A stretch of 64,000 bases of DNA, from IMG/VR virus record IMGVR_UViG_3300042887_005053, positions 62,001-126,000 of that record; one strand, given 5' to 3'. The notes under the pieces are model-generated. The model did not search any database, was not told where the DNA came from, and worked only from the letters and a program-made list of their open reading frames with translations. Shown in pieces: positions 1 through 64,000 of the stretch. The number at the start of each line of letters is the position of its first letter. Position 1 is the first letter of the stretch. The translations under genes were made by a program, and so were the position numbers.

Positions 1-254
1 TGCCAAATTTGATCTTTGATATTGAATGTTTGAAAAACTTTTATTAATCCTTCATTGTTTAATTGATCAAAATTTTGATTATCTATGAAGTTGTAGTCTA
101 TCCCGTCATTTTCAAGTTGTCGTTTTGGACGAGTTGTAAATTTAGGAGAATATCTTAACTCTTTTTTAATTAAACCTCTTAGCAAAAAGTCTTTGCCTGA
201 TCCAGACGGACCAACTAAAATTGTTTTTTCTTGTTTAGTATTAGGTGCTTTCAA
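1..254 (-). CDS. gmk: Guanylate kinase (5' part; runs off window edge)
   Basis: Manual translation from TTG at 254: LKAPNTKQEKTILVGPSGSGKDFLL...KFTTRPKRQLENDGIDYNF; P-loop plus TTRxxRxxExDGxDYxF guanylate kinase motif. Confidence 0.85.
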   Translation of the reverse strand, partial: MKAPNTKQEKTILVGPSGSGKDFLLRGLIKKELRYSPKFTTRPKRQLENDGIDYNFIDNQNFDQLNNEGLIKVFQTFNIKDQIW

Positions 255-285
255 CTTTTATTATAAATATAATTTTTATTAAAGT

Positions 286-3030
286 TTAATATTCGTTCTC
301 AAAGATAATTCTTTCACCAGTTGATTTCATCTCTGGTCCTAATTCGATTTCAACTCCGAACTTATGTGTTGAGAATACTGGTTCTTTAAGTGCCCATCCT
401 TTTAGTTTAGATTCTGGAAATATAAAATCCTTTAATTTCAAGTCTCCAAGAATTACCTGAGTCGCTATTTTAATATAAGGTATTTCATTTGCCTTCGAAA
501 TAAATGGAACTGTTCGAGAAGAACGAGGGTTCGCCTCTATTACCCATAGATTATTTTCCTTTACAACAAATTGTATATTAATAAGACCTTTAATTCCTAA
601 ACTAATACTAATCAGTTTAGACCATTCTTTAATTCTATTTAGTATTGTATTATCTAAGTTTTTGGTCGGAAGATAAGAGTATGAATCACCAGAATGAACT
701 CCTGCTCTGTCAACATGTTCCATTATTCCAATAATATGTATATCATCTCCATCACAAATTAAATCAACTTCAGCTTCGATAGCATTTTCTATAAACTGAT
801 CAATAATAATCGTATTATTAGGAAAAAATTCAATCAACTCTTCACATTGTGTGAGTAATTCTTCTTGTGTATTTATGATTTTCATTCTTTGTCCACCAAT
901 TACATAAGACGGTCTTATCAAGACCGGAAATTCAAAGTTAATATTATTGATTTCCTCAATTTTATTTATGACATGATACTTAGGATAAAGTATGTTGTGT
1001 TTATCTAATATCGAATAGAACCTATCTCTATCTTCTGCCATATCAATACCTTCAAAAGAAGTTCCAAGTATATTAACACCTAACTTATCTAATTCACCTG
1101 CTAGTTTCAGTGCAGTCTGTCCACCTAATTGAACTACAACACCGTATGGTTTTTCAAGTCTAACTATGTCTAAAACATGTTCAAGCGTAACTGGCTCAAA
1201 GTATAACTTGTCTGGTAGATTAAAGTCAGTAGATACTGTTTCTGGATTATTGTTAATCATAATTGTTTCCCAACCTGATTCTTTAGCTGAAAGAACTCCA
1301 TGTACACATGCATAATCAAATTCAATACCTTGACCAATTCTGTTTGGTCCAGATCCTAAGAATATTACTTTCTTTTTATTGTTTGTAGAGTGACTTTCAT
1401 TTTGTGAAGTTAATGAAGAAATAGGTCTCTCAAAGGTTGAATAGTAGTAAGGCGTTTGTGCTTTGAATTCAGCTGAACAAGTGTCAATACTTTTATAAAT
1501 TCTGTTGATTTTCCAACTTTGTCTCATAGAATAAATATCCACTTCTGATACACCAGTTATTTTAGAAATTTGTTCATCACTAAATCCGTTTTGTTTAGCA
1601 ACAAGTAGTGACTCTTTATTAATTTTTCTTTTTAATTCAATTTCAATTTTACAAATAAGCTCAATTTGTTCTAACAACCACATATCTATACCAGTAACCT
1701 TTTGTATTGATTCAAGTGAAATACCTTTTTCAATTGCTGATTTTACTTGATAAATTCTCTTTGGTGTTGGGTTAGATAATTCTTCTAAGTTTTTAAAGTC
1801 TATCGAAATTAGTCCACATTTTGATTCTTCAAGACCTTGGATGGCTTTTTGAAGAGCTTCGGTGAGTGATCTACCAATAGCCATTGACTCACCAACACTT
1901 CTCATTTGAAGACCTAATGTTGAATTGGATTTAGGAAATTTCTCAAAATTCCACTTTGGTACTTTTACAACTACATAGTCTAAACTTGGTTCAAACATTG
2001 CTGATTTACCAACAATTGGATTTGATATTTCATCTAAATTATAACCAATAGCTAATTTAGCAGATATTCTTGCGATTGTATAACCAGTTGCTTTTGAGGC
2101 AAGTGCTGATGATCTTGATACTCTTGGATTTACTTCAACTGCAATAATTTCTTCTGATTGAGGTTCAACTGCGAACTGAACATTACATCCACCTGCGAAT
2201 TTACCTAAATTTCTCATCATCATAATTGACATGTCTCTCATTCTTTGAAAGGTAGTATCAGAAAGAGTCATTGCCGGAGCTATTGTAATTGAGTCACCAG
2301 TGTGAACACCCATTGGATCAAAGTTCTCAATAGTGCAGACAATAGTAACATTATCATTATTATCTTTAAGTAGTTCAAGTTCATATTCTTTCCAACCAAG
2401 AACTGCTTTTTCTACTAATACCTGAGATGTTGGAGAAGCGTCTAATCCTTTTGTAACAACTGATTCAAATTCTGATTCAGTTTTAGCAAAACCACCACCA
2501 AATCCACCCAAGGTGAAACTTGGTCTAACTACAAGTGGAAATCCTAATTTCTTAGAAGCTATAGTGGCCTCTTCTAATGTGTTTACCGCAATCGATTCTG
2601 AGATTCCGATATTTAATCTTTTCATAAACTTTCTGAATTCATCTCTGTTCTCAGTGAGTTCAATTGTATTAAGATCAACTCCGATTATTTTACAATCGTA
2701 TTTCTCCCAGATTCCGAGTTCGTCACAATCTTTACATAGATTAAGTGCTGTTTGACCACCCATAGTTGGTAGAACAGAATCTATGTTATGTGTTTCTAGT
2801 ATTTTGATTATACTATCAGGAGTTAGAGGCCACATATAAACTTTATCAGCAGTTTGTGGATCTGTCATAATAGTTGCGGGATTGTCATTAATAAGAATGA
2901 CTTCGATGCCCTCTTCTTTAAGAGATTTTGAAGCTTGAGTTCCTGAGTAATCAAATTCACAAGCTTGGCCGATTACGATAGGTCCGGATCCGATAATTAA
3001 TACTGAGCTGATAGAGTTGTTTCTTGGCAT
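286..3030 (-). CDS. carB: Carbamoyl-phosphate synthase large subunit (lacks C-terminal MGS/allosteric domain)
   Basis: IGSGPIVIGQACEFDYSG, GVHTGDS, EVNPRVSRSSALASKATG, GSGPNRIGQGIEFDY; ends shortly after LGPEMKSTGE. Confidence 0.97.
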   Translation of the reverse strand: MPRNNSISSVLIIGSGPIVIGQACEFDYSGTQASKSLKEEGIEVILINDNPATIMTDPQTADKVYMWPLTPDSIIKILETHNIDSVLPTMGGQTALNLCKDCDELGIWEKYDCKIIGVDLNTIELTENRDEFRKFMKRLNIGISESIAVNTLEEATIASKKLGFPLVVRPSFTLGGFGGGFAKTESEFESVVTKGLDASPTSQVLVEKAVLGWKEYELELLKDNNDNVTIVCTIENFDPMGVHTGDSITIAPAMTLSDTTFQRMRDMSIMMMRNLGKFAGGCNVQFAVEPQSEEIIAVEVNPRVSRSSALASKATGYTIARISAKLAIGYNLDEISNPIVGKSAMFEPSLDYVVVKVPKWNFEKFPKSNSTLGLQMRSVGESMAIGRSLTEALQKAIQGLEESKCGLISIDFKNLEELSNPTPKRIYQVKSAIEKGISLESIQKVTGIDMWLLEQIELICKIEIELKRKINKESLLVAKQNGFSDEQISKITGVSEVDIYSMRQSWKINRIYKSIDTCSAEFKAQTPYYYSTFERPISSLTSQNESHSTNNKKKVIFLGSGPNRIGQGIEFDYACVHGVLSAKESGWETIMINNNPETVSTDFNLPDKLYFEPVTLEHVLDIVRLEKPYGVVVQLGGQTALKLAGELDKLGVNILGTSFEGIDMAEDRDRFYSILDKHNILYPKYHVINKIEEINNINFEFPVLIRPSYVIGGQRMKIINTQEELLTQCEELIEFFPNNTIIIDQFIENAIEAEVDLICDGDDIHIIGIMEHVDRAGVHSGDSYSYLPTKNLDNTILNRIKEWSKLISISLGIKGLINIQFVVKENNLWVIEANPRSSRTVPFISKANEIPYIKIATQVILGDLKLKDFIFPESKLKGWALKEPVFSTHKFGVEIELGPEMKSTGERIIFENEY

Positions 3031-4097
3031 AATTTAATTTCTTTAATAAATTTTTCAAATAGATATTTTGAATCGTTTGGACCTGGTCCTGCTTCTGGAT
3101 GATATTGAACTGAAAATACTGGTAGGTTTTTCATTTTAATACCCATAACAGTTTGATCATTTAAGTGTTCGTGTGTTATTTCTAAATTTGGATTATTTAG
3201 TATCTGTTCTCTAACGAGACAGAATCCATGATTTTGTGAGGTTATTTCACACTTACCGGTTTCTAAGTTCTTAACTGGATGATTACAACCACGATGTCCA
3301 TAGAACATCTTATAAGTATCTATGTTGTTGACTATACCAATTAATTGATGACCCATACAGATTCCGAAAACTGGCTTTTTAAGATTAATTATCTTTTTAA
3401 TAAGCTGAACCATCTCAGGCATTGCTTGTGGATCACCTGGACCATTAGATATAAAAAAACCATCAACTTTATAAGATTTGATGGTTTCGAAATCCGTTGT
3501 TGACGGAAAAATAACTAAGTTGGTATCGAACTGAAGTAAATTCTTTATAATAGATGATTTGATACCTAAATCAATAATACCAATTTTATTCTTACCAGTT
3601 CCAATTTCTTGTATTTTACTACTTGTTACTTTACTGTGAAGATTTTGACCAGTCATTTTAGGATGTTCAGATAATCTTTTTTTCAATTCAGATAATTCTA
3701 ATATCTCAGATGAAATAATACAGTTTTGAGCACCAAACTCTCTAACATGATTTACAAGTGCTCTAGTATCTATATCACTTATACCAACCGTATCTTCTAA
3801 ATATTTTTGTAGAGATGTCGCGTTGTTTCTAGAATAGTTTTGTGAGAAGTTTCGACAGATTACACCAGAAACTTGAACTTTGTCAGACTCAATATCATCT
3901 GAATTTGATCCATAATTCCCAAGATGTGAATTAGTGAGAATTACGATTTGGCCAAAATAAGATGGATCTGAAAAAATTTCTTGATAACCGGTCATTCCGG
4001 TATTGAAACAAATTTCACCAAGTGTGGTGCCGATTTTCCCGAAAGACTTTCCTTCAAAAACACTTCCGTCTTCAAGAAGTAGTATGCATTTAGGCAT
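2997..4097 (-). CDS. carA: Carbamoyl-phosphate synthase small subunit
   Basis: FNTGMTGYQE, SNGPGDP, FGICMGHQ (catalytic Cys), SVQYHPE. Confidence 0.97.
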   Translation of the reverse strand: MPKCILLLEDGSVFEGKSFGKIGTTLGEICFNTGMTGYQEIFSDPSYFGQIVILTNSHLGNYGSNSDDIESDKVQVSGVICRNFSQNYSRNNATSLQKYLEDTVGISDIDTRALVNHVREFGAQNCIISSEILELSELKKRLSEHPKMTGQNLHSKVTSSKIQEIGTGKNKIGIIDLGIKSSIIKNLLQFDTNLVIFPSTTDFETIKSYKVDGFFISNGPGDPQAMPEMVQLIKKIINLKKPVFGICMGHQLIGIVNNIDTYKMFYGHRGCNHPVKNLETGKCEITSQNHGFCLVREQILNNPNLEITHEHLNDQTVMGIKMKNLPVFSVQYHPEAGPGPNDSKYLFEKFIKEIKLCQETTLSAQY

Positions 4098-4159
4098 AGT
4101 TTATTGATTTCTTTCTTTTAGATTAAAATGATTGAAATGTTTAATTAAATTAAAAAAAA

Positions 4160-4723
4160 TTATTGTTTGTTGTGTGTTACCTTATTTAACTCATCTTTTG
4201 AGAAAGAGTCGAAGTTCATAAGTTTTTTTGGTTTACTTTCACCTTGACCTTTTGTAAAATCTTGTCTAGACATAACAGCACTTTTTAACTGTGCTAAGAT
4301 TTTATTCTTTCTTCTTTTGTTATTACCTTTTCTATTATCAACTGGCACTTTCTGGAACATTTTAGTACCACCAGCATTGTAAGGCATACTAACATCACCA
4401 GATCCAGTAGTACCACCACCTGCACTGTACCCAGGTTCTGTAGTTACACCGGTGTTATTAGAAGGTTGAGCGGCAACAACAGCTCCCATCCCACCAATTG
4501 CGGCGTTTGAGTAGGCTACACCACCTCCGCCAATACCGATACTAGCCGCACCTGCTGCACCTGCTGGACCACCAGTGCCACTCGTATCTTCAAATATTGA
4601 ATAAAGATATTCTTGTTCTTTTTCGGTTATTAGAATGTTGATATCAGAAGTATCTTGATTTTCTAAAATCATTTTAGTTCTTAGTTCAACTAGTTCTTCA
4701 ATATTTAGCTTTGTTAGATTCAT
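4160..4723 (-). CDS. Hypothetical Gly/Ala-rich protein
   Basis: 187-aa ORF with low-complexity G/A core and basic C-terminus; TAATATATA motif upstream. Confidence 0.6.
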   Translation of the reverse strand: MNLTKLNIEELVELRTKMILENQDTSDINILITEKEQEYLYSIFEDTSGTGGPAGAAGAASIGIGGGGVAYSNAAIGGMGAVVAAQPSNNTGVTTEPGYSAGGGTTGSGDVSMPYNAGGTKMFQKVPVDNRKGNNKRRKNKILAQLKSAVMSRQDFTKGQGESKPKKLMNFDSFSKDELNKVTHNKQ

Positions 4724-4775
4724 ATTTTATATATTATTTTTTGAAACTGAAATAATATCTTTTGATATATAACTT

Positions 4776-5399
4776 GTGGAGAGCTTAAGAAATCTTGAAG
4801 TCAACAGATTAATCAAAGAATTAGACTTTATTAAATCGGATTATAATTATCGGTCAGAACTAATTCAATCAATAGATAAAGAATTTATAAATTCAGTTGA
4901 AAATTTTCTAAATACACATCAAAGTCTTAAAGATATTTTTGATGAGAAAACTAAAAAAAATACTGAACATCAAAACATTGAACAAGTTCAAGAGTCAAAC
5001 TATTTTGATGAAGGCCAAGATGAGATGGTTGAGGTTATAGATGATACAATAGTTGAAATAGATGAAAATGCCAAACTTAAACAATTATATAGATTAATAG
5101 CAAAGTCTACACATCCAGATAGAATTAAAGATACTAATCTCAAAGAATTGTATGTTGAGGCAACAATGGCATATGATGAAAATAATATACTACCAATTTT
5201 AAGTATTTGTAATAAGCTACAAATTCCTTATGAAATATCAGAAGACGAAATAGCTTTAGTTAAAGAAGAAATTGAATTAACAAAGAAGAGAATAAAATTT
5301 CTAGAAAGTACATTCACTTGGGAGTGGTATAGAAACGAAGACATCAAGATTAAAGACCAGGTAATATTAAACTATATAAAACAACAGATATCTAAATAG
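4776..5399 (+). CDS. J-domain-containing (DnaJ-like) protein
   Basis: LKQLYRLIAKSTHPD: helix II plus HPD motif, followed by AYDE. Confidence 0.7.
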   Translation: MESLRNLEVNRLIKELDFIKSDYNYRSELIQSIDKEFINSVENFLNTHQSLKDIFDEKTKKNTEHQNIEQVQESNYFDEGQDEMVEVIDDTIVEIDENAKLKQLYRLIAKSTHPDRIKDTNLKELYVEATMAYDENNILPILSICNKLQIPYEISEDEIALVKEEIELTKKRIKFLESTFTWEWYRNEDIKIKDQVILNYIKQQISK

Positions 5400-5925
5400 T
5401 ATGTTTATAAAGTAAATATTGTAATTCAATATTATTTTTGACATAGATTGGATCTGGTTCAACATCTCTTGGCCAAAACTCAATACCACCTAAAAAGTTC
5501 AATCCTCTTACTAAACTGCAATTATTCGGTAGTCCCTTGACTACTCTTGCATCACTCATTCTAAAACTTCCAGCAACATCCCCTAAATTTTTAGCTAAAT
5601 CATGTTGTTCCCATTTCAAATCTTCTACCTTAATGTGTTTGTTATAAAATTCTTTATTAACAACTAAAACATAAAAGTCACCATACTCCATTTCACTTTT
5701 GATTATTAAATCGGCAAATCTTGAACCACTTAAATATCTTTTAAGTTTTTCATACATAATATCAGCTTGAACTAAGCTTTCAGAGGGATTTACAAATTGA
5801 CTATATTCAACATATAACCAATTATCTGATTGGTCTATAAAACTTGGATCCTTATCAAAAAAAGAAAATAAAAAATCTTCATAATCATTCATCAATGATT
5901 CATTGAATCTTTTCAAATATTTCAT
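5392..5925 (-). CDS. Hypothetical protein with MKYLKRFNES leader
   Basis: ORF track; recurring N-terminal motif. Confidence 0.6.
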   Translation of the reverse strand: MKYLKRFNESLMNDYEDFLFSFFDKDPSFIDQSDNWLYVEYSQFVNPSESLVQADIMYEKLKRYLSGSRFADLIIKSEMEYGDFYVLVVNKEFYNKHIKVEDLKWEQHDLAKNLGDVAGSFRMSDARVVKGLPNNCSLVRGLNFLGGIEFWPRDVEPDPIYVKNNIELQYLLYKHTI

Positions 5926-6554
5926 ATTATATTAATCGTTGGTTTCAATTCATTGATAAGCTTTTCAAACTCATCTTTTCTGAAATACTTTTTGAATTGA
6001 TCATTTTCTTTTTCTATATTAGATAGAGTCCACTCATTTGTATTAGAACTGTTATAGATATATTTATTGCCATCATGTTCAATCTCAATTACTTTTGATG
6101 ACAACTTATCATAGAAGTTTTTGATGTCGCTATTCACTTTGTATAATTTAGAGTCATCCCATTTATTAAGTGTATCATTCCAAGATTGGAAAATAATATA
6201 AATTGGATTTTCTAACTCATTAGCACCAATATTGTAAACTAAAATAAATCTACAAGGTTTGTTCAAAAAAGTTTCTAAATCTTCTGTGTTCTGAAGTGAT
6301 GATGTTTTAAGACCAATACTTGATAATGAATTTATAAATTCAGTATTAGTTGTTAGTAAATCTAAATTTAACTTATCCGCAAAATCTTGTTGTGGTAAAT
6401 GAAATGTATCGTAGATATCAACTTCTTCAGCACCAATTGATTTTAATATGTTTTCGTAGAACATACCAAGAGACTCATTTATATCAATATCAACTAAAGC
6501 GACATCAATTACTAATGATTCTAAATATTTTTGATACGACTTCAAATACTTCAT
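5922..6554 (-). CDS. Hypothetical protein with MKYLKSY..YLES leader
   Basis: ORF track; recurring N-terminal motif. Confidence 0.6.
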   Translation of the reverse strand: MKYLKSYQKYLESLVIDVALVDIDINESLGMFYENILKSIGAEEVDIYDTFHLPQQDFADKLNLDLLTTNTEFINSLSSIGLKTSSLQNTEDLETFLNKPCRFILVYNIGANELENPIYIIFQSWNDTLNKWDDSKLYKVNSDIKNFYDKLSSKVIEIEHDGNKYIYNSSNTNEWTLSNIEKENDQFKKYFRKDEFEKLINELKPTINII

Positions 6555-6619
6555 ATTGTGTATATATAAATAACTGATCTAATAATTTAATATATATATT
6601 AAAATTGTCTAAAAATTAA

Positions 6620-8035
6620 ATGAAGTTAGTTAAATCATATAACTTATTCTTAGAAGCTCAAAGTCAAGTACAAGCTCAAAACGATTTAGAAAGACCAAAA
6701 ACTATTTATAACCCTTCTAATTTAGTTTCTGAAATTTGTGTTAGTATGGTATTGCTTAATAATGAATTTCTTGATAATATCTTAGATAGAGGTATGAAGG
6801 CAAGATATTCGGAAAACTCTCAAGTATTTTTAACTGATTTGAAAAACTTATTAATATCTAAAAACCGTTTACACTTGGGTAAATTTGAAAATGGTAGATG
6901 TGTAAGTGATGAAGAGTATTCAAAAATAAATGGATTCTTTGGAGAAGTTGACTTTTCGATTGAAAAAGACTGGAATAAACTTAACGATTCTAGAATTACA
7001 GCAAGAAATATAATTGATAAGCTATTAGTTGATTCTAAATTAGAAGAAGATATGATTTCTAAGATCTATTGGATTGGTCCTAATAAGACTAAGGAAAATA
7101 GTGAAGATATTGTAATAGAAACTACCGACGGTAAACAATACAGTTTTTATTTGAACAAAAATTTGAGTATGACTAAATCATCATCATTCAACACTTTTGC
7201 TGATGATATTATAGGTCAAGATATAGAACAGTTATATAGTGAAGAATACATTTCTAAATGGGATAAGTTAATTCAAAACTGGGTTAGAGTAATTTATGAA
7301 AATGCTAAAAAAGGTATTCAAATTCACATTGAAAAATTTATTGATCCAAGTCGAATCAATACTATAGGATGGTTTGAGTTTTTTGATATCAAACACAGAG
7401 ATCCAAGATTCAAGCATTTAGGAGAATTTATTCCTGAACTAAATAAAAATATTTTAGAGTTTTCTGATTTATTGAATGAAATTTGGAAAAATAGTGAGAG
7501 TTGTTTCATGGATTTTGATAGAGTATACAAAGATTGGATGGAAAAGAAAATTTATATTCTTAATTCTAGAATATTGGAACATATTATAACAGACTCACTT
7601 ACTGTTAATAATATTGACGAAATAAAGAAATTAGAAGATGGATTTAAGTCAGCTGATGGTACTCTTAAAATGAAAATAATCAAAAATATAGTTGAAAAAT
7701 TAGGATGCACTGAGAAGTCAGTCTATTATTTAGGAAATAAAGGAAACTCATTTCATCAAGTACCGTCTCGTCAATTTTTTAGAGAGTTTTATGATGACTT
7801 AAAAGTTAAATTTGATTATCATGTTAAATTAATAGTTGAAAAAGAAGAGGAAAGTAATGACTTCAATTTCAAGCTTATTTTAGAACTAGATAATCAACCA
7901 CTAATAAATTGTAATATTCAAGTTAAGTTTTCTGGTGGTGAAGTATCTAACAAATTGTCAGCTAAATTTAAATTCGAGCCTGTTGATAATTTTAATGTAT
8001 TGATCTCAAATAAAATAAGTGGTGTAGATTCATAA
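6620..8035 (+). CDS. Hypothetical protein, probably virion-associated
   Basis: 471-aa ORF; leader MKLVKSYNLFLEA; TAATATATA at 6588. Confidence 0.6.
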   Translation: MKLVKSYNLFLEAQSQVQAQNDLERPKTIYNPSNLVSEICVSMVLLNNEFLDNILDRGMKARYSENSQVFLTDLKNLLISKNRLHLGKFENGRCVSDEEYSKINGFFGEVDFSIEKDWNKLNDSRITARNIIDKLLVDSKLEEDMISKIYWIGPNKTKENSEDIVIETTDGKQYSFYLNKNLSMTKSSSFNTFADDIIGQDIEQLYSEEYISKWDKLIQNWVRVIYENAKKGIQIHIEKFIDPSRINTIGWFEFFDIKHRDPRFKHLGEFIPELNKNILEFSDLLNEIWKNSESCFMDFDRVYKDWMEKKIYILNSRILEHIITDSLTVNNIDEIKKLEDGFKSADGTLKMKIIKNIVEKLGCTEKSVYYLGNKGNSFHQVPSRQFFREFYDDLKVKFDYHVKLIVEKEEESNDFNFKLILELDNQPLINCNIQVKFSGGEVSNKLSAKFKFEPVDNFNVLISNKISGVDS

Positions 8036-8037
8036 CT

Positions 8038-8358
8038 ATGAAATATTTGAAGGCTTTTAATGAAATGAATTATCAAGATTTGTTTGATTATGATCATATA
8101 ATTAACATATTGAAAAAGTCTCACGGATGGGGTTTTGGTGTAATTTCAAATACTGATGAGTTTGAAAATAACGAAGAGTATTTTTTGAATCCTCAAAATG
8201 ATAATGAATACGCTGAACAATTTCACATTTTTCTTACCGATAAAACAACTGGTCAACTAAGAGGTGAGTTCAACAATAAACATAGTCTAAGACTTGGTAA
8301 ATGGAAGACTGGTATTCAAGTTGCTGCTCCAGTGTCTATTTATAACAAGTTAACGTAA
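8038..8358 (+). CDS. Hypothetical protein with MKYLKAFNE leader
   Basis: ORF track; recurring N-terminal motif. Confidence 0.6.
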   Translation: MKYLKAFNEMNYQDLFDYDHIINILKKSHGWGFGVISNTDEFENNEEYFLNPQNDNEYAEQFHIFLTDKTTGQLRGEFNNKHSLRLGKWKTGIQVAAPVSIYNKLT

Positions 8359-8369
8359 AAGACTAGTCA

Positions 8370-8378
8370 TAATATATA
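8370..8378 (+). promoter_or_regulatory. Putative late promoter TAATATATA (representative of 19 exact copies noted)
   Basis: Same 9-mer lies a few to about 35 nt upstream of many gene starts on both strands. Confidence 0.75.
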
Positions 8379-8382
8379 ATTT

Positions 8383-11300
8383 ATGGCTTTAGTTAATTTT
8401 TCAATACCTAATATACCGAGTTTTAAAAGTACTACACCTAGTCCTAAACCAATTTTGTTTGTTCCAGATGTTGAAAAACTAATAAAATTTGCACAAGGTG
8501 ATCTTGGAATAGCAGATAGTATAAGAACTAGTATGATAGTTACTAATATTGCTAAGTGCACTGATCCATTTCAACTCGAAAGCTTTCTTAAAGCAGCTGG
8601 TGGCAAATTGAAAAATCCAATTGAATCATACTTTCAAGATGGTAGACTAACATTCGATCCTTCGGATTTATCAATTGATCCAAAGCCAGGTGATCTAGGT
8701 GGATTAAAATCATTGGAAAAAGCTTTGTTTCAATCAATTTTCGACACACAAAAACCTTATGTTGAGATAATTAAACTTGTTACTGAAAATTTAGTTAAGA
8801 TAGAAGACATTGTTGCAAGAGTATTGGCCGCTGGGGGTTCATCTATGAAACCAGCTGATAATCCTAAAGCTCTTGGTTATAAAGGAAATTCAGAAGTAGC
8901 TCAAAGTATGTTTAAACTACAAAGTCTAGCCAAACCATCAACTTCAAATCAAAATCAAAATCAAAATCAAGATCAGAATGTTGAAAGTAATACTCCTGAA
9001 GAAAAAACTGCTGAAGTTTTACCTCCTGGTTTTAGTTACGCAACTCAATCAATTTTATATTCAACAGGAGAGTTTGATCCTACAGTTGATTATACATACA
9101 TCTACAAAGATTTCAAAGATGATAGTATTGTTTTACCAGATGGCACTGCTTCAGCCACTGCCAATCAAGATGATGAAAAACCAAAGGTAGTTGTTTTTGG
9201 TATATTTGATAGTACTTGGAAGCCATTACAGAGTTCTTTCATAGATACTCCTATACAGACTGCAAACTCAAATGGTACGGTTCAAAAAAATGTAAATTGG
9301 TTAAAAAGATCGAATAAGTGGTTTAATAAATTTGACCAATATGTAGAAGGTACAGATTTCTCATATCAAACTGACGCAGACGGCAATATAATATACTATG
9401 GTTCAAATGAAGGTCCATCAGTTACTTTAGAAGGAGAAACTAAATATGTAAAAGAAGGATTTCCAAAATTAAGTGTTAAAAATGGTCTAATATCCAGTTA
9501 TCGTAATTATTATATTGATGAGACTAGAATTAAACTATCTAAGAGAGAAGATTTAAGTGTTCAGGAAAGACAGAACATAATTAGTGAAATTGGTAAGACA
9601 ATAGATAAAACTGACTCAACCGGAATACCTAACCTACAAAATGTGATTGAAGGCAATCTTAAAAATAGCTTTTGCTCTATCACAAATGAAAATAATACAC
9701 CTGGTTTACCTGCTGATTTCATAACAAATGCTAAGTTTCCTTTCAAACCAAAAAAGATCACTTATAACAGTAAGGAAGTTTGGATAGATCCAGAAGCACA
9801 ATATGATTTGAAAATAATTAAATGTGATTCGTCTATTGATATCAAGTATTTAGATATTGAAGGTGATAGTTCAAAGACTGTATCAACTCAAATATTAAGA
9901 TTCGTCAAAAAAAGTTTAGTTATCAGACTTTCAAATGATGAGAATTTTGATTACATATTAACAGGAACAACTGATACAATTCCTCTACAAGATAACACAA
10001 ATGAATTTGTTTTAGATAATCATAGTGATAGTTCTGCTTATTCAATAGAGATCAGACAGTCTAAGATACCAAATGAGTACTCAGATGGTATAAGTTGGGA
10101 TGAAATAATTGGAAACACTACGACCGGAAATCGGTTTACTCTTACTACAAGTAATGGAACCTCACGATTGAGTATATCATTCTTAGATAGTCAAGTACAA
10201 AATCCAACTTTTAACGACTCATATATTCTACCAAACGGAAAGAAGTTTTTTGTTGATGATAGTGGTGTTCTTTTATATACAGAAATATATAATGGTAGCC
10301 TAAGTGATTATTTACCAAGTAATTTAGAGAAAAATACAGTGATAATCAATATGTCGGACTTTTCACTTACTGAGACAAGAGGTATTATACCTCCTAATTT
10401 AATTAGAGTAAAGGATACTAATTATAAATTTGGTAAATTAATTAGTAATACACAAATAACTAATGAACAACTAGTCACGACTAACCCATATTCAAAAAAT
10501 GGTTTATACGGAACTCCAAACATAAAAAATCAAAACATAGAGCAGATCTATCGTTATATGATAACTGAAGACGACACCGAGACTTATTACATTGTAGAAG
10601 GAATTCTGTCATCTGATAATAAACAAAAATTAAATGCTCCAAATGGTGGATCATCGACAAATGCTTCTGGTAATTCACCAGATAGTGGTGATTATAGTTT
10701 ACCAGATGTAGTAGGCGCTTTTCCAATTTTCATTGAAATGCTTGTAGATATTTTTTCAAAGTTAATACCTTTAATCAATCAATTTATAAACACAATTAAA
10801 AATCCAACGCAAATTGTTTTTAATATTATAGTTGCAAAGATGGGAGATGCATTTGGCACTGAGGCTCCTAAGTTTGGTTTCTTCTCATCTGACTTCTTGA
10901 ATGATTTGAGAAAATTACGTAAAATTGAAGATGATGATGTAACAGAGAGAGCAAAAAAAATGAGAGAATTTGTAAATAATTCGAAGTTGTTCAATTATGT
11001 AAATATTGACGAGAATGCTAATCCAAGATTTATTCTTGATGGAATAGCAACTGTGAAACTATTTGGGGATGCTCCTGGTCTGAGCTCACTACCTGGTATC
11101 AAATTTGGTATTGAATCGAATCTAACTAGTTTAGCCAGTTCAGATCCAAAAGAACCTTTTAAGTTGGTGTTTCAAGGTCCAACTGTAAATACTTTAAAAT
11201 CTATACCAGAGTTATCAGGTTTAGTTGCTAATCTTGAGAATTTGAAATCAAGTGCTCTATCAAATGTAAATTTAGAACCAAAACTTGAGATACCTTCTGA

Positions 11301-12297
11301 GATTCAACAACCTAATGGCCAATTTGAAGATGTTTCTATACAATATTCAACTGGTGTATTTAGAGAGGATGTTGACTACAAATATATTTATATAACAGAA
11401 GAATCTAAAAAATTAGTAGATGAAGCAAAAAAATACGAAGAAGAAGGTGACCTAAACAAAGCAGTAAGTTTGCTTGAAGATGCTGCTAAATTAGATCCAA
11501 ATAATTCATTTATTTTTGATAAGTTAGAACAACTTAAAAAGTTATCTGAGTTAATGAGAACTAATCCTATATTTGATTTTTTACTGAATATTGTTACTCT
11601 ACCCCTGAAGGTCATATTCAATGTAGTTGAATATATTATGAATTTTTTCAAATCTCTAACAAATCCATTTGAGTTACCAGGAGCGATTGCTGAATTTGTT
11701 TCATTCAAATGGTTAAAGGATTTGTTTGACCCAACAAGTAAAAAGAGTATGTTTGCACTGGCTGGTATATTATTTGATGTTCCAACTTTTACTAAAGAGT
11801 GGTTACCTAGTTTAATATCTGGTTCAAAAAACGAATTTGATTTCAATAAAATTATCAAACTTCCTTGGGTCATGAGACTTCCTAAATTTAGTTTAGAACA
11901 GTTTAGATTTTTGACATTTGGATACTATGGTAAACCAACTCCAAATTTGATACCTCTTCAGATGTTAAATGCAATTCTATCTTTAATTGAAAAAATAATA
12001 AATGCTTTTATAGATTTTGTCTGGAGTCTTTTAGGATTAGGTGCAATAATTGATCCACCCTATGTCAGACTAACGAGAGATTTTAATTTAGCAGAAAATA
12101 TGAGTCCAAAAGATATTTTGGATTTACTATCAGGTAATTATAAAGATCCAAACAGTGAAGAAAATTCAAATAAAGAGTACAACTTTGCTTATGAAATTAA
12201 GGCACCTGATGGTAGAGATATTAGAGATTTGAACTACGAAGAGTTACAAAAATGGGTAGATGAGAATAAAAACCTGCAATTTGTTTATAACTTTTAA
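8383..12297 (+). CDS. Large putative structural protein with one TPR-like helix pair and amphipathic helical ends
   Basis: 1304 aa; TAATATATA at 8370; EEEGDLNKAVSLLEDAAKLDPNN is TPR-like; internal repeat YSTGxFxxxVDYxYIY occurs twice. Confidence 0.55.
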   Translation: MALVNFSIPNIPSFKSTTPSPKPILFVPDVEKLIKFAQGDLGIADSIRTSMIVTNIAKCTDPFQLESFLKAAGGKLKNPIESYFQDGRLTFDPSDLSIDPKPGDLGGLKSLEKALFQSIFDTQKPYVEIIKLVTENLVKIEDIVARVLAAGGSSMKPADNPKALGYKGNSEVAQSMFKLQSLAKPSTSNQNQNQNQDQNVESNTPEEKTAEVLPPGFSYATQSILYSTGEFDPTVDYTYIYKDFKDDSIVLPDGTASATANQDDEKPKVVVFGIFDSTWKPLQSSFIDTPIQTANSNGTVQKNVNWLKRSNKWFNKFDQYVEGTDFSYQTDADGNIIYYGSNEGPSVTLEGETKYVKEGFPKLSVKNGLISSYRNYYIDETRIKLSKREDLSVQERQNIISEIGKTIDKTDSTGIPNLQNVIEGNLKNSFCSITNENNTPGLPADFITNAKFPFKPKKITYNSKEVWIDPEAQYDLKIIKCDSSIDIKYLDIEGDSSKTVSTQILRFVKKSLVIRLSNDENFDYILTGTTDTIPLQDNTNEFVLDNHSDSSAYSIEIRQSKIPNEYSDGISWDEIIGNTTTGNRFTLTTSNGTSRLSISFLDSQVQNPTFNDSYILPNGKKFFVDDSGVLLYTEIYNGSLSDYLPSNLEKNTVIINMSDFSLTETRGIIPPNLIRVKDTNYKFGKLISNTQITNEQLVTTNPYSKNGLYGTPNIKNQNIEQIYRYMITEDDTETYYIVEGILSSDNKQKLNAPNGGSSTNASGNSPDSGDYSLPDVVGAFPIFIEMLVDIFSKLIPLINQFINTIKNPTQIVFNIIVAKMGDAFGTEAPKFGFFSSDFLNDLRKLRKIEDDDVTERAKKMREFVNNSKLFNYVNIDENANPRFILDGIATVKLFGDAPGLSSLPGIKFGIESNLTSLASSDPKEPFKLVFQGPTVNTLKSIPELSGLVANLENLKSSALSNVNLEPKLEIPSEIQQPNGQFEDVSIQYSTGVFREDVDYKYIYITEESKKLVDEAKKYEEEGDLNKAVSLLEDAAKLDPNNSFIFDKLEQLKKLSELMRTNPIFDFLLNIVTLPLKVIFNVVEYIMNFFKSLTNPFELPGAIAEFVSFKWLKDLFDPTSKKSMFALAGILFDVPTFTKEWLPSLISGSKNEFDFNKIIKLPWVMRLPKFSLEQFRFLTFGYYGKPTPNLIPLQMLNAILSLIEKIINAFIDFVWSLLGLGAIIDPPYVRLTRDFNLAENMSPKDILDLLSGNYKDPNSEENSNKEYNFAYEIKAPDGRDIRDLNYEELQKWVDENKNLQFVYNF

Positions 12298-12743
12298 CGA
12301 TAGACCTCTATCATTTTTTCAACATGTCTTATAATCCAAGGCTCAACAACTGGTAATTGATTTAAGAAATCTAATTCATAGTTATAAGCTCTAAATTCTT
12401 CTAATTTCGGATCAATCAATATTTTTTCATTGTACACAAAAAGGTGATATGATTCATGTACAATTAAAGATGATATATTTGTTATTGAATTAATCTTCAG
12501 GTCTTTTGTATTTATAACAATCGTATTTGGAGGAAATGTTGTTGAAGAAGTGCCAATTATATAATCGATATTCTTGCAATACTTCACAACCATATTATAT
12601 TTTACCTCGTCATATCTCTTTATTAGGTAGAGAGCACTATCGACTTTTTGCTTGTAATTACTGACATCACTTATCTTTATTTGTGAGAATAAATTAAGTG
12701 TATTAAGTAATAAAATTAAAATTATGGCATTTTTGATATACAT
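12294..12743 (-). CDS. Exported zinc metallopeptidase-like protein
   Basis: Signal peptide ending ..FSQ; LIVHESYH (HExxH) and downstream EEFRAY. Confidence 0.65.
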   Translation of the reverse strand: MYIKNAIILILLLNTLNLFSQIKISDVSNYKQKVDSALYLIKRYDEVKYNMVVKYCKNIDYIIGTSSTTFPPNTIVINTKDLKINSITNISSLIVHESYHLFVYNEKILIDPKLEEFRAYNYELDFLNQLPVVEPWIIRHVEKMIEVYR

Positions 12744-13177
12744 TCTTGAACTCCTTTTTTGATTGCCGATGAAACAGTAGTTTTAGAAAATGGAACTTTT
12801 CCATCTGTTAATTCAATAAATGAAGCTCTGACTTCTGTATCTGATTCTCCTATACCTTCATATATCTGATCTTTGTGATAGAACCTAATACCAACCTGAG
12901 TTATTTGATTTGTTTTTTCCATGCCACCTATTCTTAAAGATTTTTTAGGAACACCAAAGTAGAAAACTTCAATTTTAATTGGAGAACCATCATCTGATAA
13001 GCAATATTTGTTTGACAGCTCATCTTCAGCCATTTGCTTAATACCGAAACAGATGTTCCTGTTGCCAAGTTCTTTAACCTTGGCAGTAGAATAAACTGTG
13101 TCAATAAAAACACAATCTTGTGCATAAAATATATTTGTAATTAAGATAACTAAGATTGATAAAATAATTTTTTTCAT
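12722..13177 (-). CDS. Exported protein, short paralog of the CsgG-like protein
   Basis: Signal peptide ending YAQ; aligns by eye with 16818..17540. Confidence 0.6.
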   Translation of the reverse strand: MKKIILSILVILITNIFYAQDCVFIDTVYSTAKVKELGNRNICFGIKQMAEDELSNKYCLSDDGSPIKIEVFYFGVPKKSLRIGGMEKTNQITQVGIRFYHKDQIYEGIGESDTEVRASFIELTDGKVPFSKTTVSSAIKKGVQECISKMP

Positions 13178-13186
13178 TTCTATTTG

Positions 13187-14896
13187 TTAATTTTGTTTTC
13201 CAGTTTTTATTAGGTAAAAATTAGTAGTTCCGTTATTAACTGGTGATTGTATTGTTACTGTTTGTGACCCAGGTATTGTATTTCTGAGATCTGTATTACT
13301 ATTTTGTATTGTAGACCACTCAGATGTAGTAAATATTCTATAGTTAGGTAAAGGACTTATCCAGCTAGTGAATCTATCATTTATTCTTGCATAAATGTAA
13401 TAACTATCACTTACACTAATCTTACCATCATTGTTGACATCAAATAGATAAAATGATTTAGATGTAGGATTTATTGATCCTAAGACAATAGAAGATGTAG
13501 ATTGAAAATCTAAGACTGATGGTTTGTCAATCGTAAGATTCGAAATTTCAAAATAATATTCTGTCATAGGATTACTTGGTTTACTGATTGTGTATTTACC
13601 AGTCAAATCTGTATAGACTGTTTCATCAAGTATCCAAGAACTAGTCGTTATGATATTATCAAATTCTATAACATAGTTTAATGATACATAATCTGGTAGA
13701 TCGTTCCAAAGACCACCACCAACAAACTGTGCGTAATTTTCACCTCCTGAGTTGTTTGGTTCTCCTCCGTTCCAGTTATTATAAATAGTTCTTCCAAATC
13801 GAGCTTGTGATTTCATGAATACTCTTTTAATTTCATCATCAGTAAGAGCGACATTGTGTACCTCAAATCTACCTATTCTACCGTCAAAAAATAAACCAGA
13901 TCCCATATTTGTAACATCAGAACCAGCTAAGAAATAATGTAAACCGTTTCCATTTGCATATGGTGTTTGTCTTGAAAAGGCAACTTGTGAGAAATAAATA
14001 CCATTAAGATATCCTTTAAGAGTTGTACCAGAATATGTTAATGTTACCATGTTCCAACTTCCCACCGAAATCGTTGTTGATATTTGACTAATACCACTAC
14101 CATTCCAAAGACCAAGTCTTAGAGTTGCTGTCGTTCCATTTGAACCAGTGACTTCGATGTTTGAATCATGCCAACCGGAATTGATTGATTGTGCTCCTCT
14201 TTCTGAGACTATTACGCCGTTACCCCAAGCAAGTACCCAAATGTTTAGAGTAAGATCTTTAGATGATACTGGAAAATTTGCGGCTAAATTTCTAGTAGCC
14301 ATATATCCTTGTGGATTAGCTGCACCACCAGTATTGAAGAACATAAAGTCTCCTAATAAGGTTGAGTATCCATATCCATTTGTTTGACTTCTAAAGAGAT
14401 CGGCGTGAACTGTACCTGATAAGTTATTAACAACAGTACCACTACCACTGTAAGATCTATTTACACTGAAATCATAATCAGCTACTTTTCCTCTAGTTAC
14501 ATCAGATTCTGTCCATGACCATCCACCACTTGGCTCAGAGTAGTAGTCTGATGTGACATCTTGTGAATATCCTATCCAACCAGAGGGCCAAGTATTGAAT
14601 AAGAATGAGTTTTCACTTGCATCTGAGATAGTGGCTAGATGACCATTCATGGACTCACAGATTGTCTTGGAATTAGTCCAAGTATTAGTTGTTGTTGAAC
14701 GATAGTATGAGTGTCCGTTATAGTTTGTTTGAGCTGTAAATCCAGTCAGATTAGATGTGGTTCTTTTGTATATTTTTACTGGTATACCTGATACACCAAC
14801 ACCATCCTGATTGTAAATATATCCAGAATAGTTTAAATTTTGTGAAAAAACTATTGAGTGAAGTAATAAAAGAAGTAATAAATTTAGTATTTTCAT
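13187..14896 (-). CDS. Exported C-type lectin / LamG / dockerin-like protein
   Basis: Signal peptide; CTL motifs (GHSYY, GHLATI, WIG, GEPNN, WND); LamG-like core; DVNNDGKISVSD Ca-binding loop. Confidence 0.75.
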   Translation of the reverse strand: MKILNLLLLLLLHSIVFSQNLNYSGYIYNQDGVGVSGIPVKIYKRTTSNLTGFTAQTNYNGHSYYRSTTTNTWTNSKTICESMNGHLATISDASENSFLFNTWPSGWIGYSQDVTSDYYSEPSGGWSWTESDVTRGKVADYDFSVNRSYSGSGTVVNNLSGTVHADLFRSQTNGYGYSTLLGDFMFFNTGGAANPQGYMATRNLAANFPVSSKDLTLNIWVLAWGNGVIVSERGAQSINSGWHDSNIEVTGSNGTTATLRLGLWNGSGISQISTTISVGSWNMVTLTYSGTTLKGYLNGIYFSQVAFSRQTPYANGNGLHYFLAGSDVTNMGSGLFFDGRIGRFEVHNVALTDDEIKRVFMKSQARFGRTIYNNWNGGEPNNSGGENYAQFVGGGLWNDLPDYVSLNYVIEFDNIITTSSWILDETVYTDLTGKYTISKPSNPMTEYYFEISNLTIDKPSVLDFQSTSSIVLGSINPTSKSFYLFDVNNDGKISVSDSYYIYARINDRFTSWISPLPNYRIFTTSEWSTIQNSNTDLRNTIPGSQTVTIQSPVNNGTTNFYLIKTGKQN

Positions 14897-14898
14897 AA

Positions 14899-16818
14899 TT
14901 AAAGTATAAATCTTGTGCCCATTAATATTGTGTAGTTTAGAACATTTTCTTTAATAGCATATGCTCCTCCTATATTTATATTAAATTTAAATGTCTTTGT
15001 AATTGAAATATTCGTTCCAACAATAGGTAAAATAACATGAGGTGATTTTAGAAGAATATCATTATAATATTTTACATAAGGTGCATATACATAAAGTCCA
15101 ATAAGTTTTACATCAAATCTCTGATTGACTTTCCAATCATACATGGATCCTGCTATAAAAGCAGTACCAATAAATTTATTTTCATAAACATTCCCATAAG
15201 AGGTGGTAACTAAATAAACTAATTTTAAATTTTGTGGTTTCTGAAACTTCCACATTTGACCAATTGCTAGGGTTCCATATATAGACTTCTTCGCATCTAA
15301 TCCAAATGTAACTGATGTACAAGCAAGATCAATTCTTTTTTCAGTTAAGTTTGCATAAAATCCCATAACATTTGGACCTTTAATTGAGCTAGTATAATCA
15401 GCCATAATGCCATGAACTTTAAGTCCATCCCATCTCATAGATGTATAACCGCCAGAGATTTTTGTTCCATATTTTATATCATTATTTTGAAAATTGAATC
15501 CAGCATAATCACTAGCCAAGATAACAGTAGGTTTACCATTATTTGATGTTGACTTTTCGACAGAGTTAACTGAATTACCAACAACATTCACGGATCCACC
15601 ACCTTTTTCTTCAGCTTTGTTTTCTGTTGTATTGTCACCGGGTAATTGTTCACTTTTCTTTAGTTCACCATTCTGAGATGTTCCATTATTAGAGTTTGTC
15701 GTATTCGAACTATTTTCTGATGACTGATTGTTATTAGTATTTGAAGAATTATTCGGATTCTGAGATGTTGAATTGTTATTTGCAGTTGATGAATTATTTT
15801 GAGGTGACTGGTTGTTTGTATTGTTAGCAGAATTCTGAGATGATTGAGTATTAGTATTTGATGAGTTACTTTGAGATGATGTATTATTCGACTGCTGATT
15901 AGTATTGGTATTTAATGAATTTGAAGAGTTATTCGATGACTGATTACCATTAACAGTTGTTTGATTATTATTAGGATTTTGAGTATTACTGGTCTGATTA
16001 TTACTCTGATTATTAGTTTGGTTGTTGTTAGGATTTTGAGTATTAACGGTCTGATTATTACTCTGATTATTAGTTTGGTTATTAGTTTGATTATTATTAG
16101 AATTTTGACTACCAGATTGATTATTAGTCTGTAAATTACTATTTTGTTGACTATTTGTAGTTTGATTAGTGTTATTAGTCGTTGTATTTTGATTATTCGA
16201 ACTATTATTAGTAGAATTTGAGTTACTAGATTGTTGTGAATTACTCGAATTTGAGCTACTCTGATTTGTTGAATTTGATTGTTGATTGATGTTATTATTT
16301 TTGTTATCTGAATCACCACTCATCTCAATCCCGGTATTTTGACTTTCGTTATTTTTCTTTTTTGATTCTTCACTTTTACTAGTACCATTCAATGTGGCAT
16401 CTAAAAGATTCATGCTACTATTTCTCATATTAGCGGCGTCTTGAACCGCTGAGAGTGAGTTTAATATACTTATGAAATTAAGTGCTGTGGTTTGTCCAAT
16501 ATTTATAGCAGTAGGTAGTCCTACAATACTCGCACAAGGATTATTACCACCAAATGAATTATAAACATCATCTGCCCAATTCTCAAATGATCCATTGTAG
16601 AAGTCATTTGATTGAAATGTTTGAATCTGACCATAGTAAGAGACTGTTATTCCATTACTGGGTACACTTAGAGTTTTCTTGACACCGGTACAAGGATCGA
16701 TATAAGAATATTGAAATGTTGATTGTGAAAAAGTGGTGAAATTTAAAAAAGAAAATAGTAAGGTAATTAATACGCCTATTACCTTACTATTTTTTCTTTT
16801 GAATTTCTCATATAACAT
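14899..16818 (-). CDS. Exported protein with long N/Q/S/T-rich region and C-terminal beta-barrel-like domain
   Basis: Signal peptide; about 210-aa polar low-complexity tract; alternating beta-strand pattern ending YTILMGTRFIL. Confidence 0.65.
   Translation of the reverse strand: MLYEKFKRKNSKVIGVLITLLFSFLNFTTFSQSTFQYSYIDPCTGVKKTLSVPSNGITVSYYGQIQTFQSNDFYNGSFENWADDVYNSFGGNNPCASIVGLPTAINIGQTTALNFISILNSLSAVQDAANMRNSSMNLLDATLNGTSKSEESKKKNNESQNTGIEMSGDSDNKNNNINQQSNSTNQSSSNSSNSQQSSNSNSTNNSSNNQNTTTNNTNQTTNSQQNSNLQTNNQSGSQNSNNNQTNNQTNNQSNNQTVNTQNPNNNQTNNQSNNQTSNTQNPNNNQTTVNGNQSSNNSSNSLNTNTNQQSNNTSSQSNSSNTNTQSSQNSANNTNNQSPQNNSSTANNNSTSQNPNNSSNTNNNQSSENSSNTTNSNNGTSQNGELKKSEQLPGDNTTENKAEEKGGGSVNVVGNSVNSVEKSTSNNGKPTVILASDYAGFNFQNNDIKYGTKISGGYTSMRWDGLKVHGIMADYTSSIKGPNVMGFYANLTEKRIDLACTSVTFGLDAKKSIYGTLAIGQMWKFQKPQNLKLVYLVTTSYGNVYENKFIGTAFIAGSMYDWKVNQRFDVKLIGLYVYAPYVKYYNDILLKSPHVILPIVGTNISITKTFKFNINIGGAYAIKENVLNYTILMGTRFIL
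15680..16300 (-). repeat. Asn/Gln/Ser-rich coding low-complexity repeats
   Basis: Repeated NNQT/NNQS units and two copies of NNNQTNNQSNNQTxNTQNPNNNQT-type units; boundaries approximate. Confidence 0.85.
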
Positions 16819-17540
16819 TATGACCTAAAAATACCTTTTTTGATCATTCTTGAAACTATTCTCGAAGAAGCCGTCTCAAGTGACTTTTTCGTAGTTATAC
16901 CAATAGTTGATTGATTGAACTTTACTTCTGTGTCATCTACTCCATCTAATATTGAAGCAGTTTTAATTGTACTAGCTTCACCTAATCCAGAACCAACTAT
17001 TACTTCTCCAGTTTCAGCATCAACAAATTTTACTTGTAGACCCAATCTAGTTGTCTGTGTAGTCTTCGATTCGCCATTTATCTTTACAACCTCATCCTCT
17101 GAGACCGAAAAGTCATAAACTTCAATATAAACAAAGTATTCAGCAAGTTTTATTTTACCTCTACCATCAACTTTATTTTCGGTGAATCCTTTATCAGATG
17201 CTTTGAATTGATTGACCATTCTTTCTTTTATTTCAAGTTTATCTTCAGTGAAAACAAATCTACCAGTATATTCTAAATACTCAAGTACTATGTTTGTAAC
17301 ACCAAGACCAACTCTTTTGTCTTTCAATTCTGGGTACATTGAATATAACTCTTCATTGATTCCGATTTTTAATAATTGAATTGGAATAACTATTGAATCA
17401 GTATAGTCTGATACCACATCTATAGATTGTTGTTTCTCAAAAGCAGCTTGGTATTGCTCAGTCTTAACACTACCGACAGGCTGAGCAATACTAGCTATTG
17501 AAAAAATCATATAAATTAAGAGTAAGCCTAATTTTTTCAT
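16818..17540 (-). CDS. CsgG/HfaB-family exported protein
   Basis: Signal peptide; L..TGRFVFTE, AEYFVYIEVYDF, LQVKFVDAETGEVI pattern typical of the CsgG fold. Confidence 0.7.
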   Translation of the reverse strand: MKKLGLLLIYMIFSIASIAQPVGSVKTEQYQAAFEKQQSIDVVSDYTDSIVIPIQLLKIGINEELYSMYPELKDKRVGLGVTNIVLEYLEYTGRFVFTEDKLEIKERMVNQFKASDKGFTENKVDGRGKIKLAEYFVYIEVYDFSVSEDEVVKINGESKTTQTTRLGLQVKFVDAETGEVIVGSGLGEASTIKTASILDGVDDTEVKFNQSTIGITTKKSLETASSRIVSRMIKKGIFRS

Positions 17541-17548
17541 TTTATTAA

Positions 17549-18100
17549 TTAATTTTGTTCTTCATCTGTTACATCACCACTGAAGTCTCTAGGTTCTTGA
17601 TAGTTAGGCTCTTCTTCTACATATGTGTCAGTAGTATTCTCTTCAACAAATGTATTTGTCTCTTGAGTTGGCTCATTCACTACTGTAGATTCAGAAGGTG
17701 TTGGTACATAAGATGCCTGAGATGTTGGTGGAGTTGGTGTCTTAGGTGAAGTGTATTCAGCAACATTTGATAGACTGTTACCGTCTTCTTCGTCAACTTT
17801 CTGAATCAACATTTTATCTCTGTCTTCTGAATTGAACCAATAATCAACAACTTTATTTAAGTTACCAACAAATGCACCTAATAATATAAGTAACATTTCT
17901 TTCCAGTTCTCTTGTATTTCCACACTGAAAAATACTGCTGAGTTTATACCAGCTATTATGAAGAAGAATAGAAATAATACAATTACCGTGATTCTCCATC
18001 TGTTAGCTTGCATTTGTTGTAACATATAGTAGAATCTATTTTTATCCTCTACTTTTACATATCCAGTTTCTCCGAATACTGTTCTTTTGAATTTTGACAT
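17549..18100 (-). CDS. Two-TM membrane protein with acidic P/T/E-rich tail
   Basis: Two hydrophobic helices (ITVIVLFLFFFIIAGI; MLLILLGAFVG). Confidence 0.65.
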   Translation of the reverse strand: MSKFKRTVFGETGYVKVEDKNRFYYMLQQMQANRWRITVIVLFLFFFIIAGINSAVFFSVEIQENWKEMLLILLGAFVGNLNKVVDYWFNSEDRDKMLIQKVDEEDGNSLSNVAEYTSPKTPTPPTSQASYVPTPSESTVVNEPTQETNTFVEENTTDTYVEEEPNYQEPRDFSGDVTDEEQN

Positions 18101-18117
18101 AGTTTTAATTTATTTTT

Positions 18118-18447
18118 TTACCAAGGAGAATCTTCGGTCTCACTTTTTTTCTCTTGCTTTTTCTCTACTGGCTTTTCAACAACAGTTTCTTTGATGATTG
18201 TTGTTGTACCACCGGATTTTTGTTGTTGTGTGTTCTCTTGATTTTGTTGAACATTTACAACTACTGGAGCAGGAGCTGGTTGTACTTGTTCAGTCTTAGT
18301 AGATTCTTCATCATCTGAGTGTCCACCGAATAGGGTTGTTGAGATCCATACTCCGCCTCCGGCGATTACTGTTGTTAAAGTACCAATGATAGTCTTTTTT
18401 AGACCTGACCAAGTACCATCGTTTGTCTCTTGTGTTTCTTCTGACAT
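18118..18447 (-). CDS. Single-TM membrane protein
   Basis: TIIGTLTTVIAGGGVWIS hydrophobic segment; Q/P-rich tail. Confidence 0.6.
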   Translation of the reverse strand: MSEETQETNDGTWSGLKKTIIGTLTTVIAGGGVWISTTLFGGHSDDEESTKTEQVQPAPAPVVVNVQQNQENTQQQKSGGTTTIIKETVVEKPVEKKQEKKSETEDSPW

Positions 18448-18456
18448 AATTTTAAT

Positions 18457-20382
18457 TTATTTTTTTATTATTTTACAAGTTTGTGATTGTGAATTAGCTT
18501 TCATATTTGCAAAGTACAAACCACTTGAAAAATTCGATATATTATCTTGATAGATATATTTACCAGCTGGCATATCCTGATTTATAATCATCTGATTAGT
18601 GACACCGTTCGGATCTGAAATATAAATCAAGACCGCTCCTGCATTTTTTACTTCAAACTCCAATGTTATCTCTCCAGTTGTTGGATTTGGATAAACTTGA
18701 AAAACTTGATCGTTCTGACCAGCAACTTTAGTGACAACCACAACACCATTTGAAGGGTTAATATTTAAATCTTTTGAAAATTCATTTCCTGAGAACTTTC
18801 TTGTTGTAAATAATGGTGAAAAATCCCAGTCACTTTGAGGTTGTTTAGCTAAAAATCTTAGTGTAAAGATTTGATCATCATTATTAACTAAATACTCTAG
18901 TTCAGCTGTTGGGTCATATCCACCCCATTCAATAGTATTATCTCTAGTATTTAAGAATGTCAACCACATCATAGTTTTCTCAGAATTCAAAATATCTTTG
19001 AACTCAAGAATTTCAGGATTATACATTACAGCAAGTTGTAAAGAAGATACTTGTTCACCATTAGTTAAAACTTTAACTGGTACTTCAACTAAGTTTCCTT
19101 CACTAACAGTGAGACTCGGCATATTTATTTCTATATCAGATGTTGGAAAATCGTACTGAACTCTTAAATCAATAACATTCTCTGTTGCTGATGGATATTC
19201 TGGGTGGTTTACTTCAACATTTATTGGTGTCAAACGAGCCATGTGGAAACCAGTACCATTTGCATCACCAGGAACTAAAACATAAAATTGAACTGAACTT
19301 GGTTGACCAGGTAAAATATTATACACAAAGTTTGTAACACCTGATATAGAAGATGTATAGTTATTTGTTGGATTTGTAGTAATAGTATTAAACTCTGTTT
19401 GTGTAAAAAACTTTATATCAGATGTAGAGTTAGGCCAAGTTGTAAATCTACCAGCAATTCTACCAAATACGCCATAAGCATCACTAATGGTTACATTGTT
19501 ACTTGAGTTCACATCAGCACTGTAAAAATCAAATCCAGATGGATTAGATGTGCCTAAAACCCATTGATTGATCAACTCAGCATCTGCAGTTGAAATTACA
19601 TTACCAACATTCATAGTGTCTCCTTGAACTGAAATCCTTACATCAAAGAATGTGGTATCGATTGATTCATTAAAAGAAAAATAACCATCTACATTTGTAG
19701 TGTATGTATCATGTATAGACCAAACGCTACCTGTTTTTGGTTTCTTTTCTAAAGCAACAGATAAATTCTTAGCACCAGATCCAGTAACATTTGTGAATGT
19801 GCCTGAAAAATTCAAAGTGTGTAAAAGAAAGTTACCACCATAATTATGTAAACTAAGAGGTAGATCGAAACCTGGTTGAGTCGCAACATAACTTGTGTAG
19901 TTATTAGTTGGTATTAAAGTCGTCCAACTAAGATTGTTTATACTTGTTATATTTGTAAATATAGAACTCTCAACATGCTCAAAGGTCAATTGGAATGTTT
20001 CTCCATTTGATAAACTAAAAGTGCTACTATTACCGGTATAAACTAAAGTAATTGTTATATAACCTTGAGCATTGTTGTCTACATATTGTAAATAAAGATT
20101 CGATGAAGACCCAACTAAATTTACACTACAAGATGTAAAAGCTGTGTTATCATAGAACACTCTAAACTGAGTACCTGTTGTTAAAGTAGTTGTAGTATTT
20201 TGTAGGGTTATCAAAGCAACTGTTTGGCCTTGATTAGTAGTACCAACTGTATAGTTAGTATCGATAATAGCCCAAATGCCATTACTTGGCGCAGGTGGTC
20301 CACTTTGTGAGTAAAGTGAAACTGGTAATGTAGACAACAATGTCAAGATTACCACCGAAAGGACGGATTTCAGTAGTTTCAT
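18457..20382 (-). CDS. Cohesin/dockerin-like protein with T9SS C-terminal sorting domain
   Basis: Signal peptide; two cohesin-like domains (QFRVFYDNT; VEVPVKV..SLQLAVMYNPEILEF); DVNSSNNVTISD; C-terminal VYPNP...GLYF...KIIKK. Confidence 0.8.
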   Translation of the reverse strand: MKLLKSVLSVVILTLLSTLPVSLYSQSGPPAPSNGIWAIIDTNYTVGTTNQGQTVALITLQNTTTTLTTGTQFRVFYDNTAFTSCSVNLVGSSSNLYLQYVDNNAQGYITITLVYTGNSSTFSLSNGETFQLTFEHVESSIFTNITSINNLSWTTLIPTNNYTSYVATQPGFDLPLSLHNYGGNFLLHTLNFSGTFTNVTGSGAKNLSVALEKKPKTGSVWSIHDTYTTNVDGYFSFNESIDTTFFDVRISVQGDTMNVGNVISTADAELINQWVLGTSNPSGFDFYSADVNSSNNVTISDAYGVFGRIAGRFTTWPNSTSDIKFFTQTEFNTITTNPTNNYTSSISGVTNFVYNILPGQPSSVQFYVLVPGDANGTGFHMARLTPINVEVNHPEYPSATENVIDLRVQYDFPTSDIEINMPSLTVSEGNLVEVPVKVLTNGEQVSSLQLAVMYNPEILEFKDILNSEKTMMWLTFLNTRDNTIEWGGYDPTAELEYLVNNDDQIFTLRFLAKQPQSDWDFSPLFTTRKFSGNEFSKDLNINPSNGVVVVTKVAGQNDQVFQVYPNPTTGEITLEFEVKNAGAVLIYISDPNGVTNQMIINQDMPAGKYIYQDNISNFSSGLYFANMKANSQSQTCKIIKK

Positions 20383-20516
20383 AATATAAATATTTTTTTA
20401 TGACTTATATATTTTCATTTTAAAACAAAAAAGAATTCGCTATCTAAATTTTAGAAAATAAACCAACTTTTATTTTAAAAAAGTATATAAAGTCAAAATT
20501 TAATAAATTTATAATA

Positions 20517-20756
20517 ATGAGTAAAGGTAAAAAAGCCAAAGAGCACCGTAGAAAAGTAATGTTGAGAAACGAAAGAATCAAACATGAAAAAAGAAAAATG
20601 CAAAAAGCTCAACAAGAAATGTTGATGAAATTGATCGAACAAGAGAAAGAAAAAGGATCATTCGATGCTCCGGTAATGTCTATGCCAGGATTTGAAGGAC
20701 CAAATCTAGGATTAGATACTAATTCAACTGAGACTGTTACAGGACCACAAATATAA
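20517..20756 (+). CDS. Small basic hypothetical protein
   Basis: 79-aa ORF; AAC-N18-TATAAA motif upstream. Confidence 0.55.
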   Translation: MSKGKKAKEHRRKVMLRNERIKHEKRKMQKAQQEMLMKLIEQEKEKGSFDAPVMSMPGFEGPNLGLDTNSTETVTGPQI

Positions 20757-20922
20757 GATCGAGTAGACTTGACTTTTTAGAAGGTGTTAGATTATTTTCT
20801 AACGCCTTTTTTATTTTGAGATTCAAATAACTTCTGATCTTATCAGATTTTTCTTTATCGTGTTTACACAGAGTAAGATATTTATCAACAGTTAAGATAG
20901 AGTTAATTTGTTTGTTTTTCAT
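20737..20922 (-). CDS. Small hypothetical protein
   Basis: 61-aa ORF filling an intergenic gap, A-rich upstream. Confidence 0.4.
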   Translation of the reverse strand: MKNKQINSILTVDKYLTLCKHDKEKSDKIRSYLNLKIKKALENNLTPSKKSSLLDLIFVVL

Positions 20923-20972
20923 TGTATAAACATTTTGTGTAAGTCTATATATAAATAAAAAAATTAAAAAAA

Positions 20973-22052
20973 TTGAATACTAAACTAAATATCAATATTG
21001 ATAAAGAAGATCATAACTTAAATGATTACTTATACTGTTGGCATATATTCAAAGAAAGACCCAACAGACTAAATATATTTGACAACTTTGACTCAAAGTC
21101 ATTTACTGAATTCATTAGTAATAAAGAAGTTAAAATTGAATCTTCTTTCTCTGATATTGCTCGTTCTCAATCTGGTGAATTCGTAATAAACGAGAGAAGA
21201 CTTTTGAAATATGATGATTTCATTTTCATCTCATATGTAGAAGTTGATAAAATGTCAACATTAGAAGAAAGTTTAATAACAGATGTATCAATTATCTACT
21301 CAAGTTCAATCGAGATATCTAAGATAAATGATTTGATAAATGAGTTAAACAACTTCTCTGTTGTAGAAGAGTCTGAAGAAGTAGAGGAATCAAAAGTTTC
21401 TGCTGTAACATTTACACCAAATGGTTTAGATACTCTTTCTATATCACTAATACAAGCTGACTATGATAATATTGATTTCTACTATAATGATGATACTATT
21501 AAAGAGTCAGATAAACTAATTAAAATACTAAAGAAAAAATCAAAAAGTTTAAGCTTAGTTTTTGGTGATAGAGGTAACGGTAAGACAACGCTACTTAATT
21601 ACATAAGTTCAAAGATTAAAAAGAATGTTATTTTTATTCCATTAAATCTGATAGAAAGTACAATCAACAATCCTGACTTCCGAAATTTCATTACAAGTCA
21701 CTCTAATTCAATTTTAGTAATTGAAGATTTAGATAACTATTTATTGAACTCAAAATCAACTTATTTCATAAACAATCTATTACAACTAGTTGATGGATTT
21801 CAGTCAGATGATTTAAAACTTCATATTTTATGTAGTGTTAATGTCGACAACATTGATGAAATAGATGAAAATCTTCTTCAGTGTAATAATATTGGAAAGA
21901 TAATTGAAATAAAAAGATTAGAGGCCGACAAAGTAGATGAGTTATGCAAACATTTAGGTCAAAAAAATAAGTTCAAATCTTCACAAAGAGTTGTGGATGT
22001 TTTAAGAAACAATAAAACTAAAGAACCAATTACTGAGATTGGATTCAATTAA
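20973..22052 (+). CDS. AAA+ ATPase family protein
   Basis: Walker A GDRGNGKTT, Walker B ILVIED, LLQLVDG. Confidence 0.8.
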   Translation: MNTKLNINIDKEDHNLNDYLYCWHIFKERPNRLNIFDNFDSKSFTEFISNKEVKIESSFSDIARSQSGEFVINERRLLKYDDFIFISYVEVDKMSTLEESLITDVSIIYSSSIEISKINDLINELNNFSVVEESEEVEESKVSAVTFTPNGLDTLSISLIQADYDNIDFYYNDDTIKESDKLIKILKKKSKSLSLVFGDRGNGKTTLLNYISSKIKKNVIFIPLNLIESTINNPDFRNFITSHSNSILVIEDLDNYLLNSKSTYFINNLLQLVDGFQSDDLKLHILCSVNVDNIDEIDENLLQCNNIGKIIEIKRLEADKVDELCKHLGQKNKFKSSQRVVDVLRNNKTKEPITEIGFN

Positions 22053-22064
22053 TATATAGTAATC

Positions 22065-22397
22065 ATGATTAATAATTTGACAGAAGAAGCAATTTTAGAA
22101 TATTTGATGACATCTGAGTTCAATGAAGGATTGACACCAGAAGAGCTAAAATTTCTATTATTTAAGTTTAGAAACTATTATAGAGTATTAAATAGTAAAA
22201 ACGATTTTCACAAAGGTCAGATTGATCTAAAGAGTAGGGAAATAAGTCAACTTGAAACTGATAAAGATCGAATCATAAACGAGTTACAGATTTCTAATGT
22301 AAAAATTCAAGAAGAACATAGTATTCTTCTAAAAAGAAAGCTTTCTTGGAAAGAAAGAATTCTTGGAAAAATAATTAATGAAGATGAAAATAAGTGA
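22065..22397 (+). CDS. Hypothetical coiled-coil protein
   Basis: ORF track; TAATATATA at 22050. Confidence 0.55.
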   Translation: MINNLTEEAILEYLMTSEFNEGLTPEELKFLLFKFRNYYRVLNSKNDFHKGQIDLKSREISQLETDKDRIINELQISNVKIQEEHSILLKRKLSWKERILGKIINEDENK

Positions 22398-23511
22398 ATT
22401 TAAAAAACTTGAAGAAAAAATTAAAGAACAAGACTTTAATAAAAGCTTCAAAAATATAAACAAAGTAATGTTTATACTGTCCATATTTGGACATTTTGCC
22501 TCAATTTTCTTGGCTTACTTTTTGGTATCTAAAATTCTATCTGGTGCCATAACGGATAATACAATACTCGTTGGTGTGTCTAGTGTTATTTTATTGGGTG
22601 GCTTAGAACTTCTAAAAAGAGAAATATTTGACAAATTCAGTCTTCAACAAATAAAAATTAAAAGTTTATTCAGCAAAGATGTTTTGCCACTAGCTATTGT
22701 TAGTTTAGTAATTGTTTCTATTTCTTTCTATGCGTCAATTAAAGGTGCTGCCGAATTCTCAAGTAAGTCTAAGGAGATTGAAAAAGAAGTAACAGTAGAT
22801 ATTAAGAATTATGAGGATAGTTTAAAAGCTTTATACTCAACTAAGATTACAGAAGTTGAAAGTCAAATTGCCAATAACAAAACTAAAATTGAAGATAAGG
22901 ATAAAGAACAAACACAAATTGAAAGTTCTGAGCGATTAACATCACAACAGAAAAATAGAGTTAAAGATTTAAAATCCGAGAAAGTTGAATTAAAAGAAGA
23001 AATTAAATCCCTCGAAGACAAGATCGCTTTGTTAAATAGTGAATTACAGAAAGAAGTTTCTGATTTTGAAGAACAAACTAAAACAGAAGGAGAAGAAAAG
23101 AAGTCAGAAAATGAAGACAACTCTTTATTCTTTGTCATCATCTCTACTCTTATAGAACTTGTTATCTTAACTGGAGTTTATTTTAATGAATATTATAAGT
23201 TCAGATCATATGATGAATTCAAAAAGAAAATTGAAAATGATGTTAACTTTCAAAAGTGGTATAATTACAATAAAGTCTTAGACATAATTTACAACACTGA
23301 TACTAAAATAAATGACAAACTACCAAGTGGAAAAACTCTTCAAGACTTGTGTAAAGTAAATGGTATTATTTTACTGAATAAAGACATTACTGATTTGAAC
23401 AAGTTGTTCAATTCTCTTGGAATCATAAAGTCATCAGGTAGCACTAAGTATATTTCAAAAAGTAAAGAAAATGCTCAAGAAATTTTGAAGAATCACTTTA
23501 ATATAGATTAA
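22378..23511 (+). CDS. Multi-TM membrane protein with long coiled coil
   Basis: Three N-terminal hydrophobic helices, K/E coiled coil, fourth helix (LFFVIISTLIELVIL). Confidence 0.65.
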   Translation: MKMKISEFKKLEEKIKEQDFNKSFKNINKVMFILSIFGHFASIFLAYFLVSKILSGAITDNTILVGVSSVILLGGLELLKREIFDKFSLQQIKIKSLFSKDVLPLAIVSLVIVSISFYASIKGAAEFSSKSKEIEKEVTVDIKNYEDSLKALYSTKITEVESQIANNKTKIEDKDKEQTQIESSERLTSQQKNRVKDLKSEKVELKEEIKSLEDKIALLNSELQKEVSDFEEQTKTEGEEKKSENEDNSLFFVIISTLIELVILTGVYFNEYYKFRSYDEFKKKIENDVNFQKWYNYNKVLDIIYNTDTKINDKLPSGKTLQDLCKVNGIILLNKDITDLNKLFNSLGIIKSSGSTKYISKSKENAQEILKNHFNID

Positions 23512-23559
23512 TTTGTGAATTTCGCAATTAATATATAATATCAAAATATAGTATTCAAA

Positions 23560-24006
23560 ATGAAAATAGCAAATTATAACGATTTCTTAATTTTAGAAGC
23601 AAGAAAGAGTAAAGCCGAGATCGAAACTGCAGTTATAGAGTTCATTAAAAAAGATTCTAAAGTCGAAACAGGTAAAGGTTGGCCAAATGAAAAAAGTCTA
23701 TATTCACTTTCGACTATTATCAAGTCACTAAAAGATGACTTTAAGAGTGAGCAAGTAGCAAATGCTATTACATCTTGTAAAGAGATTAAAAGTATTAATG
23801 TAAAAGTTCCTAAATATGGAAGTTATCCTTATTATTATATTGGTCTATCAGAAGAAGATGCTAAAGAAATAAAGGAAAATTACGAAAAAGAAGTTGAAGG
23901 TGAATCAAAACCGACAAAAAAAGTAGCTACAAAAGAAGTTAAGAAAGCTCCAAAGAAGAGAGTATCACCTTCGAGTAAATCAAAGATTGAAAGAAAAGAA
24001 AAATAA
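23560..24006 (+). CDS. Basic hypothetical protein with Lys-rich tail
   Basis: Leader MKIANYNDFLILEA; K-rich C-terminus. Confidence 0.55.
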   Translation: MKIANYNDFLILEARKSKAEIETAVIEFIKKDSKVETGKGWPNEKSLYSLSTIIKSLKDDFKSEQVANAITSCKEIKSINVKVPKYGSYPYYYIGLSEEDAKEIKENYEKEVEGESKPTKKVATKEVKKAPKKRVSPSSKSKIERKEK

Positions 24007-24008
24007 GT

Positions 24009-24040
24009 AAAAGAGAGAGTTTAACTCTCTCTTTTTATTT
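24009..24040 (+). terminator. Intrinsic terminator
   Basis: AAAAGAGAGAGTT-T-AACTCTCTCTTTTT. Confidence 0.75.
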
Positions 24041-24095
24041 TAAAATGAGGGAAAATTGAAAAAATCAATATATACTTCAAAAATAAAATAAAATT

Positions 24096-24326
24096 ATGTC
24101 TAAAGAGAATATGGAATACTTGGACAAGTATGATTACCTATTGAAAGTTCTAACTGAAGAGATTGATATTGATGGTAAAAAAGTAAGACTAAAGGATGAT
24201 TTTGAAAAGTTCTTTATCAAAGGAAATAAAACCGCAGGAACTAGAGTAAGAAAGTTTATGCAGATTCTAAGAAGAACGGCTGAAGAAGTCAGAAATGATG
24301 TTCAAGATTACAAAGATCGTTTATAA
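24096..24326 (+). CDS. Histone H1-like (Hc1 family) nucleoid protein
   Basis: KFFIKGNKTAGTRVRKFMQ.L...A.E.R matches the GNKxAGxRxRK signature. Confidence 0.7.
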   Translation: MSKENMEYLDKYDYLLKVLTEEIDIDGKKVRLKDDFEKFFIKGNKTAGTRVRKFMQILRRTAEEVRNDVQDYKDRL

Positions 24327-24332
24327 ATCACA

Positions 24333-24364
24333 GAAAGACCTCACATTGTGAGGTTTTCTTTTTT
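24333..24364 (+). terminator. Intrinsic terminator
   Basis: ACCTCACA-T-TGTGAGGT followed by T-tract. Confidence 0.7.
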
Positions 24365-24397
24365 AATATATACTGGAAATATAAAATTTTAATTCAA

Positions 24398-24979
24398 ATG
24401 AAAAAATTTAGTAAGGTTTCTGGCTTCGAAGTCAATGAAGAACCAAAAGTTAATAATAAGAAAGACCAACAGATTGTTGCAGTAAAGTCTAAAATTTTCA
24501 AATTGATTGATGATTTTTTAACTATTCAATCTTATGGATCAGCTCATAGAGATTTGTTAAACACATCAGTGAAAATTGTTGGAAAAGAAATGTTTGCCGA
24601 TGCTCTTTTAGATTTTATGGCAGATGAAAACTTGATGAATCAGATAAAGGCTTTAGAATCATTAAAACAAAATAACAAAGATTGGGAAACTATTGACAAT
24701 AAAATAAATCAACTTGAAACAGAAAAAGAATCTAATAATCTTTTAGTTGAAAAGGTAACAGAAGTCAAAAGTGTTAAAAATTTTATAAATTCTTATTTAG
24801 AGAATGATAATTTTAGTGAAATTGCAGAAATGTATTCAGAGAGATTAGTATCTAAGGAGAAAATTCAACTAAAGTCAATCATTTCGGAAAAGCTTTCTGA
24901 AAAAGAATTGGATAATGATAAAAAAAGTAAACTATTACTATTGTCTGAAATATTAAATAAAAGGTCAAACGAAATTTAA
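24398..24979 (+). CDS. Hypothetical protein
   Basis: 193-aa ORF; TAATATATA at 24364. Confidence 0.55.
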   Translation: MKKFSKVSGFEVNEEPKVNNKKDQQIVAVKSKIFKLIDDFLTIQSYGSAHRDLLNTSVKIVGKEMFADALLDFMADENLMNQIKALESLKQNNKDWETIDNKINQLETEKESNNLLVEKVTEVKSVKNFINSYLENDNFSEIAEMYSERLVSKEKIQLKSIISEKLSEKELDNDKKSKLLLLSEILNKRSNEI

Positions 24980-24982
24980 TTT

Positions 24983-25741
24983 ATGTCTAATAAATCAGCT
25001 CAGTTAGATTTACTCAGCGAAGTCTGTAATTTAACAATAATCAATCAATTGGTTGAAACACATTGTGTTGAAGAATCTATAGGTCAAATAGAAGTATCAA
25101 AGACTATTAAAGACCATGATGCTGTGAGACACATAAATGAAACTATTGATTATAAACTTAAACAACACAGACTCATTATTAAAAAACACAAACATAATTC
25201 TGTAGTTATATCAGATCTTCCAATTAGTAACACAATATCGAGTAATAAATCAACTTGTGAGTGTATATCATCTGATATTAATCAAATATTCATAAATGAA
25301 CTAAAGTCCTTTAAGAACATACAAACTTTTGAATATGATTTTTTCAAACAAAGTTTTTTCAAAAGAATTTTCAATCCGAACACCGACGAAAAACTTACAC
25401 AACATATCATAGAATTAGGAAAAGATTGTTCTTGGATCATTGTGCCAACATTCTTATATGAAATAATTGTCGACTCAGAATGGTTTCAACCTTCAAACAT
25501 GAAAGAAGATTCTTTGATATTCAATGTTGGGAAATTAGATGAAATACAAGTCTATTTAAATCCAGATGAAGATGAGTCAGTAGTATATTTTGGAAACTAT
25601 GACTCAACTACAATTTTGATAAATAAGAATATTCAAGATGAAGATCTAAAAATTTGTTCCTTATTTAAGGAAGGAAGATCATTAATAGTTGAATATTTAT
25701 TTTTAGAAACAGGAAGAACGAAACTATTAAAGGTTAGTTAA
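24983..25741 (+). CDS. Hypothetical protein
   Basis: 252-aa ORF. Confidence 0.55.
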   Translation: MSNKSAQLDLLSEVCNLTIINQLVETHCVEESIGQIEVSKTIKDHDAVRHINETIDYKLKQHRLIIKKHKHNSVVISDLPISNTISSNKSTCECISSDINQIFINELKSFKNIQTFEYDFFKQSFFKRIFNPNTDEKLTQHIIELGKDCSWIIVPTFLYEIIVDSEWFQPSNMKEDSLIFNVGKLDEIQVYLNPDEDESVVYFGNYDSTTILINKNIQDEDLKICSLFKEGRSLIVEYLFLETGRTKLLKVS

Positions 25742-26620
25742 AAGATCATCTAAAAGAGAATTTCTTACTTCTTTAACACTATCAAAGTATCTAAAGTTAT
25801 ACTTTTGAGATCTACCTTTATCATTCATAATAACTACTTTAAGAACGCCATTTTCTAAACTTTTGGAAATTAAATTGTAATATGAATTTATTGTTAACTC
25901 ACCAAAGTTATTTGGCAATTCAATACACTTGATTTTTTCTCCTGGTTCAATTTCCAACATTTTAGATCTTAGTTCGTTTCCAATTCTTTGAATGAGATTG
26001 TCATAATTAATTTTAAGAAAATCAGACTTCGAATCGTTGAGTTGTTGAGTGATGAAAGAAACAATATCTTGTGTTTTTTGTATTTCAAATTTAATTGAGT
26101 TATCGGGTTCGGGTAGAGAGTTTATATACCAATTGCATATACGGTGGTATTCTTCGACTTCTATTTCGTTTTGAATGACAAAATTAGCAATAATCGGAGA
26201 GCTTAAAACCAAGTTATCACTATAGTGCCATCTACTACGCTTACGAGATCTATTAGTTAAAAGATCCCATCTTTTTGAATTTATTAGATTGCCAAAAGAT
26301 TTTACACTCTTATTCTTTAGCGATTTTTTAGCAAAATCATCTTTAGAGTTCTCAACAAGAACAGATTGAAAGTCTTTAACTTTAATTTTATCAGTGTAGT
26401 ATACCTGTTGATTTCTTTTCTGTGTATAAATACAAAATTCAATGAAGTCCATATAGATTGATAAACCGTAGTTTTGACACTCTCTTTTAAGTATATCAAA
26501 CTTCGAGTCTCTTATCTCTTGTTCTAAGCATAAAGAAAAATCCTTCAAAATTGGATAGAATTCTTTAATTTTCTCTATTTTTTCTAAATTACCTATAATT
26601 ATGTCTTTTGTGATCTTCAT
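25727..26620 (-). CDS. Hypothetical protein with C-terminal SH3-like module
   Basis: C-terminus GEKIKCI..LTINSYY..NDKG..Y resembles the 44884..45114 protein. Confidence 0.55.
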   Translation of the reverse strand: MKITKDIIIGNLEKIEKIKEFYPILKDFSLCLEQEIRDSKFDILKRECQNYGLSIYMDFIEFCIYTQKRNQQVYYTDKIKVKDFQSVLVENSKDDFAKKSLKNKSVKSFGNLINSKRWDLLTNRSRKRSRWHYSDNLVLSSPIIANFVIQNEIEVEEYHRICNWYINSLPEPDNSIKFEIQKTQDIVSFITQQLNDSKSDFLKINYDNLIQRIGNELRSKMLEIEPGEKIKCIELPNNFGELTINSYYNLISKSLENGVLKVVIMNDKGRSQKYNFRYFDSVKEVRNSLLDDLLTNL

Positions 26621-26625
26621 AGATA

Positions 26626-26656
26626 CAAAGATAGTAAAATTATCTTGATTACCAAA
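26626..26656 (-). promoter_or_regulatory. Bacteroidota primary-sigma promoter (-33/-7)
   Basis: Minus strand TTTG (26656-26653), 19 nt, TATCTTTG (26633-26626), 5 nt before the ATG at 26620. Confidence 0.75.
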
Positions 26657-26691
26657 ATCAAATTAATAATACATTTTTAATATATAGAACT

Positions 26692-28080
26692 ATGAAAAAG
26701 TATTCTGAGACCTTTATCAATAATTCTGATATTCTAAAGTTAGCTAAAATAGGTTTTGAGTTCGAGTTTTTTATGAAAGATTTATCTTACTATAAAACTA
26801 TGGAATTGTTGAATCAATATCTATCACCAGTAAAAGTCTGGGGATTTAGACAATACCACTCAGATTTTACACCTGACTCACAGAATTTCAAAATTGAACC
26901 AGATTTATCGGGTGGTGCAAACATGGTTGAGTTAGTAACTGGACCTTTACAATATTTTGAAGCAAAATATTTCTTAGTAAAAATTTTGAAATTTATACAA
27001 GAATATGGATTTACAAATGAAAAATGTTCAATACACTTCAATATATCATTTATAGATGAAGCAGACAAAAATCTAAACGATCTGAATGTATTAAAGTTGA
27101 TTCTAAGTGTTGATGAAGATGAGATTTATAGAGTTTACCCATCAAGAAAAAACAATGTTTATGCTAAAACTATAAAGAAAGTTATTCCTTTCAAAGACTA
27201 TGATTTTAATAATATTGGTATTGATGTAGTCAAAAATAATCTAAGACTACCAAATGATAAGTATTATGGTGTGAATTTCTTGCATATAAATAATCCGAAA
27301 CAAACTCAGAGATTAGAATTCAGATATATTGGAGGCAAAGACTATGAGAAGAACATTGGTCAAATAAATTACTTCTTAGATAGATTTATACTCGATGTTT
27401 ATTCGTCAATTGACGCTGGATTTACGAATGAAGACATTCAAGATTTAGAGAAGTATTTAGATGAAAATATCACTAACTTCAAAAATTTCTCTAAATACGA
27501 TAGTTTTATCGTAGACTTTCCAAGTATCTCTTTACAGATTGACCAAAACTATGGATATGATATTGTAAACGCTTATTATGATAGAGTCTATAGTAAGTTA
27601 TACACACTTTTAGATTCTACAGATTCTCTTAAAGATTGTATAATAAACTATGTAACATCTACTCAGAGAGTTGAGATTATTGATGGAAATATTAAATCAA
27701 CTCAAAATATATCAAATTATGATTTTATAAATTGCACAATCAGTGATGGTATTTTTGAAAACTGTCATTTTATCAACTCAGACATAACCAACTCACAAAT
27801 AATAAAGTCAAAAGTTCACGGATCGGAATTAACGAAGACAAAAGTTCTTAACTGTTCGGTTGAATCATCAGAACTAAAAGATTGTTTCTTTATGAATGGT
27901 TATTTAAATGCAGATATGTATGGTGGTGTATTTAGAAGTGGTAAACTTGGTCCATATGCAAATATTAGCTCAGAAACTAAAATAGTTCAAGAAGATGGTA
28001 ATTTCTTTGATACAACATTTGATGATGATAGATATGATATTAAAAAAGACCAAGGTGTTATCAAAGCCTTCAAAAAATAA
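26692..28080 (+). CDS. Putative amidoligase (COOH-NH2 ligase) with C-terminal beta-helix-like repeats
   Basis: IGFEFEF, ELVTGPL, CSIHFNIS, KYYGVNF, RLEFRYIGG; then N/C/S pentapeptide-like repeats. Confidence 0.7.
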   Translation: MKKYSETFINNSDILKLAKIGFEFEFFMKDLSYYKTMELLNQYLSPVKVWGFRQYHSDFTPDSQNFKIEPDLSGGANMVELVTGPLQYFEAKYFLVKILKFIQEYGFTNEKCSIHFNISFIDEADKNLNDLNVLKLILSVDEDEIYRVYPSRKNNVYAKTIKKVIPFKDYDFNNIGIDVVKNNLRLPNDKYYGVNFLHINNPKQTQRLEFRYIGGKDYEKNIGQINYFLDRFILDVYSSIDAGFTNEDIQDLEKYLDENITNFKNFSKYDSFIVDFPSISLQIDQNYGYDIVNAYYDRVYSKLYTLLDSTDSLKDCIINYVTSTQRVEIIDGNIKSTQNISNYDFINCTISDGIFENCHFINSDITNSQIIKSKVHGSELTKTKVLNCSVESSELKDCFFMNGYLNADMYGGVFRSGKLGPYANISSETKIVQEDGNFFDTTFDDDRYDIKKDQGVIKAFKK

Positions 28081-28105
28081 TTGTTTACAAATTAATATAT
28101 AAGTT

Positions 28106-29563
28106 ATGAAAGTAGAAAAATTTAACAACTGGGGATTAATCAAAGAGGAAGCCGCCCCAAGATTGCCAATAAAAGAAGAGTATTGGTTATCTAAAGGCAA
28201 AGATGGTAAAAAAGTAGCTTTATACACTCACGATGATATGGATGGTATATTTTGTGCTGTCGAGATGAAAAAATGGTTGTTAAACAAAGGATTTGAAATT
28301 GTAAAATATGGAATATTAAATTATTCCGAAGGTTGGAAATACACTACATTAGATCCCAATCTTATTAACATCGTATTAGACTTTGCAAATATGCCAGGTG
28401 ATGAAAGAGATGAGATGATTGACTATTATCTTGACCATCACGGTCTTTTTAGTGCAGAAGAACTAGAAAAATATAAAAAGTCACCAGTTCAGAAAAAAGC
28501 AACTTCTTCAGCTTATGAAGCAGTTTGTATTGCATTGGGAATACCACAAGATAGTTTGACAGTTGAAGTCATCGATATGATTGATGCAGCAAAATATCAA
28601 GATTATGAAGTTTCTTGGCAGAGATTACTTAGTTATGACTTGTCTGAAATTAAAAAGTCTAAGAATATTAGATTAGAGTTTGCAGCAGCATTCAATCAAT
28701 TTTTGAAAAGATCTGATACAAAAACACTTATTTCAGTAATTCACAATTGTAAAGATGCTTCTATATACTCTATTTTTACTATAATGAGTAAAGTATATCC
28801 AGCTCATAACTTATATACAGCTGGTCCAATGAAAGGTCTACCAAAAGAATTCAAAGCAGATTCAGAGTGGAGATTACAAACTATGCAAAGAAGAACCACT
28901 GGTGTAGATAGAATGAAGAAAATTTATAGATCACAGAATGAGTTTTTGACAGCATTTCAAAGAGGTGAGAGTATTAGACTAGATGGTTATCAGATAATTG
29001 GAGATTTGGCTTTCATACCAACTGGAACTTGGGCAAATGCACTAAGAGCAAGAAGTATTATTGAAGCAGATTTTCAAAAAGGATTAATACCTGCTGAACC
29101 TAAATTCATATTATTACAATATGGTGGAACACTTCAAGTTTGTGCTTATAAAAAGATTTCAGAGACAAAAGACTTACCTAAATTAAAGAGTGGTAAGGTA
29201 GTAGACGATTTAGGAGAATATATGACTAGTTTATTAAGTAATTTCAAAAAACACTTTGGCTACTATGATCCTGATACATCAATCGGTCAAGATGAAATAA
29301 CTGTTTCTGGTGGTCACGGTGGTATCGGTAGTGTTTCTAATATTTTTGGAACTTGTGAAGTTAGTCCATATGAGGGTTGTAGGTTTATTGATATGTTTAA
29401 GAACAAAATAATCTCAGATCTATCTGGTGTACCTTTTAGTATCAAATTAAAATGGGGTGAAGCATCTGAAAGAAAAGGACCTGAGCCGGAAATGGATAAT
29501 AAGGTCATTAGTGCTTCTGATGTAACTGAATTAGATGAATATGGTAATATTATAGAAAAATAA
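28106..29563 (+). CDS. DHH/DHHA1-family phosphoesterase
   Basis: HDDMDG, VLDF, DHHG, C-terminal GGH. Confidence 0.75.
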   Translation: MKVEKFNNWGLIKEEAAPRLPIKEEYWLSKGKDGKKVALYTHDDMDGIFCAVEMKKWLLNKGFEIVKYGILNYSEGWKYTTLDPNLINIVLDFANMPGDERDEMIDYYLDHHGLFSAEELEKYKKSPVQKKATSSAYEAVCIALGIPQDSLTVEVIDMIDAAKYQDYEVSWQRLLSYDLSEIKKSKNIRLEFAAAFNQFLKRSDTKTLISVIHNCKDASIYSIFTIMSKVYPAHNLYTAGPMKGLPKEFKADSEWRLQTMQRRTTGVDRMKKIYRSQNEFLTAFQRGESIRLDGYQIIGDLAFIPTGTWANALRARSIIEADFQKGLIPAEPKFILLQYGGTLQVCAYKKISETKDLPKLKSGKVVDDLGEYMTSLLSNFKKHFGYYDPDTSIGQDEITVSGGHGGIGSVSNIFGTCEVSPYEGCRFIDMFKNKIISDLSGVPFSIKLKWGEASERKGPEPEMDNKVISASDVTELDEYGNIIEK

Positions 29564-29580
29564 AATATATTAAATTTTCA

Positions 29581-29608
29581 AAAAAACCACGATTAGTCGT
29601 GGTTTTTT
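29581..29608 (+). terminator. Intrinsic terminator
   Basis: AAAAAACCACGA-TTAG-TCGTGGTTTTTT. Confidence 0.8.
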
Positions 29609-29674
29609 GTTTTATATAAGGAGGGCCGAGTAAAAAAAATATAAATACTTTAATAGTTAAAAAACAAGAAAGGA

Positions 29675-30067
29675 ATGGAGTTTTTTTGTGTCTATGTTAA
29701 GACAAGAAAGAAATTAGATAAGTATATAAAAGTCAATAGAGTTAGAAATAAGTACATAATTGATATTAAAAAAATTATGGAAGAAGAAGAAATAACCATT
29801 GATAAAGAAAAAACTTATTTGAAAATAATTATCTTCCAGAAGATACAACAAGCAATAGACAAGAATAAAGACATCTACTACATTCCCGACTTTGAAAGTC
29901 AATTCTCAATAGAAAAACTAATCAACATCAAAAAAATACTTGGAGAAGACAATAATTTCAATGTATTGATTTTCTACAACGAATTCAGAAAAGAACCTCA
30001 GATATTAGACGACGTTCTAAGTAACTTATCAAAATTTAATGCATCACAAATAATTAGAGATTATTAA
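29675..30067 (+). CDS. Hypothetical protein
   Basis: 130-aa ORF. Confidence 0.5.
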   Translation: MEFFCVYVKTRKKLDKYIKVNRVRNKYIIDIKKIMEEEEITIDKEKTYLKIIIFQKIQQAIDKNKDIYYIPDFESQFSIEKLINIKKILGEDNNFNVLIFYNEFRKEPQILDDVLSNLSKFNASQIIRDY

Positions 30068-30104
30068 TTGTTTAATATATACATTAAAATACTCATAATT
30101 AAAG

Positions 30105-31973
30105 ATGGCATCACCACTTGGTCTTACATTTGATAATACCACAAATTCAACAAAGATTGGAAGCTATAAAGTTGTCAAATCTAAAGCTGTAAAATCCTTA
30201 TTCGGTGGTGGACAATTTAGTCCTTTTCCATCTGGAATTAACACAGAAAGTGGTAGCGTCACATCTATCAGAAATGCAACCGATGTACATAAAGATGAAA
30301 TATATGACATATCTATACCATCAATAGTTGATTATACTAGTAAGTATAATTCTATGAAGCTCACATTTGCTGATTTTGCTTATCTAAAAAATGTAGGCGT
30401 ATTTCCTAACAACAGGTTAATAGTTGCTAGAAGATTCGCATCAGGAGTTGGAAACGATTTGACTGCTATAAAATCCACACCTCTTGCAACTTTAATTTCT
30501 TGGGTAAAAGATGGTGATGAGTTTATTTCAGTTGATTACTCAGAAGAATGGATTGAAGCATCAGCTTCATTTGAAGAAGTTCTAAATGACATAGGAAAGG
30601 ATATCAAGGCATCAAGTGATCAAGGATCTGGTCTTGGAGGTGCAGCAGCTAAGGCATTTAATGCAATTCCGTTACCTGGTTTCATGGAAGGTATACAATA
30701 CCAAGTTATGAAAAACATGGGACTTACAGATGCCGGTATTGGTAACTCACCACTTGGTAATCCAAATCTTATTAGACAAGCTAAACAAAGAAAAACTGTT
30801 GGTAAAGGAGAGGCTGACTCTGGTCTGAAAGCTTCATTTTCAATTAAGATGAGTGTGGAATACGAACAAAAATTCATAAATGGGGTTGATCCAACACTTG
30901 TTTATATGGATATAATTCAGAATGCGTTGACTTTCGGAACATCAGATTCGGCTTTTCAATTCAGTTCAGCATTTGGTACAGGCACCGCTCAAATCATCAA
31001 GGATTTAATAAGTGGTGACATAGGAGCTATAGCAAGTGCGATTGGAAAATTTGTGACAAGTTTATTGGACGCTATAGCAACAGTCGGTAAAGAGTTGATT
31101 CAAGCACTTATAGACCCACCACAAGATGAAGAAAACCCAAGTGCAGATTCAATATTGAATTTTATTCAGAAAGCTTTTGCGTCAACTATAGGACACGTTG
31201 TATCAAAGTATAGAATAAAATTAATTGGTATTTCTAATGCTCTTACTGGTAGCCCTTCAACTCCTTGGCATGTTACCATAGGTAATCCAAAAAAACCTAT
31301 ATTTAGTTCAGGTGACATGCTTTGTACAGATGTGAGTTTGTCTGTTGGTAAGAATTTGGCTTTTAACGATTTACCTTCTTACATCAAAATTGAGTTCACA
31401 TTAACTAATGCAAGACCTCTTGGTGCACAAGAAATATTTAATAGATTCAATACTGGTAAGGGAAGATCTTATGTGAGATTTAATAAATCATTTGTGGAGG
31501 CGCCAGATACTATTATTGAAGGTTCTACAATCGATAATAGTGTACCTCCAGCAGAAACAACTAGACAAGTACCTGATGACTATACCGTAACATTTGAGGA
31601 TAATGGTGGAACTGAATATTTAGACTTAGGTAAACCACAAAGTGCTACCCAGCCAAAGCAAGGCGATTCAACACAACCACAAATAACGAATCAACCACAA
31701 ACCAATCCATCACTTAATTCAGCTAATAATAATTCATTACCAACAGCTGCTGTTCCTGCTGCTACTACATCTTTACCAGCACCAACCAGTTCGCCTTTGT
31801 CATCAAGTCAAATAAGAGCAGCTGATGATGAAACTCTGAATAACAGAAGTAACGACATATTAAATGAAATAACAAACCTACCTCCTGGTGATCCAAGACT
31901 TAGTGAACTAGATGATGAAAGAAGAGCAATTCAATCTGAGCAAAATAACAGAATAGAAGGTAACTTAGGATAA
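30105..31973 (+). CDS. Putative baseplate/tail-tube initiator (gp48/gp54-like)
   Basis: First gene of the baseplate cluster; PWHVTIGNP..DMLCTDVSLS..DLPSYIKIEFTL tube-fold-like strands. Confidence 0.5.
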   Translation: MASPLGLTFDNTTNSTKIGSYKVVKSKAVKSLFGGGQFSPFPSGINTESGSVTSIRNATDVHKDEIYDISIPSIVDYTSKYNSMKLTFADFAYLKNVGVFPNNRLIVARRFASGVGNDLTAIKSTPLATLISWVKDGDEFISVDYSEEWIEASASFEEVLNDIGKDIKASSDQGSGLGGAAAKAFNAIPLPGFMEGIQYQVMKNMGLTDAGIGNSPLGNPNLIRQAKQRKTVGKGEADSGLKASFSIKMSVEYEQKFINGVDPTLVYMDIIQNALTFGTSDSAFQFSSAFGTGTAQIIKDLISGDIGAIASAIGKFVTSLLDAIATVGKELIQALIDPPQDEENPSADSILNFIQKAFASTIGHVVSKYRIKLIGISNALTGSPSTPWHVTIGNPKKPIFSSGDMLCTDVSLSVGKNLAFNDLPSYIKIEFTLTNARPLGAQEIFNRFNTGKGRSYVRFNKSFVEAPDTIIEGSTIDNSVPPAETTRQVPDDYTVTFEDNGGTEYLDLGKPQSATQPKQGDSTQPQITNQPQTNPSLNSANNNSLPTAAVPAATTSLPAPTSSPLSSSQIRAADDETLNNRSNDILNEITNLPPGDPRLSELDDERRAIQSEQNNRIEGNLG

Positions 31974-31995
31974 ATCAAAATAATAATAATAAAGT

Positions 31996-32457
31996 ATGAA
32001 ATTTTATGATTTAGACAGTTTAGTAAGAGATAGTAAACAAAATAATCTTTACAATCTCGCTGAACCTACTTTTAGAAAAGATACCACTATTTTGTTACAA
32101 AAACATATTGTAACACCAGAACAGACTATGAGACTTGACTTAGTTTGTTTTGAACTCTATAATAGGACTGACTATGTTGATTTCCTATTAAGTTTGAACG
32201 ACATTGACAACCCATTAAATATAATGGAAGGTGATGAGATCCTCTATGCAGCAGAAACTGCAATACCTGATTATAGATTATCACTTGCACAAACCAATGA
32301 TGTAAGAGCTCAGTTGTTGAATGTTAATAAAACAACAAGAAAAGATGATAGTAGAAAAAAATATGTGGAAGAGAATTTTTCTTTACCACCTACATTTAAC
32401 GAAAGACCTCAAGATCCAATTAAAATTGAAAATAATCAACTTGTCATCGGTAGATAA
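31996..32457 (+). CDS. Baseplate wedge protein, gp53/LysM-like
   Basis: MRLDLVCFELY...LLSLNDIDNPLNIMEGDEI. Confidence 0.7.
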   Translation: MKFYDLDSLVRDSKQNNLYNLAEPTFRKDTTILLQKHIVTPEQTMRLDLVCFELYNRTDYVDFLLSLNDIDNPLNIMEGDEILYAAETAIPDYRLSLAQTNDVRAQLLNVNKTTRKDDSRKKYVEENFSLPPTFNERPQDPIKIENNQLVIGR

Positions 32458-32472
32458 AAAATTAAGTATTAA

Positions 32473-35454
32473 ATGGAGTCATATTGGGTATTAGGTATAA
32501 GAGTAGAAAATGAAGGTAAAAGTCCAACATTACACGATTATTATTCAAGGCCTATTGAGAAGTATAGCCAAACAGAAAACACATCTGGAACTAGTGAAGG
32601 GCCGCTAATTTCTATTTTACAAATAACTTTAGAATCATATTTTTCTCAACTAGCAGAGAAGTATAAAGCAAATGTAACAAATGAAGAATATGACTCTCAG
32701 GATAGTGAAGACATTTCTTATTTTCGAGCTGAACTTATATTTAATGCCAAAGAATCTAAACAATTACAGTCAAGTATTGTTAATGAAATCAAACTTAACT
32801 TTAAAAAGGTATTTGATGCTGCTTATTCTGCTCAACAAAAAGAAAATATTCCAGTAAAGCCAGAATATGTTCTTGTTGAGGATAATTCTAAACCATCAAA
32901 TAATGCCTTTTCCCAAGATGAAGGTGGCGGATATCAAATAACATATAGAATAAGAAAAGCTCAAGAGTTGCCAATAGAACTCATTCAAACTCAACCAGAT
33001 CCTGTTAATCAACCATCTTCTATAGAAAATAGTGGTCCAGATCAAAGTATAGTAAATCAACTATCACTTACACAACCTGGTCCTACTCAATCACCAGCTG
33101 AAATACAAAAACAACAACAAATTGCAAATATTGGCCCAAGTCAATCAAATGCTGATGGTCCGACTGCAACTATTCCACTTCAGGAAGAACAAATAAGTAG
33201 AGCTGAGAGAACTGGTCAAGACCCAAATACTTCTAACTCAAATACTGAGAAGCAAGAACCGCCAAAACCAAGTATAGTAAATATATCTCAACCAGCAATT
33301 AAGGCTAAAGAGATTAAATTTGATTTACCACCACAAGAAGATCAAAGAAAAGAAATAGCTCTTAGTTTTGGTAATATTCCATTTATATGGTATAATTCAT
33401 ATCAAATTCATCAAAGAGATATTGAATACTTTCAACTTTCCACTTCTGGTAATTTACCTAAAATTTCTATAAACTTTAGAGATAGTCTAAACTTAATGAA
33501 AGACAAAGGTTTTCCATTAGATGATACTAAAATATCTATTTTCATAAATCCAAGAAGTAAGCAATTAAAACCAATTCACATGGACTTTAAAATCGTGAAG
33601 TTTAATGTTATAGGTGATATGTATTCAATTACTGGTTTGGTAGATGCAAATGAGCTATATGTGAAAAAATTTAAGTCATTGTCGAAGATGACAAGCTTTG
33701 AAGCATTAAAACAACTAGCATCTGAAATAGGTCTTGGTTTTGCAAGTAATGTTGATAATACTAATGATAGAATGACTTGGATAAATTCCGGTGAAAGAAT
33801 AATAGAGTTTATTGAAAATATAGTTGATAATTCTTATAAATCAGATGAGACATATTTACTTTCATATATTGACTTTTATTATAACTTAACTTATGTTGAC
33901 TTAGAAAAAGAATTAACAAGAGATATTAAGAATGAGCTTGGTGTAGCTAATATAGGTATTGAGGAAGTTACAAAAATTAAAGATCAAGATAAGGTGGCAT
34001 CTCTATTATTGACTAATGATTTTTCTATGCAAAATAGTAACTCATTTTTCAGAGACTATAGAGTGATTAATAACTCAACAGCAATTTCTTTAGATGAAGG
34101 TTACTTAACTAAAGTGAAATTCTATGATCAAATTAAAAAGAACTTTTTAGTATTTGATGTCGATTCTATCACAAGTGAAGGTGATAAAAATATTATATTA
34201 AAAGGATCACCTCAGAGTGAGACTTTTTATAAGCAAAATGTAAACTTAGTTTACACGGGTAAGATTGATGATGATAATATGCATTTAAACTATCACTACT
34301 CTTATGTGCAAAATATTAGAAATATAGTAGAATTAGATAAGATATCACTTGAAATAGACATGCAGTCTCCAAATTATAATATTTATAGATTTCAAAAGAT
34401 TAATGTTTTAATTTCAAATCAAGCATCTACTCCTTCTCAACCACACATAAACAATAGATTGAGTGGTGAATGGTTTATCACAGATATTAAATTTAGATAT
34501 CAAAATGGTAAATATAGTCAAATCGTTAAACTAATTAAAAGAGAACTTGAATTATCACCAGAAGAATTAAAGTCAGAAGGACCTCAAGCTAAAAAGACTA
34601 AAGAGAATACTGGTTCACCATCCACTTCGAATGATAATACAAATCCAACTGATGCAACACCACCAGTTGAAACACCAGGTGATAATTTAGTTGGAGCTAC
34701 TTCATCGACGAATCAACCCGTTGATGATAGTAAATTTCCGTTGACTAAGGATATATTCAGATCTATCTATAAAGGAAAAGTAAATGATAAAGTCATTGAA
34801 CAGTATTATGAACCCATGAAAAACGCAATGATTAAATATCAAATTACAACAAAAGAAAGAGTTGCAGCTTTTCTATCACAAGTAAATGCTGAGACAAACT
34901 ATCTTATTTATAGTAGTGAGTTGGCTTCTGGTGAAGCCTATGAAGGAAGAAAAGATTTAGGTAATACAAACCCAGGTGATGGTAGAAAGTTTAAAGGAAG
35001 AGGACTTATTCAATTAACTGGTAGAAGTAATTATAAAAGCGCTGGGGAATACTTCAATAAAGATTTTATTAGTGATACTACAGTTGTAGCGGCAGATAAT
35101 GCAACTCATAAAAAAGGTGCAGCAACTCCTGAACAGATTGAGAACACAATACTCACATCTGTAAGATATTGGCTTTTAGGTTCGACTAAAGGAAATTTGA
35201 ATGATTATGCTGATAAGATGGACATAAGAAAGGGATTTGATTTTGGTGGCACTTCATTAGAAAATTTGCCTGAGTCTAACAAACAAGGAAAGCAGTATGG
35301 TAATGGTAAAAGTAAAAATTATGCAACTGCCTTTAATGCGAATGATGCTAACTTTGTCAATTTAACTATTATTTGTTTAGGAGTAAATGGTGGATATAAT
35401 GGTTACAGAGAAAGATTCAAGAATTGGTTGAGAATAAGAGAGCTACTGACTTAA
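32473..35454 (+). CDS. Baseplate hub-like protein fused to C-terminal GH19 lysozyme/chitinase domain
   Basis: Hub-like core ending LSGEWFITDIKF; GH19 motifs AAFLSQ..AET, YEGRKDLGN..GDG.KFKGRGLIQLTGRSNY, VNGGYNG. Confidence 0.8.
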   Translation: MESYWVLGIRVENEGKSPTLHDYYSRPIEKYSQTENTSGTSEGPLISILQITLESYFSQLAEKYKANVTNEEYDSQDSEDISYFRAELIFNAKESKQLQSSIVNEIKLNFKKVFDAAYSAQQKENIPVKPEYVLVEDNSKPSNNAFSQDEGGGYQITYRIRKAQELPIELIQTQPDPVNQPSSIENSGPDQSIVNQLSLTQPGPTQSPAEIQKQQQIANIGPSQSNADGPTATIPLQEEQISRAERTGQDPNTSNSNTEKQEPPKPSIVNISQPAIKAKEIKFDLPPQEDQRKEIALSFGNIPFIWYNSYQIHQRDIEYFQLSTSGNLPKISINFRDSLNLMKDKGFPLDDTKISIFINPRSKQLKPIHMDFKIVKFNVIGDMYSITGLVDANELYVKKFKSLSKMTSFEALKQLASEIGLGFASNVDNTNDRMTWINSGERIIEFIENIVDNSYKSDETYLLSYIDFYYNLTYVDLEKELTRDIKNELGVANIGIEEVTKIKDQDKVASLLLTNDFSMQNSNSFFRDYRVINNSTAISLDEGYLTKVKFYDQIKKNFLVFDVDSITSEGDKNIILKGSPQSETFYKQNVNLVYTGKIDDDNMHLNYHYSYVQNIRNIVELDKISLEIDMQSPNYNIYRFQKINVLISNQASTPSQPHINNRLSGEWFITDIKFRYQNGKYSQIVKLIKRELELSPEELKSEGPQAKKTKENTGSPSTSNDNTNPTDATPPVETPGDNLVGATSSTNQPVDDSKFPLTKDIFRSIYKGKVNDKVIEQYYEPMKNAMIKYQITTKERVAAFLSQVNAETNYLIYSSELASGEAYEGRKDLGNTNPGDGRKFKGRGLIQLTGRSNYKSAGEYFNKDFISDTTVVAADNATHKKGAATPEQIENTILTSVRYWLLGSTKGNLNDYADKMDIRKGFDFGGTSLENLPESNKQGKQYGNGKSKNYATAFNANDANFVNLTIICLGVNGGYNGYRERFKNWLRIRELLT

Positions 35455-35484
35455 TATATACACTATAAAAATTAAGTTACTAAA

Positions 35485-37227
35485 ATGCCATTTGGACTCT
35501 TTGATGATAAAGGACAAAAACTGTTTGGTCAAGATGATCCTCAAATTTCTGCATTAAAAAAATCCGCAGAACAAGGTCAAAAAAGAGGTACAAGTCAAAA
35601 TGTTATTGGTGGTGCCTTTCCTGTGCCATTAGTTAGTGCACTTAATTTAGAAGGTTCACTTGGTGATTGGTCAGAGACAACACCTGCTCATTTTTTACCT
35701 TATCCCGGAATTGAACTTAAAACTGGATTTACTGATCCTCAAAAAGTAGGAGAAGAATACGAATATGTATCATATGATGAAAATTCGAATCCAACAACAC
35801 CTAATGATAATTTAGACTCAAGAATTCAAACCTATGACTTTTTTAATGACTATTCAGCAAAGCAGTTCACCCATCTTCTTGATTATTTCATGGAGCAAAA
35901 TGGTACTCTTGGTGATAGAAGAAAGATAAATGTCGGTGAATCTGAAAATGGAGTAACTATTCCAGCAAATACAAAAGACATTTATTTAGGTTCATATATC
36001 AGAACATGGGATGATAATGAAGATCCAACAATGCACGGTTATGATATCTATATAAGATGGAATGAATCACCTCTTTTCAATGGTACTATTGATAGTTTTA
36101 TAACTGGATTTGGTAATATAGGTAATTCTGAAATTGCAAGTAGATTAGATGTTCTAAACAAATTTAAACAACAACTTGTTAGATTCATAAAAAATGATAG
36201 TCCATCCGCTTCAGGAAGACCAGATTTTCTTAATCAAAATGGTGTCAAAACCTATTACATGAGAAACCTTAGTGGGTTGAATTCTTTGGTTGAATCAAAT
36301 GATAGTAATAAAATAAAGTCATTTGTAGATTATGGAAATGAATTTATAACATTAGAATTTAACGAAGATGTGTCACAAAATATAGGTTACTTGGCATCTC
36401 TTTACAAAAGTCTTTCTTGGTCAAGGATTAATGGTAAACAAATTATACCTGAAAATTTATTAAGATTTGATGTTGATATTGAAATAACAGAAGTCAGAAA
36501 GTATAATAAGGTAATTTCAAATAAAGGGAAAGACGCAAAAGTTTATTCAGATCTGATCTCAAAGTACACTTACACACTATATGAGTGTCAATTCTTTTTT
36601 CAGAACCTACCACACGGTGATTCAATCGATATGAGTAATATCAAAGCGATTGACAAATATGATATTAAATTTAACTTTAAGTATTCAACCATGAAATTTG
36701 GTAGACTTTCATTTGAAGAAGTATTGGGAAACTATGGTAAAATGGAATATGTTAATGATAATAGATACATTAACACAAATACGATTACTTCTGGTTCAAC
36801 GAATAATTCAACTATTCAGAACAACACAATAACAAATGCTACACCTTATTATCCTCTGCCTTATTATAATGCTTATTCCTCGACTGGTGAACCAGATCCA
36901 ACACCAACACCAAGAACAGGACCATTACAAGTTGTAAAAGAGTCAGAGTCAAGAAAAAGTAAACTAAAGAAAGCTGCTCAAACACTCAAAAAAGATTTGA
37001 CAAATGCAGTCATAAATGAGGCAAACAGACAAATAATTGCTCAAGCTTCATTACTAAATAAAACTTTAGATAATATAAGGAATGCCATACCAGGTGCTGG
37101 TAGAATGAGTGCACCTACAAATGTTTATTCTGAGTATAACATACCACTAGCTAATGATGCAATAAATGCTGCGAGAAATTTTGTAGGTAGTTCTATAAAA
37201 AGTTTTTTCAGTGATCCAGGAGAATAA
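35485..37227 (+). CDS. Putative tail/baseplate structural protein
   Basis: Between hub and gp5-like genes; IIPENLLRFDVDIEITEVR; TAATATATA at 35452. Confidence 0.5.
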   Translation: MPFGLFDDKGQKLFGQDDPQISALKKSAEQGQKRGTSQNVIGGAFPVPLVSALNLEGSLGDWSETTPAHFLPYPGIELKTGFTDPQKVGEEYEYVSYDENSNPTTPNDNLDSRIQTYDFFNDYSAKQFTHLLDYFMEQNGTLGDRRKINVGESENGVTIPANTKDIYLGSYIRTWDDNEDPTMHGYDIYIRWNESPLFNGTIDSFITGFGNIGNSEIASRLDVLNKFKQQLVRFIKNDSPSASGRPDFLNQNGVKTYYMRNLSGLNSLVESNDSNKIKSFVDYGNEFITLEFNEDVSQNIGYLASLYKSLSWSRINGKQIIPENLLRFDVDIEITEVRKYNKVISNKGKDAKVYSDLISKYTYTLYECQFFFQNLPHGDSIDMSNIKAIDKYDIKFNFKYSTMKFGRLSFEEVLGNYGKMEYVNDNRYINTNTITSGSTNNSTIQNNTITNATPYYPLPYYNAYSSTGEPDPTPTPRTGPLQVVKESESRKSKLKKAAQTLKKDLTNAVINEANRQIIAQASLLNKTLDNIRNAIPGAGRMSAPTNVYSEYNIPLANDAINAARNFVGSSIKSFFSDPGE

Positions 37228-37230
37228 TTT

Positions 37231-38787
37231 ATGTCAAAAGAAGCATTAAGAAAACATATTTACATAGGAGTTGTTGAAGACAACAAAGATCCAAAAAAAT
37301 TAGGTAGATGTAGAGTTCGAGTATTTAATATATTCGATGATATACCGGTTGAAGACATTCCTTGGGCGTCACCTTGGAAAGACTTAAATGGAAATGGATT
37401 TACTGTTCCAGAAAAAGGAAAAGTCCTATCAGTTGTTTTTGATGAAGGCAATAAATATAAACCAGAGTATATCTGTGCAGAACATTATAATGTTAATTTA
37501 GAAAAGAAGTTAGAGTCTTTGGGTGAATCTGATTACCTATCAATGAGAACTTTATTATTTGATCATAAAACACAAATATATTCAAACGATAATGAAGGTC
37601 TTAAAATAGACTACAAGTTTAACAATATCAACATAACCGATACTAATATTGATGTAAATCTAAAAGATAATTTTGGAACATTGAATTTAGGAACATCTAC
37701 TGCTAATCAACAAGCAATTTTAGGTAATCACTTTCTGGATTGGTTTGATGAATTTTTAGATAATTTACTTGGATCAAGAGGAGGACCATATCTTGGTAAT
37801 TTGGGAGCACCAGTAGTTGCAAATCCTGATTTGATTCAGTGTATTTCTAAATACAAAGCTTTGAAAGATCCTAAATTTCTTTCACATCATGTTAATATCG
37901 TGGACAACGAGTATGTTAATAAATTAGATAGAGTTTGTGATCCACAATTGGGTGACACTTGGAAATCAACTGTTAAAGAAAATGAAACTGTTGTCAAAGA
38001 AAGGCCAGCATTCCTTCCACAAAGTGGTAATTCAACTGATACTCCTGAGGGTGACTTGACTACTTCTGTTGACGAAAAAGGCGTAGTAGAAAATGCAGTA
38101 AAAACAGAAGAACCACCAAAAGTTGAAGTAACTGTAAATCCAGATTTGAATAATATTCTGAAAGCGATGGAAAAGAAAAAATACAAGATTTTGACTAGAC
38201 CTTTCGAAGCAAATATTGTCGGAATTAGAAGACAATATGAAGGACAGAAATATTCAAATGCTTTCAAAGATGATTTGTTTTTATTTTTCAAGGATACTAG
38301 TGGTAATTGGCAAACTTACAAATTTAAGATTTCGACTATGCCTGGCTTCTATAATGGAGTCGACGTCCTAAAAGACGGTAAGTGGAAATTTAAAAAAGAT
38401 AAAAACTCTAAATTAAATGTAAAACAATCACAAATGATGTTAGGTCGTGGTGGTATGGGTATTTTAATGGAGGCTCAGTATATTAATTTGTATACGATCG
38501 GTGATTATCACAGCGCTCCAGCAATGAAAACACTTGGTGCACAAAAATTTTATAGAGACACTAATCCAACTGATACTATTACTTATACTAAAAAAGGTGA
38601 AGGTACAGCAGCGATGTATATACATTTAGGATATAATGGTGGTAGAACTGTAGATAACTGGAGTGAAGGCTGTCAGGTATTCTCACAGAAGTCTGAACAT
38701 TTGAAGTTTTTTGACCTTTGTCAAGAACATAAGAACAGATACGGAAATAAGTTCAACTACACGCTAATGTTAGAGAGAGACTTATAA
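37231..38787 (+). CDS. gp5-like baseplate spike (N-terminal OB fold) with C-terminal His/Cys L,D-transpeptidase-like domain
   Basis: YIGVVEDNKDPKKLGRCRVRV..IPWA; C-terminal IH-x10-WSEGCQV. Confidence 0.75.
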   Translation: MSKEALRKHIYIGVVEDNKDPKKLGRCRVRVFNIFDDIPVEDIPWASPWKDLNGNGFTVPEKGKVLSVVFDEGNKYKPEYICAEHYNVNLEKKLESLGESDYLSMRTLLFDHKTQIYSNDNEGLKIDYKFNNINITDTNIDVNLKDNFGTLNLGTSTANQQAILGNHFLDWFDEFLDNLLGSRGGPYLGNLGAPVVANPDLIQCISKYKALKDPKFLSHHVNIVDNEYVNKLDRVCDPQLGDTWKSTVKENETVVKERPAFLPQSGNSTDTPEGDLTTSVDEKGVVENAVKTEEPPKVEVTVNPDLNNILKAMEKKKYKILTRPFEANIVGIRRQYEGQKYSNAFKDDLFLFFKDTSGNWQTYKFKISTMPGFYNGVDVLKDGKWKFKKDKNSKLNVKQSQMMLGRGGMGILMEAQYINLYTIGDYHSAPAMKTLGAQKFYRDTNPTDTITYTKKGEGTAAMYIHLGYNGGRTVDNWSEGCQVFSQKSEHLKFFDLCQEHKNRYGNKFNYTLMLERDL

Positions 38788-40419
38788 ATTCATCTTTATA
38801 ACTTTATAAGGGTATTTTCTCTTCTTGTAGAACTTCTCTCTTTCTAAGAAATGTTTATATAAAATATTGTTCATTTCTTTAGGATCAAACACATCAACAA
38901 TATCGAATATTGTAGCTATTTTCTTTTGATCGTGTTTTCTGAGAGCTCTACCAATAGACTGTATAATTATTTGTTCTGATTTGAATGAGTCTGCAAAAAT
39001 TACATTAAATATAGCATTTATTGAGACACCTGTACTTAATGTGCCATAGCTCGCCACTAGAACCTTGACATTACCATCAGTCTTCTCCATTTCTTTTTTT
39101 ATAAACTCTCTTTGTTTGTTGTTGACTTCTCCGTCAATATAATAAAAGTCTTTATTGGAGATTTCTTGTTTAAGTTTTTCAAATATTTTAGTACCATATT
39201 CAATTGTGTGAAATAGTAATAGAGTGTTTGAATCACACTTATCTACTAGTTTCTTAATAAACTCTAATCTTTTATCTGAGTTCTGTATAAATTCTTTTTC
39301 ATATCTAAAAGCATCAGCACCAGCTCCCATTTTTCTTATATAATTAAGCCTTTCATTTATTTCACCAGTTGAATGATTCAATACCACAGCTTTAATGTTC
39401 ATAGGAGTAATTGTACCAGAATCAACTAAGGTCGAGGCTTCAATTTGAGTAACTTTCGGACCAAGAACTGATTGTATAGTAAGTATTTCCAGGGTCTCAT
39501 CATTTGGAAATGTTCCTGAAACTCCAAATCTATTATAGGCATGTTTGAAAGTTCTTTTCAGTATTTGTGTTAAAGTTGTAGCTTTTGCACCGTGTGCTTC
39601 GTCACAGGCGACTGTGTGAAATTGTTGAAAGAATTCTTTAGGCCATTTTTCAAGTGATTGATAACATCCAACATAAATATTTGGTTGAGAAGGTCCAGTA
39701 TACTTTCTAGGTCTATCTGACATTATCTCTTCAAGTTTAATATGACAAGGATTATAGTTTGGATTTTCGTCTAAAATAGGTTCAATCATATGATCTCTGA
39801 ACTCTACTTTATCGCCATATTTAGCTAGGTAATTAAATCCATAATTATATTCCATGATGTTCTCATAAAACTGAGTAACAAGTGTTATTGAAGGAACTAT
39901 TATTAAGAATTTTGCATTTTCGTCCATGTTTCTTAATACATAAAACATTACAATTGAAATGACTAAAGATTTACCACCAGAAGTAGCTACTTCGGCCATA
40001 CAATATCTATTTTTTAGAATTTTATAAGCAGTTTCAATTTGATAATCATAAGGCATAAATGGTATCCACTCACCAGTCTTTTTATCTTTCATTTTGTGAT
40101 CTTTGAAGAATTCTTTACAAAAATTTGTAACTGATTCTAAAGTAACCTCTCTGTTTAATGGAAACTCATCACGGTTTTCGATATTAAATGTAACTCCAAT
40201 TTCTTTACAAGCTTTATAACACTCTCGCCAAAGACCAAGATTAACTTTACCGTTATCAAAGTAAGATTGTTGTCCATTCCATACACCCATTTTAAAAGCA
40301 GGCATAAATCTATATCCCTTAACATGTCGAGTAAGCCAAATATTGATTTGGTGATATTCTACACGAGTTGCTGAAGAGACAACTAATTTTTCGTCATTTG
40401 AATCGTACCGAAAATTCAT
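38782..40419 (-). CDS. uvsW: UvsW-like SF2 helicase
   Basis: PYDYQ, ATSGGKS, DEAH, SGT, STGVSI, QSIGRALR; N-terminal GYRFMPAFKMGVWNG. Confidence 0.85.
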   Translation of the reverse strand: MNFRYDSNDEKLVVSSATRVEYHQINIWLTRHVKGYRFMPAFKMGVWNGQQSYFDNGKVNLGLWRECYKACKEIGVTFNIENRDEFPLNREVTLESVTNFCKEFFKDHKMKDKKTGEWIPFMPYDYQIETAYKILKNRYCMAEVATSGGKSLVISIVMFYVLRNMDENAKFLIIVPSITLVTQFYENIMEYNYGFNYLAKYGDKVEFRDHMIEPILDENPNYNPCHIKLEEIMSDRPRKYTGPSQPNIYVGCYQSLEKWPKEFFQQFHTVACDEAHGAKATTLTQILKRTFKHAYNRFGVSGTFPNDETLEILTIQSVLGPKVTQIEASTLVDSGTITPMNIKAVVLNHSTGEINERLNYIRKMGAGADAFRYEKEFIQNSDKRLEFIKKLVDKCDSNTLLLFHTIEYGTKIFEKLKQEISNKDFYYIDGEVNNKQREFIKKEMEKTDGNVKVLVASYGTLSTGVSINAIFNVIFADSFKSEQIIIQSIGRALRKHDQKKIATIFDIVDVFDPKEMNNILYKHFLEREKFYKKRKYPYKVIKMNL

Positions 40420-40421
40420 AT

Positions 40422-40451
40422 TATTTATATGTATTAAAATAATCTATGTTT
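40422..40451 (-). promoter_or_regulatory. Putative early/middle promoter AAAC-N18-TATAAATA (representative)
   Basis: Same fixed spacing upstream of gmk, carA, J-domain, AAA, uvsW, clpP, clamp and uvsY genes. Confidence 0.65.
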
Positions 40452-40502
40452 ATTCAGAAGGAAAGTCATGTCTTTTGATATATAAAATAAAAAATAGAAA
40501 CT

Positions 40503-40901
40503 ATGGAATTTTTCAAAAAAATCAAGAATTCAATTTTAGGTTTCTTTGGATTAGGTAAAACTAAAGTTAAAGAAGTAGAAGCTAAGATTGAGCAACAAAT
40601 TCATAAATTTGAAGATCAAGTAAAGAAACAAGATGATCAAATTCGTGAAAAAATATCAACTTTAGCTGATAAAACTGAAGAAGTGATTGAAAAAGTAGAA
40701 GAAAAAGTTGAGGCAAAAATCGAAGAAGTTGAGAAAAAAGTAGAACAAAAAGTTGTTAAGACAAAAGAAAAAGCAACTGAAACGGTTAAGGATATCAAAT
40801 CTAGGTCTCGTAAAAAACCAAATCAACCTCAAGGTGAACAAAAGACTAATAACAACTCTAAACCTAGAAGAAGAAAGCCAACACCAAAGAAAACTAACTA
40901 A
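40503..40901 (+). CDS. Hypothetical K/E-rich protein
   Basis: Amphipathic N-terminus, VEEK repeats, basic tail. Confidence 0.55.
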   Translation: MEFFKKIKNSILGFFGLGKTKVKEVEAKIEQQIHKFEDQVKKQDDQIREKISTLADKTEEVIEKVEEKVEAKIEEVEKKVEQKVVKTKEKATETVKDIKSRSRKKPNQPQGEQKTNNNSKPRRRKPTPKKTN

Positions 40902-40905
40902 AATT

Positions 40906-40931
40906 AAAAACCCACTTAAAAGTGGGTTTTT
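40906..40931. terminator. Bidirectional terminator between convergent genes
   Basis: AAAAACCCACT-TAAA-AGTGGGTTTTT. Confidence 0.8.
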
Positions 40932-40933
40932 GT

Positions 40934-41596
40934 TTATTTCTTTTTGATAATCTCATCGATTATTCCATATTTAAGAGCATCTTCCGCAGTCATCCAATAA
41001 TCTCTATCTGCGTCTTTTTCAATTTTTGAATAAACTTGTCCAGTTCTTTCTGCTAATATCTCGTAAAGTTCTCTTTTCAAAGAGTTTACTTCACGAGCAT
41101 CGATTTCTACATCTGAAGCTTGAGAGTAACCATAGCTACCCGATAAAGGCTGATGAATCATTGTTCTAGCTCTTTTAAGAGACTTTCTTTTACCTTTTGT
41201 GCCACAAGCAAGTAAGATAGATCCCATTGAAGCTGCTAGACCAGTATTAACTGTTACAATATCTGGTCCGATATAATCCATAGTATCTAATAGACCAAGT
41301 CCACTATAAATATCCCCACCAGGTGAATCAATATAAATTTTGATATCTTTCTTTGGATCTAATTGTTCTAAGTATAATAATTGAGCTTTGATAATGTTAC
41401 AACTATCTGTATTGATGTCGGTGCATAGGAATATAATTCTACTCTCTATTAGTTTAGAGAAAATATCTACCATGATACCTTCTGTTGCGTCATCTAAAAC
41501 ATGTTGAGTATATCCTACTTTAGCATAAGAGTCATAGTAGTTACTGTTTATGTTGAGGTGCTTTGTAGCAAAATTTCTAAAATCTCTATTTGACAT
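40934..41596 (-). CDS. clpP: ATP-dependent Clp protease proteolytic subunit
   Basis: YIDSPGG, GLAASMGS (Ser), MIHQP (His), DRDYWM (Asp). Confidence 0.95.
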   Translation of the reverse strand: MSNRDFRNFATKHLNINSNYYDSYAKVGYTQHVLDDATEGIMVDIFSKLIESRIIFLCTDINTDSCNIIKAQLLYLEQLDPKKDIKIYIDSPGGDIYSGLGLLDTMDYIGPDIVTVNTGLAASMGSILLACGTKGKRKSLKRARTMIHQPLSGSYGYSQASDVEIDAREVNSLKRELYEILAERTGQVYSKIEKDADRDYWMTAEDALKYGIIDEIIKKK

Positions 41597-41696
41597 AATT
41601 TAATTTATTTTGATTTCTACTATTTTTTATTGATAAAGTTTGATTTAAAAAAGAGATTTCCAGATTTAATATATAATAAAAAATATTTGTAAAATT

Positions 41697-42023
41697 ATGA
41701 AAACAACTATCGAAGTAAATGGTTTTGAAATCAAAATCGAAGAACTTGAAGGAAAAATTATAGTTTCTGCTCACAAAGATGATGAGGTTATTGAAGAGTT
41801 TGCTCTTGAAACTGGCGCACCTATGGAAAAAGAAGAGGATACTGAAGAAGTAATGCCTTTTGGTGAAGAAGAAGATGACTTTGAAGAAGCTCAAGAAGAA
41901 GAGGAAGAGAATGAAATGGAAGAGATGGAAGAAGAAGCTGAGGAACTAGAGGAAGAGGAAGAAGAGGAAGAGGAAGGTAAATTAGAGTCTTTCTCAAGTT
42001 TCATTAAGAACAGAAAAAAGTAA
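41697..42023 (+). CDS. Highly acidic small protein
   Basis: Long poly-Glu tract; TAATATATA at 41667. Confidence 0.65.
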   Translation: MKTTIEVNGFEIKIEELEGKIIVSAHKDDEVIEEFALETGAPMEKEEDTEEVMPFGEEEDDFEEAQEEEEENEMEEMEEEAEELEEEEEEEEEGKLESFSSFIKNRKK

Positions 42024-42034
42024 TATTAATCTAA

Positions 42035-43099
42035 ATGATTAAAAAATTTCAGACATCTTCAGATGTTAATTATTTATTCTACTATGCTTTAGATTGGGAT
42101 GACAACATATTAAATATGCCAACTGTTATTCAATTAGAGAAAAAGGATGGTGATAATTGGATTCCTGTTGAGGTTTCTACTTCTGAATTTGCTATAGTCA
42201 GAAATGATATAGAAAACTACAGAATGCCAGATAATAAACCAGAATTAGCATTTTCTAACTTCAGAGATACAGGTCCTAAAGGTGACGCTGTATTTCTTGA
42301 AGATGTAAAGAAAGCAGTTATGGCAGAAAGATTTGGTCCAAGTTGGAATGACTTTATAGAATGTTTATCAAATGGCTCTATATTCTCAATCATCACAGCT
42401 CGTGGTCACGAATCAGAAACTATGAGAAAAGGTGTAGAATGGATCATTGATAACGAATTGACCGATGATGAGTTATACAGTATGTATAATAATATTCTGA
42501 AGTTTAGATATCTTTTCAATTTAATTGACAGTGAAGACTATCCAAGAATATTGAAAGGAAAACCAACTGAAAACCCACTAGTATCATCTTATTTAGATAG
42601 CTGTCACTTTATTGGTGTTTCAGCTCCATCAAGAGGTGGTTCTCCGTCAAATCCAGAAAAAGCAAAAGAAGATGCTTTGTTACTTTTTATCGATGAAATG
42701 GATTCTCATGTAGAAGAGCTAAAAAGAATTACTAATCAGAATTGGGTAGGTGTTATTGGTTTTTCTGACGATGATGTAAAAAATGTAAAACATGTTGAAG
42801 ATTTAGTTGAAAACCTTCATCATGAAAGATTTTCAAATATTTTTAAAATAACAGTTAAAGGAACAAAAGATCCAAGTGATATAACTAAAAAGATAAGAAC
42901 TTTCACTGAAGAAGCTTCTTATCAAGCACCTGGTTTAGAAAATTCAGTAATACCGTTTACTAAATGGGCAAATATGACTCAAAGATTATATCCAAATTCA
43001 AAAGATAGACCATTAGATGATTATCATAATTTGACTAAAAATCAAGTTGGTCAATTAAAAGATTTGTATAAAGAATTTGCTTACAAAAGAAAAAAATAA
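42035..43099 (+). CDS. HAD-superfamily phosphatase-like protein
   Basis: DWDDNI (motif I), IITARG (II), K, GFSDDD (IV). Confidence 0.7.
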   Translation: MIKKFQTSSDVNYLFYYALDWDDNILNMPTVIQLEKKDGDNWIPVEVSTSEFAIVRNDIENYRMPDNKPELAFSNFRDTGPKGDAVFLEDVKKAVMAERFGPSWNDFIECLSNGSIFSIITARGHESETMRKGVEWIIDNELTDDELYSMYNNILKFRYLFNLIDSEDYPRILKGKPTENPLVSSYLDSCHFIGVSAPSRGGSPSNPEKAKEDALLLFIDEMDSHVEELKRITNQNWVGVIGFSDDDVKNVKHVEDLVENLHHERFSNIFKITVKGTKDPSDITKKIRTFTEEASYQAPGLENSVIPFTKWANMTQRLYPNSKDRPLDDYHNLTKNQVGQLKDLYKEFAYKRKK

Positions 43100-43107
43100 T
43101 TAAGAAA

Positions 43108-43662
43108 ATGAAATACCTAAAGACTTTTGAATCATATGGGTCTGAAATGTCCAGAGAAGAAATGTGTAACTACTTATGTAATTGTGGTTATGAAATGGCT
43201 GAACTTGAAACTTGTCCTAATGAAGAGTTAATGATGATGTGTAAAGTATGCATGGCTGAAGAGACTAACGAAACCAATGAGACTCACTCATACGAAACAG
43301 AGATGTCAAGAGAAGAAATGTGTAATTACCTATGTAGTTGTGGTTATGAAATGGCTGAACTTGAAACTTGTCCTAATGAAGAGTTAATGATGATATGTAG
43401 AGTTTGTAGAGAAGAAGAAGAAACTAATGAAGCTAAAGGCGACAAGTGGATTCAAGACGCTATTAAAAGACCAGGTGCATTAAGAAAGAAGATGAAGAAA
43501 GGTGAATCAGAAAAAATATCTATGGAAGAAATTGCTGATGAGCTATCTGACTTAAAGAAAAAAGATAAAGATAAAGAAAAACCAGGTCTTCAATTAAGTG
43601 CAACTGATAGAAGAAAACAAAAACAATTAGTGTTAGCAAGAACACTTAAAAATTTCAAATAA
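43108..43662 (+). CDS. Protein with duplicated Cys/Met/Glu-rich repeat
   Basis: Leader MKYLKTFES; two EMSREEMCNYLCxCGYEMAELETCPNEELMMxCxVC units. Confidence 0.65.
   Translation: MKYLKTFESYGSEMSREEMCNYLCNCGYEMAELETCPNEELMMMCKVCMAEETNETNETHSYETEMSREEMCNYLCSCGYEMAELETCPNEELMMICRVCREEEETNEAKGDKWIQDAIKRPGALRKKMKKGESEKISMEEIADELSDLKKKDKDKEKPGLQLSATDRRKQKQLVLARTLKNFK
43144..43420 (+). repeat. Direct repeat, period 156 nt
   Basis: Near-identical copies starting at 43144 and 43300. Confidence 0.9.
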
Positions 43663-43689
43663 AAAAAAGAGTCGAAAGACTCTTTTTTT
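43662..43689. terminator. Bidirectional terminator
   Basis: A-tract GAGTC-GAAA-GACTC T-tract between convergent genes. Confidence 0.85.
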
Positions 43690-43691
43690 GT

Positions 43692-44615
43692 TTAAGGTAA
43701 TTTTTCAATTCTATTGTCTTGATAAGCTTGTAAGAACTTTTCTACATAATTGGAATCAATAAAATCTTTTATCTTTAAGTAATTATCAGTAGCAAACTGT
43801 CTAAACCAACCAGAACAAAGAGTCGTACAAATTCTCATTAGAGACCAATCTAATGCATCTTGTGATGATGAGTATTTACCACCACCAAATAACATCGGTA
43901 GGATTTTTCTCTCAAGTGCAATTACATAAGCTTCTTCTAAAACACATTTACACTTTTGTTCAAATGAAAATTCATTCCACATTTCTTTTTCACACATAGC
44001 CAGTTCGGAATTATTTTGCATCATTTCGTACAAAGGTTTATCATAGTGTGACATAACTCGATGTATATCATCATGTATGAAAAATGATTTAACAAATCCA
44101 TCCGATTGTCCAAAAAATTGTTTTGTTGACTTTTTGAGAGAAGGTGTTTTTAACTTACCTATTCTTAATTCGGTTTCTTTGAAATTAATTTTAGTAATTG
44201 TTTCTAAAATATCAAGACCATTTAACTTATCATATAACAAACAGTAGTCTTGGATGTGTTTATCAAATTTAATTGGAAAGTGTATGTGGCTTTTCTTTAT
44301 AGAAAATAAAACTTCATTAGAAGCATATTTTAATTTATTTTCGGCTTTGTTCTTTGAATCATATTCAACATATTTTTTTAATGATTCTGAATTATCTGAA
44401 TTTAGAATTTCAACATTGTCAGTAATCCAAATACCGAATTTATTTTGAACTCCAATTAAGGTTGTTAAATATTCAGTCGACTTGACCTTAGTTGGTTTCA
44501 AAGTATTGATAAGATAGTTAATATCACTTTGACCACCAATCAAATCAATATCTTTGATCTTTCTATCAATATCGGGAAAATTATTTTTAAGTGCAGCAGA
44601 GCCAACTATTAACAT
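43692..44615 (-). CDS. Phage protein with nucleotidyltransferase-like N-terminus
   Basis: IVGSAAL...DIDL (GS..DxD), later HDDIH and EEAYVIALER. Confidence 0.55.
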   Translation of the reverse strand: MLIVGSAALKNNFPDIDRKIKDIDLIGGQSDINYLINTLKPTKVKSTEYLTTLIGVQNKFGIWITDNVEILNSDNSESLKKYVEYDSKNKAENKLKYASNEVLFSIKKSHIHFPIKFDKHIQDYCLLYDKLNGLDILETITKINFKETELRIGKLKTPSLKKSTKQFFGQSDGFVKSFFIHDDIHRVMSHYDKPLYEMMQNNSELAMCEKEMWNEFSFEQKCKCVLEEAYVIALERKILPMLFGGGKYSSSQDALDWSLMRICTTLCSGWFRQFATDNYLKIKDFIDSNYVEKFLQAYQDNRIEKLP

Positions 44616-44626
44616 ATATTTTTGTT

Positions 44627-44884
44627 TTAATAAGATGAATCATAGTCTTCATATGAAGAAGAATCGTCTTCGTCTCGATACTCAAATGATCTTTCATCAT
44701 CGAGTAAAAGTATATTGGAATCATCTAAAATATGATCAATATCAATTTTGATTTCAAGATTTGATTCTTCTGCTTTTTCTAAAAGAGAAAGAATTTTTTT
44801 CTTTGCTTCATCTTTGGTGAGTAGATATTCTCTTTTTCTGGTGAGAACTTTTGATAATTCTTTGTAAAAATCAACTATTGTCAT
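44627..44884 (-). CDS. Small protein with acidic S/Y tail
   Basis: ORF track; stop/start overlap with neighbour. Confidence 0.5.
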   Translation of the reverse strand: MTIVDFYKELSKVLTRKREYLLTKDEAKKKILSLLEKAEESNLEIKIDIDHILDDSNILLLDDERSFEYRDEDDSSSYEDYDSSY

Positions 44885-45114
44885 TATTTTGTAATTTGGT
44901 TAATCGTATATTGTCTAAATTCATTTTTATCAATAAATCTGATATGAGAATACGAATAGATCTCTCCTTCATCATTCCTAATATCGAGATCAATGTAATC
45001 ATCATAATCATTTACATGTTCAATTGTATATTCTTTACCAACAGTTAGAGTGGCTCTACTGTTGATAATACAAATAACTGACTGTCCTTCTGTGAACTTA
45101 ACTTTATTTACCAT
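44884..45114 (-). CDS. Small SH3-like hypothetical protein
   Basis: GQSVICI..LTVGKEYTI..NDEG..Y. Confidence 0.55.
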   Translation of the reverse strand: MVNKVKFTEGQSVICIINSRATLTVGKEYTIEHVNDYDDYIDLDIRNDEGEIYSYSHIRFIDKNEFRQYTINQITK

Positions 45115-45115
45115 A

Positions 45116-46228
45116 TTACAAATATAATGAATTTTTTTGAAAAAAATTAGATAAAATTTCTGAAATTTTATCTTTATTCTTATAAGATATTCTAAGTAGA
45201 TGAATGTTATTATTTATACAATAGTTATTTTTTATCTCATCGTTTCTTTTAATTCTCTCGAGAGTGTTCTCACCTCCAAATAATACGCAAGGCTTAAAAT
45301 GTAGTTCTCCATCAAATTCAATGCAAAGATTTAGTTTTTGAATATAAAAGTCAAAAGGTAGCTTGTTTATATTTTTACAATCTATGAATTTCTTTTCAGT
45401 TTCAAACTCTATATTTTTTTCTTCTAGAAATCTTTTGATCAATTTCTCACCAATTGACTTTTTATTACCATCGCTGGTAAGATAATTTAAGTAGCCGGAC
45501 CAATTACTACGATAAACATATTCTGGTCTTTTTGGTAAAAAGGTAATATTATTTTTTTTGATATAGTTGAGGTATTCAAATCTATCAATCAAATTTAATT
45601 CTTTAAGTAGTTTCACTGCTGATTTATAATCTAAAAATTGTTTAGATTTTGTAAGAGGTGACATTTGAGAATCCAAAAATGTTTCCCAGTTAATCCATTT
45701 GCCATCTTTCTTGTAAACATGATCTGGTCTTTTAGGAATATTGATTGGTAGTATGTTTCTATCTAATAATAACCATTGTTTTCTATTTTTGATATTAAAA
45801 TTTTGTTTTATAAATAGTTTACAATCATCATATCTTAAATAATTGATATTTGTCAAATTTTTAAAGCTATTTAGGCCTAGCCAATCAGCAAGTGATACCC
45901 ATTCTTTGTAAACAGAGCTTGGATTTGAAGGTATTTTTATACTTCCTTTATTTACACACCACTTACACCAATCTTTTTGATTTTTCAATTTCAGTGTTCT
46001 TACATAGTCTCTAGCTTCACGGAATTCTAAATATTTACTTTTACCATCACTAGATAAGAAATCGGTCCACGAAATCCATTCATGTTTTCTTTTGTAAAAT
46101 TCATATGGTCTTTTATTTACTTTCTCATCAAAACTTCCTTTCTTAGCTAATATATAAAATTGGTAAGATGATAATATATCAAAATCCTTTAGATACTCTT
46201 TGCATTCTTCATATGAAAAATATTTCAT
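45116..46228 (-). CDS. Putative free-standing homing endonuclease: tandem helical repeats plus C-terminal PD-(D/E)xK (Vsr/DUF559-like) domain
   Basis: Four repeats of IPxxPxxVY..W.SW.DFL type; LPFDFYI...IEFDGELH; start reassigned to the ATG at 46228, just downstream of TAATATATA. Confidence 0.7.
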   Translation of the reverse strand: MKYFSYEECKEYLKDFDILSSYQFYILAKKGSFDEKVNKRPYEFYKRKHEWISWTDFLSSDGKSKYLEFREARDYVRTLKLKNQKDWCKWCVNKGSIKIPSNPSSVYKEWVSLADWLGLNSFKNLTNINYLRYDDCKLFIKQNFNIKNRKQWLLLDRNILPINIPKRPDHVYKKDGKWINWETFLDSQMSPLTKSKQFLDYKSAVKLLKELNLIDRFEYLNYIKKNNITFLPKRPEYVYRSNWSGYLNYLTSDGNKKSIGEKLIKRFLEEKNIEFETEKKFIDCKNINKLPFDFYIQKLNLCIEFDGELHFKPCVLFGGENTLERIKRNDEIKNNYCINNNIHLLRISYKNKDKISEILSNFFQKNSLYL

Positions 46229-46275
46229 AGGATATATATTAATTTTCTTGTACCTTATGACCAAAAAGAAATACG

Positions 46276-47436
46276 ATGGATAAAAAATACATAAAAGATA
46301 TAGTTCAGTCAATACTGAATGCACAATTTACTTCCAAAAATAGAAGAATTGTACATGAGTACTTAGATAGGTTGAACTTCTGTTGTGTTTATTGTGGAGA
46401 TGGTAAATCCGAGTTCAAAAAAAGAGGTAATATTTGGTTCAATAAACTTATCTATGTATGCTTTAACTGTGGTAAAAAAACCAACCTCGACAGACTGACT
46501 AAAGACTTTAATATCAGAATTGATCCTGATAAAAAACTTGAAATGATTAATCATTTAAGTCAATCGGTTTCATACAGAGACGCTGAAGATGATTTGATTG
46601 ATACTGAGTTTGATAAGTTATTAGATTTAGAAGACATATCAAGAGTTTTCAATAATGGTGATAATGTAATCACTGATTTCAAACCGCTTGTTAAAAATTC
46701 AACTGTATATCAATATCTTGTTAATCGAGGAATTGGTGAAAAGCTACATGAGAATATATATGAAGGAAAGTATTGGTTAAATTCTGATAGATATGAACCT
46801 ATTATAATTCTTTTGAACAAAAGAAATTCAAAAGTTTTAGGAGCACAAATAAGAAATTTAAAAGATGGAAAAAGAAGGTTATTCAAAATTTACAACTTCG
46901 AAACACTTTATAAGTGGATCAAAGAGGTGGATGAGATTACCGAGATTGATATTAATTCCCTGGTTATATATAACAAGCTTTCTTATTATTTCAACATTCT
47001 TAATGTTGACTTCGGTGAAAAAGTTACTATCTTCGAAGGATATTTGGATTCACTTTTTTATCCAAACAGCATTGGCGTTGTTGGGGTCAACACTGATATG
47101 AAGTTCTTAGAGTCTAATAACCTCGAACTACAATATTTTTATGATAATGATAAAGCAGGATTCGATAAATCTGAGTTGAAGATAAAAGAAGGTTTTCCCA
47201 TTTTTCTTTGGAAAAAACTGTTTCAAGACATAGTTGATCAGAAGAAATCTAACGATCCTTATCAATTACTTTATAGAATCAGTAAAGTTAAAGACTTAAA
47301 TAAACTCGCTGAGTTAGTACCAAATCCTTATAATAAATTAAGATTAGAAAATTACTTCTCAAAAGACATTTTAGATATTAGATGGTTACCAAGAAAAGAA
47401 AAGAAAAAATTTCAAAACTGGAAAGTAAAATCTTAA
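46276..47436 (+). CDS. DNA primase (T4 gp61-like)
   Basis: CxxC-GD...CFNCG zinc finger; TOPRIM FEGYLDSLF and YDND. Confidence 0.85.
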   Translation: MDKKYIKDIVQSILNAQFTSKNRRIVHEYLDRLNFCCVYCGDGKSEFKKRGNIWFNKLIYVCFNCGKKTNLDRLTKDFNIRIDPDKKLEMINHLSQSVSYRDAEDDLIDTEFDKLLDLEDISRVFNNGDNVITDFKPLVKNSTVYQYLVNRGIGEKLHENIYEGKYWLNSDRYEPIIILLNKRNSKVLGAQIRNLKDGKRRLFKIYNFETLYKWIKEVDEITEIDINSLVIYNKLSYYFNILNVDFGEKVTIFEGYLDSLFYPNSIGVVGVNTDMKFLESNNLELQYFYDNDKAGFDKSELKIKEGFPIFLWKKLFQDIVDQKKSNDPYQLLYRISKVKDLNKLAELVPNPYNKLRLENYFSKDILDIRWLPRKEKKKFQNWKVKS

Positions 47437-47699
47437 ATTAATAATCTTAGAGATTTTTCTCTGTTTTCAATTCTTAAAAAATTATCTACAAAATCTTCTG
47501 TTGACAAAAGACCATTTATCAGTATATTTATCAAGTCATTGTCAATCTTTTTAACATCAAAATTTGAGTAATCAATATTACTTGAGAATATTACTTGGTA
47601 TTTTGTTCCAACACATTCAATACTAAAACAAAATTTATCATCGATTTTATCTACGGAAATAACAGATTTCTTCTCGATTCTTTTTTTCAAATGAGTCAT
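47433..47699 (-). CDS. Hypothetical protein
   Basis: 88-aa ORF abutting the HNH gene. Confidence 0.5.
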   Translation of the reverse strand: MTHLKKRIEKKSVISVDKIDDKFCFSIECVGTKYQVIFSSNIDYSNFDVKKIDNDLINILINGLLSTEDFVDNFLRIENREKSLRLLI

Positions 47700-48173
47700 T
47701 TAAACAAAAGGATACCTAATATTTTTATACTTAGGATTTTTGGTTTTCAAATATTGATTGAACTCCATATTTCCTCTTTCGTTGTTACAATCTTTACAAC
47801 AGACTATTAGGTTTACTTGAGTATTATTACCACCATCTGAAATAGGTATAATATGATCAGAAGTGGCATTTTCTTGATTTAATATCGTTGTGCAATAAAT
47901 ACATTTAGGATTTCTGTGATGTTCTAAGAATTCTTTAGCAAAACCACTGGTTCGTCTTTTGACATTTTTTCCGCCCCATTTTAGGCCAACAATAACAATA
48001 TTACGATGAAATTTGTATTTTCTTCTAAAAATTTCACAACTAATGTATTCTGAGTTGAATATGACAGCTAATCTAATTAGCCATTTATACTTTTTATAAA
48101 ATTCAAAATCTACTGATAAGAAATGTTCGTGCTTTGATTTATAAAGATTTTTTAATATTTTAAATTCTTTCAT
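47700..48173 (-). CDS. HNH endonuclease
   Basis: CIYC...TSDHIIPISDGG.N...NLIVCCKDCNNERG. Confidence 0.85.
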   Translation of the reverse strand: MKEFKILKNLYKSKHEHFLSVDFEFYKKYKWLIRLAVIFNSEYISCEIFRRKYKFHRNIVIVGLKWGGKNVKRRTSGFAKEFLEHHRNPKCIYCTTILNQENATSDHIIPISDGGNNTQVNLIVCCKDCNNERGNMEFNQYLKTKNPKYKNIRYPFV

Positions 48174-48233
48174 TATGGATTAACATCCAAATTTTTTCTA
48201 CTTCCATATTTTATATATATCTAAAAATAACTT

Positions 48234-48542
48234 TTGTTTATGTTATCAAATATTTCGAAATTTTCATGGGCTGAAATGTTTTCCAACGACAACGGTAAAA
48301 CATCAGCAACTGCTTTTAGTGGATGGCTTATTTGTGTTATTGGTTCTATCTGTTTTTTACTTGGGTGTATAGATAAAATGTGGCTTTCACATTCAGTAGA
48401 CATCATCACTCAATCAATTGTATTTGTTACTATTGGCGCAGCTTTACTTGGCATCAGAAAAGTCGCAACTAATAAAACTACTTCAACTCCTACACAAGAA
48501 ACTCTTACACAAGAACCTCCTATTGAACAGATCAACTCTTAA
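48234..48542 (+). CDS. Two-TM membrane protein (holin-like size and topology)
   Basis: Two hydrophobic helices, NGKTS motif; true start may be the ATG at 48240. Confidence 0.5.
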   Translation: MFMLSNISKFSWAEMFSNDNGKTSATAFSGWLICVIGSICFLLGCIDKMWLSHSVDIITQSIVFVTIGAALLGIRKVATNKTTSTPTQETLTQEPPIEQINS

Positions 48543-48546
48543 AAAC

Positions 48547-48577
48547 AAAAAACCTCTCAAATTTGAGAGGTTTTTTT
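48547..48577. terminator. Bidirectional terminator
   Basis: AAAAAACCTCTCAA-AT-TTGAGAGGTTTTTTT. Confidence 0.8.
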
Positions 48578-48597
48578 ATATCCTAATATTAAATCAA

Positions 48598-49014
48598 TTA
48601 TTTTCTTCTTTTGTTTCTTTTAGATTCCATTACAGCTTCTTTCTCAACAACATCAGACTTTAGAAAATCTAAAACTTCTTCCATTGAATCAAATTTCTTT
48701 TTGTCAACATGAAAAGATTCTGTTTCTGAAAAATAGTTAATTTTATGACCTTCATAGTTAATCTCATTATTAACTACTTCAGCTCCTAAAGCATCTGCTA
48801 GCTGTTTCATCAAAACAGTACCCTCATACTGACTACCTTCTTCTTCTTCGTATTCATTAGAAGAGTCAACAATGTTACTTGGGTCTTTTTCTTCCATTTC
48901 TTCAGTAGCTTGTAGACCAGCCTCTAATTCTGTGGATTCAACTGGAGCTTCGATTGGCTCATTTGACTCGTTGATTTTACTTACGAAGTCACTATAATTT
49001 TTAACTATTTTCAT
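48598..49014 (-). CDS. Acidic hypothetical protein
   Basis: Leader MKIVKNYSDFVSKINES; TAATATATA at 49037-49045. Confidence 0.6.
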   Translation of the reverse strand: MKIVKNYSDFVSKINESNEPIEAPVESTELEAGLQATEEMEEKDPSNIVDSSNEYEEEEGSQYEGTVLMKQLADALGAEVVNNEINYEGHKINYFSETESFHVDKKKFDSMEEVLDFLKSDVVEKEAVMESKRNKRRK

Positions 49015-49048
49015 AGAACTTTAATTGATTTTTTATTATATATTAATT

Positions 49049-49513
49049 TTATCCAACGGTTTTTTCATCTTCTATCGTATTTACGACATATTCTAAAAAA
49101 TTGTCCAACTCATATTCTAAACCGTTACAATACTCTAATATATCATATCCTTCTCTTTCAAAATAAGGAATCAATTGTTCACCGACCTTCAAAATATAAC
49201 CTTCTAATTCACCACTAAGTCTCTTATTATTTCCAAATTCTAAGTCTGGTACTGTTATAGTTCCATAATAGTATTTTTCTTCACCGAAATCTTCTATACT
49301 CTTTAATTTAAAAGTAAAATACTTATCAGTAAATGTTTGTTGTTTCATTAAAGTCAAAATTCTATTCATCTCAACTTTATTATCCCAAGCTTTCAAGAAA
49401 TCTTTTTCTAAATTATCCAACGAGTCAAAACCAGACCTATTAATCTTATCTAAGATCTCATCCAAAACCTCATTATAAAAGGTCCAATTCTCATATGTTT
49501 TTAGATATAACAT
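49049..49513 (-). CDS. Hypothetical protein
   Basis: Leader MLYLKTYE; LDEILDKI..SGFDSL..EK.FL helix motif. Confidence 0.6.
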   Translation of the reverse strand: MLYLKTYENWTFYNEVLDEILDKINRSGFDSLDNLEKDFLKAWDNKVEMNRILTLMKQQTFTDKYFTFKLKSIEDFGEEKYYYGTITVPDLEFGNNKRLSGELEGYILKVGEQLIPYFEREGYDILEYCNGLEYELDNFLEYVVNTIEDEKTVG

Positions 49514-49548
49514 TATAAATCATAGTCGTTTGGATTATATATACAAAA

Positions 49549-49851
49549 TTAAAAGTCAAAAAAATCATCTTCTAAATCTGTAGAACTCTTAGATGTAGTA
49601 ACAGTTTTGTCATCAAATAACAATTCAAATTCATCTTTTTCTAAAATCGTTTCAATCTTATTTTCTCTTTTAATCGATGTAAATAACTTATCTTGTTTTG
49701 ATTTGAAATCTGGATTTGTATCGTATCTATGAGCAAAATCATTAAACATAGAACTCGACATTTGTGCTAATTTGAAAGCACCTTTGTTCATTTTTTTACT
49801 CTCTAAATATGAAATGTAAATAGGATATAATTCGTCATCCTTTATGGCCAT
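49549..49851 (-). CDS. Hypothetical protein
   Basis: 100-aa ORF with acidic/aromatic tail EDDFFDF. Confidence 0.55.
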   Translation of the reverse strand: MAIKDDELYPIYISYLESKKMNKGAFKLAQMSSSMFNDFAHRYDTNPDFKSKQDKLFTSIKRENKIETILEKDEFELLFDDKTVTTSKSSTDLEDDFFDF

Positions 49852-49869
49852 CAGTTAAAACATATAATT

Positions 49870-50724
49870 TTAAAGAAGAACCTCAGTTCTATCTCTAAGA
49901 TTATATATCTTAATTGGTCTTGTCTCAGCCACCCAATCTACTTTATAATATTGAAGTTTTGACCAATCTCTGATCTTTGTTTTTACTTGAACAGTCTTAT
50001 AACCAATATCATCTCTAAAAACAATCATATCAGTACCAAAAATCATATCAATGAAATCACCATTACCACCAGAATACACTATTTGAAAATCTTTTGAAAC
50101 TAAAAGTTTCATTACTTCTTCTTCTGCTCTTTCTCCAATATCAGTAAATTGTTTACTGAATTTCGTGAATTTTCTAAAATCCTCTAATCCATCACCATTA
50201 GTCACAAAGTAAAAAATAATTAACTTTTTCAAATAAGGCTTTATAGATTCTAATCCAGTTTTAGGATCCTTAACAACAGAATCATATATTGATTTACCTT
50301 TTTCAAAATTTTTCTGAATACCTCTCATTATTAATTCAGTCAGTAAATCAGCTAAATCACTCATATTAGTATTTAACTTATTTACATAATCCCACTCACC
50401 ACTCTCATTACGAACAATACTCTTAGATTCAATTCCGCCAAATTTAAACAATCTACTCTCAATGTAAGAATTATCCATAGATGTCTTTCTAAGAACTTCT
50501 AGACCAGAATAAAATTTAGAAATCTCTTCATTGGTCAAAGGACTTTCATAAGACTGTTCTTCGAAAATCTCATCAATTATCTTCATCATACCAAGACCAG
50601 ATGACATATATAGCCAATCTTTTAAAGTATTTATTCTATCAAATAAGATATTTCTGTCTGGTATCTCTGGTGAGTCAAATATAGAGATATTATATTCAGT
50701 TATGTATTCAGTAAATCTTTTCAT
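49870..50724 (-). CDS. Protein with C-terminal PD-(D/E)xK nuclease-like motif
   Basis: GERAEEEV...GTDMIV...TVQVK; leader MKRFTEYITE. Confidence 0.5.
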   Translation of the reverse strand: MKRFTEYITEYNISIFDSPEIPDRNILFDRINTLKDWLYMSSGLGMMKIIDEIFEEQSYESPLTNEEISKFYSGLEVLRKTSMDNSYIESRLFKFGGIESKSIVRNESGEWDYVNKLNTNMSDLADLLTELIMRGIQKNFEKGKSIYDSVVKDPKTGLESIKPYLKKLIIFYFVTNGDGLEDFRKFTKFSKQFTDIGERAEEEVMKLLVSKDFQIVYSGGNGDFIDMIFGTDMIVFRDDIGYKTVQVKTKIRDWSKLQYYKVDWVAETRPIKIYNLRDRTEVLL

Positions 50725-50735
50725 GATGGTATATA

Positions 50736-51973
50736 TTAAAACCCACCACTAAAAATGTCCATTATAACAGTAAGCCTTTTAGATATTTCCGGCAGTCCAA
50801 GAGGCGCAATAATCGAATTAATTGGACTCAATATACACTTTTCAAATTGAGTATCTAAGTCAATCTCAGGTGCCATCTCAATAGGATATGATCCTCTAAT
50901 GTAAGCAAAAGTATCATTCATTGATTTATCTTTGACATAGTAATACTTGATCTTAGTTCCAGATTTGATAAACTCATACTTAGATTGTAAAGATTTATTT
51001 CTATGTAGTAAGAAGTTATAATAAGCAGAAGCTTTAACAGCAAAGTGAGCTCCACTAACAAACTCTAATTTGTCCTTATCATTCAAACACTTATCATCAT
51101 AATTTGAACAAGAAGATTGCATACAGATCTCATCTATTCGATCTGGTACACACAAGTCAAACTCTTTTCTTAAATTCTTTACTAACTTTAGTAACTCCTT
51201 AATGTTAAATGTATCTGGGTGTTCAAACAAATATTTAACAATACCAACAATCTTATCTCTTGCAAAAAGAGGAGTAGATGATCTCACAAGTTCAACTCCC
51301 TTAGGATACATATAAGTCAATCTATCATAAGGAATTCCATCTTCATAAACAATATGTTGAATATACTTCTTTTTAGCAATGTTTATAATTGATTCAGAAA
51401 TACGCTCTAACTCAAAATCTTGTTTGTTTTCAACACCATACTCAGCAGCATGTTCATCTAAACATTTTTTGAAATATCCAGCATATCTATTCTTATCTAA
51501 TGCATGAATAAACTCTAATTCTGTTTTGTATGCATGTTTCCATTCACAATGATCCATCGCTGGCTTAAATGATACAAAAAGTGAATCAGTATCAGCATAT
51601 ATAGAAACTTGCTCATCTCTTTCAATTGGAGTAACATTTTTGAGATTCATTTTTTCATGCAACTCAGTATCTAAATGCCATTGATTATACCAATAGTCTT
51701 CATTTACTTTATGCATTGTTTGCGTCAGGTTTCTACCTTCAGCTGTTATGGTTCCAGCAACATGGTTATTAAATAAAATAAAATAGGGTGTTGCGAATGC
51801 ACCGTAACTACCATTTAACACTAACTTCAAAGCTTTTTTTCACCCCCTCTGAAAATAATCAGAGGGGGTTATCTAGCGAGCTGAAGAGCGTTGAAATAAT
51901 CAACTTCCTTCTTCAGCTCGTTTGCTTGTTTTTTTAGTGACTCGATCTTTTCTAATCTTTCTTCTCTAGTCAT
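50736..51973 (-). CDS. Family-B DNA polymerase C-terminal subunit (gp43B-like), in two segments: 51973-51875 and 51830-50736
   Basis: Joined product reads ...YFNALQLA|LKLVLNGSYG (motif B), then IT.EGR, YADTDS, KKKY, KGVE; no exonuclease domain or motif A. Confidence 0.85.
51831..51877 (-). other. Candidate programmed translational bypass element (44-nt gap)
   Basis: GCT(51877-75) AGA TAA, 11-bp perfect stem (51869-59/51852-42), G-A7, GCT(51833-31). Confidence 0.7.
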
Positions 51974-52041
51974 TAATTTTTATTTTTTGTAAATTTGTTC
52001 TAAACAGAACTAATGGTATTTAATATATTAACTTAAATAAC

Positions 52042-53061
52042 ATGACTTATATGTTTAAAGAAGAAGAAGTTTTAGTTAAGATCAATGCTCGTAATGTCAA
52101 TTACTATAAAGAAAAAGGATATGATGTATCTATATCTGGGTTCACTGACTCAAAAGATTTTTTAGTAAAAACATTGGATATACCCAAAGGTTCACATTTG
52201 AAAATAATCGCAATCTGTGAATTGTGTCAGTGTGAAAAAAATATATCGATTGAGAAATATTATACAAATAAAGAAAGAAATAATAAAGGATATTATTCAT
52301 GTTTTAGTTGTAAGACAGTAGAAAAAGAAAAAACTTGCTTGAATAAGTATGGTGTAAAATCATACTCACAAACAAGTGAGTTCAAAGAGTCTGAAAGTAA
52401 AAAGTGGAAAGGAATACAGAAAGGTTCAGAAAAAGGTAAAAAAACTAATTTAGAAAGATATGGATTTGAATCTTTTTTTCAAACAGAAAAGATGAGAGAA
52501 ATGAATAGAAGTTGGATGTCATCTGATGAGTTTAGATCAAAATCAAAACAAACAATATTAGAAAAATATGGAGTTGATAGTTTTTCAAAAACATCCAATT
52601 TTAGAAACATAATTAATGAAAACAAAGAACAGATAGTAGAAAAAATAAAACAAGTTTTTTTGGACAAGTATGGTGTTAATTGGCCATCTAAAGTAAAAGA
52701 TATTGTCGATAAGTCCTTAAAAACTAGAGAGGAAAATGGTGATATCATACCACCTGAAAATTTAAGTGATTTTCAAAAATACCGAAAATTAGTTAGGAAA
52801 ATTACCAATAGAAATAAGAAAAAACTTTTTGAGGACTGGCTTGGATTTGACTATTATGATAACGAGTTTATTAAAGGTAATTTTTCACTATCATCATCAC
52901 ACAGACTATATCCAACAATTGATCATAAAATATCGATACATTACGGATTTACAAATAAAATATCAGCCTCTGAGATAGGCCATTTAGACAATTTATGTAT
53001 AACAAAAAGAAGAATTAACTCAACGAAGAGACAGTTAATAGAAGAAGTATTTAACTCATAG
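52042..53061 (+). CDS. Putative free-standing homing endonuclease (Zn-ribbon, KYGV repeats, C-terminal HNH-like domain)
   Basis: CELC..CFSC; four (K/R)YG(V/F) repeats; PTIDHKISI...NLCIT...N.TK. Confidence 0.75.
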   Translation: MTYMFKEEEVLVKINARNVNYYKEKGYDVSISGFTDSKDFLVKTLDIPKGSHLKIIAICELCQCEKNISIEKYYTNKERNNKGYYSCFSCKTVEKEKTCLNKYGVKSYSQTSEFKESESKKWKGIQKGSEKGKKTNLERYGFESFFQTEKMREMNRSWMSSDEFRSKSKQTILEKYGVDSFSKTSNFRNIINENKEQIVEKIKQVFLDKYGVNWPSKVKDIVDKSLKTREENGDIIPPENLSDFQKYRKLVRKITNRNKKKLFEDWLGFDYYDNEFIKGNFSLSSSHRLYPTIDHKISIHYGFTNKISASEIGHLDNLCITKRRINSTKRQLIEEVFNS

Positions 53062-53078
53062 TTCTACTTAGTAGATGA

Positions 53079-54401
53079 TTAAATACCAGTATAATTAGTT
53101 GGACTCATACTTTTTAATTCTTTTTTTATGAGTTCTGGTATTTCTAATTGGTCGATAAATTGGTTGATTACTTCTTGGTCTATTTCTTTTCCTCTAGCAA
53201 GTTCTTTAAGTTTTTCGTAGGGTTCTTGTACTTTTTCTCTTCTTAAAACAGTTTGGATTCCTTCGGTTACAACAGACCAATTATTTTCTAAATCTTCTGT
53301 TATTACTTCTTCATTTAATACAAGTTTATCTATTCCTTTTTTAATTGAGTCTATACTTATTGTAATGTGCGCAATTGGAACCCCGATATTTCTGAGTACA
53401 GTTGAATCTGTTAAATCTCTTTGTAGTCTTGAGATTGGTAGTTTTTCTGATAGATGAGTTAGTATAGCATTTGCCATTCCTAAATTTCCTTCTGCATTTT
53501 CGAAGTCGATTGGATTTACTTTGTGTGGCATTGCTGAAGAACCGGTTTCATTTGGATTCGTTTTTTGATTGAAATAGTTCATAGAAATGTATTGCCAAAT
53601 ATCTCTACAAAAATCAATTAGAATTACATTGATTCTTCTTAGGTTGTCGAACAAAACAGCAAGTGAATCATAATGATCAATTTGAGTAGTATATTGAGAC
53701 CTTTTTAATCCCATTTTTTGAGTGAAAATATTTGCAAATTCTTTCCAATCGATTTGTGGATAAGCTACATGATGGGCATTAAAGTTACCTGTTGCTCCGC
53801 CAAATTTACAAGAAAGTTCTATTTTATGTAAACTAAGAATTTGATTATCTAATCTTTCAACAAATACCATTAATTCTTTGTCCATTTTGGTTGGAGAAGC
53901 AGGTTGACCGTGTGTATGAGCAAGCATTGGTGTGTCTTTACAATTATCTGACAAAGACTTAATCTTATTATTTAGTTCGGTTATATCTTTGATATAAGTA
54001 TTTAGCCAATTAAGAAGTTGTAAAGGAATTGCTGTGTTATTAATATCTTGTGATGTTAGACCAAAATGAACAAACTCTTTGAATTCAGATAGGTTAAGTT
54101 TTTCTAATTTTGTTTTGATAAAATACTCGACTGCTTTTACATCGTGATTGGTCTTTTTTTCGATTTCTTTTATCTCATTAGCATCGGCTTCACTAAAGTC
54201 ATAGTAAATACTCATAAGATCATTAGCATTAGGTATGTTAAGATTTATGGCATTATTTAGTTCAATTAAATATTTGACTTCAACATATACTCTATATTTA
54301 ATAAGAGCGAATTCCGAAAAGAATTCTGATAGTTTTTGAGTTTTGTTGTGATATCTACCATCAATTGGACTTACTGAGGTTAAGGGTGTTAATTTATTCA
54401 T
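53079..54401 (-). CDS. purB: Adenylosuccinate lyase
   Basis: SPIDGRY, TNHDVKAVEY, HFGLTSQD, GSSAMPHKVNPIDFEN; start probably the ATG at 54401. Confidence 0.95.
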   Translation of the reverse strand: MNKLTPLTSVSPIDGRYHNKTQKLSEFFSEFALIKYRVYVEVKYLIELNNAINLNIPNANDLMSIYYDFSEADANEIKEIEKKTNHDVKAVEYFIKTKLEKLNLSEFKEFVHFGLTSQDINNTAIPLQLLNWLNTYIKDITELNNKIKSLSDNCKDTPMLAHTHGQPASPTKMDKELMVFVERLDNQILSLHKIELSCKFGGATGNFNAHHVAYPQIDWKEFANIFTQKMGLKRSQYTTQIDHYDSLAVLFDNLRRINVILIDFCRDIWQYISMNYFNQKTNPNETGSSAMPHKVNPIDFENAEGNLGMANAILTHLSEKLPISRLQRDLTDSTVLRNIGVPIAHITISIDSIKKGIDKLVLNEEVITEDLENNWSVVTEGIQTVLRREKVQEPYEKLKELARGKEIDQEVINQFIDQLEIPELIKKELKSMSPTNYTGI

Positions 54402-55179
54402 CGTCTGCGGTAAAGTCTTGTTCAAAGCTGAGCATCAAATTTGAGTTTTCGTCTTTGACTAAAATAAAGGTTTCGAAAATACTGAAATAAATGTTGTCAT
54501 TTTGATCATTAATATTTGATAAATATTTTTTACCAAAAATTAATTGTGTGTTTTTAGCATCAACTTCATCAACTATAAGTTCCCATTTTGATAGTTCATT
54601 CATAGTTACTTTATTATCAGTTACATTAATATTAACAATTCTTTCTTCGTTGTTAATACCACAAAGTTTCTTAACATCTGCGAAATCTTCTTTAGAAATT
54701 TTGAATGACCACTTTGATAATTTTGGATTTAGTCTTGTTTCTAAAAATTGTGGATTTAGATCACGGATTTTGTGTTGTTCTCCACCAACAATAGTGATTT
54801 TCAGTTTGTTATTTGTAAACTGTGCTGCTCTAACATGCATAGTATCTTCTGAGTCTGGACTTGGTTTGAATACTAAATCTAGTTTAATAGTCGAGTTAGT
54901 GTTAAATAAAGCTAAGTTCTTAGCAAATTTTGTAGCAGAAGTGATGATTAAATCGAAAGTAGTATCTTGTTTGAAACCTTCAATATAGTCATCTGTCTTC
55001 AAGAGATAAGTTTTAAGTGCTAAAACACTAACATCGTTAGATATCATTGAATAGAGTAGAATATTAGAACTTGTGATTTTAATTTTAACACAGTCTTCAA
55101 TATTAGTGAGGTCTTTGAATTTTTGTAGAAAGTCACTAAAGTTATTTTGATTAAATTTTAATGCTAATTTATTTGCCAT
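54394..55179 (-). CDS. Putative DNA sliding clamp (gp45/PCNA-like)
   Basis: About 260 aa with twofold repeated alpha/beta pattern; close to the polymerase gene; no diagnostic motif. Confidence 0.45.
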   Translation of the reverse strand: MANKLALKFNQNNFSDFLQKFKDLTNIEDCVKIKITSSNILLYSMISNDVSVLALKTYLLKTDDYIEGFKQDTTFDLIITSATKFAKNLALFNTNSTIKLDLVFKPSPDSEDTMHVRAAQFTNNKLKITIVGGEQHKIRDLNPQFLETRLNPKLSKWSFKISKEDFADVKKLCGINNEERIVNINVTDNKVTMNELSKWELIVDEVDAKNTQLIFGKKYLSNINDQNDNIYFSIFETFILVKDENSNLMLSFEQDFTADDE

Positions 55180-55224
55180 AAAATGTATATTAAAAAGCTG
55201 AAATGAAGTTTTTCAAAAAGATTT

Positions 55225-55665
55225 TTAGTCAAACCACTTATTGAGTATTTGATTTATTTTCTTGTCTCTCGATATTAATTCTGAATTATTCTCAAATCTA
55301 TCTAAATATTCTAGCGTTTTAATTTGTCTATAGAGTGAAGAAAAGAAACAAAATCCTAATATAGAAGTTAGTCCAGCTAATGATTTTGAATTCATACTTA
55401 GACTAATAATACTTCCGGAAATTTCAATTAAAAATATTTTCAAATCAAATAGACTAACAAATAGTCCTGATATAAAACCAGATAAATAAATAGGCCAGTT
55501 TTTATTTTCGTTTGATTTGAAGTTAATAAGAAATAAAAGTAAAGTAACTAAAAATAGAGATAAAAAAATATTAGTCAAGTTTTGAATATTACCAAACAAA
55601 AGTGGAGGCAAAATCAAAAAAACAAGACTAAATATTAGATATTCTTTTTTTGTAGAACTACTCAT
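55225..55665 (-). CDS. Multi-TM membrane protein
   Basis: About four hydrophobic helices; C-terminal RDKKINQIL. Confidence 0.6.
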   Translation of the reverse strand: MSSSTKKEYLIFSLVFLILPPLLFGNIQNLTNIFLSLFLVTLLLFLINFKSNENKNWPIYLSGFISGLFVSLFDLKIFLIEISGSIISLSMNSKSLAGLTSILGFCFFSSLYRQIKTLEYLDRFENNSELISRDKKINQILNKWFD

Positions 55666-56756
55666 ATCTTTATTTTATCAAAATAGTCTTTGAATGTTTC
55701 GTGAGGTACTGCTACAGATATTCTTGAGTATTGTGAATTTACAGTTCTATTAAGTGAAAATTTGTTTAAAGGAACTGAAGATATTTTATTGAATAAGAGT
55801 ATATCGAAATTAATATTCACGATTGCAAAGGGACCTGTTGGTAGTGTTGGATATTCATCAAAAAGAAATCCTCTATCTTTTAGATATTGAATATTCTTTT
55901 TAATACTCATTTGTGTTTGTAATTTGTAATTATCTAATGATAATTTTCCATTGTCTGTTGTGAGTAATCGAGTTATTATTTGTTGTGGTATGGTTGAAAT
56001 AGAGTTATACTTATATAAAGATCTAATCTTCATTGAGTTATATAATTCTTGATTTTTTGTTGCTATGTAGCCGATTCTTAATCCAGATAATCCCATAGAT
56101 TTAGAAAAAGAAGATAATACGATTACATTATCATAAAATAATTCGTGGATAGGATTAGTCAAATCGTTGAAAAGATAGTAATATGGTAGATCTAAAATAA
56201 CTGTAATATTATTTTCCTTTGTGTGATCTAAGAATTTTTTTAGTTCTTCGAAGTCTGGTGCCCATCCTGTTGGATTAGAAGGATAACACAACATTACAAC
56301 CCCTGAGAAGCCATTTATTGGATCAAAGGCTTTAAAATTTGATATGTTGAAGTCATCGAATTCTTGCGTGTTTTTACCATGAATTTTAAGAATTTTGTTC
56401 CAAGATCCCCAGTGGTATTTTGGTATCCAGAAGTTTTCTTCAGATAACGAATTAATTACTAAGTCGAGTGTTGCCATACCACCTGGTACAGTCATCACAT
56501 AGTGGTCTTTTAACTGAAATTTATCTTTAATAACTTCTACTAATTTAGTATCTCCATCATTCCCACCGTATTGTTGAACTGTTTTTTGATTGTAGTCAAA
56601 GTCACTCATAAAAGAATTTAAGTCGATCATATCGACATCCATAACACCACGATGAAGTTTCAAATAAGTCTCTCCTGTTGTTTTTTCGAGGTAAGAAGTT
56701 CTTTCTCCTATTTCGACGATTGATGAATAGGTAACTGGTGAATGGTTTACTTTCAT
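55662..56756 (-). CDS. PLP-dependent aminotransferase class I/II
   Basis: YPSNPTG, ILDLPY, SSFSKSMGLSGLRIGY. Confidence 0.85.
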   Translation of the reverse strand: MKVNHSPVTYSSIVEIGERTSYLEKTTGETYLKLHRGVMDVDMIDLNSFMSDFDYNQKTVQQYGGNDGDTKLVEVIKDKFQLKDHYVMTVPGGMATLDLVINSLSEENFWIPKYHWGSWNKILKIHGKNTQEFDDFNISNFKAFDPINGFSGVVMLCYPSNPTGWAPDFEELKKFLDHTKENNITVILDLPYYYLFNDLTNPIHELFYDNVIVLSSFSKSMGLSGLRIGYIATKNQELYNSMKIRSLYKYNSISTIPQQIITRLLTTDNGKLSLDNYKLQTQMSIKKNIQYLKDRGFLFDEYPTLPTGPFAIVNINFDILLFNKISSVPLNKFSLNRTVNSQYSRISVAVPHETFKDYFDKIKI

Positions 56757-57076
56757 ATAAATTCTTTAAGTGTTTTTCTTAGTATTGATTCGATTTCTCT
56801 AGCTTTTTTTCTATTAGTTTTAATGTCTAATTGTATTCTAAAGTTTTTAATCTGAAGATCTTCTTCATCAGATACTTCAATAATCTCAATATCAATTTCT
56901 TTATCATCTATAATTTCTTGGAAATTTGAAGAAGAGATGATATCATTTATTGGAATTGTAAATTCTAATCCTTCTACACTAACTTGATGTTCTTTATCAA
57001 TTTTGATAGTTTCTCCTTTATTAAGGATTTTTTTCCCAAAGAAAACTACATCTTCTAAAACTAAAAATTCTCTCAT
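56753..57076 (-). CDS. Hypothetical protein
   Basis: 107-aa ORF in operon. Confidence 0.5.
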   Translation of the reverse strand: MREFLVLEDVVFFGKKILNKGETIKIDKEHQVSVEGLEFTIPINDIISSSNFQEIIDDKEIDIEIIEVSDEEDLQIKNFRIQLDIKTNRKKAREIESILRKTLKEFI

Positions 57077-57078
57077 AA

Positions 57079-57570
57079 TTATCTTCCTAAATAGTTCATT
57101 AATTCTATAATATTTTTAATTGTATATCCTAAACTTTCTAAGTTTTTGGATGAGCTTCTTAAAAATTCAATATAGTTTTCTATTAATTGTATATTTCTGT
57201 CATTTTCAGAAATGTGTGCATCAATTAGTAGTCCTTTTTCACCAAGATTGGTTTTAAGTCCAAATCCGGTTGCATAGAAAACAAACTTATCTTGTTTTAG
57301 TTTTTTAATTTTTACTTCTTCTTTTGATCTCTTATTTAAGAAGAAAGAAATTTGTTCATTTATGACTTGTCGATAGCTAAGTGCTAAAGATTGAACTTCC
57401 ATAATTTTTTGAGAGTTTTCTAAAGTAAAGTTATTTTTAATCACATCAAATAATGGCGTAATATTTTTACTCCATTCTTCTCTCTTTTGATTAAAAAAGT
57501 CTTCTAGTTTATCATTTGTTTCTTTTGCTTTTTCGATTCTGATTCTTTCTTCGTCTGTATAGAGATTCAT
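57079..57570 (-). CDS. UvsY-like recombination mediator
   Basis: All-helical protein, ..FY.., C-terminal IEFL...LGYTIKNIIEL resembling the UvsY end. Confidence 0.55.
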   Translation of the reverse strand: MNLYTDEERIRIEKAKETNDKLEDFFNQKREEWSKNITPLFDVIKNNFTLENSQKIMEVQSLALSYRQVINEQISFFLNKRSKEEVKIKKLKQDKFVFYATGFGLKTNLGEKGLLIDAHISENDRNIQLIENYIEFLRSSSKNLESLGYTIKNIIELMNYLGR

Positions 57571-57586
57571 ATTAAAAATTAAATAT

Positions 57587-57847
57587 TTGTATTTATATAT
57601 ACCAGAAATAATCTTGTTTAAGAGAATGGATATTAAATTTGAAATCGAAAAGGCTCAAAAAATTGAAATTCTCAATGATAATGATTTACAAAGTGTAAAA
57701 GAATTATACTTTTCTAAGGATGGTATTTTACCAAAAATTTATAATTTTGCTACTACGAAAAAAGGAGAAGAGTCTTCACTTATTTTATCGGATTTAAATA
57801 AAATCAGAAGTATAATTACCAAAAAAATAAGTGATTATACTAGCTAA
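57587..57847 (+). CDS. Hypothetical protein
   Basis: ORF track; true start may be the internal MDIKFE. Confidence 0.4.
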   Translation: MYLYIPEIILFKRMDIKFEIEKAQKIEILNDNDLQSVKELYFSKDGILPKIYNFATTKKGEESSLILSDLNKIRSIITKKISDYTS

Positions 57848-59000
57848 TAACACTAACTACTTCAGGATAATACTCACAAGCTTCTGGATTTTTGCCTTCA
57901 TAGTTAATAACTGATAATGCATATCTCATGGCATTTAATCTACCAATTCTTTTATCGTTTGAATTGATTATTGTCCAAGGAGCTTTTTTAGTTGATGTTT
58001 TTTCAAACATCTGATTTTTGTACATTGTAATAATATTCCACTTTCCGATTACTTTTTCATCGTTTGGTGAAAACTTCCAGAATTTAATAGGTGATGTTTT
58101 TCTTAATTCAAATCTTTGAATTTGTTTTTCTTGTGTTATAGAAAACCAAAACTTAATTAAAGTAATTCCTTGATTAACTAATCCAGCTTCCCACTTATTA
58201 ACATTTTCCATGAAATCTCTATACTGTTCTTCAGTACAATATCCCATAGCTGGTTCAACTACAGCTCTGTTATACCAAGAACGATCAAAGAAAACAATTT
58301 CACCAGGTTTAGGTAATTCTTTTTCGTATCTCGCAAACCAATTATTCTTTTCTTCTTCAGTTGGCATTCCAAGAGCAACAATTCTGAATATTCTTGGATT
58401 CAAAACTTCTGTGAATCTTTTTATAGTAGAACCTTTACCAGCTGAATCTCTACCTTCAAAAACTATTGCAATTCTTTGATTTGTATTTTTAACCCATTCT
58501 TGTAGTTTAACTAGTTCAATTTGAATTTGGTATTTTTCATCTTCGTATTGTCTTCTTGTTAGAATAGATTTTTCACCTTCCATTCTGTCAATGTGTTCTT
58601 CTTCTGGTGATAAACCTTCAGCTTTTTCAATGTATTCATCAACTCTATCGATTAATGACTCATAGTAGATTTCGAATTCTGCTGAAATCATTTTTTTGGT
58701 CCTTTTTCCTTTTAAATCGAGTAGTTGGTGTATTTTTCTTAAAAAAGTTTCTGTATTAAAAAAAGTAACTATTTCTTTAGTGAATTCTTTTTCTAGTTCA
58801 CTTAAAATCATTTCAATATCGATATTGTCAAAATCTTTATAGATTACTTCGCCTTTTTCTGTAGAAATATTTTCTAATATAAAATCACGATAAGTGTTCA
58901 ATCTCATCACAAATTGATTTTCGATATCTTGAAGTTCTTCTACTGGTAGTTCGAATTCTAATTCTTCGTTTAGAAATGTATTAAATGGTTTGAGTTTCAT
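57840..59000 (-). CDS. ppk2: Polyphosphate kinase 2 with N-terminal extension
   Basis: FEGRDSAGKGSTIKR, FDRSWYNRA, IKFWFSI, WKFSP.D, APW...S.DK. Confidence 0.93.
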   Translation of the reverse strand: MKLKPFNTFLNEELEFELPVEELQDIENQFVMRLNTYRDFILENISTEKGEVIYKDFDNIDIEMILSELEKEFTKEIVTFFNTETFLRKIHQLLDLKGKRTKKMISAEFEIYYESLIDRVDEYIEKAEGLSPEEEHIDRMEGEKSILTRRQYEDEKYQIQIELVKLQEWVKNTNQRIAIVFEGRDSAGKGSTIKRFTEVLNPRIFRIVALGMPTEEEKNNWFARYEKELPKPGEIVFFDRSWYNRAVVEPAMGYCTEEQYRDFMENVNKWEAGLVNQGITLIKFWFSITQEKQIQRFELRKTSPIKFWKFSPNDEKVIGKWNIITMYKNQMFEKTSTKKAPWTIINSNDKRIGRLNAMRYALSVINYEGKNPEACEYYPEVVSVIS

Positions 59001-59011
59001 ATAATTATATA

Positions 59012-59914
59012 TTAAATTTTTGAGTCAAATATATAAACATCAAAAGTAGTATTACCTTTGACTTTTTTAATCTTTTTAAGTACATCGCCTGATATTGAAT
59101 CCAAAACTTTAAATACTCCAATATTCGTTCCTTTTTCATCTAATATCTTAACTGTATTTCCTGGTTGACCGAGTGCACCAAGCATTGCTACATATTTGTT
59201 TCCATAAATACTTTTTAAGAAAGAAACTCTAATATTTGCAACATCCTTAATATTATTTACATAAGGATTGTCTAATGGATTATTTAAATCTAAGATTGTA
59301 TCAGTTGCTTTAGCTTTAACTGTGACGAATTTTCTGGTTTCTTCTCCTAAGGTTATATCTTCTTTATTTTGAATTTCTTGTGATTTAATTAAAGCTTGTT
59401 GATTTTTTCTTATTTCGTTAAAATCAGCTCTTGCTAAAATTCCACCTCTCATTCCTTTGTCATTCATATTATATCCTGATGGTGGAAGTCTATAGAAAGA
59501 ACCTGTAAATGTAACTGATAAAAGTCTATCGAATCTAAATAGCCTCCAAATTTTATTAATATGTCTATTTCCTGATACAGACCATCCATTTAAGTGGTAT
59601 CCTCTTATTAAAAATTTCCCTTTAGATGATTTACCGATAACCATTGGATAAATCACTCTTTCTGATCCCATAAATCTTTTATCTTTTTCCCCTTTATAAT
59701 TGATAAGAAAAACCATTCCATATTTAATAGCCTTCATAATGAGTTCTTGTGTGGGTTTTAGTGGCTCATTAACTGGTATATCCGCTATATTTTTAATATT
59801 TTTTAATTGAAATCTAGGAACATAGGAATTATCCTCTTTTAGGTTATAATTCTCTTTAATTACAAACTCAATTGGCTTGGTGTTAAAATAATTTTTTACT
59901 TGACTTATGTTCAT
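59012..59914 (-). CDS. WYL-domain-like protein
   Basis: INY...ERVIYP...LIRGY...WRLFRFDRL. Confidence 0.6.
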   Translation of the reverse strand: MNISQVKNYFNTKPIEFVIKENYNLKEDNSYVPRFQLKNIKNIADIPVNEPLKPTQELIMKAIKYGMVFLINYKGEKDKRFMGSERVIYPMVIGKSSKGKFLIRGYHLNGWSVSGNRHINKIWRLFRFDRLLSVTFTGSFYRLPPSGYNMNDKGMRGGILARADFNEIRKNQQALIKSQEIQNKEDITLGEETRKFVTVKAKATDTILDLNNPLDNPYVNNIKDVANIRVSFLKSIYGNKYVAMLGALGQPGNTVKILDEKGTNIGVFKVLDSISGDVLKKIKKVKGNTTFDVYIFDSKI

Positions 59915-60842
59915 TATATTTAAATATCTTTTTAGATTTTATAAGTGAAAGTAAATTATTGATTTTCACATTTTTATTATCATGTATTACGTGAAGAATA
60001 TTTTTATATATTTTGTTATCTTTTTCACTTTTTATTTCTTTATCCATTAGTATCAAATATTGTCCAAAATTATTTTCAATTTTTGATTGAAAATAATCAA
60101 TTTTTGGATGAGATTTATATCTCCATAGATATCCTGCAGTTTGAAACCTTTCTCCCATACAAACTTGATTTATTTTAGATAGACTAATTTTATTATACAT
60201 TGATGCTTCTGTTAAGGATTTATATTCTGTTTGATTATTTAAATAATCAATTCTTGTAACAGGATACTGTTTTTTGTTTCTTATTCTTTCTTCAAATTTA
60301 TCTTCTTTATATAAAAATATAAATTTATTTTTCCATATTTTTATATCACCATTGCATATTTGACTAATAGTCTGTGGATGAGTATTATTCATCTCACCAG
60401 CCTCCTTTACTGATTTGTATTCTTCTATAAAATTACCATCTATATCATATTTAACCACTGGTCTATTTAACTTTTCTATGTAATCATTTTTGTGTTTATA
60501 TCCAATAAAAGTTTCACCACCCTTGGTATAATTTGTTAAAGGACCTGTTTTATCCACAATTCTACCTATTTCTCTTATTAGTTTTATTTCTATTTCTATA
60601 GCCTCTTCATTTGTGAGGTTATTTTGGATTTTTCTTATAATTGGTTCTATTCCTGCCTTTTGTATTTTTAATATCTTATTATTCTTTAGTGGATTCCATT
60701 CTTTAATTTTAAGATGTCTGAGATATCTTGATTTTTTGCCTTTACCAATATAAAATGGTTCATATTCTAATTTGTATCCATCATAGTTATATTGTCCTGG
60801 TTTTCTTGGATCCATATAGACATAGATATAATATTCATTCAT
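59883..60842 (-). CDS. GIY-YIG homing endonuclease with NUMOD1 repeats
   Basis: YYIYVY.DP...FYIGKG..R..H, E..LI...G...LTN; two YKS..EA...I.Q.C.G modules. Confidence 0.8.
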   Translation of the reverse strand: MNEYYIYVYMDPRKPGQYNYDGYKLEYEPFYIGKGKKSRYLRHLKIKEWNPLKNNKILKIQKAGIEPIIRKIQNNLTNEEAIEIEIKLIREIGRIVDKTGPLTNYTKGGETFIGYKHKNDYIEKLNRPVVKYDIDGNFIEEYKSVKEAGEMNNTHPQTISQICNGDIKIWKNKFIFLYKEDKFEERIRNKKQYPVTRIDYLNNQTEYKSLTEASMYNKISLSKINQVCMGERFQTAGYLWRYKSHPKIDYFQSKIENNFGQYLILMDKEIKSEKDNKIYKNILHVIHDNKNVKINNLLSLIKSKKIFKYNEHKSSKKLF

Positions 60843-60867
60843 AAAACTATATATTAAAAGTAAAGGT

Positions 60868-60967
60868 CACAAAGTGATTATCTTTTTCACCTTTGTAATT
60901 GATAGGAAAAACCATTCTATACATGATGGCTTTAGTTATAAAAATCTCTAACTTGTTTGATATTCAT
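60868..60967 (-). pseudogene. Decayed duplicate of the 5' end of the WYL-like gene
   Basis: MNIKQVRDFYN, then frameshifted KAIMYRMVFPINYKGEKDNHF, versus MNISQVKNYFN and KAIKYGMVFLINYKGEKDKRF. Confidence 0.8.
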
Positions 60968-60985
60968 ACTTAGAGTATATATAAA

Positions 60986-61017
60986 AAAAGTCAGACACAT
61001 TTCTGAATCTGACTTTT
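60986..61017 (-). terminator. Intrinsic terminator
   Basis: AAAAGTCAGA...TCTGACTTTT with T-tract on the minus strand. Confidence 0.7.
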
Positions 61018-61076
61018 AATTGAGCCCAACTGGATCTACCGGTTGTCCACCAATCTATTTTAAGTAAATAGATAAA

Positions 61077-61622
61077 CTATTTCTTTCTAAAAATTCTTAA
61101 ATATGTATCACTATCATTCCAGACAGAAAGTGGTTTTTTACTTGGTTCTATTTCTTCGTAAGTCTCAAAAGACATATTCTTTACATATTCGGCACCAACA
61201 TTTACTGGTTGAAAATCACAGTCATCAATAAATATTATACCATTTTGAATCATGAACTTTTGACAAAGTTCCCAATCATTAACAACTGCTTCTGGTGTAT
61301 GTAATCCATCGATAAATGTAAACGCTAATTTTAAATCAAAAACTGAATCTAAAAATTCTCTTGCTTCAAAGCTTTCTGATCCGGTTCTACAATGAAATAC
61401 ATTATCTAAGTGTTTAGTGTTATTGATGAAGATGTCATATTTGCTTGGTACACCTTGTTGTCTACCATCCCATGGATCAATTACAAAAACTCTCTTAAAG
61501 AATCTAGATAAATATTGGGTTGTTAATCCATCTAAAGCGCCAATCTCCAAACAGTCTAATTCGCTAAAAGTATCAAAGTATTTGTCTGACCACCTGACAG
61601 TATGTTCTGTAGTTTCAATCAT
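61077..61622 (-). CDS. Class I SAM-dependent methyltransferase (Methyltransf_24-like)
   Basis: LEIGALDG, FIDGLH, GIIFIDD. Confidence 0.8.
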   Translation of the reverse strand: MIETTEHTVRWSDKYFDTFSELDCLEIGALDGLTTQYLSRFFKRVFVIDPWDGRQQGVPSKYDIFINNTKHLDNVFHCRTGSESFEAREFLDSVFDLKLAFTFIDGLHTPEAVVNDWELCQKFMIQNGIIFIDDCDFQPVNVGAEYVKNMSFETYEEIEPSKKPLSVWNDSDTYLRIFRKK

Positions 61623-61679
61623 ATTAAAGTATTTTTTATTTTTATATTAAAAAAATTTATAGAGTTTAATATATAATGA

Positions 61680-61985
61680 ATGAAAATAATTAAAAAATTT
61701 GAAGCTTGGGCAGGATATCCAATACCGACTACTTCATTAGACAATGAATTAGAATACAAAAAGTGTAAAGATTGTGATTCGGTTTATCAAGTTTATAAGC
61801 CTAAGTCAATAAATTGTAAATATTGTGGATCAAAAGATTTATTAATGTTGAGTGAAGATGAGTTTTACAATGAACTAAAAAATAATATAGATCCAAAAGA
61901 GTACGAACTAGCTCTAAAACACAGAAGCAAGATCGCTAATACATTTATTGATTTATCTAAAGAAGAAGATGATTTTATTAATTAA
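61680..61985 (+). CDS. Zinc-ribbon protein
   Basis: CKDC...CKYCGS; leader MKIIKKFE. Confidence 0.65.
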   Translation: MKIIKKFEAWAGYPIPTTSLDNELEYKKCKDCDSVYQVYKPKSINCKYCGSKDLLMLSEDEFYNELKNNIDPKEYELALKHRSKIANTFIDLSKEEDDFIN

Positions 61986-61996
61986 TATATACAAAT

Positions 61997-62671
61997 ATGA
62001 GGAAAATTACAAATAGAGAAGAAGCTAATCAATACTACAAGCAAATAAATGAAGTAATTGATGAGTATATCAAGGATTGGAAGATTAGACCTACTGAAGT
62101 ATATCACTATTTCAAAAGAAATATGAATAGTTTTTTAGAAGAGATAGGGTTATCTGACGTGATTGGTATACATAAAGTAGTTGAAGATGTTTTAACTCAT
62201 AAGAGAAACATAGAATTAGATGCCGTTTTGACCTTTGAGAGTTTCAATTCATTGGATAAATTAGAATACGAGAAGGTTTTAGGTGACTTTTTTCAAGTAG
62301 GTTTAGGACATATAGACATAGTTGATTCTAATAATAATATTTTTAGGGTGAAAGACTTTGGTGAAAGTAAATTTGTTGCTTGTTATAGTAAATCAGACAT
62401 TTTAGACATTACCGAAGAAGTTGTTAATGAACTGATGGAGATTGCAGTTTCAAGAATGGTTTCTATTCCCACAGAAGAAATGTCGGTCAAATTCTTTATT
62501 GAAGACATAGTAGATAAGGATAAACTCCGAAATAAATTGATGAGTGAAGTTAAAACTGATATATTCAAACTTCTTGAGTACAGAATAAAGAAAAATGAGT
62601 CTATTCCTTTAAGTTCGAAGATTATTAAAAGAGAGGATTTAGGCAATTATCTCGTATTCTACTTCTGTTAG
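61997..62671 (+). CDS. Hypothetical protein
   Basis: 224-aa ORF; TAATATATA at 61983. Confidence 0.55.
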   Translation: MRKITNREEANQYYKQINEVIDEYIKDWKIRPTEVYHYFKRNMNSFLEEIGLSDVIGIHKVVEDVLTHKRNIELDAVLTFESFNSLDKLEYEKVLGDFFQVGLGHIDIVDSNNNIFRVKDFGESKFVACYSKSDILDITEEVVNELMEIAVSRMVSIPTEEMSVKFFIEDIVDKDKLRNKLMSEVKTDIFKLLEYRIKKNESIPLSSKIIKREDLGNYLVFYFC

Positions 62672-62804
62672 TTGGTTGGTCTTTCCTGTTATTTATTCAA
62701 CATCATGATATCTTCTACTATTATTTTTTGTGTTTTAATCTGTTCCTTTTTTTTTTAATCGGAGTTTTAAATTTTAATATATACTTTTAAAATTAATAGT
62801 ATTT

Positions 62805-63836
62805 ATGCCATCTATAGGTTTACCGGGTTCTGCAACATATGCTGTGACTTTGACAGGTATTGAGGAAATGCTTTCGGCCTTACCCGATAATAATGCTAAT
62901 GAGATTGCAGCTCGTGATGTTCGAGATGTAGTCTATACTTTATATGATGAGATTGTAGGTTTAAGTAATTCTGTGTCGAATTTTGATATTACTTATACTA
63001 ATACAGAACCTTCGTCTGCTGCGGTTGGTGGTATTACTCAAGGTGTTGCTTTTGTAAATCGTACTATACAACAAATGTTTGATGATATGTTTTACCCTTA
63101 TGTTCCACCAGTTACTGTTTTTTCTGTATCTCCTTCGATCATTGAATTTGGTGATAGTGTAACTAGAGTTAGTTCTAACTGGACAATTCAGGCAAAAAAG
63201 AATAATATAGTAACCGCAATTATTACTAGACCTTTTAATGTACCTACTACTGAAACAGTTGTTACTCCTTTAGCAAATACTACAGCTACTGCAATTTTGA
63301 CAAATGGTATTCCACAATTGAATACTACTACGACTTTTCAATTTGATGTTAATGATGGTTCGCAAACTATAAATAAATCTGCTAACATAACTTGGGGTTC
63401 CAAAAAGTACTATGGTACAATTGATTTGTTTACCCTAACAGGGTATGACGGTTTTGTTTTAACACCAAAACTAAATTTAACATTGTATCCACTTATATCT
63501 AACGCAGGTATATCTGCCTCAGTTAATTCTGTTATTACTAATACTTCGATTTTGAATTTAGAATATAACACATTATCTTCTGGGCCAGCTCTTGCAGAGA
63601 CTAACATCCCAACTTTGAACAATACTTTCATGATGTTTGCTTGGCCAACTACTGCACAGAACATAAACTTCTTTGTTGGTGCAGGTTCTCAGTTACCAGA
63701 TACAGCTTTCACAAAAGTAAGATCTAATTGGAGTGGTATGACTAATTCATTTGGATATGACGGTACGAATTACGATGTATGGGTTTCGAATATCTCTTAC
63801 CCTAGCGCAACAAAAATAAGAATTACAGTAGGATAA
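62805..63836 (+). CDS. Putative virion structural protein with Ig-like beta-rich domain
   Basis: T/N-rich beta pattern; LPDN..EI.ARDVRD N-terminus; TAATATATA at 62775. Confidence 0.55.
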   Translation: MPSIGLPGSATYAVTLTGIEEMLSALPDNNANEIAARDVRDVVYTLYDEIVGLSNSVSNFDITYTNTEPSSAAVGGITQGVAFVNRTIQQMFDDMFYPYVPPVTVFSVSPSIIEFGDSVTRVSSNWTIQAKKNNIVTAIITRPFNVPTTETVVTPLANTTATAILTNGIPQLNTTTTFQFDVNDGSQTINKSANITWGSKKYYGTIDLFTLTGYDGFVLTPKLNLTLYPLISNAGISASVNSVITNTSILNLEYNTLSSGPALAETNIPTLNNTFMMFAWPTTAQNINFFVGAGSQLPDTAFTKVRSNWSGMTNSFGYDGTNYDVWVSNISYPSATKIRITVG

Positions 63837-63837
63837 T

Positions 63838-64000
63838 ATGGCACAAAACATAGGTACATTAGTAGGTTCAGCAATAAGACCAATTTATGATGATTTAGCT
63901 ATTGCTTCGGCATATAGTAATGAATTAAAAGGTGGTCATCATGTTTATGCAACACATGCAGAAATGGAACTAATTATTGAACCAAGAAGAGATTGGGGAA
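63838..64000 (+). CDS. Start of a probable tail-fiber/structural protein (truncated by window)
   Basis: MAQNIGTLVGSAIRP...ELKGGHH...RRDWG, open to window end. Confidence 0.55.
   Translation, partial: MAQNIGTLVGSAIRPIYDDLAIASAYSNELKGGHHVYATHAEMELIIEPRRDWG

What the first reader, a model, noticed from the sequence alone, without database searches (positions are those of the whole stretch)
261..57619. Second promoter class AAAC-N18-TATA upstream of replication and metabolism genes
Seen with fixed 18-nt spacing at 261-287(-, gmk), 4116-4142(-, carA, TAAAA), 4744-4771(+), 20464-20491(+, CAAC), 20928-20957(+), 40422-40451(-, uvsW), 41613-41641(-, clpP, TAGAAAT), 52002-52029(+, HNH), 55185-55211(-, clamp) and 57590-57619(-, uvsY). 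It does not match the Bacteroidota sigma consensus. Inference: recognised by a phage-encoded sigma factor or activator driving a middle programme.
Basis: partly seen in the sequence, partly recalled or inferred. Interest (0 to 1): 0.6.

Follow-up and report, generated by a model that had tools for sequence, protein, structure and literature searches.

The report
Phage middle promoters read by ECF sigma
The AAAC-N17/18-TATA motif is a real promoter class, conserved in a lineage of huge freshwater phages of Bacteroidota, that sits in front of DNA-replication genes and the late sigma gene and is most likely read by a phage-encoded ECF-type sigma factor.

Summary
AAAC-N18-TATA occurs 17 times in the window against 7.6 expected. 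In a blind scan of all 4-mers and gaps, AAAC at gap 18 is the strongest signal (22 gene-proximal sites in the 204-kb contig against 3.6). The three degenerate ones (carA, CAAC, clpP) have no statistical support, and two exact sites were missed.

The contig has three promoter types:
- a host Bacteroidota type, TTTG/TAnnTTTG;
- this class B;
- an abundant class A, tTTAATATATA with no -35 element, found before portal, tail-tube and (in relatives) major-capsid genes.

Class B precedes topoisomerase II, helicase, clamp/DNA polymerase, clamp loader, exonuclease, UvsY-like, gmk, MazG and homing-endonuclease genes.

Class B is conserved in related IMG/VR phages while its spacers diverge. It lies before topo II in 25 of 41 loci and before the gp55-like late sigma gene in 47 of 52. 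All five near-complete relatives encode an ECF-type sigma, and that gene is itself preceded by class B in 14 of 16 loci, which looks like autoregulation.

Inferred cascade: host sigma, then phage ECF sigma, then class B, then gp55-like sigma, then class A. The ECF gene is not on this incomplete contig, and no RNA data exist.

The parts
262..287 (-). Class B promoter-like site, exact AAAC-N18-TATAAT, 8 nt before the start of the guanylate kinase gene
   Evidence: Guanylate kinase is phrog_1815. The motif is conserved at the G002 orthologue.
4744..4769 (+). Class B site, exact, 7 nt before ORF 4776-5399 (207 aa, unknown function)
   Evidence: Its TATATA also resembles class A. It is not conserved at the G002 orthologue.
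20928..20953 (+). Class B site, exact, with TATATAAATA at the -10 position, 20 nt before ORF 20973-22052 (359 aa, unknown function)
   Evidence: Conserved at the G002 orthologue.
40426..40451 (-). Class B site, exact, 7 nt before the UvsW-like helicase gene 38782-40419
   Evidence: Helicase is phrog_16 at 2e-71. Conserved at the G002 orthologue with an N17 gap.
48214..48239 (-).
   Evidence: HNH PHROGs.
49037..49062 (-).
   Evidence: no protein family found.
52002..52027 (+). Class B site, exact, 15 nt before the homing endonuclease gene 52042-53061, which lies between the two halves of the DNA polymerase gene
   Evidence: phrog_12131/3339.
55186..55211 (-). Class B site, exact, 7 nt before the sliding-clamp-like gene 54394-55179, which is followed by the N-terminal DNA polymerase ORF 53079-54425
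   Evidence: PCNA/gp45-like fold in the ESM Atlas, TM about 0.7. There is no sequence-level match to T4 gp45.
57594..57619 (-). Class B site, exact, with TATATAAATA at the -10 position, 24 nt before the UvsY-like gene 57079-57570
   Evidence: The UvsY match is weak (phrog_231, E = 4e-4). The G002 orthologue has TAAC-N18-TATA.
4116..4142 (-).
   Evidence: AAAC-N18-TAAA is not enriched (42 against 41.5 background).
20464..20491 (+).
   Evidence: CAAC-N18-TATA is only marginally enriched (11-12 against 6.8 +/- 2.3).
41613..41641 (-).
   Evidence: AAAC-N18-TAGA gives 18 against 12.9 +/- 3.7. The protease's best matches are head-maturation protease PHROGs.
26624..26633 (-). Context: host-type -7 element TATCTTTGTA (class E) 4 nt before ORF 25727-26620
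45117..45126 (-). Context: host-type -7 element TATATTTGTA (class E) 3 nt before ORF 44884-45114
28095..28101 (+). Context: one example of class A (ATTAATATATA, no -35 element), 5 nt before ORF 28106-29563. About 30 more such sites lie in the window.

Best explanation
AAAC-N17/18-TATAwa is the middle (delayed-early) promoter class of a T4-core huge phage of a freshwater Bacteroidota host. Its extended consensus in the clade is wAAACAAA, a T-rich spacer, then aTATAta.

Inferred mechanism:
1. Host sigma-A RNA polymerase first transcribes early genes from host-type TTTG/TAnnTTTG promoters. These early genes include a phage gene for a roughly 200-aa ECF-type (group 4) sigma factor.
2. That sigma binds host core polymerase. 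Its region 4 reads AAAC at -35 and its region 2 reads TATAwa at -10.
3. It amplifies its own gene and switches on the topoisomerase, helicase, clamp/polymerase, clamp-loader, nuclease, recombination-mediator, nucleotide-metabolism and homing-endonuclease genes, as well as the gene for the gp55-like minimal sigma.
4. The gp55-like sigma then reads the class A promoters (tTTAATATATA, no -35 element) of structural genes.

Shown: the motif is real, its position before genes is specific, it is conserved across the clade, and it is associated with the gene classes named above. The sigma genes exist in relatives.

Inferred: which sigma reads which class, the timing, and that this phage's unsequenced part carries the ECF sigma gene.
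For: Statistics: this contig; G002; other relatives; pooled AAAC-N18-TATA before ORFs is 111 against 24 +/- 4.7, and AAAA, AAAT and AAAG are not enriched at N18.

Downstream genes: topo II large and small subunits, exonuclease, MazG, clamp loader and HNH; helicase, gmk, HNH and UvsY-like; a PCNA-like clamp followed by the DNA polymerase N-terminal part. A DNA or nucleotide-metabolism PHROG is found for 11 of 22 class B genes against 1 of 20 class-A-only genes (P = 0.0017).

Phylogenetic footprint: 25 of 41 topo II loci carry the motif. Class B is shared at G000/G002 orthologues with odds ratio 30, P = 1e-5. In the promoters of the gp55-like gene, information content sits only in AAAC, aTATAaC and the first transcribed bases, while the spacers are about 42% identical.

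Sigma factor: an ORF with Sigma70_r2 plus r4_2 above the Pfam cut-offs is present in 5 of 5 relatives that are 91-98% complete. It scores 83 bits against the ECF superfamily model. The closest solved structure is B. subtilis SigW, E = 2e-15.

Autoregulation: AAAC-N17/18-TATAAt lies 60-130 nt before the sigma gene in 14 of 16 loci, and some loci also have a host-type TAnnTTTG element further upstream. ECF sigmas often regulate their own promoter and use 16-18-bp spacers (PMC7776599).

Cascade: the gp55-like gene (phrog_234) has class B directly after a terminator hairpin in 47 of 52 loci. The major capsid, portal and tail-tube genes have class A.

No AsiA or MotA homologues were found.
Against: - There are no transcript data; only DNA runs from lake water hold this phage.
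- The ECF sigma gene is not on this contig. Its presence in this phage is extrapolated from relatives whose topo II is 57-78% identical.
- The -10 part (TATAta) is nearly the same as the core of class A, so both classes could share one sigma.
- Known ECF -10 elements (own knowledge, for example CGTA for SigW) look different from TATA.
- Class B is conserved at only 8 of 19 comparable G000/G002 orthologue pairs.
- My gene starts come from a crude in-house gene caller.
- Counts across relatives are not independent events.
Confidence: 0.62

Rival explanations
1. Class B is read by the same gp55-like minimal sigma as class A. AAAC would then be the site of a separate phage activator or -35-binding co-factor (a gp33-like or sigma-region-4-like protein) that makes these promoters fire earlier or independently of replication.
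For: The two classes share a TATATA core and the same two preferred distances to the ATG. Nine genes carry both motifs. A small ORF with a weak sigma r4_2-like helix-turn-helix exists at contig 160269-160553 (E = 0.07). Group 2 jumbo phages are reported to carry gp33 orthologues (PMC7824862).
Against: The gp55-like gene itself depends on class B in 47 of 52 loci, with the motif sitting right after a terminator, so gp55 could not start its own synthesis. The ECF sigma gene carries the motif in 14 of 16 loci, which this model does not explain. The r4_2-like ORF has no PHROG or Pfam family.
Confidence: 0.15
2. Class B is read by a host factor: one of the many host ECF sigmas of Bacteroidota, or host sigma-A redirected by an unrecognised phage appropriator, as MotA/AsiA do in T4.
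For: Bacteroidota carry dozens of ECF sigmas (abstract of PMC13472631). AAAC at -35 is a generic ECF feature (own knowledge). This contig itself has no ECF sigma gene.
Against: Class B lacks the TTTG elements that the host-type promoters of this same contig carry. No AsiA or MotA homologues were found in G000 or in three near-complete relatives. A conserved phage ECF sigma with the motif in front of its own gene is the simpler reader.
Confidence: 0.12
3. The sites are not promoters. They would be chance AT-rich matches, or a signal with another role such as a translation or replication signal.
For: The genome is 30% G+C and TATA-rich. Eight of the 17 window hits lie inside genes at the chance level.
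Against: AAAC at gap 18 is the top signal of 8184 blind tests. It replicates in independent genomes. The sites are strand-specific with respect to the downstream gene. Only the two boxes are conserved, not the spacer. In the gp55 loci the motif lies directly after terminator hairpins.
Confidence: 0.04

Closest known systems
ECF (group 4) sigma promoters, e.g. B. subtilis SigW (TGAAAC-N16-CGTA, own knowledge), with positive autoregulation
   Same: A bipartite promoter with an AAC-containing -35 box and a rigid 16-18-nt spacer. The cognate sigma has regions 2 and 4 only, and the motif lies upstream of the sigma gene itself.
   Different: The sigma is encoded by a phage. The -10 box is TATAwa rather than a CGT-type element. 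No anti-sigma factor was identified. The regulon is a replication module plus a second sigma gene.
Phage T4 middle transcription (MotA box plus AsiA-remodelled sigma-70)
   Same: The role in the programme and the gene set (topoisomerase, helicase, clamp, clamp loader, nucleases, gene 55). The phage has a T4-type core: gp55-like sigma, gp23-type capsid, UvsW, UvsY, and gp44/45-like proteins.
   Different: There are no MotA or AsiA homologues. The -10 box does not resemble the host sigma-A element. The likely reader is a complete phage sigma, not an appropriated host sigma.
Sigma cascades of Bacillus phage SPO1 (gp28, then gp33/34) and the ECF-like sigma gp36 of phage phiEco32 (own knowledge; SPO1 in PMC13401047)
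   Same: Phage-encoded sigma factors replace the host sigma on host core polymerase to run the middle and late programmes.
   Different: The lineage and host phylum differ. Here an ECF-type sigma is combined with a T4-type minimal late sigma, and the promoter sequences differ.
T4 late promoters (TATAAATA, gp55 + gp33 + clamp)
   Same: An AT-rich -10 box. Three window sites even contain TATAAATA.
   Different: T4 late promoters have no -35 element. That description fits class A here (tTTAATATATA), not class B.

Membership tests
ECF-sigma-dependent promoter | Bipartite motif with an AAC-containing -35 box and a -10 box at a fixed 16-18-nt spacing | tested here: met
   AAAC at gap 17/18 from TATA. 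Sharp spacing peak. The C of AAAC is required (AAAA, AAAT and AAAG are not enriched at N18).
ECF-sigma-dependent promoter | A cognate ECF sigma gene in the same genome | tested here: inconclusive
   Not found on this contig, which is 35% complete. Present in 5 of 5 near-complete relatives. By synteny the locus lies beyond the contig end.
ECF-sigma-dependent promoter | The motif lies upstream of the sigma gene itself (autoregulation; common but not universal) | tested here: met
   14 of 16 sigma loci in relatives. Cannot be tested in this contig.
ECF-sigma-dependent promoter | A transcription start a few nt downstream of the -10 box, dependent on the sigma | not testable with these tools
   No RNA run holds the phage.
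T4-type middle promoter (MotA/AsiA) | A MotA box near -30, a host-sigma-type -10 box, and motA and asiA genes | tested here: not met
   The -10 box is unlike the host TAnnTTTG element. PF09114 and PF09010 are absent from G000 and three near-complete relatives.
T4-type late promoter (gp55) | A single extended -10 element with no -35 element, placed before structural genes | tested here: not met
   Class B has a required -35 box and precedes replication genes. Class A fits this description instead.
Host Bacteroidota sigma-A promoter | TTTG at -33 and TAnnTTTG at -7 | tested here: not met
   Class B sites lack both elements. About 13-15 separate sites in the contig do have them.

The most novel reading that the evidence does not exclude
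The gp55-like protein (sigma region 2 only) and a separate small -35-binding protein could act together as a two-piece sigma at class B promoters, with the same gp55-like protein working alone or with the clamp at class A. That would explain why both classes share the TATATA core. The conserved ECF sigma would then have another, still unknown regulon.
Probability: 0.08. Interest if true: 0.8.

Novelty: new variant of a known kind. Interest (0 to 1): 0.6.

Why it matters
Huge phages of Bacteroidota are common in lakes. This one is held by runs from 15 studies, yet the lineage is uncultured and its gene regulation is unknown. The papers I could reach list sigma genes in such phages but give no promoter analysis.

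A three-tier promoter code lets early, middle and late genes be assigned from sequence alone across hundreds of contigs. It also suggests that this T4-core lineage solved the middle-transcription problem differently from T4, with a self-amplifying ECF sigma in place of MotA/AsiA. And it yields a compact, probably orthogonal sigma/promoter pair for Bacteroidota genetics. All of this still needs transcript-level proof.

Tried and rejected
- Megablast of 8 kb of the window against GenBank phages found no match. A tblastn search found only distant relatives: huge uncultured phages, PAU, PTm1, pT24 and MA9V. Annotation transfer from them was therefore dropped.
- T4 1-50 kb was fetched for comparison. 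BLAST of the clamp-like ORF against T4 gp45 found nothing. The gp55 comparison gave only E = 0.01.
- An iterated position-weight matrix for class B drifted into generic AT-rich matches and was abandoned in favour of the explicit pattern.
- A block-shuffle null for class A was uninformative, because AATATATA is no more frequent than its composition predicts; it is only mis-distributed.
- Pfam Gp23 and gp19 searches of the contig were blank. By synteny the capsid gene lies just beyond the contig end.
- PHROG and Pfam scans left most class A genes without a family.
- The search for RNA runs found none.
- A GAGA-N15-TATA sub-motif in G000 did not replicate in G002.
- A second, RpoD-like sigma is present only in G002 and was rejected as the general reader.
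- No large protein search, structure prediction or complex prediction was needed.
Full report
**What the sequence is.** The window is bases 62001-126000 of a single 204,336-bp IMG/VR virus contig with 30% G+C. CheckV rates it about 35% complete. Near-identical DNA is held only in lake-water and freshwater metagenomes, and no RNA run holds it. The closest database phages are uncultured huge phages and PAU/PTm1-type jumbo phages of Bacteroidota. IMG/VR holds many relatives, including near-complete genomes of 344-508 kb. I called 223 genes with a simple codon-usage ORF picker, so start codons are approximate.

**Check of the observation.** All ten stretches read as described. The literal pattern AAAC-N18-TATA occurs 17 times in the window against 7.55 +/- 2.74 in shuffles, and no shuffle of 100 reaches 17. 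Nine hits lie just upstream of a same-strand start, and eight lie inside genes, which is the chance level.
- Across the contig, a spacing scan from N10 to N26 peaks at N18: 44 hits, 22 of them gene-proximal, against 1-6 gene-proximal hits at other gaps (N16 gives 11 and N17 gives 9).
- A blind scan of every 4-mer at every gap from 8 to 40 upstream of gene-proximal TATA ranks AAAC at gap 18 first of 8184 tests (22 against 3.56, P = 4e-11). AACA and AACT at gap 17 come next.
- Pooled with relatives, AAAC-N18-TATA before ORFs counts 111 against a background of 24 +/- 4.7, and N17 counts 63.
- AAAA, AAAT and AAAG are not enriched at N18, so the C of AAAC matters.
The carA, 20464 and clpP sites therefore stay unsupported.
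- Two exact sites were missed, at 48214-48239(-) and 49037-49062(-).

**Three promoter types.**
- *Class A.* De novo EM on all upstream regions finds tttaATATATA as the dominant motif. It has no conserved -35 region, lies before about 73 genes, and sits either 4-6 nt or 18-27 nt from the ATG.
- *Class E.* Intergenic regions that lack both class A and class B reveal the classical Bacteroidota promoter, TTTG-N19/20-cTTAtaTTTGTA. There are about 13-15 sites, mostly before a block of small ORFs at contig 25-46 kb. This also points to a Bacteroidota host.

**Genes behind each class.** Class B precedes:
- both topoisomerase II subunits (a divergent pair), a gp47-like exonuclease, MazG, the clamp loader and a homing endonuclease;
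- guanylate kinase, the UvsW-like helicase, a homing endonuclease and a UvsY-like protein;
- another HNH gene;
- a 261-aa protein with a PCNA/gp45-like fold, which heads an operon with the N-terminal half of a split DNA polymerase.

Class A precedes the portal and tail tube. In three relatives it precedes the gp23-type major capsid gene. Most other class A genes have no known family. A DNA or nucleotide-metabolism PHROG is found for 11 of 22 class B genes against 1 of 20 class-A-only genes (P = 0.0017).

**Conservation.**
- Forty-four IMG/VR loci encode topo II at 57-78% identity. In 25 of the 41 examined, AAAC-N18-TATA lies 6-36 nt (mostly 21-26 nt) before the ATG, although the flanks and spacers differ.
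- In 245 kb of dereplicated relatives, N18 again peaks, at 83 against about 28. The extended consensus is wAAACAAA, then a T-rich stretch, then aTATAta.
- In G002 (464.6 kb, 98% complete) the gene-proximal counts at N17 and N18 are 28 and 27, against about 8.
- Orthologous genes of G000 and G002 tend to keep their class: A/A in 21 pairs, E/E in 7, and B in both in 8. For class B the odds ratio is 30, P = 1e-5.

**Who reads class B.**
- The contig has a gp55-like minimal sigma at contig 196944-197309. It matches phrog_234 (E = 5e-7), shows a weak Sigma70_r2 hit, and shares a short similarity with T4 gp55.
- The contig has no complete sigma gene.
- All five near-complete relatives encode a 201-206-aa protein with Sigma70_r2 and r4_2 above the Pfam cut-offs. 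It scores 83 bits against the NCBIfam ECF superfamily model. The closest solved structure is B. subtilis SigW.
- By synteny, the G002 region that holds this gene (161 kb) has no counterpart in the contig, which covers G002 69-96 kb and 250-370 kb.
- In 14 of 16 loci the sigma gene is preceded by AAAC-N17/18-TATAAt, 60-130 nt upstream. Several loci also carry a host-type TAnnTTTG element further upstream.
- ECF sigmas often drive their own promoter and use 16-18-bp spacers (PMC7776599).
- The gp55-like gene has AAAC-N17/18-TATAA about 50 nt before its ATG, directly after a terminator hairpin, in 47 of 52 distinct loci. In this contig the form is GAAAC-N17-TATAAAAT.
- In those promoters, information content is confined to AAAC, aTATAaC and the first transcribed bases. 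The spacers are about 42% identical, close to random.
- AsiA and MotA families are absent from the contig and from three near-complete relatives.

**Model.** Host sigma-A starts early genes and the ECF sigma gene. The ECF sigma then amplifies itself and turns on the replication module and the gp55-like gene from class B. The gp55-like sigma finally turns on the structural genes from class A. Two asymmetries support this order:
- the ECF sigma gene often has a host-type promoter as well;
- the gp55-like gene has class B as its only evident promoter.

The assignment of sigmas to classes, the timing, and the presence of the ECF gene in this phage are all inferences.

**Rivals.**
- A shared gp55-like sigma plus a -35-binding co-factor would explain the common TATATA core, but it cannot start gp55 synthesis.
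- A host ECF sigma or a remodelled host sigma-A cannot be excluded without experiments, but neither explains the motif in front of the phage sigma gene.
- Chance is excluded by the blind scan and by replication in other genomes.

**Literature.** A comparative survey notes that T4-like group 2 jumbo phages, including the Prevotella megaphages, encode minimal and complete sigma factors and gp33 (PMC7824862). A 2025 description of large freshwater "moraphages" of Bacteroidota lists a sigma factor among the core genes (PMC12619734). I found no description of these promoter motifs in my searches. That is no proof that none exists.

**Verdict.** It is a new variant of a known kind, a phage sigma cascade. 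I rate it of moderate to good interest, pending transcript mapping.

Noticed in passing
Whole contig; in the window e.g. 26680-26686(+), 28095-28101(+), 59006-59012(-), 60848-60854(-): The class A motif tTTAATATATA, and several host-type TAnnTTTGTA elements, end only 3-6 nt before the ATG in about 30 genes. A second group ends 18-27 nt before it. If these are -10/-7 elements, many mRNAs of this phage would be leaderless or nearly so.
   Followed up: partly
window 50736-54425: The family B DNA polymerase appears to be split. An N-terminal ORF at 53079-54425(-) and a C-terminal ORF at 50736-51830(-), which matches the C-terminal part of the PHROG DNA-polymerase profiles, are separated by a homing-endonuclease gene on the opposite strand (52042-53061) that has its own class B site. 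G002 has the same layout.
   Followed up: partly
Relatives, loci L056, L097-L111, between the class B site and the ATG of the ECF sigma gene: Two or three copies of a conserved box, ACGGCAAT, lie in the leader of the sigma gene, one of them directly before the start codon. It could be an operator or a translational-repressor site.
   Followed up: no
Relatives L112-L191 and contig 196,860-196,943 (outside the window): The leader of the gp55-like gene is conserved beyond the promoter. It reads TATAACATGAAAGC at the start, then a variable hairpin, then AAAAAATAAT before the ATG. This may be a post-transcriptional control element.
   Followed up: no
contig 92079, 97460, 103675, 162859, 166331, 200454 (window 30079, 35460, 41675): A subset of class A sites has (A)GAGA 15 nt upstream of TATA (10 against 1.4 expected). 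These precede the tail-tube and portal genes and two large ORFs. The signal was not replicated in G002.
   Followed up: yes
window 286-4097: A 914-aa ORF and a 366-aa ORF with a glutamine amidotransferase domain look like a carB/carA (carbamoyl-phosphate synthase) pair carried by the phage. BLAST finds no counterpart in G002. The carB identity was not tested.
   Followed up: no
It may therefore be the prohead protease, a late function, which fits its lack of a supported class B site.
   Followed up: partly
G002 459,0xx-459,8xx (L061:1360-2088): One relative carries an extra RpoD/RpoS-like sigma (regions 1.2, 2 and 4; 242 aa) near its contig end. It was not seen in the other four near-complete relatives.
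   Followed up: partly
contig versus G002: Gene order differs. Contig 1-43 kb matches G002 69-96 kb and is joined directly to a block that matches G002 320-370 kb, and two further blocks are inverted. Two relatives are labelled 'provirus' by IMG/VR despite sizes of 476-508 kb.
   Followed up: no

Follow-up and report, generated by a model that had tools for sequence, protein, structure and literature searches.

Why do so many otherwise unrelated proteins encoded in one stretch of huge-phage DNA begin with nearly the same 10 residues? The window analysed here is a 64,000-nucleotide stretch (positions 62001-126000) of the 204-kb contig IMGVR_UViG_3300042887_005053, from an uncultivated lake-water huge phage known only from metagenomes. 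The original prediction listed 12 unrelated proteins with a recurring N-terminal tag resembling the capsid-targeting sequence (CTS) of phage T4, most of them behind TAATATATA or a close variant, and inferred a large set of head-packaged, possibly injected proteins. About one in nine proteins of this phage start with such a tag (MK-Y/H-L-K-x-F-E/N-x-F). Our data confirm the observation and extend it well beyond the window, whereas the interpretation is only partly supported and, without virion data, rests on indirect evidence.

To determine if the tagged proteins are real, the start of each open reading frame (ORF) was examined. All 12 N-termini were ATG-initiated ORF starts at the positions originally given, and 11 of the 12 were recognised by a profile HMM of the tag. 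The twelfth, MKRFTEYITE at 50724, scored below the HMM threshold but resembles the T4 CTS wording MKTYQEFIAE. The tagged ORFs and associated features of the window were as follows (window coordinates; G001 denotes a 98%-complete 465-kb relative of this contig, which is itself denoted G000):

5392-5925, minus strand: tagged ORF, 177 aa, starting MKYLKRFNES (HMM score 16.7); second gene of the unit that starts at 6554; no Pfam or PHROG family was found.
5922-6554, minus strand: tagged ORF, 210 aa, starting MKYLKSYQKYLES; widely conserved family with E12-S13 and D24-I-N-E-S-L-G30 invariant; residues 1-30 predicted disordered.
6559-6601, no strand assigned: divergent promoter region between 6554 (minus) and 6620 (plus), holding TAATATATA (6588-6596 on the plus strand, 6601-6593 on the minus strand) and TTATATATA (6569-6561).
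6620-8035, plus strand: tagged ORF, 471 aa, starting MKLVKSYNLFLEA; the G001 orthologue starts MKWIKGWELFVEK.
8038-8358, plus strand: tagged ORF, 106 aa, starting MKYLKAFNEM; operon-internal.
23560-24006, plus strand: tagged ORF, 148 aa, starting MKIANYNDFLILEA; TAATATATA at 23529-23537.
28106-29563, plus strand: tagged ORF, 485 aa, starting MKVEKFNNWGLIKEE|AAPRLP; E14 is kept in 95% and E15 in 99% of more than 100 orthologues; TAATATATA at 28093-28101.
42035-43099, plus strand: weak member, 354 aa, starting MIKKFQTSS; the G001 orthologue starts MIKLFEEFSGG and is recognised by the HMM.
43108-43662, plus strand: tagged ORF, 184 aa, starting MKYLKTFESYGSE; joint top HMM score (20.5) among the ORFs of this contig.
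48598-49014, minus strand: tagged ORF, 138 aa, starting MKIVKNYSDFVSKINES; TAATATATA at 49045-49037.
49049-49513, minus strand: tagged ORF, 154 aa, starting MLYLKTYENW; TGTATATAT at 49545-49537.
49870-50724, minus strand: weak member in T4-like wording, 284 aa, starting MKRFTEYITE; TAATATATA at 50738-50730.
57840-59000, minus strand: tagged polyphosphate kinase 2 (PPK2), 386 aa, starting MKLKPFNTFLNEE; PPK2 domain at 148-370; residues 1-14 disordered in the AF2 model; E12 invariant among 30 orthologues; TAATATATA at 59014-59006.
61680-61985, plus strand: tagged ORF, 101 aa, starting MKIIKKFEAW; weak zinc-ribbon hits; TAATATATA at 61667-61675.

Nine of the 12 originally listed genes had TAATATATA or T(G/T)TATATA(T/A) 5 to 50 nt upstream, and the other three (5925, 8038 and 43108) were second or later genes of such units; the original statement that most sit behind this element is thus correct.

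To determine whether the tag exceeds an AT-rich background, its frequency was compared between N-terminal and internal positions. The pattern [KR]x[FY][NEQSK] occurred within the first 9 residues in 36 of 220 proteins, compared to 2.5% of internal windows and 1.4% of windows starting at an internal Met (P about 1e-18). A profile built from the 12 N-termini found 27 tagged ORFs of 220 in this contig and 57 of 525 in G001. When the rebuilt HMM was run over both (745 ORFs, 210,050 residues), a score of 10 or more gave 55 N-terminal hits, which lay within the first 12 residues of the called ORF (nearly all at residue 1), and 0 internal hits. The DNA pattern for M-K-x-(L/I/V/F/M)-K-x-(F/Y) occurred 37 times in each of two relatives, compared to 2 for the reversed control pattern. 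By BLASTP of the protein bodies, the 27 tagged proteins of this contig fell into 27 separate families, and the 57 of G001 into 47. All 13 orthologue pairs between the two kept a tag-like N-terminus at 25-76% body identity. The tag also recurred in related huge phages, with a different wording (MIKKFxxFINES) in the 735-kb LR756501. A full-text search found no paper that mentions it.

To determine whether selection acts on the peptide or on the nucleotides, codon usage was examined. Third-position A/T was 0.766 in tags compared to 0.775 in untagged N-termini, and identical residues shared a codon 0.60 of the time against 0.55 expected, indicating selection at the protein level. An unsupervised N-terminal clustering found the tag in G000 (7-fold excess) and G001 (9-fold) but nothing in Tenacibaculum phage PTm1, an equally AT-rich Bacteroidota phage (29.7% GC), while in T4 it recovered IPII, IPIII, gp61.1 and IPI.

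To further determine if the phage possesses the head module in which a CTS would act, its structural genes were searched. A T4-type portal was identified (Portal_T4, PF07230, E = 1e-58), together with a gp21-like head maturation protease fused to a scaffold (phrog_207, E = 2e-31), for which Peptidase_S80 was just above the Pfam cut-off and S77 was below it, and whose GEFDHP motif matches T4 GELNHP. The capsid protein was homologous to T4 gp23, including the N-terminal propeptide (KALKKWSPVLENMGV against ELLNKWKPLLEGEGL).

In T4, CTS targeting depends mainly on residues 4 and 7, and processing on residues 8 and 10 (PMC9026906). Here, position 7 was F/Y in 64 of 64 tags and position 4 was L/I/V in 63 of 64. 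T4 IPI (MKTFKEF) matched the DNA pattern of the tag, and LR756501 encodes MIKTFDEFINES, close to T4 MKTYQEFIAEA. However, the tag HMM scored the T4 CTSs only weakly (IPI 4.0, gp61.1 6.8), and IPII and IPIII were not among its top 14 hits.

A Glu followed the anchor aromatic within 9 residues in 64 of 64 tags, compared to 61% in controls. In three orthologue families of about 100 unique sequences each, this tag-end Glu was far better conserved than the variable tag residues before it: E12 in 98% for PPK2, E12-S13 in 100% for the 210-aa family, and E14 in 95% and E15 in 99% for the 485-aa family. Its position and context varied, nonetheless (F-E-S-F, F-N-E-S, L-x-E-A), and no single cleavage rule fits every tag; some PPK2 orthologues are also annotated with a shortened N-terminus such as MINEE or MYKLLEE, which may be start-site miscalls. 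The tag-end Glu resembles conserved x-N-E-S sites in the head proteins. The x-N-E-S motif occurred 5 times in the protease-scaffold protein, the most NES-enriched protein of both proteomes (P = 5e-6), at domain boundaries conserved in relatives, and H-S-I-N-E|N was conserved in the capsid protein at the place of the T4 gp23 cleavage site FLTE|AEIGG.

The tags appeared to be add-ons outside the fold. AF2 pLDDT was below 50 for residues 1-14 of PPK2 and residues 1-30 of the 210-aa family, despite invariant residues there. The tagged RNA ligase 1 carried 19 extra N-terminal residues relative to T4 Rnl1, and where a gene boundary differed between G000 and G001, the newly separate ORF carried its own tag.

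By promoter class, tagged genes split 73 (TATATATA-type, or both types) to 4 (host-type TAnnTTTG only), compared to 322 to 154 for untagged genes, with an odds ratio of 13 in G001 (P = 6e-7) and 4.4 in G000 (P = 0.04). The TATATATA class drives sheath, portal, fibre and baseplate genes, from which alone its timing is inferred. This class also precedes about half of all genes, so co-expression with virion genes is weak evidence, and four tagged genes lie in units with only a host-type promoter.

Taken as a whole, the recurring N-terminus is best explained as a portable, roughly 10-residue amphipathic targeting peptide with the consensus M1-K2-(Y/H)3-(L/I)4-K5-x6-(F/Y)7-(E/N)8-x9-F10, followed by a short acidic or small-residue linker that contains a conserved Glu. 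With moderate confidence, we suggest that it is most likely the counterpart, in this huge-phage clade, of the T4 CTS. In the proposed mechanism, which is inferred throughout, the tag docks the protein onto the protease-scaffold core late in infection, the protein is enclosed when the gp23-like shell assembles, the prohead protease removes the tag after the conserved Glu at sites of the type phi-N-E|S or phi-x-E|S/A, and the mature proteins would be released into the host with the DNA. A complex prediction of a tagged protein with the protease-scaffold gave no answer. Against this reading, the number of tagged proteins is very large (11% of ORFs in G001, against 3 to 5 proteins in T4), and several are enzymes normally thought of as cytoplasmic, including PPK2, RNA ligase 1, a CCA-adding enzyme and a GATase-domain protein.

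It remains possible, although tentative, that huge Bacteroidota phages of the Mahaphage-related clade load 50 or more different tagged proteins into the capsid through a T4-derived targeting peptide and inject them with the DNA, the cargo of RNA-repair enzymes (RNA ligase 1, CCA-adding enzyme), PPK2 and many fast-evolving orphan proteins forming a ready-made take-over and counter-defence kit, with the wording of the tag co-evolving with the scaffold in each lineage (MKYLKxF, MIKKFxxF, MKTYQEF). If the tag is a capsid-targeting signal, the N-terminal sequence alone predicts the packaged and possibly injected proteome of uncultivated huge phages, about 10% of their genes and most of them currently of unknown function; it would point to candidate early-acting effectors and counter-defence enzymes, extend the CTS principle from a handful of proteins to a large, evolvable delivery system, and offer new targeting peptides for protein packaging in phage capsids. 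Even if the destination is not the capsid, a shared address label on 27 unrelated proteins here and 57 in a near-complete relative is a clear feature of huge-phage cell biology.

The best surviving alternative, which we consider unlikely, is that the tag docks proteins to a different phage-made partner or compartment, such as a chaperone, a replication or assembly factory, or a membrane patch, without leading to packaging. An amphipathic, predicted disordered peptide with basic flanks would suit many binding partners, several cargo enzymes are expected to act in the cytoplasm, and the phage encodes its own Hsp70. However, Hsp70 and the tag are not co-distributed: LR756501 and Lak-B5 have Hsp70 but few MKYLK-type tags, whereas LR756500 has tags but no Hsp70. 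This alternative also does not explain the apparent match to T4 CTS positions 4 and 7, the conserved Glu-Ser boundary shared with the scaffold and capsid protein, or the bias towards the virion-gene promoter class.

Less likely still, the tag may be a regulatory processing or degradation signal, in which the Glu would be a cleavage or degron site controlling the activity or lifetime of accessory proteins in the cell. The Glu-(Ser/Ala/Glu) boundary, invariant or nearly so, does sit inside a disordered N-terminal extension, and the 210-aa family carries a second invariant I-N-E-S-L-G site. On the other hand, T4-type prohead proteases act inside the prohead (PMC5694885), a degron does not need the conserved positions 2, 4, 5 and 7 upstream of the Glu, and no dedicated second protease was looked for or found. 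A by-product of AT-rich codon usage, of translation initiation without Shine-Dalgarno sequences in Bacteroidota, or of recombination spreading a promoter-plus-start cassette is already largely refuted, even though the genome is 30% GC, K, Y, L, F and N are AT-rich codon residues, MK starts are common and the tag usually follows a conserved promoter, because PTm1 showed no N-terminal clustering, highly expressed virion genes lack the tag, third-position A/T content and codon sharing are at background level, reversed-pattern controls were 10- to 18-fold lower, and the distance between promoter and ATG varies.

[quoted passage not shown] Shared features are an N-terminal peptide of 10-19 residues on unrelated proteins, M1-K2, a hydrophobic residue at position 4, an aromatic at position 7, what appears to be an end in phi-x-E followed by a small residue (although the Glu register varies), gp20, gp21, gp22-like and gp23 homologues, and variable accessory genes as cargo. 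What differs is the dozens of tagged proteins per genome, the consensus wording (MKYLKxFExF), a Glu at position 8 or 9 in many members rather than 10, the enzymes among the inferred cargo, and a protease and scaffold in one polypeptide. In phiKZ-like giant phages such as SPN3US and 201phi2-1, many head-internal proteins are targeted and then trimmed after Glu by a related prohead protease (S80 family), and the idea of a large injected protein cargo is shared, but those propeptides are mostly 80 to 130 residues long, are not conserved between proteins and end in (S/A/G)-x-E (PMC5694885), whereas the tags here are 10 to 17 residues long and share one consensus. The tags also did not resemble Sec, Tat or lipoprotein signal peptides, as their columns showed alternating K, aromatic and E residues with no hydrophobic stretch, and true signal peptides in the same window looked different, for example MKKIILSILVILITNIFYAQ.

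The window, bases 62,001-126,000, belongs to a 204,336-bp IMG/VR viral contig (G000) with 30% GC. The record is linear and was estimated by CheckV to be 35% complete, and is therefore a fragment of a huge phage. The closest relatives of its capsid protein in the phage collection were the 630-735-kb uncultured phages LR745206, LR756502, LR756504 and LR756501, whereas the Lak phages, Tenacibaculum phages PTm1 and pT24, and the T4-like cyanophages were more distant. A megablast of the baseplate region against the phage collection gave no match. Two features point to a Bacteroidota host: promoters of the host type TAnnTTTG precede many genes, and one protein carries a T9SS C-terminal sorting domain. 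The latter lies in a minus-strand run of ORFs, most of which start with signal-peptide-like N-termini, and these suggest proteins exported by a Bacteroidota host:
Window 12294-20382, minus strand: the whole run of ORFs.
Window 13187-14896, within the run: a lectin/LamG protein.
Window 18457-20382, within the run: a cohesin-domain protein with a T9SS Por_Secre_tail sorting domain.
The same DNA was present in many lake-water and freshwater metagenomes.

The original prediction listed twelve N-termini in the window as copies of a recurring tag resembling the T4 capsid-targeting sequence (CTS), and all twelve were confirmed as ATG-initiated ORFs. A simple ORF call over the whole contig showed that the same kind of start is also used outside the window. 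To determine if the tag was enriched, the pattern [KR]x[FY][NEQSK] was counted within the first nine residues and was found in 36 of 220 proteins, compared to only 2.5% of internal windows and 1.4% of windows starting at an internal Met (P about 1e-18). A profile HMM of the first 16-18 residues separated 26 members (score above 10) from everything else (best other hit 4.4). After a 98%-complete relative of 464,605 bp (G001) was added and the profile was rebuilt, a score of 10 or more gave 55 N-terminal and 0 internal hits in 210,050 residues. At a score of 4 or more, 27 of 220 ORFs in this contig and 57 of 525 in G001 were tagged. The consensus from 64 strong members was M1 K2 (Y/H)3 (L/I)4 K5 x6 (F/Y)7 (E/N)8 x9 F10, followed by residues rich in S, G, E, N and D. 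Occurrences were mostly on large contigs and often in tandem, so the tag is widespread.

To control for chance, the DNA pattern for M-K-x-(L/I/V/F/M)-K-x-(F/Y) was counted against a reversed control. The pattern occurred 37 times in G001 and 37 times in a second relative, G002, against 2 for the reversed control in each. The counts were 67/5 in LR745206, 74/8 in LR756502, 52/4 in LR756504 and 28/9 in LR756500; they were near background in LR756501 (11/6), Lak-B5 (10/3) and PTm1 (3/2), and only modestly above it in pT24 (10/2). An unsupervised pairwise clustering of residues 2-11 of all ORFs demonstrated a 7- to 9-fold excess of similar N-termini in G000 and G001, but none in PTm1, which has the same GC content and host phylum. 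In T4, the top cluster was IPII, IPIII, gp61.1 and IPI, so the method recovered the known capsid-targeting set. Codon usage inside the tags was at background, with third-position A/T of 0.766 against 0.775 and identical residues sharing a codon 0.60 of the time against 0.55 expected. Selection therefore acts on the peptide.

Beyond residue 20, the 27 tagged proteins of this contig were mutually unrelated, forming 27 BLASTP families, and the 57 tagged proteins of G001 formed 47 families. Most tagged proteins had no Pfam or PHROG family, and searches with the 10 tagged window proteins gave almost nothing. The exceptions were enzymes: polyphosphate kinase 2 (PPK2; window 57840-59000), an Rnl1-type RNA ligase, a PolyA_pol/CCA-adding enzyme and a GATase-domain protein. 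A fold search of a 210-aa tagged family matched only uncharacterised phage proteins and no PDB fold. A conserved 485-aa tagged family (window 28106-29563, plus strand) contains a YTHDDMDG motif reminiscent of DHH phosphoesterases, but had no Pfam or PHROG hit.

To determine whether the tag is conserved, orthologues were compared. All 13 reciprocal-best orthologue pairs between G000 and G001 kept a tag-like N-terminus, at 25-76% body identity. In three orthologue families, each with about 100 unique sequences, the first residues varied within the pattern and were followed by a Glu that was invariant or nearly so. In PPK2, N11 was kept in 86% and E12 in 98%; in the 210-aa family, E12 and S13 were kept in 100%, together with a second invariant D-I-N-E-S-L-G at 24-30; and in the 485-aa family, E14 was kept in 95% and E15 in 99%, followed by A/S. 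AlphaFold2 with these alignments left residues 1-14 of PPK2 and 1-30 of the 210-aa family without structure (pLDDT below 50), whereas the rest of each protein folded. Invariant residues in a disordered extension are what linear targeting or cleavage motifs look like. The tagged RNA ligase starts 19 residues before the start of T4 Rnl1. In addition, a gene boundary has shifted between relatives:
Genome 33061-35056, minus strand (15061-17056 of locus L002), in G000: an HD-domain ORF runs in frame into a tag-like internal sequence (LKYIMLFEDF), and the next ORF, downstream, begins with its own tag (MRIKRFNENL).
88740-89510 in G001: a single ORF starts at the first tag and runs on without a break through the region that matches the start of the next G000 ORF.

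The contig encodes a large terminase, a tail sheath and a T4-type portal (PF07230, E = 1e-58). At its very end, it encodes a head-maturation protease (phrog_207, E = 2e-31; Peptidase_S80, E = 1e-5, just above the Pfam cut-off; Peptidase_S77, E = 7e-4, below it). The rest of this region was supplied by a 100%-identical overlapping contig (L011), in which the protease is fused to a 709-aa scaffold-like protein with about ten 14-residue repeats and is followed by a 586-aa capsid protein. The features at this locus and further into the contig were as follows:
Genome 202752 to contig end, full length in L011:6103-8232: the prohead protease fused to a scaffold with about ten tandem 14-residue repeats (YSEYLAENLDKNI), an acidic EEGDKYE repeat and five N-E-S sites.
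Between the portal and protease genes: a small homing-endonuclease-like ORF.
Genome 163567-165129, plus strand, and 173043-174740, minus strand: two large paralogous proteins (520 and 565 aa) that match the homing or HNH endonuclease families phrog_3339 and phrog_559 and lie near the tail sheath and fibre genes.
The capsid protein is homologous to T4 gp23, including the start of the propeptide, and the protease shares the GE(F/L)(D/N)HP motif with gp21. A phmmer search of the capsid protein and the protease against PDB sequences gave no hits.

In T4, gp23 is cut after FLTE and the internal proteins after FIAE (sequences read from the T4 record). CTS targeting depends mainly on residues 4 and 7 and processing on residues 8 and 10 (PMC9026906), and positions 4 and 7 are also the best-conserved positions of the tag here. 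T4 IPI starts MKTFKEF, which satisfies the pattern derived from the huge phage. T4 gp61.1, a 54-aa hypothetical protein (T4 18966-19130; locus L138, 267-431, minus strand), begins MKTFKEFIKE, its first seven residues matching IPI, and was the top T4 hit of the huge-phage tag profile. The 735-kb phage LR756501 uses its own, one-residue-shorter wording, M-I-K-K-(F/Y)-x-x-(F/Y)-I-N-E-(S/A), on about 40 of the 536 ORFs in its first 400 kb, and one of them, MIKTFDEFINES, is close to T4 MKTYQEFIAEA. A few weak members in this contig also read like the T4 wording: MKRFTEYITE, MNRISTYQQFNEE and MIKYFQEFILE.

To identify a candidate cleavage motif, the tripeptide N-E-S was counted across both proteomes. 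It occurred five times in the protease-scaffold protein, making it the most NES-enriched protein of both proteomes (P = 5e-6), and the G001 orthologue ranked second with three sites (two at identical positions, the third four residues away). The sites lie right after the protease domain, after the repeat region and in the C-terminal part; they are conserved in LR745206 and partly in LR756501, and similar phi-N-E-(S/A) sites recur in the PTm1 and pT24 proteins. The capsid protein keeps H-S-I-N-E-N at the end of its conserved propeptide in all close relatives, the corresponding sites being M-N-E-N in LR756501 and I-N-E-N in PTm1, and this is the place of the T4 gp23 site. Tags end in the same kind of site: FNES, INES, LNEE, YLES, FLEA and FES. 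The pattern phi-x-E-(S/A/E/N/G) was present in 67% of tags and about 10% of internal 20-mers, and NES was 3.5-fold enriched in the first 20 residues of all proteins. The data fit removal of the tag by the prohead protease, although this is an inference. A complex prediction of a 106-aa tagged protein with the protease-scaffold gave no answer (score 0.00, low pLDDT) and was not used as evidence either way.

To determine the correlation between the tag and promoter class, promoter motifs were compared. Two promoter classes were found:
Window-wide, for example 6588-6596, 23529-23537, 28093-28101 and 59014-59006: a phage-specific TTAATATATA motif, 5-50 nt before virion genes and most tagged genes.
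Host-type examples in genome 38,300-46,000: Bacteroidota-type -7 boxes (TAnnTTTG, e.g. TTATATTTGTA), before other genes.
The TAATATATA-type motifs precede the sheath, portal, fibre and baseplate genes. They also directly precede nine of the twelve genes listed in the original prediction, which had placed most of them behind such a motif, and the other three are operon-internal. After promoter class was propagated along operons, tagged genes split 73 (TATATATA-type, or both types) to 4 (host-type only), compared to 322 to 154 for untagged genes. The odds ratio was 13 in G001 (P = 6e-7) and 4.4 in G000 (P = 0.04). Because this class precedes about half of all genes, the association is only modest support. 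The two sequencing runs labelled RNA are probably DNA and covered the region only sparsely, so they gave no transcript ends.

The recurring tag is confirmed and holds across a deep clade of huge phages. Its best explanation, held with moderate confidence while packaging and cleavage are untested, is a T4-type capsid-targeting propeptide system expanded to dozens of cargo proteins, which would annotate about 10% of huge-phage genes by destination. Full-text searches found no paper that describes this motif or a CTS-like system in these phages. The main alternative, a targeting peptide for another destination, is possible but unlikely. The phage encodes an Hsp70/DnaK homologue (genome 6089-7972, plus strand), which is conserved in most large relatives at 57-83% identity (in Lak-B5 the match is split and contains an in-frame TAG), but as the tag's partner it was rejected, since its distribution does not follow the tag. 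A processing or degron signal is less likely still. A paralogous family sharing an N-terminal domain was rejected, because the bodies are unrelated and the tag is predicted to be disordered. A compositional or translational artefact was rejected by the PTm1 control and the codon analysis and is very unlikely.

Auxiliary metabolic genes were also present in the window (Pfam E-values of about 1e-45 to 1e-91):
Window 286-3030, minus strand, and 2997-4097, minus strand, together with 53079-54425, minus strand: carbamoyl-phosphate synthase large and small chains, and adenylosuccinate lyase.

What the first reader, a model, noticed from the sequence alone, without database searches (positions are those of the whole stretch)
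12294..20382. Eight-gene phage operon for a host cell-surface complex (T9SS cohesin/dockerin, CsgG-like, N/Q-rich barrel, lectin, peptidase)
Seen: eight tightly packed minus-strand genes. Six have Sec-type signal peptides, most with a predicted cleavage before Gln (a Bacteroidota trait), and two are membrane-anchored. Parts: cohesin-dockerin-cohesin-T9SS CTD protein, two TM proteins, CsgG-like protein, N/Q/S-rich protein with barrel-like end, lectin-dockerin, second CsgG-fold protein, HExxH peptidase. Known: csgG-like genes occur in some marine myophages, and cohesin-dockerin pairs assemble multiprotein surface complexes. I do not know this combination as a described system. Inference: the phage builds an envelope-spanning, lectin-tipped adhesion or aggregation structure, or a superinfection or grazing shield, using the host T9SS.
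Basis: partly seen in the sequence, partly recalled or inferred. Interest (0 to 1): 0.85.

Follow-up and report, generated by a model that had tools for sequence, protein, structure and literature searches.

The report
Phage operon remodelling host cell surface
An eight-gene operon, conserved in hundreds of huge aquatic phages and one cultured Flavobacterium phage, encodes exported proteins (a T9SS-secreted cohesin scaffold, a dockerin-tagged C-type lectin, two CsgG-fold proteins, a 12-stranded outer-membrane barrel, two membrane proteins, a small metalloprotease) that most likely rebuild the infected cell's surface; I found no description of such a viral system.

Summary
Eight tightly packed minus-strand genes (12294-20382) sit on a huge-phage contig. 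Six carry Sec signal peptides with Gln at the predicted cleavage site, and they are the only such ORFs in the 64-kb window.

Domain calls that hold:
- T9SS type A CTD and one cohesin in g1.
- An X-dockerin-like module shared by g1 and g6.
- A C-type lectin with an EPN/WND sugar site in g6.
- g4 is a remote CsgG-superfamily member and g7 is its paralogue.
- The g5 C-terminus models as a 12-stranded barrel resembling autotransporter, FapF and NanC barrels.
- g8 keeps an invariant HExxH..EE motif.

Calls that do not hold: a second (N-terminal) cohesin in g1, and g4 as a membrane channel, because its hairpin-equivalent segments are short and charged.

The module is syntenic in 80 or more viral contigs, in the cultured Flavobacterium phage immuto (gp013-019) and, diverged, in marine contigs. 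An endolysin lies beside it in 44 of 66 dereplicated relatives, though not here.

Best reading (confidence 0.45): a host-T9SS-dependent, cohesin-dockerin lectin coat on infected Bacteroidota cells, supported by a phage-made outer-membrane and periplasmic unit. The most likely effect is adhesion or aggregation. Receptor masking or a lysis-phase role remain open. I found no description of it, and it can be tested in culture.

The parts
18457..20382 (-). g1, 641 aa. Layout: signal peptide (Gln at +1), N-terminal domain of unknown fold, beta-sandwich plus dockerin-like module, cohesin, T9SS type A C-terminal domain.
   Evidence: The length is conserved at 627-658 aa in about 80 loci.
19432..19824 (-). 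g1 residues 187-317: CarboxypepD_reg/transthyretin-like beta-sandwich followed by a dockerin-like Ca-binding segment (X-dockerin-like). It is homologous to the C-terminus of g6.
   Evidence: Dockerin_1 was found in 14/29 orthologues (best E 7.8e-5) and CarboxypepD_reg in 5/29. The PDB dockerin 4uyp_B matched at E 0.002. g1 and g6 cross-hit each other.
18748..19128 (-). g1 cohesin domain (residues about 419-545).
   Evidence: Pfam Cohesin scored 27.0 bits against a cut-off of 24.1. It was found in 26/29 orthologues, best E 9.5e-14. The PDB cohesin 6kg8_A matched at E 0.005.
18460..18696 (-). g1 T9SS type A C-terminal sorting domain (residues 563-641), with invariant P565-N566-P567 inside a YPNP motif.
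   Evidence: PF18962 scored 37.5 bits (cut-off 27) and TIGR04183 scored 34.9 bits (cut-off 23). It is present in 29/29 orthologues. P565, N566 and P567 are invariant columns; Y564 is the consensus residue only.
18118..18447 (-). g2, 109 aa. It has an acidic N-terminus, a conserved 'GTWSGLKKT' motif, a weakly hydrophobic Gly/Thr-rich membrane segment, a low-complexity tail and a conserved terminal Trp.
   Evidence: It is present in 77-81 loci and in phage immuto as gp016.
17549..18100 (-). g3, 183 aa inner-membrane protein with two hydrophobic segments and an acidic variable tail. The core (residues 20-107, window 17780-18043) is nearly invariant.
   Evidence: It is absent from immuto. In some relatives a non-homologous 2-TM protein of about 95 aa occupies the same position.
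16818..17540 (-). g4, 240 aa secreted protein of the CsgG/PelC/LptE-fold group. It is the best conserved gene of the module, and this copy has no lipobox.
   Evidence: Relatives are 69-87% identical in 214 viral contigs. The g4 profile matches distant lipoproteins at probability 100%, and those match E. coli CsgG at probability 96%, E 4.9e-9. The distant hits carry PF03783. The top 20 Foldseek hits are CsgG.
14899..16818 (-). g5, 639 aa. Layout: signal peptide, N-terminal domain with two invariant Cys (window 16444-16722), N/Q/S-rich variable spacer (about 15619-16371), 12-stranded outer-membrane beta-barrel (14902-15528).
   Evidence: The AF2 model of residues 395-639 has pLDDT 80.5, with 12 strands after a helix. 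Foldseek hits: autotransporter EstA E 1.9e-8, NanC, NalP, AIDA-I, Hbp, FapF.
13187..14896 (-). g6, 569 aa. Layout: signal peptide, C-type lectin domain interrupted by a LamG/ConA-like insert (13652-14704), then an X-dockerin-like C-terminal module (13190-13648). There is no T9SS CTD.
   Evidence: Lectin_C scored 32.9 bits and Laminin_G_3 scored 44.9 bits. Across the family, Lectin_C is in 24/33 and Laminin_G_3 in 11/33. The C-terminal profile hits the CipA X-dockerin 2b59_B at E 0.0065, plus other dockerins.
13700..13762 (-). g6 Ca2+/sugar-binding site of the C-type lectin: EPN (residues 379-381) and WND (residues 397-399).
   Evidence: The motif pair is present in 25 of 33 orthologues.
12722..13177 (-). 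g7, 151 aa secreted paralogue of g4 (a shortened CsgG-fold). Cys22 is invariant, and a second Cys lies near residues 58-60.
   Evidence: hhalign of A1 against A2 gave probability 96.9%, E 1.6e-10. It is present in immuto (gp019) and in the marine locus L088.
12294..12743 (-). g8, 149 aa secreted mini-metallopeptidase candidate. The invariant motif H96-E-S-x-H100-L...E115-E116...Y120...E123 lies at window 12396-12458.
   Evidence: It matches no Pfam, PHROG or PDB family and is absent from cultured phages.
20383..20516 (.). AT-rich 134-bp spacer between g1 and a divergent small ORF; presumed promoter region of the operon.
   Evidence: The sequence was read. No diagnostic motif was found. This assignment is an inference.

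Best explanation
This is a phage operon whose eight products all leave the cytoplasm of an infected Bacteroidota cell (Flavobacterium-like host) and remodel its envelope.

Shown:
- Six proteins have Sec signal peptides of the Bacteroidota 'Q-rule' type.
- g1 ends in a type A T9SS sorting domain and carries a cohesin.
- g1 and g6 share an X-dockerin-like module.
- g6 is a C-type lectin with an intact EPN/WND Ca2+-sugar site.
- g4 and g7 are paralogous members of the CsgG/PelC/LptE fold group.
- g5 ends in a 12-stranded outer-membrane barrel.

Inferred mechanism:
1. The host T9SS exports g1 and leaves it on the cell surface.
2. The g1 cohesin captures the dockerin of the lectin g6, and possibly that of another g1. 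This builds a multivalent lectin coat resembling a small cellulosome with lectins in place of enzymes.
3. g5 (barrel), with the periplasmic g4/g7 pair and the inner-membrane proteins g2/g3, forms the phage's own outer-membrane and periplasmic unit. This unit anchors the coat or helps the CTD-less partners across, by analogy with ring-plus-barrel pairs such as PelC-PelB and LptE-LptD.
4. g8 processes one of the components.

Most likely consequence: infected cells bind glycans on neighbouring cells or particles and stick to them. This would keep new hosts close to a large, slowly diffusing, low-burst phage.
For: Phage context:
- The window carries a baseplate hub, a tail lysin, a helicase and a primase.
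- An identical g4 lies on contigs of up to 411 kb.

Operon and export:
- The eight genes are tightly packed.
- They hold the only signal-peptide-plus-Gln ORFs in the window.

Domain evidence:
- T9SS CTD and cohesin score above the curated cut-offs and occur in 29/29 and 26/29 orthologues.
- Dockerin/X-dockerin is supported by the family profiles.
- EPN/WND is present in 25/33 g6 orthologues.

Anchor-plus-client architecture:
- The lectin cargo of g6 varies while its dockerin end stays constant.
- In the cultured phage immuto the cohesin+CTD is a separate protein with its own signal peptide, next to two dockerin-bearing proteins. This is the layout expected for an anchor with clients.

Outer-membrane and periplasmic unit:
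- g4 has the CsgG fold and g7 is its paralogue.
- The g5 barrel model has pLDDT 80.5, with top matches to autotransporter, NanC and FapF barrels.
- g4-g5-g7 is the invariant core, found also in a diverged marine module.

Host and distribution:
- The cultured relative infects Flavobacterium.
- The four genome hits are Bacteroidota MAG contigs.
- The module is syntenic in 80 or more loci.

Precedents:
- From my own knowledge: the T9SS-secreted lectin RemA of F. johnsoniae causes aggregation.
- T9SS cargo genes are often linked to outer-membrane barrel 'shuttle' genes (PMC12618676).
Against: - No physical interaction was tested.
- The dockerin calls are below the Pfam cut-off in the window copies (14.2 bits against 22.9).
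- g6 has no T9SS signal, so its route across the outer membrane is unknown.
- g5 shows no sequence similarity to PorV or PorP/SprF.
- The roles of g2, g3, g4, g5, g7 and g8 rest on analogy only.
- In 44 of 66 dereplicated relatives an endolysin lies next to the module, often under 100 bp away on the same strand. The position of g3 can be taken by a non-homologous 2-TM protein, which is holin-like behaviour. Both observations point toward lysis rather than adhesion.
- In immuto the module sits among DNA-metabolism genes, so its timing is unclear.
- No expression or phenotype data exist.
Confidence: 0.45

Rival explanations
1. Superinfection exclusion or receptor masking. The same lectin coat binds in cis to the host's own surface glycans or gliding adhesins that serve as phage receptors. 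Alternatively, the T9SS cargo clogs the translocon. Either way, competing phages cannot adsorb and progeny are not lost on cell debris.
For: - It uses the same architecture as the best explanation.
- The lectin part of g6 is the most variable piece of the module while the docking end is constant. This is expected if it tracks strain-variable surface glycans.
- Linkage to the endolysin fits a function that matters at or after lysis.
- From my own knowledge: Flavobacterium phage resistance often maps to gliding/T9SS surface components, and phage T5 Llp is a precedent for receptor masking.
Against: - No known exclusion system matched (PADLOC gave no hits).
- Seven to eight genes is elaborate for masking.
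- Nothing links the module to the phage's receptor-binding proteins.
- It has not been tested.
Confidence: 0.2
2. Lysis-phase module. g3 (or its positional analogue) and g2 act as holin/antiholin- or spanin-like membrane proteins for the neighbouring cytoplasmic endolysin. The g4/g7/g5 unit helps to breach or time the breaching of the Bacteroidota outer membrane. The lectin and scaffold proteins are passengers of the same late operon.
For: - An endolysin (PG_binding_1 + GH19, no signal peptide) is the commonest neighbour. It occurs in 44/66 dereplicated loci at a median 71 bp from the module, at either end and often co-oriented.
- A second cell-wall-enzyme-like gene of 196 aa occurs in 17 loci.
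- g3 has two TM segments and a charged tail, and in some relatives is replaced at the same position by a non-homologous 2-TM protein.
- g2 has a weak, Gly-rich membrane segment.
- The marine variant is interleaved with a GTA_holin_3TM gene and with proteins that combine a TM segment with what looks by eye like a coiled coil.
Against: - The window copy has no endolysin nearby.
- The cultured relative immuto lacks g3 and g8 altogether and keeps the module 5.7 kb from its endolysin, among early-type genes.
- Several loci have an adjacent endolysin but no g3-type gene in the module.
- No canonical spanin features were found: there is no small lipoprotein, and no coiled coil was noted in g2 by eye.
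- A T9SS-exported cohesin scaffold and a Ca-dependent lectin have no obvious role in lysis.
Confidence: 0.15
3. A curli/Fap-like polypeptide or amyloid secretion device. CsgG-fold proteins plus a FapF-like gated 12-strand barrel and a protease would export an N/Q-rich or other unfolded substrate to form fibres, as proposed for the csgGF clusters of pelagimyophages.
For: - g4 and g7 belong to the CsgG superfamily.
- The g5 barrel matches FapF at E 9e-6 to 4e-5.
- g5 has an N/Q/S-rich region.
- There is a secreted protease candidate (g8), as FapD is in Fap systems (my own knowledge).
- Phage csgGF clusters exist (PMC7029224, PMC9004378).
Against: - No CsgA/B/E/F or Fap subunit homologues were found.
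- The g4 segments equivalent to the CsgG membrane hairpins are 4-6 residues shorter, 30-33% charged and lack an amphipathic beta signal. The window copy also has no lipid anchor.
- The N/Q-rich spacer varies from about 0 to 270 residues and is made of recent tandem repeats, so it is not a conserved functional core.
Confidence: 0.08
4. Ordinary virion decoration or tail-fibre accessory proteins that happen to carry lectin and Ig-like modules.
For: In this window the module lies next to large structural-looking genes (1304-aa protein, baseplate hub, tail lysin). Lectin and Ig-like modules are common on virions.
Against: - The six families have conserved Sec signal peptides with near-invariant Gln at the cleavage site.
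- A T9SS sorting domain is present in 29/29 g1 orthologues.
- g5 has an outer-membrane barrel.
- None of the eight matches a PHROG structural family.
- Virions assemble in the cytoplasm.
Confidence: 0.03

Closest known systems
Phage-encoded curli-like csgG-csgF clusters of pelagimyophages (HTVC008M type) and methylophage Melnitz (PMC7029224, PMC9004378)
   Same: Both are phage-borne. Both have a CsgG-superfamily gene inside a small cluster of secreted or hypothetical envelope proteins. The function is unknown in both cases, and 'sibling capture', a pore and lysis timing have been proposed.
   Different: Those genes are recognisable CsgG and CsgF, of proteobacterial type, in phages of SAR11 and OM43. 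Here g4 misses the Pfam CsgG model and lacks a lipobox and hairpin-like segments. There is no CsgF. The cluster adds a T9SS cargo, cohesin/dockerin modules, a C-type lectin, a 12-strand barrel and a second CsgG-fold paralogue. The hosts are Bacteroidota.
Cellulosome-type cohesin-dockerin assemblies (for example Clostridium thermocellum CipA X-dockerin with an anchoring cohesin; PDB 2b59, 3kcp)
   Same: Both have a cohesin domain on an anchoring protein and X-module-plus-dockerin on client proteins. One protein carries both, like an adaptor scaffoldin. The Ca-binding loop DxNxDGxxxxxD is conserved.
   Different: The clients are lectins and not enzymes. The anchor is a T9SS C-terminal domain instead of SLH modules or sortase. 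The system is encoded by a virus. Only one canonical Ca loop is evident, and binding has not been tested.
T9SS surface adhesins and their outer-membrane shuttles in Flavobacterium johnsoniae (RemA lectin adhesin; PorV; PorP/SprF-type barrels; PMC12618676)
   Same: Both have a Sec signal plus a type A CTD cargo. Both have a lectin function on the cell surface. In both, a cargo gene is linked to a gene for an outer-membrane barrel.
   Different: g5 has no detectable similarity to PorV or PorP/SprF, and its barrel resembles autotransporter, NanC and FapF barrels. The lectin itself lacks a CTD and would have to dock.
Ring-lipoprotein plus barrel outer-membrane export pairs (PelC-PelB, LptE-LptD) and CsgG itself
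   Same: The g4 model matches CsgG, FlgT, PelC, GNA1162 and LptE. g4 is always followed directly by the barrel gene g5, overlapping it by 1 bp here.
   Different: The window copy of g4 has no lipid anchor. No polysaccharide- or LPS-pathway genes are present. Oligomeric state and partner have not been tested.
Type Va autotransporters and the Fap amyloid channel FapF
   Same: g5 has a signal peptide, an N-terminal domain, a long linker, a helix and a C-terminal 12-strand barrel. Top fold hits are EstA, NalP, AIDA-I, Hbp and FapF.
   Different: g5 matches no Pfam autotransporter model. The pre-barrel helix has low confidence. Two invariant Cys 52 residues apart in the N-domain argue against passage through a 12-strand pore (inference). 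No Fap partners are present.
Holin-endolysin-spanin lysis cassettes
   Same: Small membrane proteins lie next to a cytoplasmic endolysin in most relatives, and a 2-TM protein shows non-orthologous replacement.
   Different: The endolysin is not adjacent in this window. No canonical spanin pair is present. Most of the module (lectin, scaffold, barrel, CsgG-fold pair) has no counterpart in lysis cassettes.

Membership tests
T9SS type A cargo (g1) | N-terminal Sec signal peptide | tested here: met
   There is a hydrophobic N-terminus followed by YS|Q. Gln26 is nearly invariant.
T9SS type A cargo (g1) | C-terminal Por_Secre_tail / TIGR04183 domain above the curated cut-off | tested here: met
   PF18962 scored 37.5 bits (cut-off 27) and TIGR04183 scored 34.9 bits (cut-off 23). 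It is in 29/29 orthologues. P565, N566 and P567 of the YPNP motif are invariant.
T9SS type A cargo (g1) | Host possesses a T9SS and secretion depends on it | not testable with these tools
   Indirect evidence only. The cultured relative infects Flavobacterium, and the genome hits are Bacteroidota MAG contigs.
Cohesin-dockerin complex (g1, g6) | Cohesin domain | tested here: met
   Pfam Cohesin scored 27.0 bits against 24.1. It is in 26/29 orthologues, best E 9.5e-14. PDB cohesins matched at E 0.005. A second, N-terminal cohesin is not detectable.
Cohesin-dockerin complex (g1, g6) | Dockerin with duplicated Ca-binding loop-helix repeats | tested here: inconclusive
   The window g6 scored 14.2 bits against a cut-off of 22.9. 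Dockerin_1 is found in 14/29 g1 orthologues and 4/33 g6 orthologues. PDB dockerin and X-dockerin hits have E 0.002-0.007. One canonical loop is conserved; the second is not evident.
Cohesin-dockerin complex (g1, g6) | Ca2+-dependent physical binding of the two modules | not testable with these tools
   No multimer prediction or assay was available.
C-type lectin (g6) | CTLD profile match | tested here: met
   Lectin_C scored 32.9 bits against 22.6 and is found in 24/33 orthologues, best E 3.5e-17. The domain is split by a LamG insert.
C-type lectin (g6) | EPN/QPD plus WND Ca2+-sugar site | tested here: met
   EPN lies at 379-381 and WND at 397-399. The pair is present in 25/33 orthologues.
CsgG curli channel, PF03783 (g4, g7) | Significant match to the CsgG family | tested here: inconclusive
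   There is no direct Pfam hit, and the direct profile comparison with E. coli CsgG is not significant. The transitive route does work: the g4 profile matches distant lipoproteins at probability 100%. Those carry PF03783 at up to 63.7 bits and match E. coli CsgG at probability 96%. The top 20 Foldseek hits are CsgG at E 6.5e-7, but the model is poor (pLDDT 56.7, TM 0.33). So g4 is a superfamily member, not a family member.
CsgG curli channel, PF03783 (g4, g7) | N-terminal lipobox Cys (outer-membrane lipoprotein) | tested here: not met
   The window g4 has no Cys. Only 15/64 orthologues have a lipobox-like motif. The invariant Cys of g7 is not in a lipobox context.
CsgG curli channel, PF03783 (g4, g7) | Two amphipathic hairpins that form the 36-strand barrel | tested here: not met
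   The equivalent g4 segments are 4-6 residues shorter, 30-33% charged and give no amphipathic beta signal, whereas CsgG does. The profile alignment stops before TM2. This is a sequence-level test only.
CsgG curli channel, PF03783 (g4, g7) | Partner genes csgE, csgF, csgA, csgB | tested here: not met
   No such Pfam or NCBIfam hits were found in the eight proteins.
Type Va autotransporter / 12-strand outer-membrane barrel (g5) | C-terminal 12-stranded beta-barrel | tested here: met
   The AF2 model has pLDDT 80.5 and pTM 0.72, with 12 strands. Foldseek hits: EstA E 1.9e-8; NanC and KdgM with TM 0.66-0.72. An amphipathic strand pattern is also seen.
Type Va autotransporter / 12-strand outer-membrane barrel (g5) | Match to the autotransporter beta-domain profile and a confident pore-filling linker helix | tested here: not met
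   No Pfam family matched in 37 family members. The helix before the barrel has pLDDT of only about 39-56.
HExxH zinc metallopeptidase (g8) | HExxH plus a downstream third ligand | tested here: met
   H96, E97, H100, E115 and E116 are invariant in 27-42 orthologues. The role of the third ligand is inferred from spacing.
HExxH zinc metallopeptidase (g8) | Match to a described peptidase family | tested here: not met
   The best hit was SprT-like at 13.4 bits against 25.6. There were no PHROG, NCBIfam or PDB hits.
Phage lysis cassette | Adjacent endolysin with holin and spanin genes | tested here: inconclusive
   No endolysin lies near the module in the window. One is adjacent in 44/66 dereplicated relatives. 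g3 and its analogue have a holin-like topology. No canonical spanin pair is present.

The most novel reading that the evidence does not exclude
The module is a self-contained, virus-encoded envelope machine. An autotransporter/FapF-like barrel, a ring of CsgG-fold proteins and inner-membrane partners would work together with the hijacked host T9SS. Together they would assemble a cohesin-dockerin 'lectinosome' on infected cells. This would be the first viral cohesin-dockerin complex and the first case of a phage feeding its own cargo into the T9SS. Huge aquatic phages would use it to glue infected cells to future hosts or to shield them.
Probability: 0.3. Interest if true: 0.85.

Novelty: new variant of a known kind. 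Interest (0 to 1): 0.7.

Why it matters
Huge phages of aquatic Bacteroidota are abundant, but most of their genes have no assigned role. This module is one of their best conserved non-structural gene sets. The g4 family alone has more than 6,400 protein clusters at 90% identity. The module recurs from freshwater 400-kb phages to marine contigs.

If the reading is right, it shows a virus loading its own cargo into a phylum-specific secretion system and using cohesin-dockerin assembly to change how an infected cell sticks to its surroundings. That would affect aggregation, particle attachment and phage transmission in lakes and seas.

It also supplies new protein families: a barrel family without Pfam or PDB relatives, a soluble CsgG-fold pair and a mini HExxH protease.

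The cultured phage immuto and its Flavobacterium host carry the core module, so the question can be tested directly at the bench.

Tried and rejected
Searches that found nothing:
- Megablast of the first 25 kb against GenBank phages gave no match.
- PHROGs gave no significant match for the eight proteins: one weak hit for g3 (phrog_38564, unknown function, E 0.0037), none for the other seven. PADLOC gave nothing.
- Pfam and NCBIfam gave nothing for g4, g5, g7 and g8.
- PDB sequence and profile searches gave nothing useful for g4, g7, the g5 C-terminus and g8.
- A homologue search with the g5 barrel profile returned only unnamed metagenomic proteins.
- Nine literature searches, plus term look-ups in individual papers, found no description of the module.

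Tests that came out negative or uninformative:
- The g4 profile against E. coli CsgG was not significant. An intermediate profile was needed.
- g1 residues 28-186 as a second cohesin was rejected.
- The 247-aa OMP-like neighbours as g5 paralogues were rejected.
- The sigma-70 promoter and terminator scan was uninformative. Bacteroidota and phage promoters are not covered by it.
- g3 as the obligatory holin of the neighbouring endolysin was weakened by loci with an endolysin but no g3 and by its absence from immuto.
- The helicase scan, done to compare conservation, was not decisive because the pattern search finds only close relatives.

- The first AF2 model of g4 was poor (pLDDT 56.7) because the alignment was shallow.
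- No multimer prediction was available.

Full report
1. WHAT IS THERE

The window is phage DNA with about 30% G+C. It holds a baseplate hub with a Phage_base_V domain, a 993-aa protein with an endolysin/GH19-like domain, a DNA helicase, a primase and an HNH endonuclease. Proteins identical to g4 lie on contigs of up to 411,545 bp. IMG/VR holds the same sequence on a 204-kb contig.

Between 12294 and 20382 there are eight minus-strand ORFs, with gaps of -22 to +17 bp. No convincing internal terminator was found. I call them g1 to g8 in the order of transcription.

2. EXPORT SIGNALS

g1 and g4-g8 begin with a hydrophobic signal followed by [A/S]-Q. In a scan of all 68 ORFs of 90 aa or more, these six were the only genuine cases. 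The carB hit in that scan is a nucleotide-binding loop. The chance of six out of six positives falling within eight given ORFs is about 3e-7 (hypergeometric, by hand).

The Gln is nearly invariant in the g1, g5, g6, g7 and g8 families. This is the Bacteroidetes Q-rule (PMC5837995), which has been noted before in Porphyromonas phage genes (PMC10367356).

g3 has one strong and one weaker hydrophobic segment. g2 has only a weak Gly/Thr-rich one.

3. THE PARTS

- **g1.** It scores above the curated cut-offs for the T9SS type A sorting domain and for cohesin. Among 29 orthologues, 29 have the sorting domain, 26 the cohesin, 14 a dockerin and 5 a CarboxypepD_reg sandwich. The family profile hits a solved dockerin, cohesins and CTDs. 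Its N-terminal 160 residues are not detectably a cohesin.
- **g6.** This is a C-type lectin split by a LamG insert. The EPN and WND motifs of the Ca2+-sugar site are kept in 25 of 33 orthologues. The other orthologues carry different binding modules, such as Ig_7, GEVED, PA14 and pentaxin. Its last 160 residues are conserved and homologous to the middle of g1. As a profile they hit X-module-dockerin structures of cellulosomal scaffoldins.
- **g4.** It has no Pfam hit. Its profile finds only 273 representative clusters in 1.84 billion proteins. The distant ones carry PF03783. g4 matches these distant lipoproteins with probability 100%, and they match E. coli CsgG with probability 96%. A low-confidence AF2 model still retrieves CsgG as its top 20 PDB matches, followed by FlgT, HpaA, PelC, GNA1162 and LptE. 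It also retrieves a phage CsgG in BFVD. However, the window copy has no Cys. Only 15 of 64 orthologues have a lipobox-like motif. The segments equivalent to the two CsgG membrane hairpins are shorter, 30-33% charged and not amphipathic. I therefore read g4 as a soluble or peripherally attached periplasmic protein of the CsgG/PelC/LptE fold group, not a channel.
- **g7.** It is a shortened paralogue of g4 (probability 96.9%).
- **g5.** It has an N-terminal domain with two invariant Cys. A spacer follows that ranges from almost nothing to about 270 N/Q/S-rich residues and contains tandem DNA repeats. The C-terminal domain has no Pfam or PDB sequence relatives. AF2 models that domain with confidence (pLDDT 80.5) as a helix followed by 12 strands. 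Foldseek places it with autotransporter translocators (EstA, NalP, AIDA-I, Hbp), NanC/KdgM and FapF.
- **g8.** It keeps H-E-S-x-H-L, E-E, Y and E invariant but fits no described peptidase family.

4. RELATIVES

The g4 search in viral contigs found 214 relatives at 69-100% identity, many on contigs of 150-430 kb. In the 80 loci fetched, all eight genes recur in the same order or with small rearrangements: g3 after g4, g7 before g6, or g8 inverted upstream. The flanking genes of the window do not recur.

Median identities are:
- g3 core: 83%
- g4: 74%
- g2: 60-65%
- g1 and the g5 barrel: about 50%
- g7 and g8: 42-47%
- g6: 38%

The only cultured carrier is Flavobacterium phage vB_FspM_immuto (160 kb, host Flavobacterium sp. 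LMO8). There gp013-gp019 correspond to g6, the N-terminal half of g1, the cohesin+CTD half of g1 with its own signal peptide, g2, g4, g5 and g7. g3 and g8 are missing from immuto.

A diverged module lies on marine TARA contigs. It holds a cohesin+CTD protein, a lipoprotein g4, a spacer-less g5, g7 and a g3-like gene.

Bacterial genomes gave only four hits, all on Bacteroidota MAG contigs. The core is therefore cohesin-CTD anchor, dockerin clients, g2, g4, g5 and g7, and it is a phage module.

Cellular relatives of g4 occur next to, or fused with, caspase-like and kinase domains. This shows that the fold is used outside channels.

In 66 dereplicated loci the commonest neighbour within 5 kb is a cytoplasmic endolysin (PG_binding_1 + GH19). 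It occurs in 44 loci at a median 71 bp from the module, at either end and often on the same strand.

A 196-aa gene with an L,D-transpeptidase-like SxGC motif and a metallophosphoesterase also recur.

Where g3 is missing between g2 and g4, a non-homologous 2-TM protein with an acidic tail can take its place.

The window copy has no endolysin nearby. In immuto the endolysin is 5.7 kb away and the module sits among DNA-metabolism genes.

6. MECHANISM

Shown: the products are exported. g1 is built as a T9SS cargo with a cohesin. g1 and g6 carry the same dockerin-like module. g6 has an intact lectin site. g4 and g7 share the CsgG-group fold. g5 ends in a 12-strand barrel.

Inferred: the host T9SS places g1 on the surface. 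Its cohesin captures the dockerin of g6, and perhaps of further g1 molecules, giving a multivalent lectin coat. The natural split of g1 in immuto, and the constant dockerin end paired with variable lectin heads in g6, fit an anchor-and-client design.

The g4-g5-g7 triad is always contiguous. By analogy with PelC-PelB, LptE-LptD and the barrel 'shuttles' genetically linked to T9SS cargo (PMC12618676), it would be the outer-membrane and periplasmic unit that anchors the coat or helps the CTD-less partners across. g2 and g3 would connect to the inner membrane, and g8 would act as a processing enzyme.

For the biological effect I favour adhesion or aggregation. A lectin on a Flavobacterium surface is known to aggregate cells (RemA; my own knowledge). 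Huge phages with small bursts would also gain from keeping hosts close, the same idea as the 'sibling capture' proposed for pelagimyophage curli genes (PMC7029224).

Receptor masking or superinfection exclusion uses the same structure and is nearly as likely. The endolysin linkage keeps a lysis-phase function alive. An amyloid-secretion role and a virion role are unlikely, for the reasons given under the rival explanations.

7. COMPARISON AND NOVELTY

Each element is known separately: T9SS cargo, cohesin-dockerin assembly, C-type lectins, CsgG-fold proteins, 12-strand barrels and phage csgGF clusters. I found no description of their combination in a conserved phage operon, or of any virus-encoded cohesin-dockerin set or T9SS cargo, in the literature I could search (term look-ups in single papers).

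I rate it a new variant of known kinds rather than categorically new. The function is unproven and the parts are recognisable.

Interest is 0.7. The module is widespread, well conserved and surprising in composition, and it can be tested directly with a cultured phage-host pair.

Noticed in passing
window 286-4097 (-): There is a carB-like gene (914 aa, phrog_29784 E 1e-286, about 47% identical to bacterial carbamoyl-phosphate synthase large subunits). An overlapping carA-like glutamine amidotransferase gene sits beside it on this huge-phage contig. This is a possible pyrimidine/arginine auxiliary metabolic pair. A close copy was found only on the identical IMG/VR contig.
   Followed up: partly
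loci L003-L084, within 3 kb of the module (e.g. L047:14870-15691, L021:6507-7337): A well conserved cytoplasmic endolysin (PG_binding_1 + GH19) lies next to the module in 44 of 66 dereplicated relatives, at either end. It is absent from the window copy.
   Followed up: yes
window 37231-38787 (+) and 32473-35454 (+); loci e.g. L021:15209-15799: The C-terminal 200 residues of the baseplate-hub protein are homologous to a free-standing 196-aa gene beside the module in relatives. That gene carries an 'SxGC' motif reminiscent of L,D-transpeptidase-type cell-wall enzymes. The 993-aa protein carries the GH19-like lysin domain, so it is probably a tail-associated lysin.
   Followed up: partly
loci L008-L017, L042, L053, L065-L067, between g2 and g4: Where g3 is missing, a non-homologous 2-TM protein of about 95 aa with an acidic tail occupies the same position. 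Non-orthologous replacement of this sort is typical of holins.
   Followed up: partly
L086:5675-10051 (NCBI GCA_029261835.1); proteins P0214, P0221, P0229, P0249: Distant cellular relatives of g4 are adjacent to, or fused with, caspase-like (Peptidase_C14/CHAT) or Ser/Thr-kinase domains. This suggests that the CsgG-like domain also serves as a periplasmic module in signalling or conflict systems.
   Followed up: no
window 15959-16104 and antisense ORF 15912-16319: The N/Q-rich spacer of g5 contains 57-bp (2.2 copies) and 12-bp (4 copies) tandem repeats. The 135-aa antisense ORF is an artefact of this low complexity.
   Followed up: yes
L003:14815-15558, L021:15796-16539, L081:4205-4948: A further secreted 247-aa protein ending in an OMP-like '...SLIF' signal sits directly beside the module in 13 relatives. 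It is unrelated to the g5 barrel. In L021, a 261-aa Pro-rich secreted protein follows g8.
   Followed up: partly
L090 (NC_055915.1) 20131-21325 and gp030: In phage immuto a small gene annotated as YcfL-like lipoprotein lies 3.5 kb downstream of the module. In E. coli, ycfL lies next to lpoB (my recollection, not checked here). LpoB's Pfam family was co-hit, mostly below its cut-off, by distant g4 relatives that carry the CsgG domain.
   Followed up: no
window 45116-46324 (-), 26692-28080 (+): There is an HNH/homing endonuclease gene and a pentapeptide-repeat protein gene.
   Followed up: no

Follow-up and report, generated by a model that had tools for sequence, protein, structure and literature searches.

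A 44-nt GC-rich hairpin insert interrupts motif B, the most conserved motif, of a phage family B DNA polymerase gene, and comparative evidence indicates that it is most likely a programmed translational bypass element over which ribosomes hop, one member of a previously undescribed family. The insert lies on the minus strand of the window (the whole 64-kb stretch of DNA analyzed here, positions 62,001 to 126,000 of IMG/VR record IMGVR_UViG_3300042887_005053). An initial annotation had proposed such a hop from the sequence of the window, and every feature it described was confirmed. An ORF starts at ATG 51973 and reads 33 codons (MTREE...NALQLA; 51973-51875) to a GCT take-off codon (Ala33, 51877-51875), which is followed by AGA and the stop codon TAA (51871-51869; together 51874-51869). 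The last A of the stop is the first paired base of a hairpin (51869-51842) with a perfect 11-bp stem (51869-51859 pairs with 51852-51842), a C5/G5 clamp at its base and a 6-nt loop. An 8-nt spacer of G+A7 (51841-51834) then leads to a second GCT, the landing codon (51833-51831), and decoding would resume at TTG (Leu) in a segment that reads LKLVLNGSYG and stays open for 364 codons to the stop (51830-50736). The landing frame is closed by a TGA three codons upstream. The coding gap (51874-51831) is 44 nt and shifts the frame by 2, and 33 + 364 aa gives a polypeptide of 397 aa.

To determine the identity of the interrupted gene, we performed profile searches, in which the long ORF matched Pfam DNA_pol_B (9.4e-14) and a PHROG annotated as DNA polymerase, identifying it as the C-terminal part of a family B DNA polymerase from motif B onward. 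Two huge uncultured phages (LR745206 and LR756502) encode an uninterrupted 474-aa ortholog that starts with the same 33-aa N-terminus and reads ...EVDYYNA[LM]QLALKLVLNGSYG... across the junction, and a DNA alignment with these two orthologs showed a clean 44-nt insertion in the window, with GCT at 51877-51875 as the last collinear codon. Thus, the polymerase is already split into separate N- and C-terminal genes in this clade, and the C-terminal gene (polB-C) of the window carries an extra block inside motif B. The N-terminal (exonuclease) half was not found among the 36 window ORFs scanned with Pfam and must lie outside the window.

We next tested if the hairpin could be an artefact or a conventional regulatory element. 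It is the only GC-rich stem of 8 bp or more in the window, which is 29.8% GC, no other copy of the exact stem was found there, and the region folds at -37.2 kcal/mol (z = -6.4 against shuffles). An outer helix pairing the two flanks in this fold was not conserved in relatives. An independent assembly (JACCDO010645858.1) carries the identical element next to a 95.6%-identical neighboring gene, and related elements occur in dozens of samples, making an assembly artefact very unlikely. Although a strong GC-rich hairpin in an AT-rich genome might suggest a transcription terminator or attenuator, this is likewise very unlikely: the hairpin lies inside a conserved codon string, is followed by an A-run on the coding strand and by TTATCT on the other, with no T-run on either strand, and a terminator scan found nothing. 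A scan against Rfam gave only sub-threshold noise, and a scan of the window for a tRNA that might serve the hop found none.

To determine if the insert is unique to the window, we scanned IMG/VR and JGI metagenomes, which returned 118 related loci, of which 98 could be classified. Of these, 44 are uninterrupted and 54 carry a 36-48 nt insert within the ten codons A-L-K-L-V-L-N-G-S-Y of motif B. The inserts comprise 39 distinct variants in five classes, named by the last collinear codon: Ala (5 variants, including the window; GCT>GCT or GCT>GCA in four and GCT>TCT in one), Leu (16 variants; CTT or CTC>CTA), Val (3 variants; GTT>GTA or GTT), Ser (1 variant; TCT>TCA) and Tyr (14 variants; TAY>TAA, AAC, GAY, AAA or AGC). 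One gene, at locus L091, carries both a Leu-type and a Tyr-type insert nine codons apart and would need two hops. The variants share one architecture, consisting of the take-off codon, 5-6 nt that usually hold a stop (the second codon after take-off in 27 of 38 variants, the first in 6, and late or absent in 5), a 9-12 bp stem with a C4-6/G4-6 clamp at its base, a short loop (a tetraloop in 25 of 38, mostly GAAA, GTAA or TTCG), an A-rich spacer of mostly 4-8 nt (11 nt in one variant), and the landing codon. Gaps occur in all three phases and use all three stop codons, which excludes frameshifting, readthrough or codon reassignment as a common explanation. Neither do the inserts fit a self-splicing intron or intein, as they are only 36-48 nt long, occur in all phases and, apart from the five variants with a late or absent stop, contain early stops.

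We then analyzed whether the hairpin is maintained as a structure. The inner stem has 24 different sequences that are fully complementary in cis but only 51% complementary in trans, and RNAalifold found compensatory changes in 6 of 9 pairs. On a MAFFT alignment, 90.2% of cells pair compared to 72.4% in shuffles (0 of 500 shuffles as high), there are 82 doubly changed cells compared to 23.9, and the covariation score is 0.473, compared to 0.149 in shuffles and 0.04-0.12 for slid registers. Furthermore, the last base of the stop codon covaries with the base after the G-run (TAA with ...GGGGGT, TAG with ...GGGGGC). A covariance model found the hairpin as its only hit in the window and, in 300 kb of related loci, only the motif-B copies. 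The hairpin is thus selected as a structure.

The gene is intact on both sides of the gap. Every carrier keeps a complete downstream ORF, and the 33-aa upstream ORF has the same pattern of synonymous and non-synonymous differences among carriers as among non-carriers (ratios 0.90 and 0.93). This argues against the interrupted gene being a decaying pseudogene whose function is supplied by another polymerase, as does the finding that the 39 variants show no other lesion and that only one polB-C locus per contig was returned; although the rest of the 204-kb contig could not be inspected for a second polB, we consider this reading very unlikely. Separate production of a 34-aa peptide and a 364-aa protein that assemble non-covalently is also unlikely. 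In its favor, the resume codon of the window is TTG, a possible start preceded by an A-rich stretch, the polymerase is already split in this clade, and split phage enzymes that still assemble are known. However, the first codon after the gap is CTA or CTT (Leu) in most variants, or GGA (Gly) at the Tyr site, none of which is a start codon, there is no consistent in-frame start nearby, and the landing frame is often closed by a stop immediately upstream. Moreover, depending on the variant, the break falls before, inside or after KxxxNGSYG, L091 would need a free 9-residue middle piece, and the matched codons would be unexplained.

To test if take-off and landing codons are matched, we used 3-mers from the A-rich spacers as the null. 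In the Ala, Leu, Val and Ser classes, the first two bases of the landing codon matched the take-off codon in 4/5, 15/15, 3/3 and 1/1 variants, respectively, against null probabilities of 0.02 or less, with CTT>CTA in 14 of 15 variants of the Leu class. The commonest pattern is take-off NNU and landing NNA in four-codon boxes, which, we infer, would suit a single U34 tRNA that pairs weakly at take-off and fully at landing. At the Tyr site the landing codon is only near-cognate and varies freely, but 12 of 14 variants match two of three bases (null 0.235, P = 1.6e-6). These P values treat related variants as independent and so overstate the significance. Alternative take-off points at the Tyr site (the codon just before the stop, with landing on the downstream GCA or TTC codon, and a +1-frame AAC/AGC repeat) delete or replace the invariant Gly of motif B or fit only some variants, and were rejected.

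Codon matching also bears on the one rival that the sequence data leave seriously open, namely that the insert is cut out of the mRNA by a hairpin-measuring endonuclease and rejoined by an RNA ligase, so that the ribosome reads a continuous message. This would be protein-catalysed splicing of protein-coding messages in a phage-bacterium system, serving the spread of homing endonuclease cassettes. The distances from the hairpin to both junctions are fairly constant, such that an enzyme could measure them, and the Tyr-site variants lack a synonymous landing codon. However, excision would require neither matched codons, which are found in four site classes in polB and in three terminase cases (see below), nor a conserved in-frame stop right after the junction. 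Furthermore, the hairpin has no bulge-helix-bulge shape, no Rfam family matches, and no such mRNA splicing system appears to be known in bacteria or phages. We therefore regard excision as possible but unlikely.

We next analyzed the distribution and genomic surroundings of the inserts. On a tree of 86 polB-C proteins the insert states are patchily distributed and need 28 changes, with at least 17 gains or losses of an insert. In the window, polB-C is separated by a 68-bp A/T-rich divergent intergenic region without an SD-like motif (51974-52041) from a divergently transcribed, homing-endonuclease-like gene of 339 aa on the plus strand (52042-53061). A homolog of this gene lies immediately upstream of polB-C in 22 of 35 carriers, compared to 2 of 25 non-carriers, both of those partial or distant (Fisher p = 1.5e-5), and a full-length copy is found in 17 of 35 carriers and 0 of 25 non-carriers. 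The ORF matches PHROG families 12131 and 3339, annotated as homing endonuclease, and has CxxC...CxxC, DUF7487 repeats and an invariant C-terminal D-H...N...N block. However, Pfam gave only DUF7487, and a PDB sequence search, a profile search, and a Foldseek search with an AlphaFold2 model (pLDDT 81, pTM 0.35) gave no significant match, so that its nuclease fold and activity are unconfirmed. A long subfamily (339-378 aa) accompanies the Ala, Leu and Val sites and a short subfamily (about 275 aa) accompanies the Ser and Tyr sites, with one exception, the imperfect Ala variant at locus L106. A homolog with 97% coverage in the 735-kb phage LR756501 is not next to a polymerase gene.

Homology between close relatives that differ in insert state breaks sharply at the insert. 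Two loci, L018 and L019, encode identical proteins from the conserved GAF tripeptide just after motif B to the end, yet carry different insert classes, and their DNA is 92% identical from 4 nt before GAF onward and unalignable upstream. In other pairs, the 100-nt first exon is 73-75% identical while the flanks are 84-89% identical. This is the pattern expected if the endonuclease gene, the first exon and the insert move together by homing. The insert is most likely the immunity half of a mobile cassette, although this role is inferred: it would disrupt the target of the endonuclease-like protein in the highly conserved motif-B DNA, as reported for the 50-nt gene 60 insert and MobA in T4, where the insert protects the carrier and is found in every phage with the endonuclease and in several that have lost it (Manning and Atkins, bioRxiv 10.1101/2022.08.31.505936; Atkins et al., NAR 2016, PMC5009743).

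To test the generality of the element, we performed two narrow pattern scans of IMG/VR for a stop and C5 followed by G5 and an A-rich stretch. These recovered the polB elements and, in addition, the same module inside the Walker A motif of terminase large-subunit genes in unrelated AT-rich phages. Three loci (L137, L126 and L139) read ...YGGGAGG with take-off GGT, spacer TGT, stop TAA, an 11-bp stem with a tetraloop, and landing GGA followed by GKS. A fourth (L175) has take-off GCT and landing GCA two or three codons earlier in the same motif, and a fifth (L211) reads GGTSAG with take-off GGG and landing GGA followed by KT. Pfam confirmed terminase domains downstream, and no endonuclease homolog was adjacent. 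These cases replicate the matched-codon rule in a second gene.

Together, these data are best explained by programmed bypass, the only reading that explains all the comparative data, although without RNA or protein evidence the mechanism is inferred. In this model, a ribosome that starts at ATG 51973 reads to GCU, where the very stable clamped hairpin, sitting inside or at the mouth of the mRNA channel, blocks decoding and translocation; peptidyl-tRNA(Ala) unpairs, the ribosome slides over the hairpin and the A-rich spacer without decoding, the tRNA re-pairs with the second GCU, and decoding resumes at UUG to restore motif B. With the take-off codon in the P site, the base of the stem is 8-9 nt downstream of its first nucleotide, inside the 11-nt downstream footprint of the ribosome, and one codon earlier the stem sits at the 11-12 nt position where stem-loops have been shown to block A-site tRNA binding and translocation. 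The codon after take-off, AGA, is the commonest Arg codon here and so is not a hungry codon; we infer that the G/C clamp creates the pause and that the UAA would be a fail-safe releasing ribosomes that did not hop, although why the A site is not simply decoded is unexplained. Two elements of the initial annotation require correction. The charged N-terminal peptide, cited there as a defining bypass feature, is equally present in uninterrupted orthologs and so is not evidence of a bypass-specific nascent-peptide signal, and the SD-like role assigned to the G-run is doubtful, because only 2 of 50 window genes have an SD-like core upstream. The latter, together with a protein with a type IX secretion sorting domain, hints at a Bacteroidota host, a phylum in which SD-independent initiation is probably usual.

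The T4 gene 60 bypass likewise has a stop at or near the start of the gap, a stable, often tetraloop-capped stem-loop, a G-rich stretch 5' of the landing site, and a hop 33-46 codons into the downstream half of a split essential replication gene; in both cases the insert is present whenever the adjacent endonuclease is intact and in some genomes that have lost it, with a patchy distribution that looks recent. In contrast to gene 60, the inserts described here lie in polymerase motif B and terminase Walker A rather than topoisomerase, the hairpin starts 5-6 nt after the take-off codon instead of containing it, the stop is usually the second codon rather than the first, the gap is 36-48 nt, there are five take-off positions and one double insert, and the endonuclease-like gene is divergently oriented and of a DUF7487 family with no shown relation to MobA. 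No bypass-specific N-terminal extension is seen. The bypass elements (byps) of Magnusiomyces capitatus mitochondria (PMC5009743) are also short, mobile blocks in coding sequences of an AT-rich genome that are tolerated by translational bypass, and some rely on two-out-of-three pairing like the Tyr-site variants. However, they occur at 81 sites in 12 genes of one genome and depend on an unused A-site codon and relaxed mitochondrial decoding, whereas here there is one site per genome (two in one relative), in bacterial-type translation, with a highly ordered hairpin and an endonuclease partner. The candidate bypass in the terminase gene of Streptomyces phage Hau3 (PMC10732093) also involves short non-coding blocks that are absent from orthologs, but these are 10 nt long, begin with the rare UUA codon, are thought to be regulatory, and have no C5/G5 hairpin and no adjacent endonuclease. 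Finally, split inteins with a free-standing endonuclease gene (Dassa et al., PMC2677866), one of which is present at motif C in the same polB-C gene of relatives, similarly let an endonuclease-linked insertion sit in a conserved catalytic motif without destroying the protein, but by protein splicing of an in-frame intein rather than by skipping of a 40-nt untranslated block.

Efficient long-range translational bypass has rested for decades on one natural bacterial example, T4 gene 60 and its homologs, all in topoisomerase genes, and the 2022 survey still called that cassette unique; our literature searches found no report of bypass elements in a polymerase gene or in huge or jumbo phages. The apparently independent family described here amounts to a ready-made mutational series for asking what a ribosome needs in order to take off, slide and land, including a natural double-hop gene and cases with only two-of-three re-pairing, in phages whose genes mostly lack Shine-Dalgarno sequences. 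In practice, gene callers will mis-annotate these polymerases and terminases as truncated or broken. Moreover, the family suggests that pairing a homing endonuclease with a hop-over immunity insert is a general strategy for invading the most conserved motifs of essential phage genes.

The same hairpin module, comprising a take-off codon, a spacer codon, a stop, a C5 stem G5, an A-rich spacer and a synonymous landing codon, interrupted the Walker A motif of terminase large-subunit genes in unrelated AT-rich phages, at the loci L137:4807-6170 (also L126 and L139), L175 (minus strand, near 7707) and L211:5207-6485. The take-off/landing pairs at these sites were GGT>GGA, GCT>GCA and GGG>GGA, and no endonuclease homolog was adjacent. 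Furthermore, at the related polymerase locus L091 (1396-1503), one polB-C gene carried two hairpin inserts, a Leu-type and a Tyr-type, only nine codons apart, so that two successive hops would be needed. In the predicted fold of the window's own element (window:51810-51900, minus strand), the sequences flanking the gap paired with each other, the take-off GCU with AGC next to the landing site, which would bring the two sites together. However, the flanking sequences differed in relatives, and this pairing therefore looks window-specific.

In the related locus L009 (1124-4254), the only one of these loci that we inspected, the same polB-C gene was further broken at motif C: YADTDS was followed by a Cys-led N-intein half and a stop, then by a free-standing 369-aa endonuclease-like ORF, and then by a C-intein half ending in HN followed by SLFVSF. 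This is a 'fractured gene' with a split intein, and the same interruption pattern was present in L010, L039 and many metagenome loci. In addition, most relatives had an extra segment of about 75-80 aa in the middle of polB-C, as seen when L001:5905-7329 and L002:5878-7302 were compared with window:50736-51830 (474 aa against 397 aa once the window's two pieces are added), whereas the window and its closest relatives lacked it. In loci without the endonuclease gene, the gene just upstream of polB-C matched a PHROG annotated as translation initiation factor (L019:2272-2790 and L025:2317-2850; also L027 and L095). In the window itself, a second, unrelated homing-endonuclease-like gene with GIY-YIG plus NUMOD1 domains (59883-60842, minus strand) lay 8 kb from the polymerase gene.

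The window also carried an unusual set of metabolic genes for a phage, encoding carbamoyl-phosphate synthase large and small subunits, adenylosuccinate lyase, a class I/II aminotransferase, polyphosphate kinase 2 and a ClpP protease (286-4097, 53079-54425, 55662-56756, 57840-59000 and 40934-41596, all on the minus strand). Upstream of many genes in the window, for example just above 50724, 55179, 59000 and 60842 and just below 52042 and 61997, a recurring TTAATATATA-like motif was located about 8-12 nt upstream of start codons. The upstream regions were 85% A+T and only 2 of 50 genes had an SD-like core, which suggests a phage promoter or leader motif and SD-independent initiation. Finally, a 641-aa protein encoded at 18457-20382 (minus strand) had a cohesin-like domain and a type IX secretion C-terminal sorting domain (Por_Secre_tail), which hints at a Bacteroidota host.
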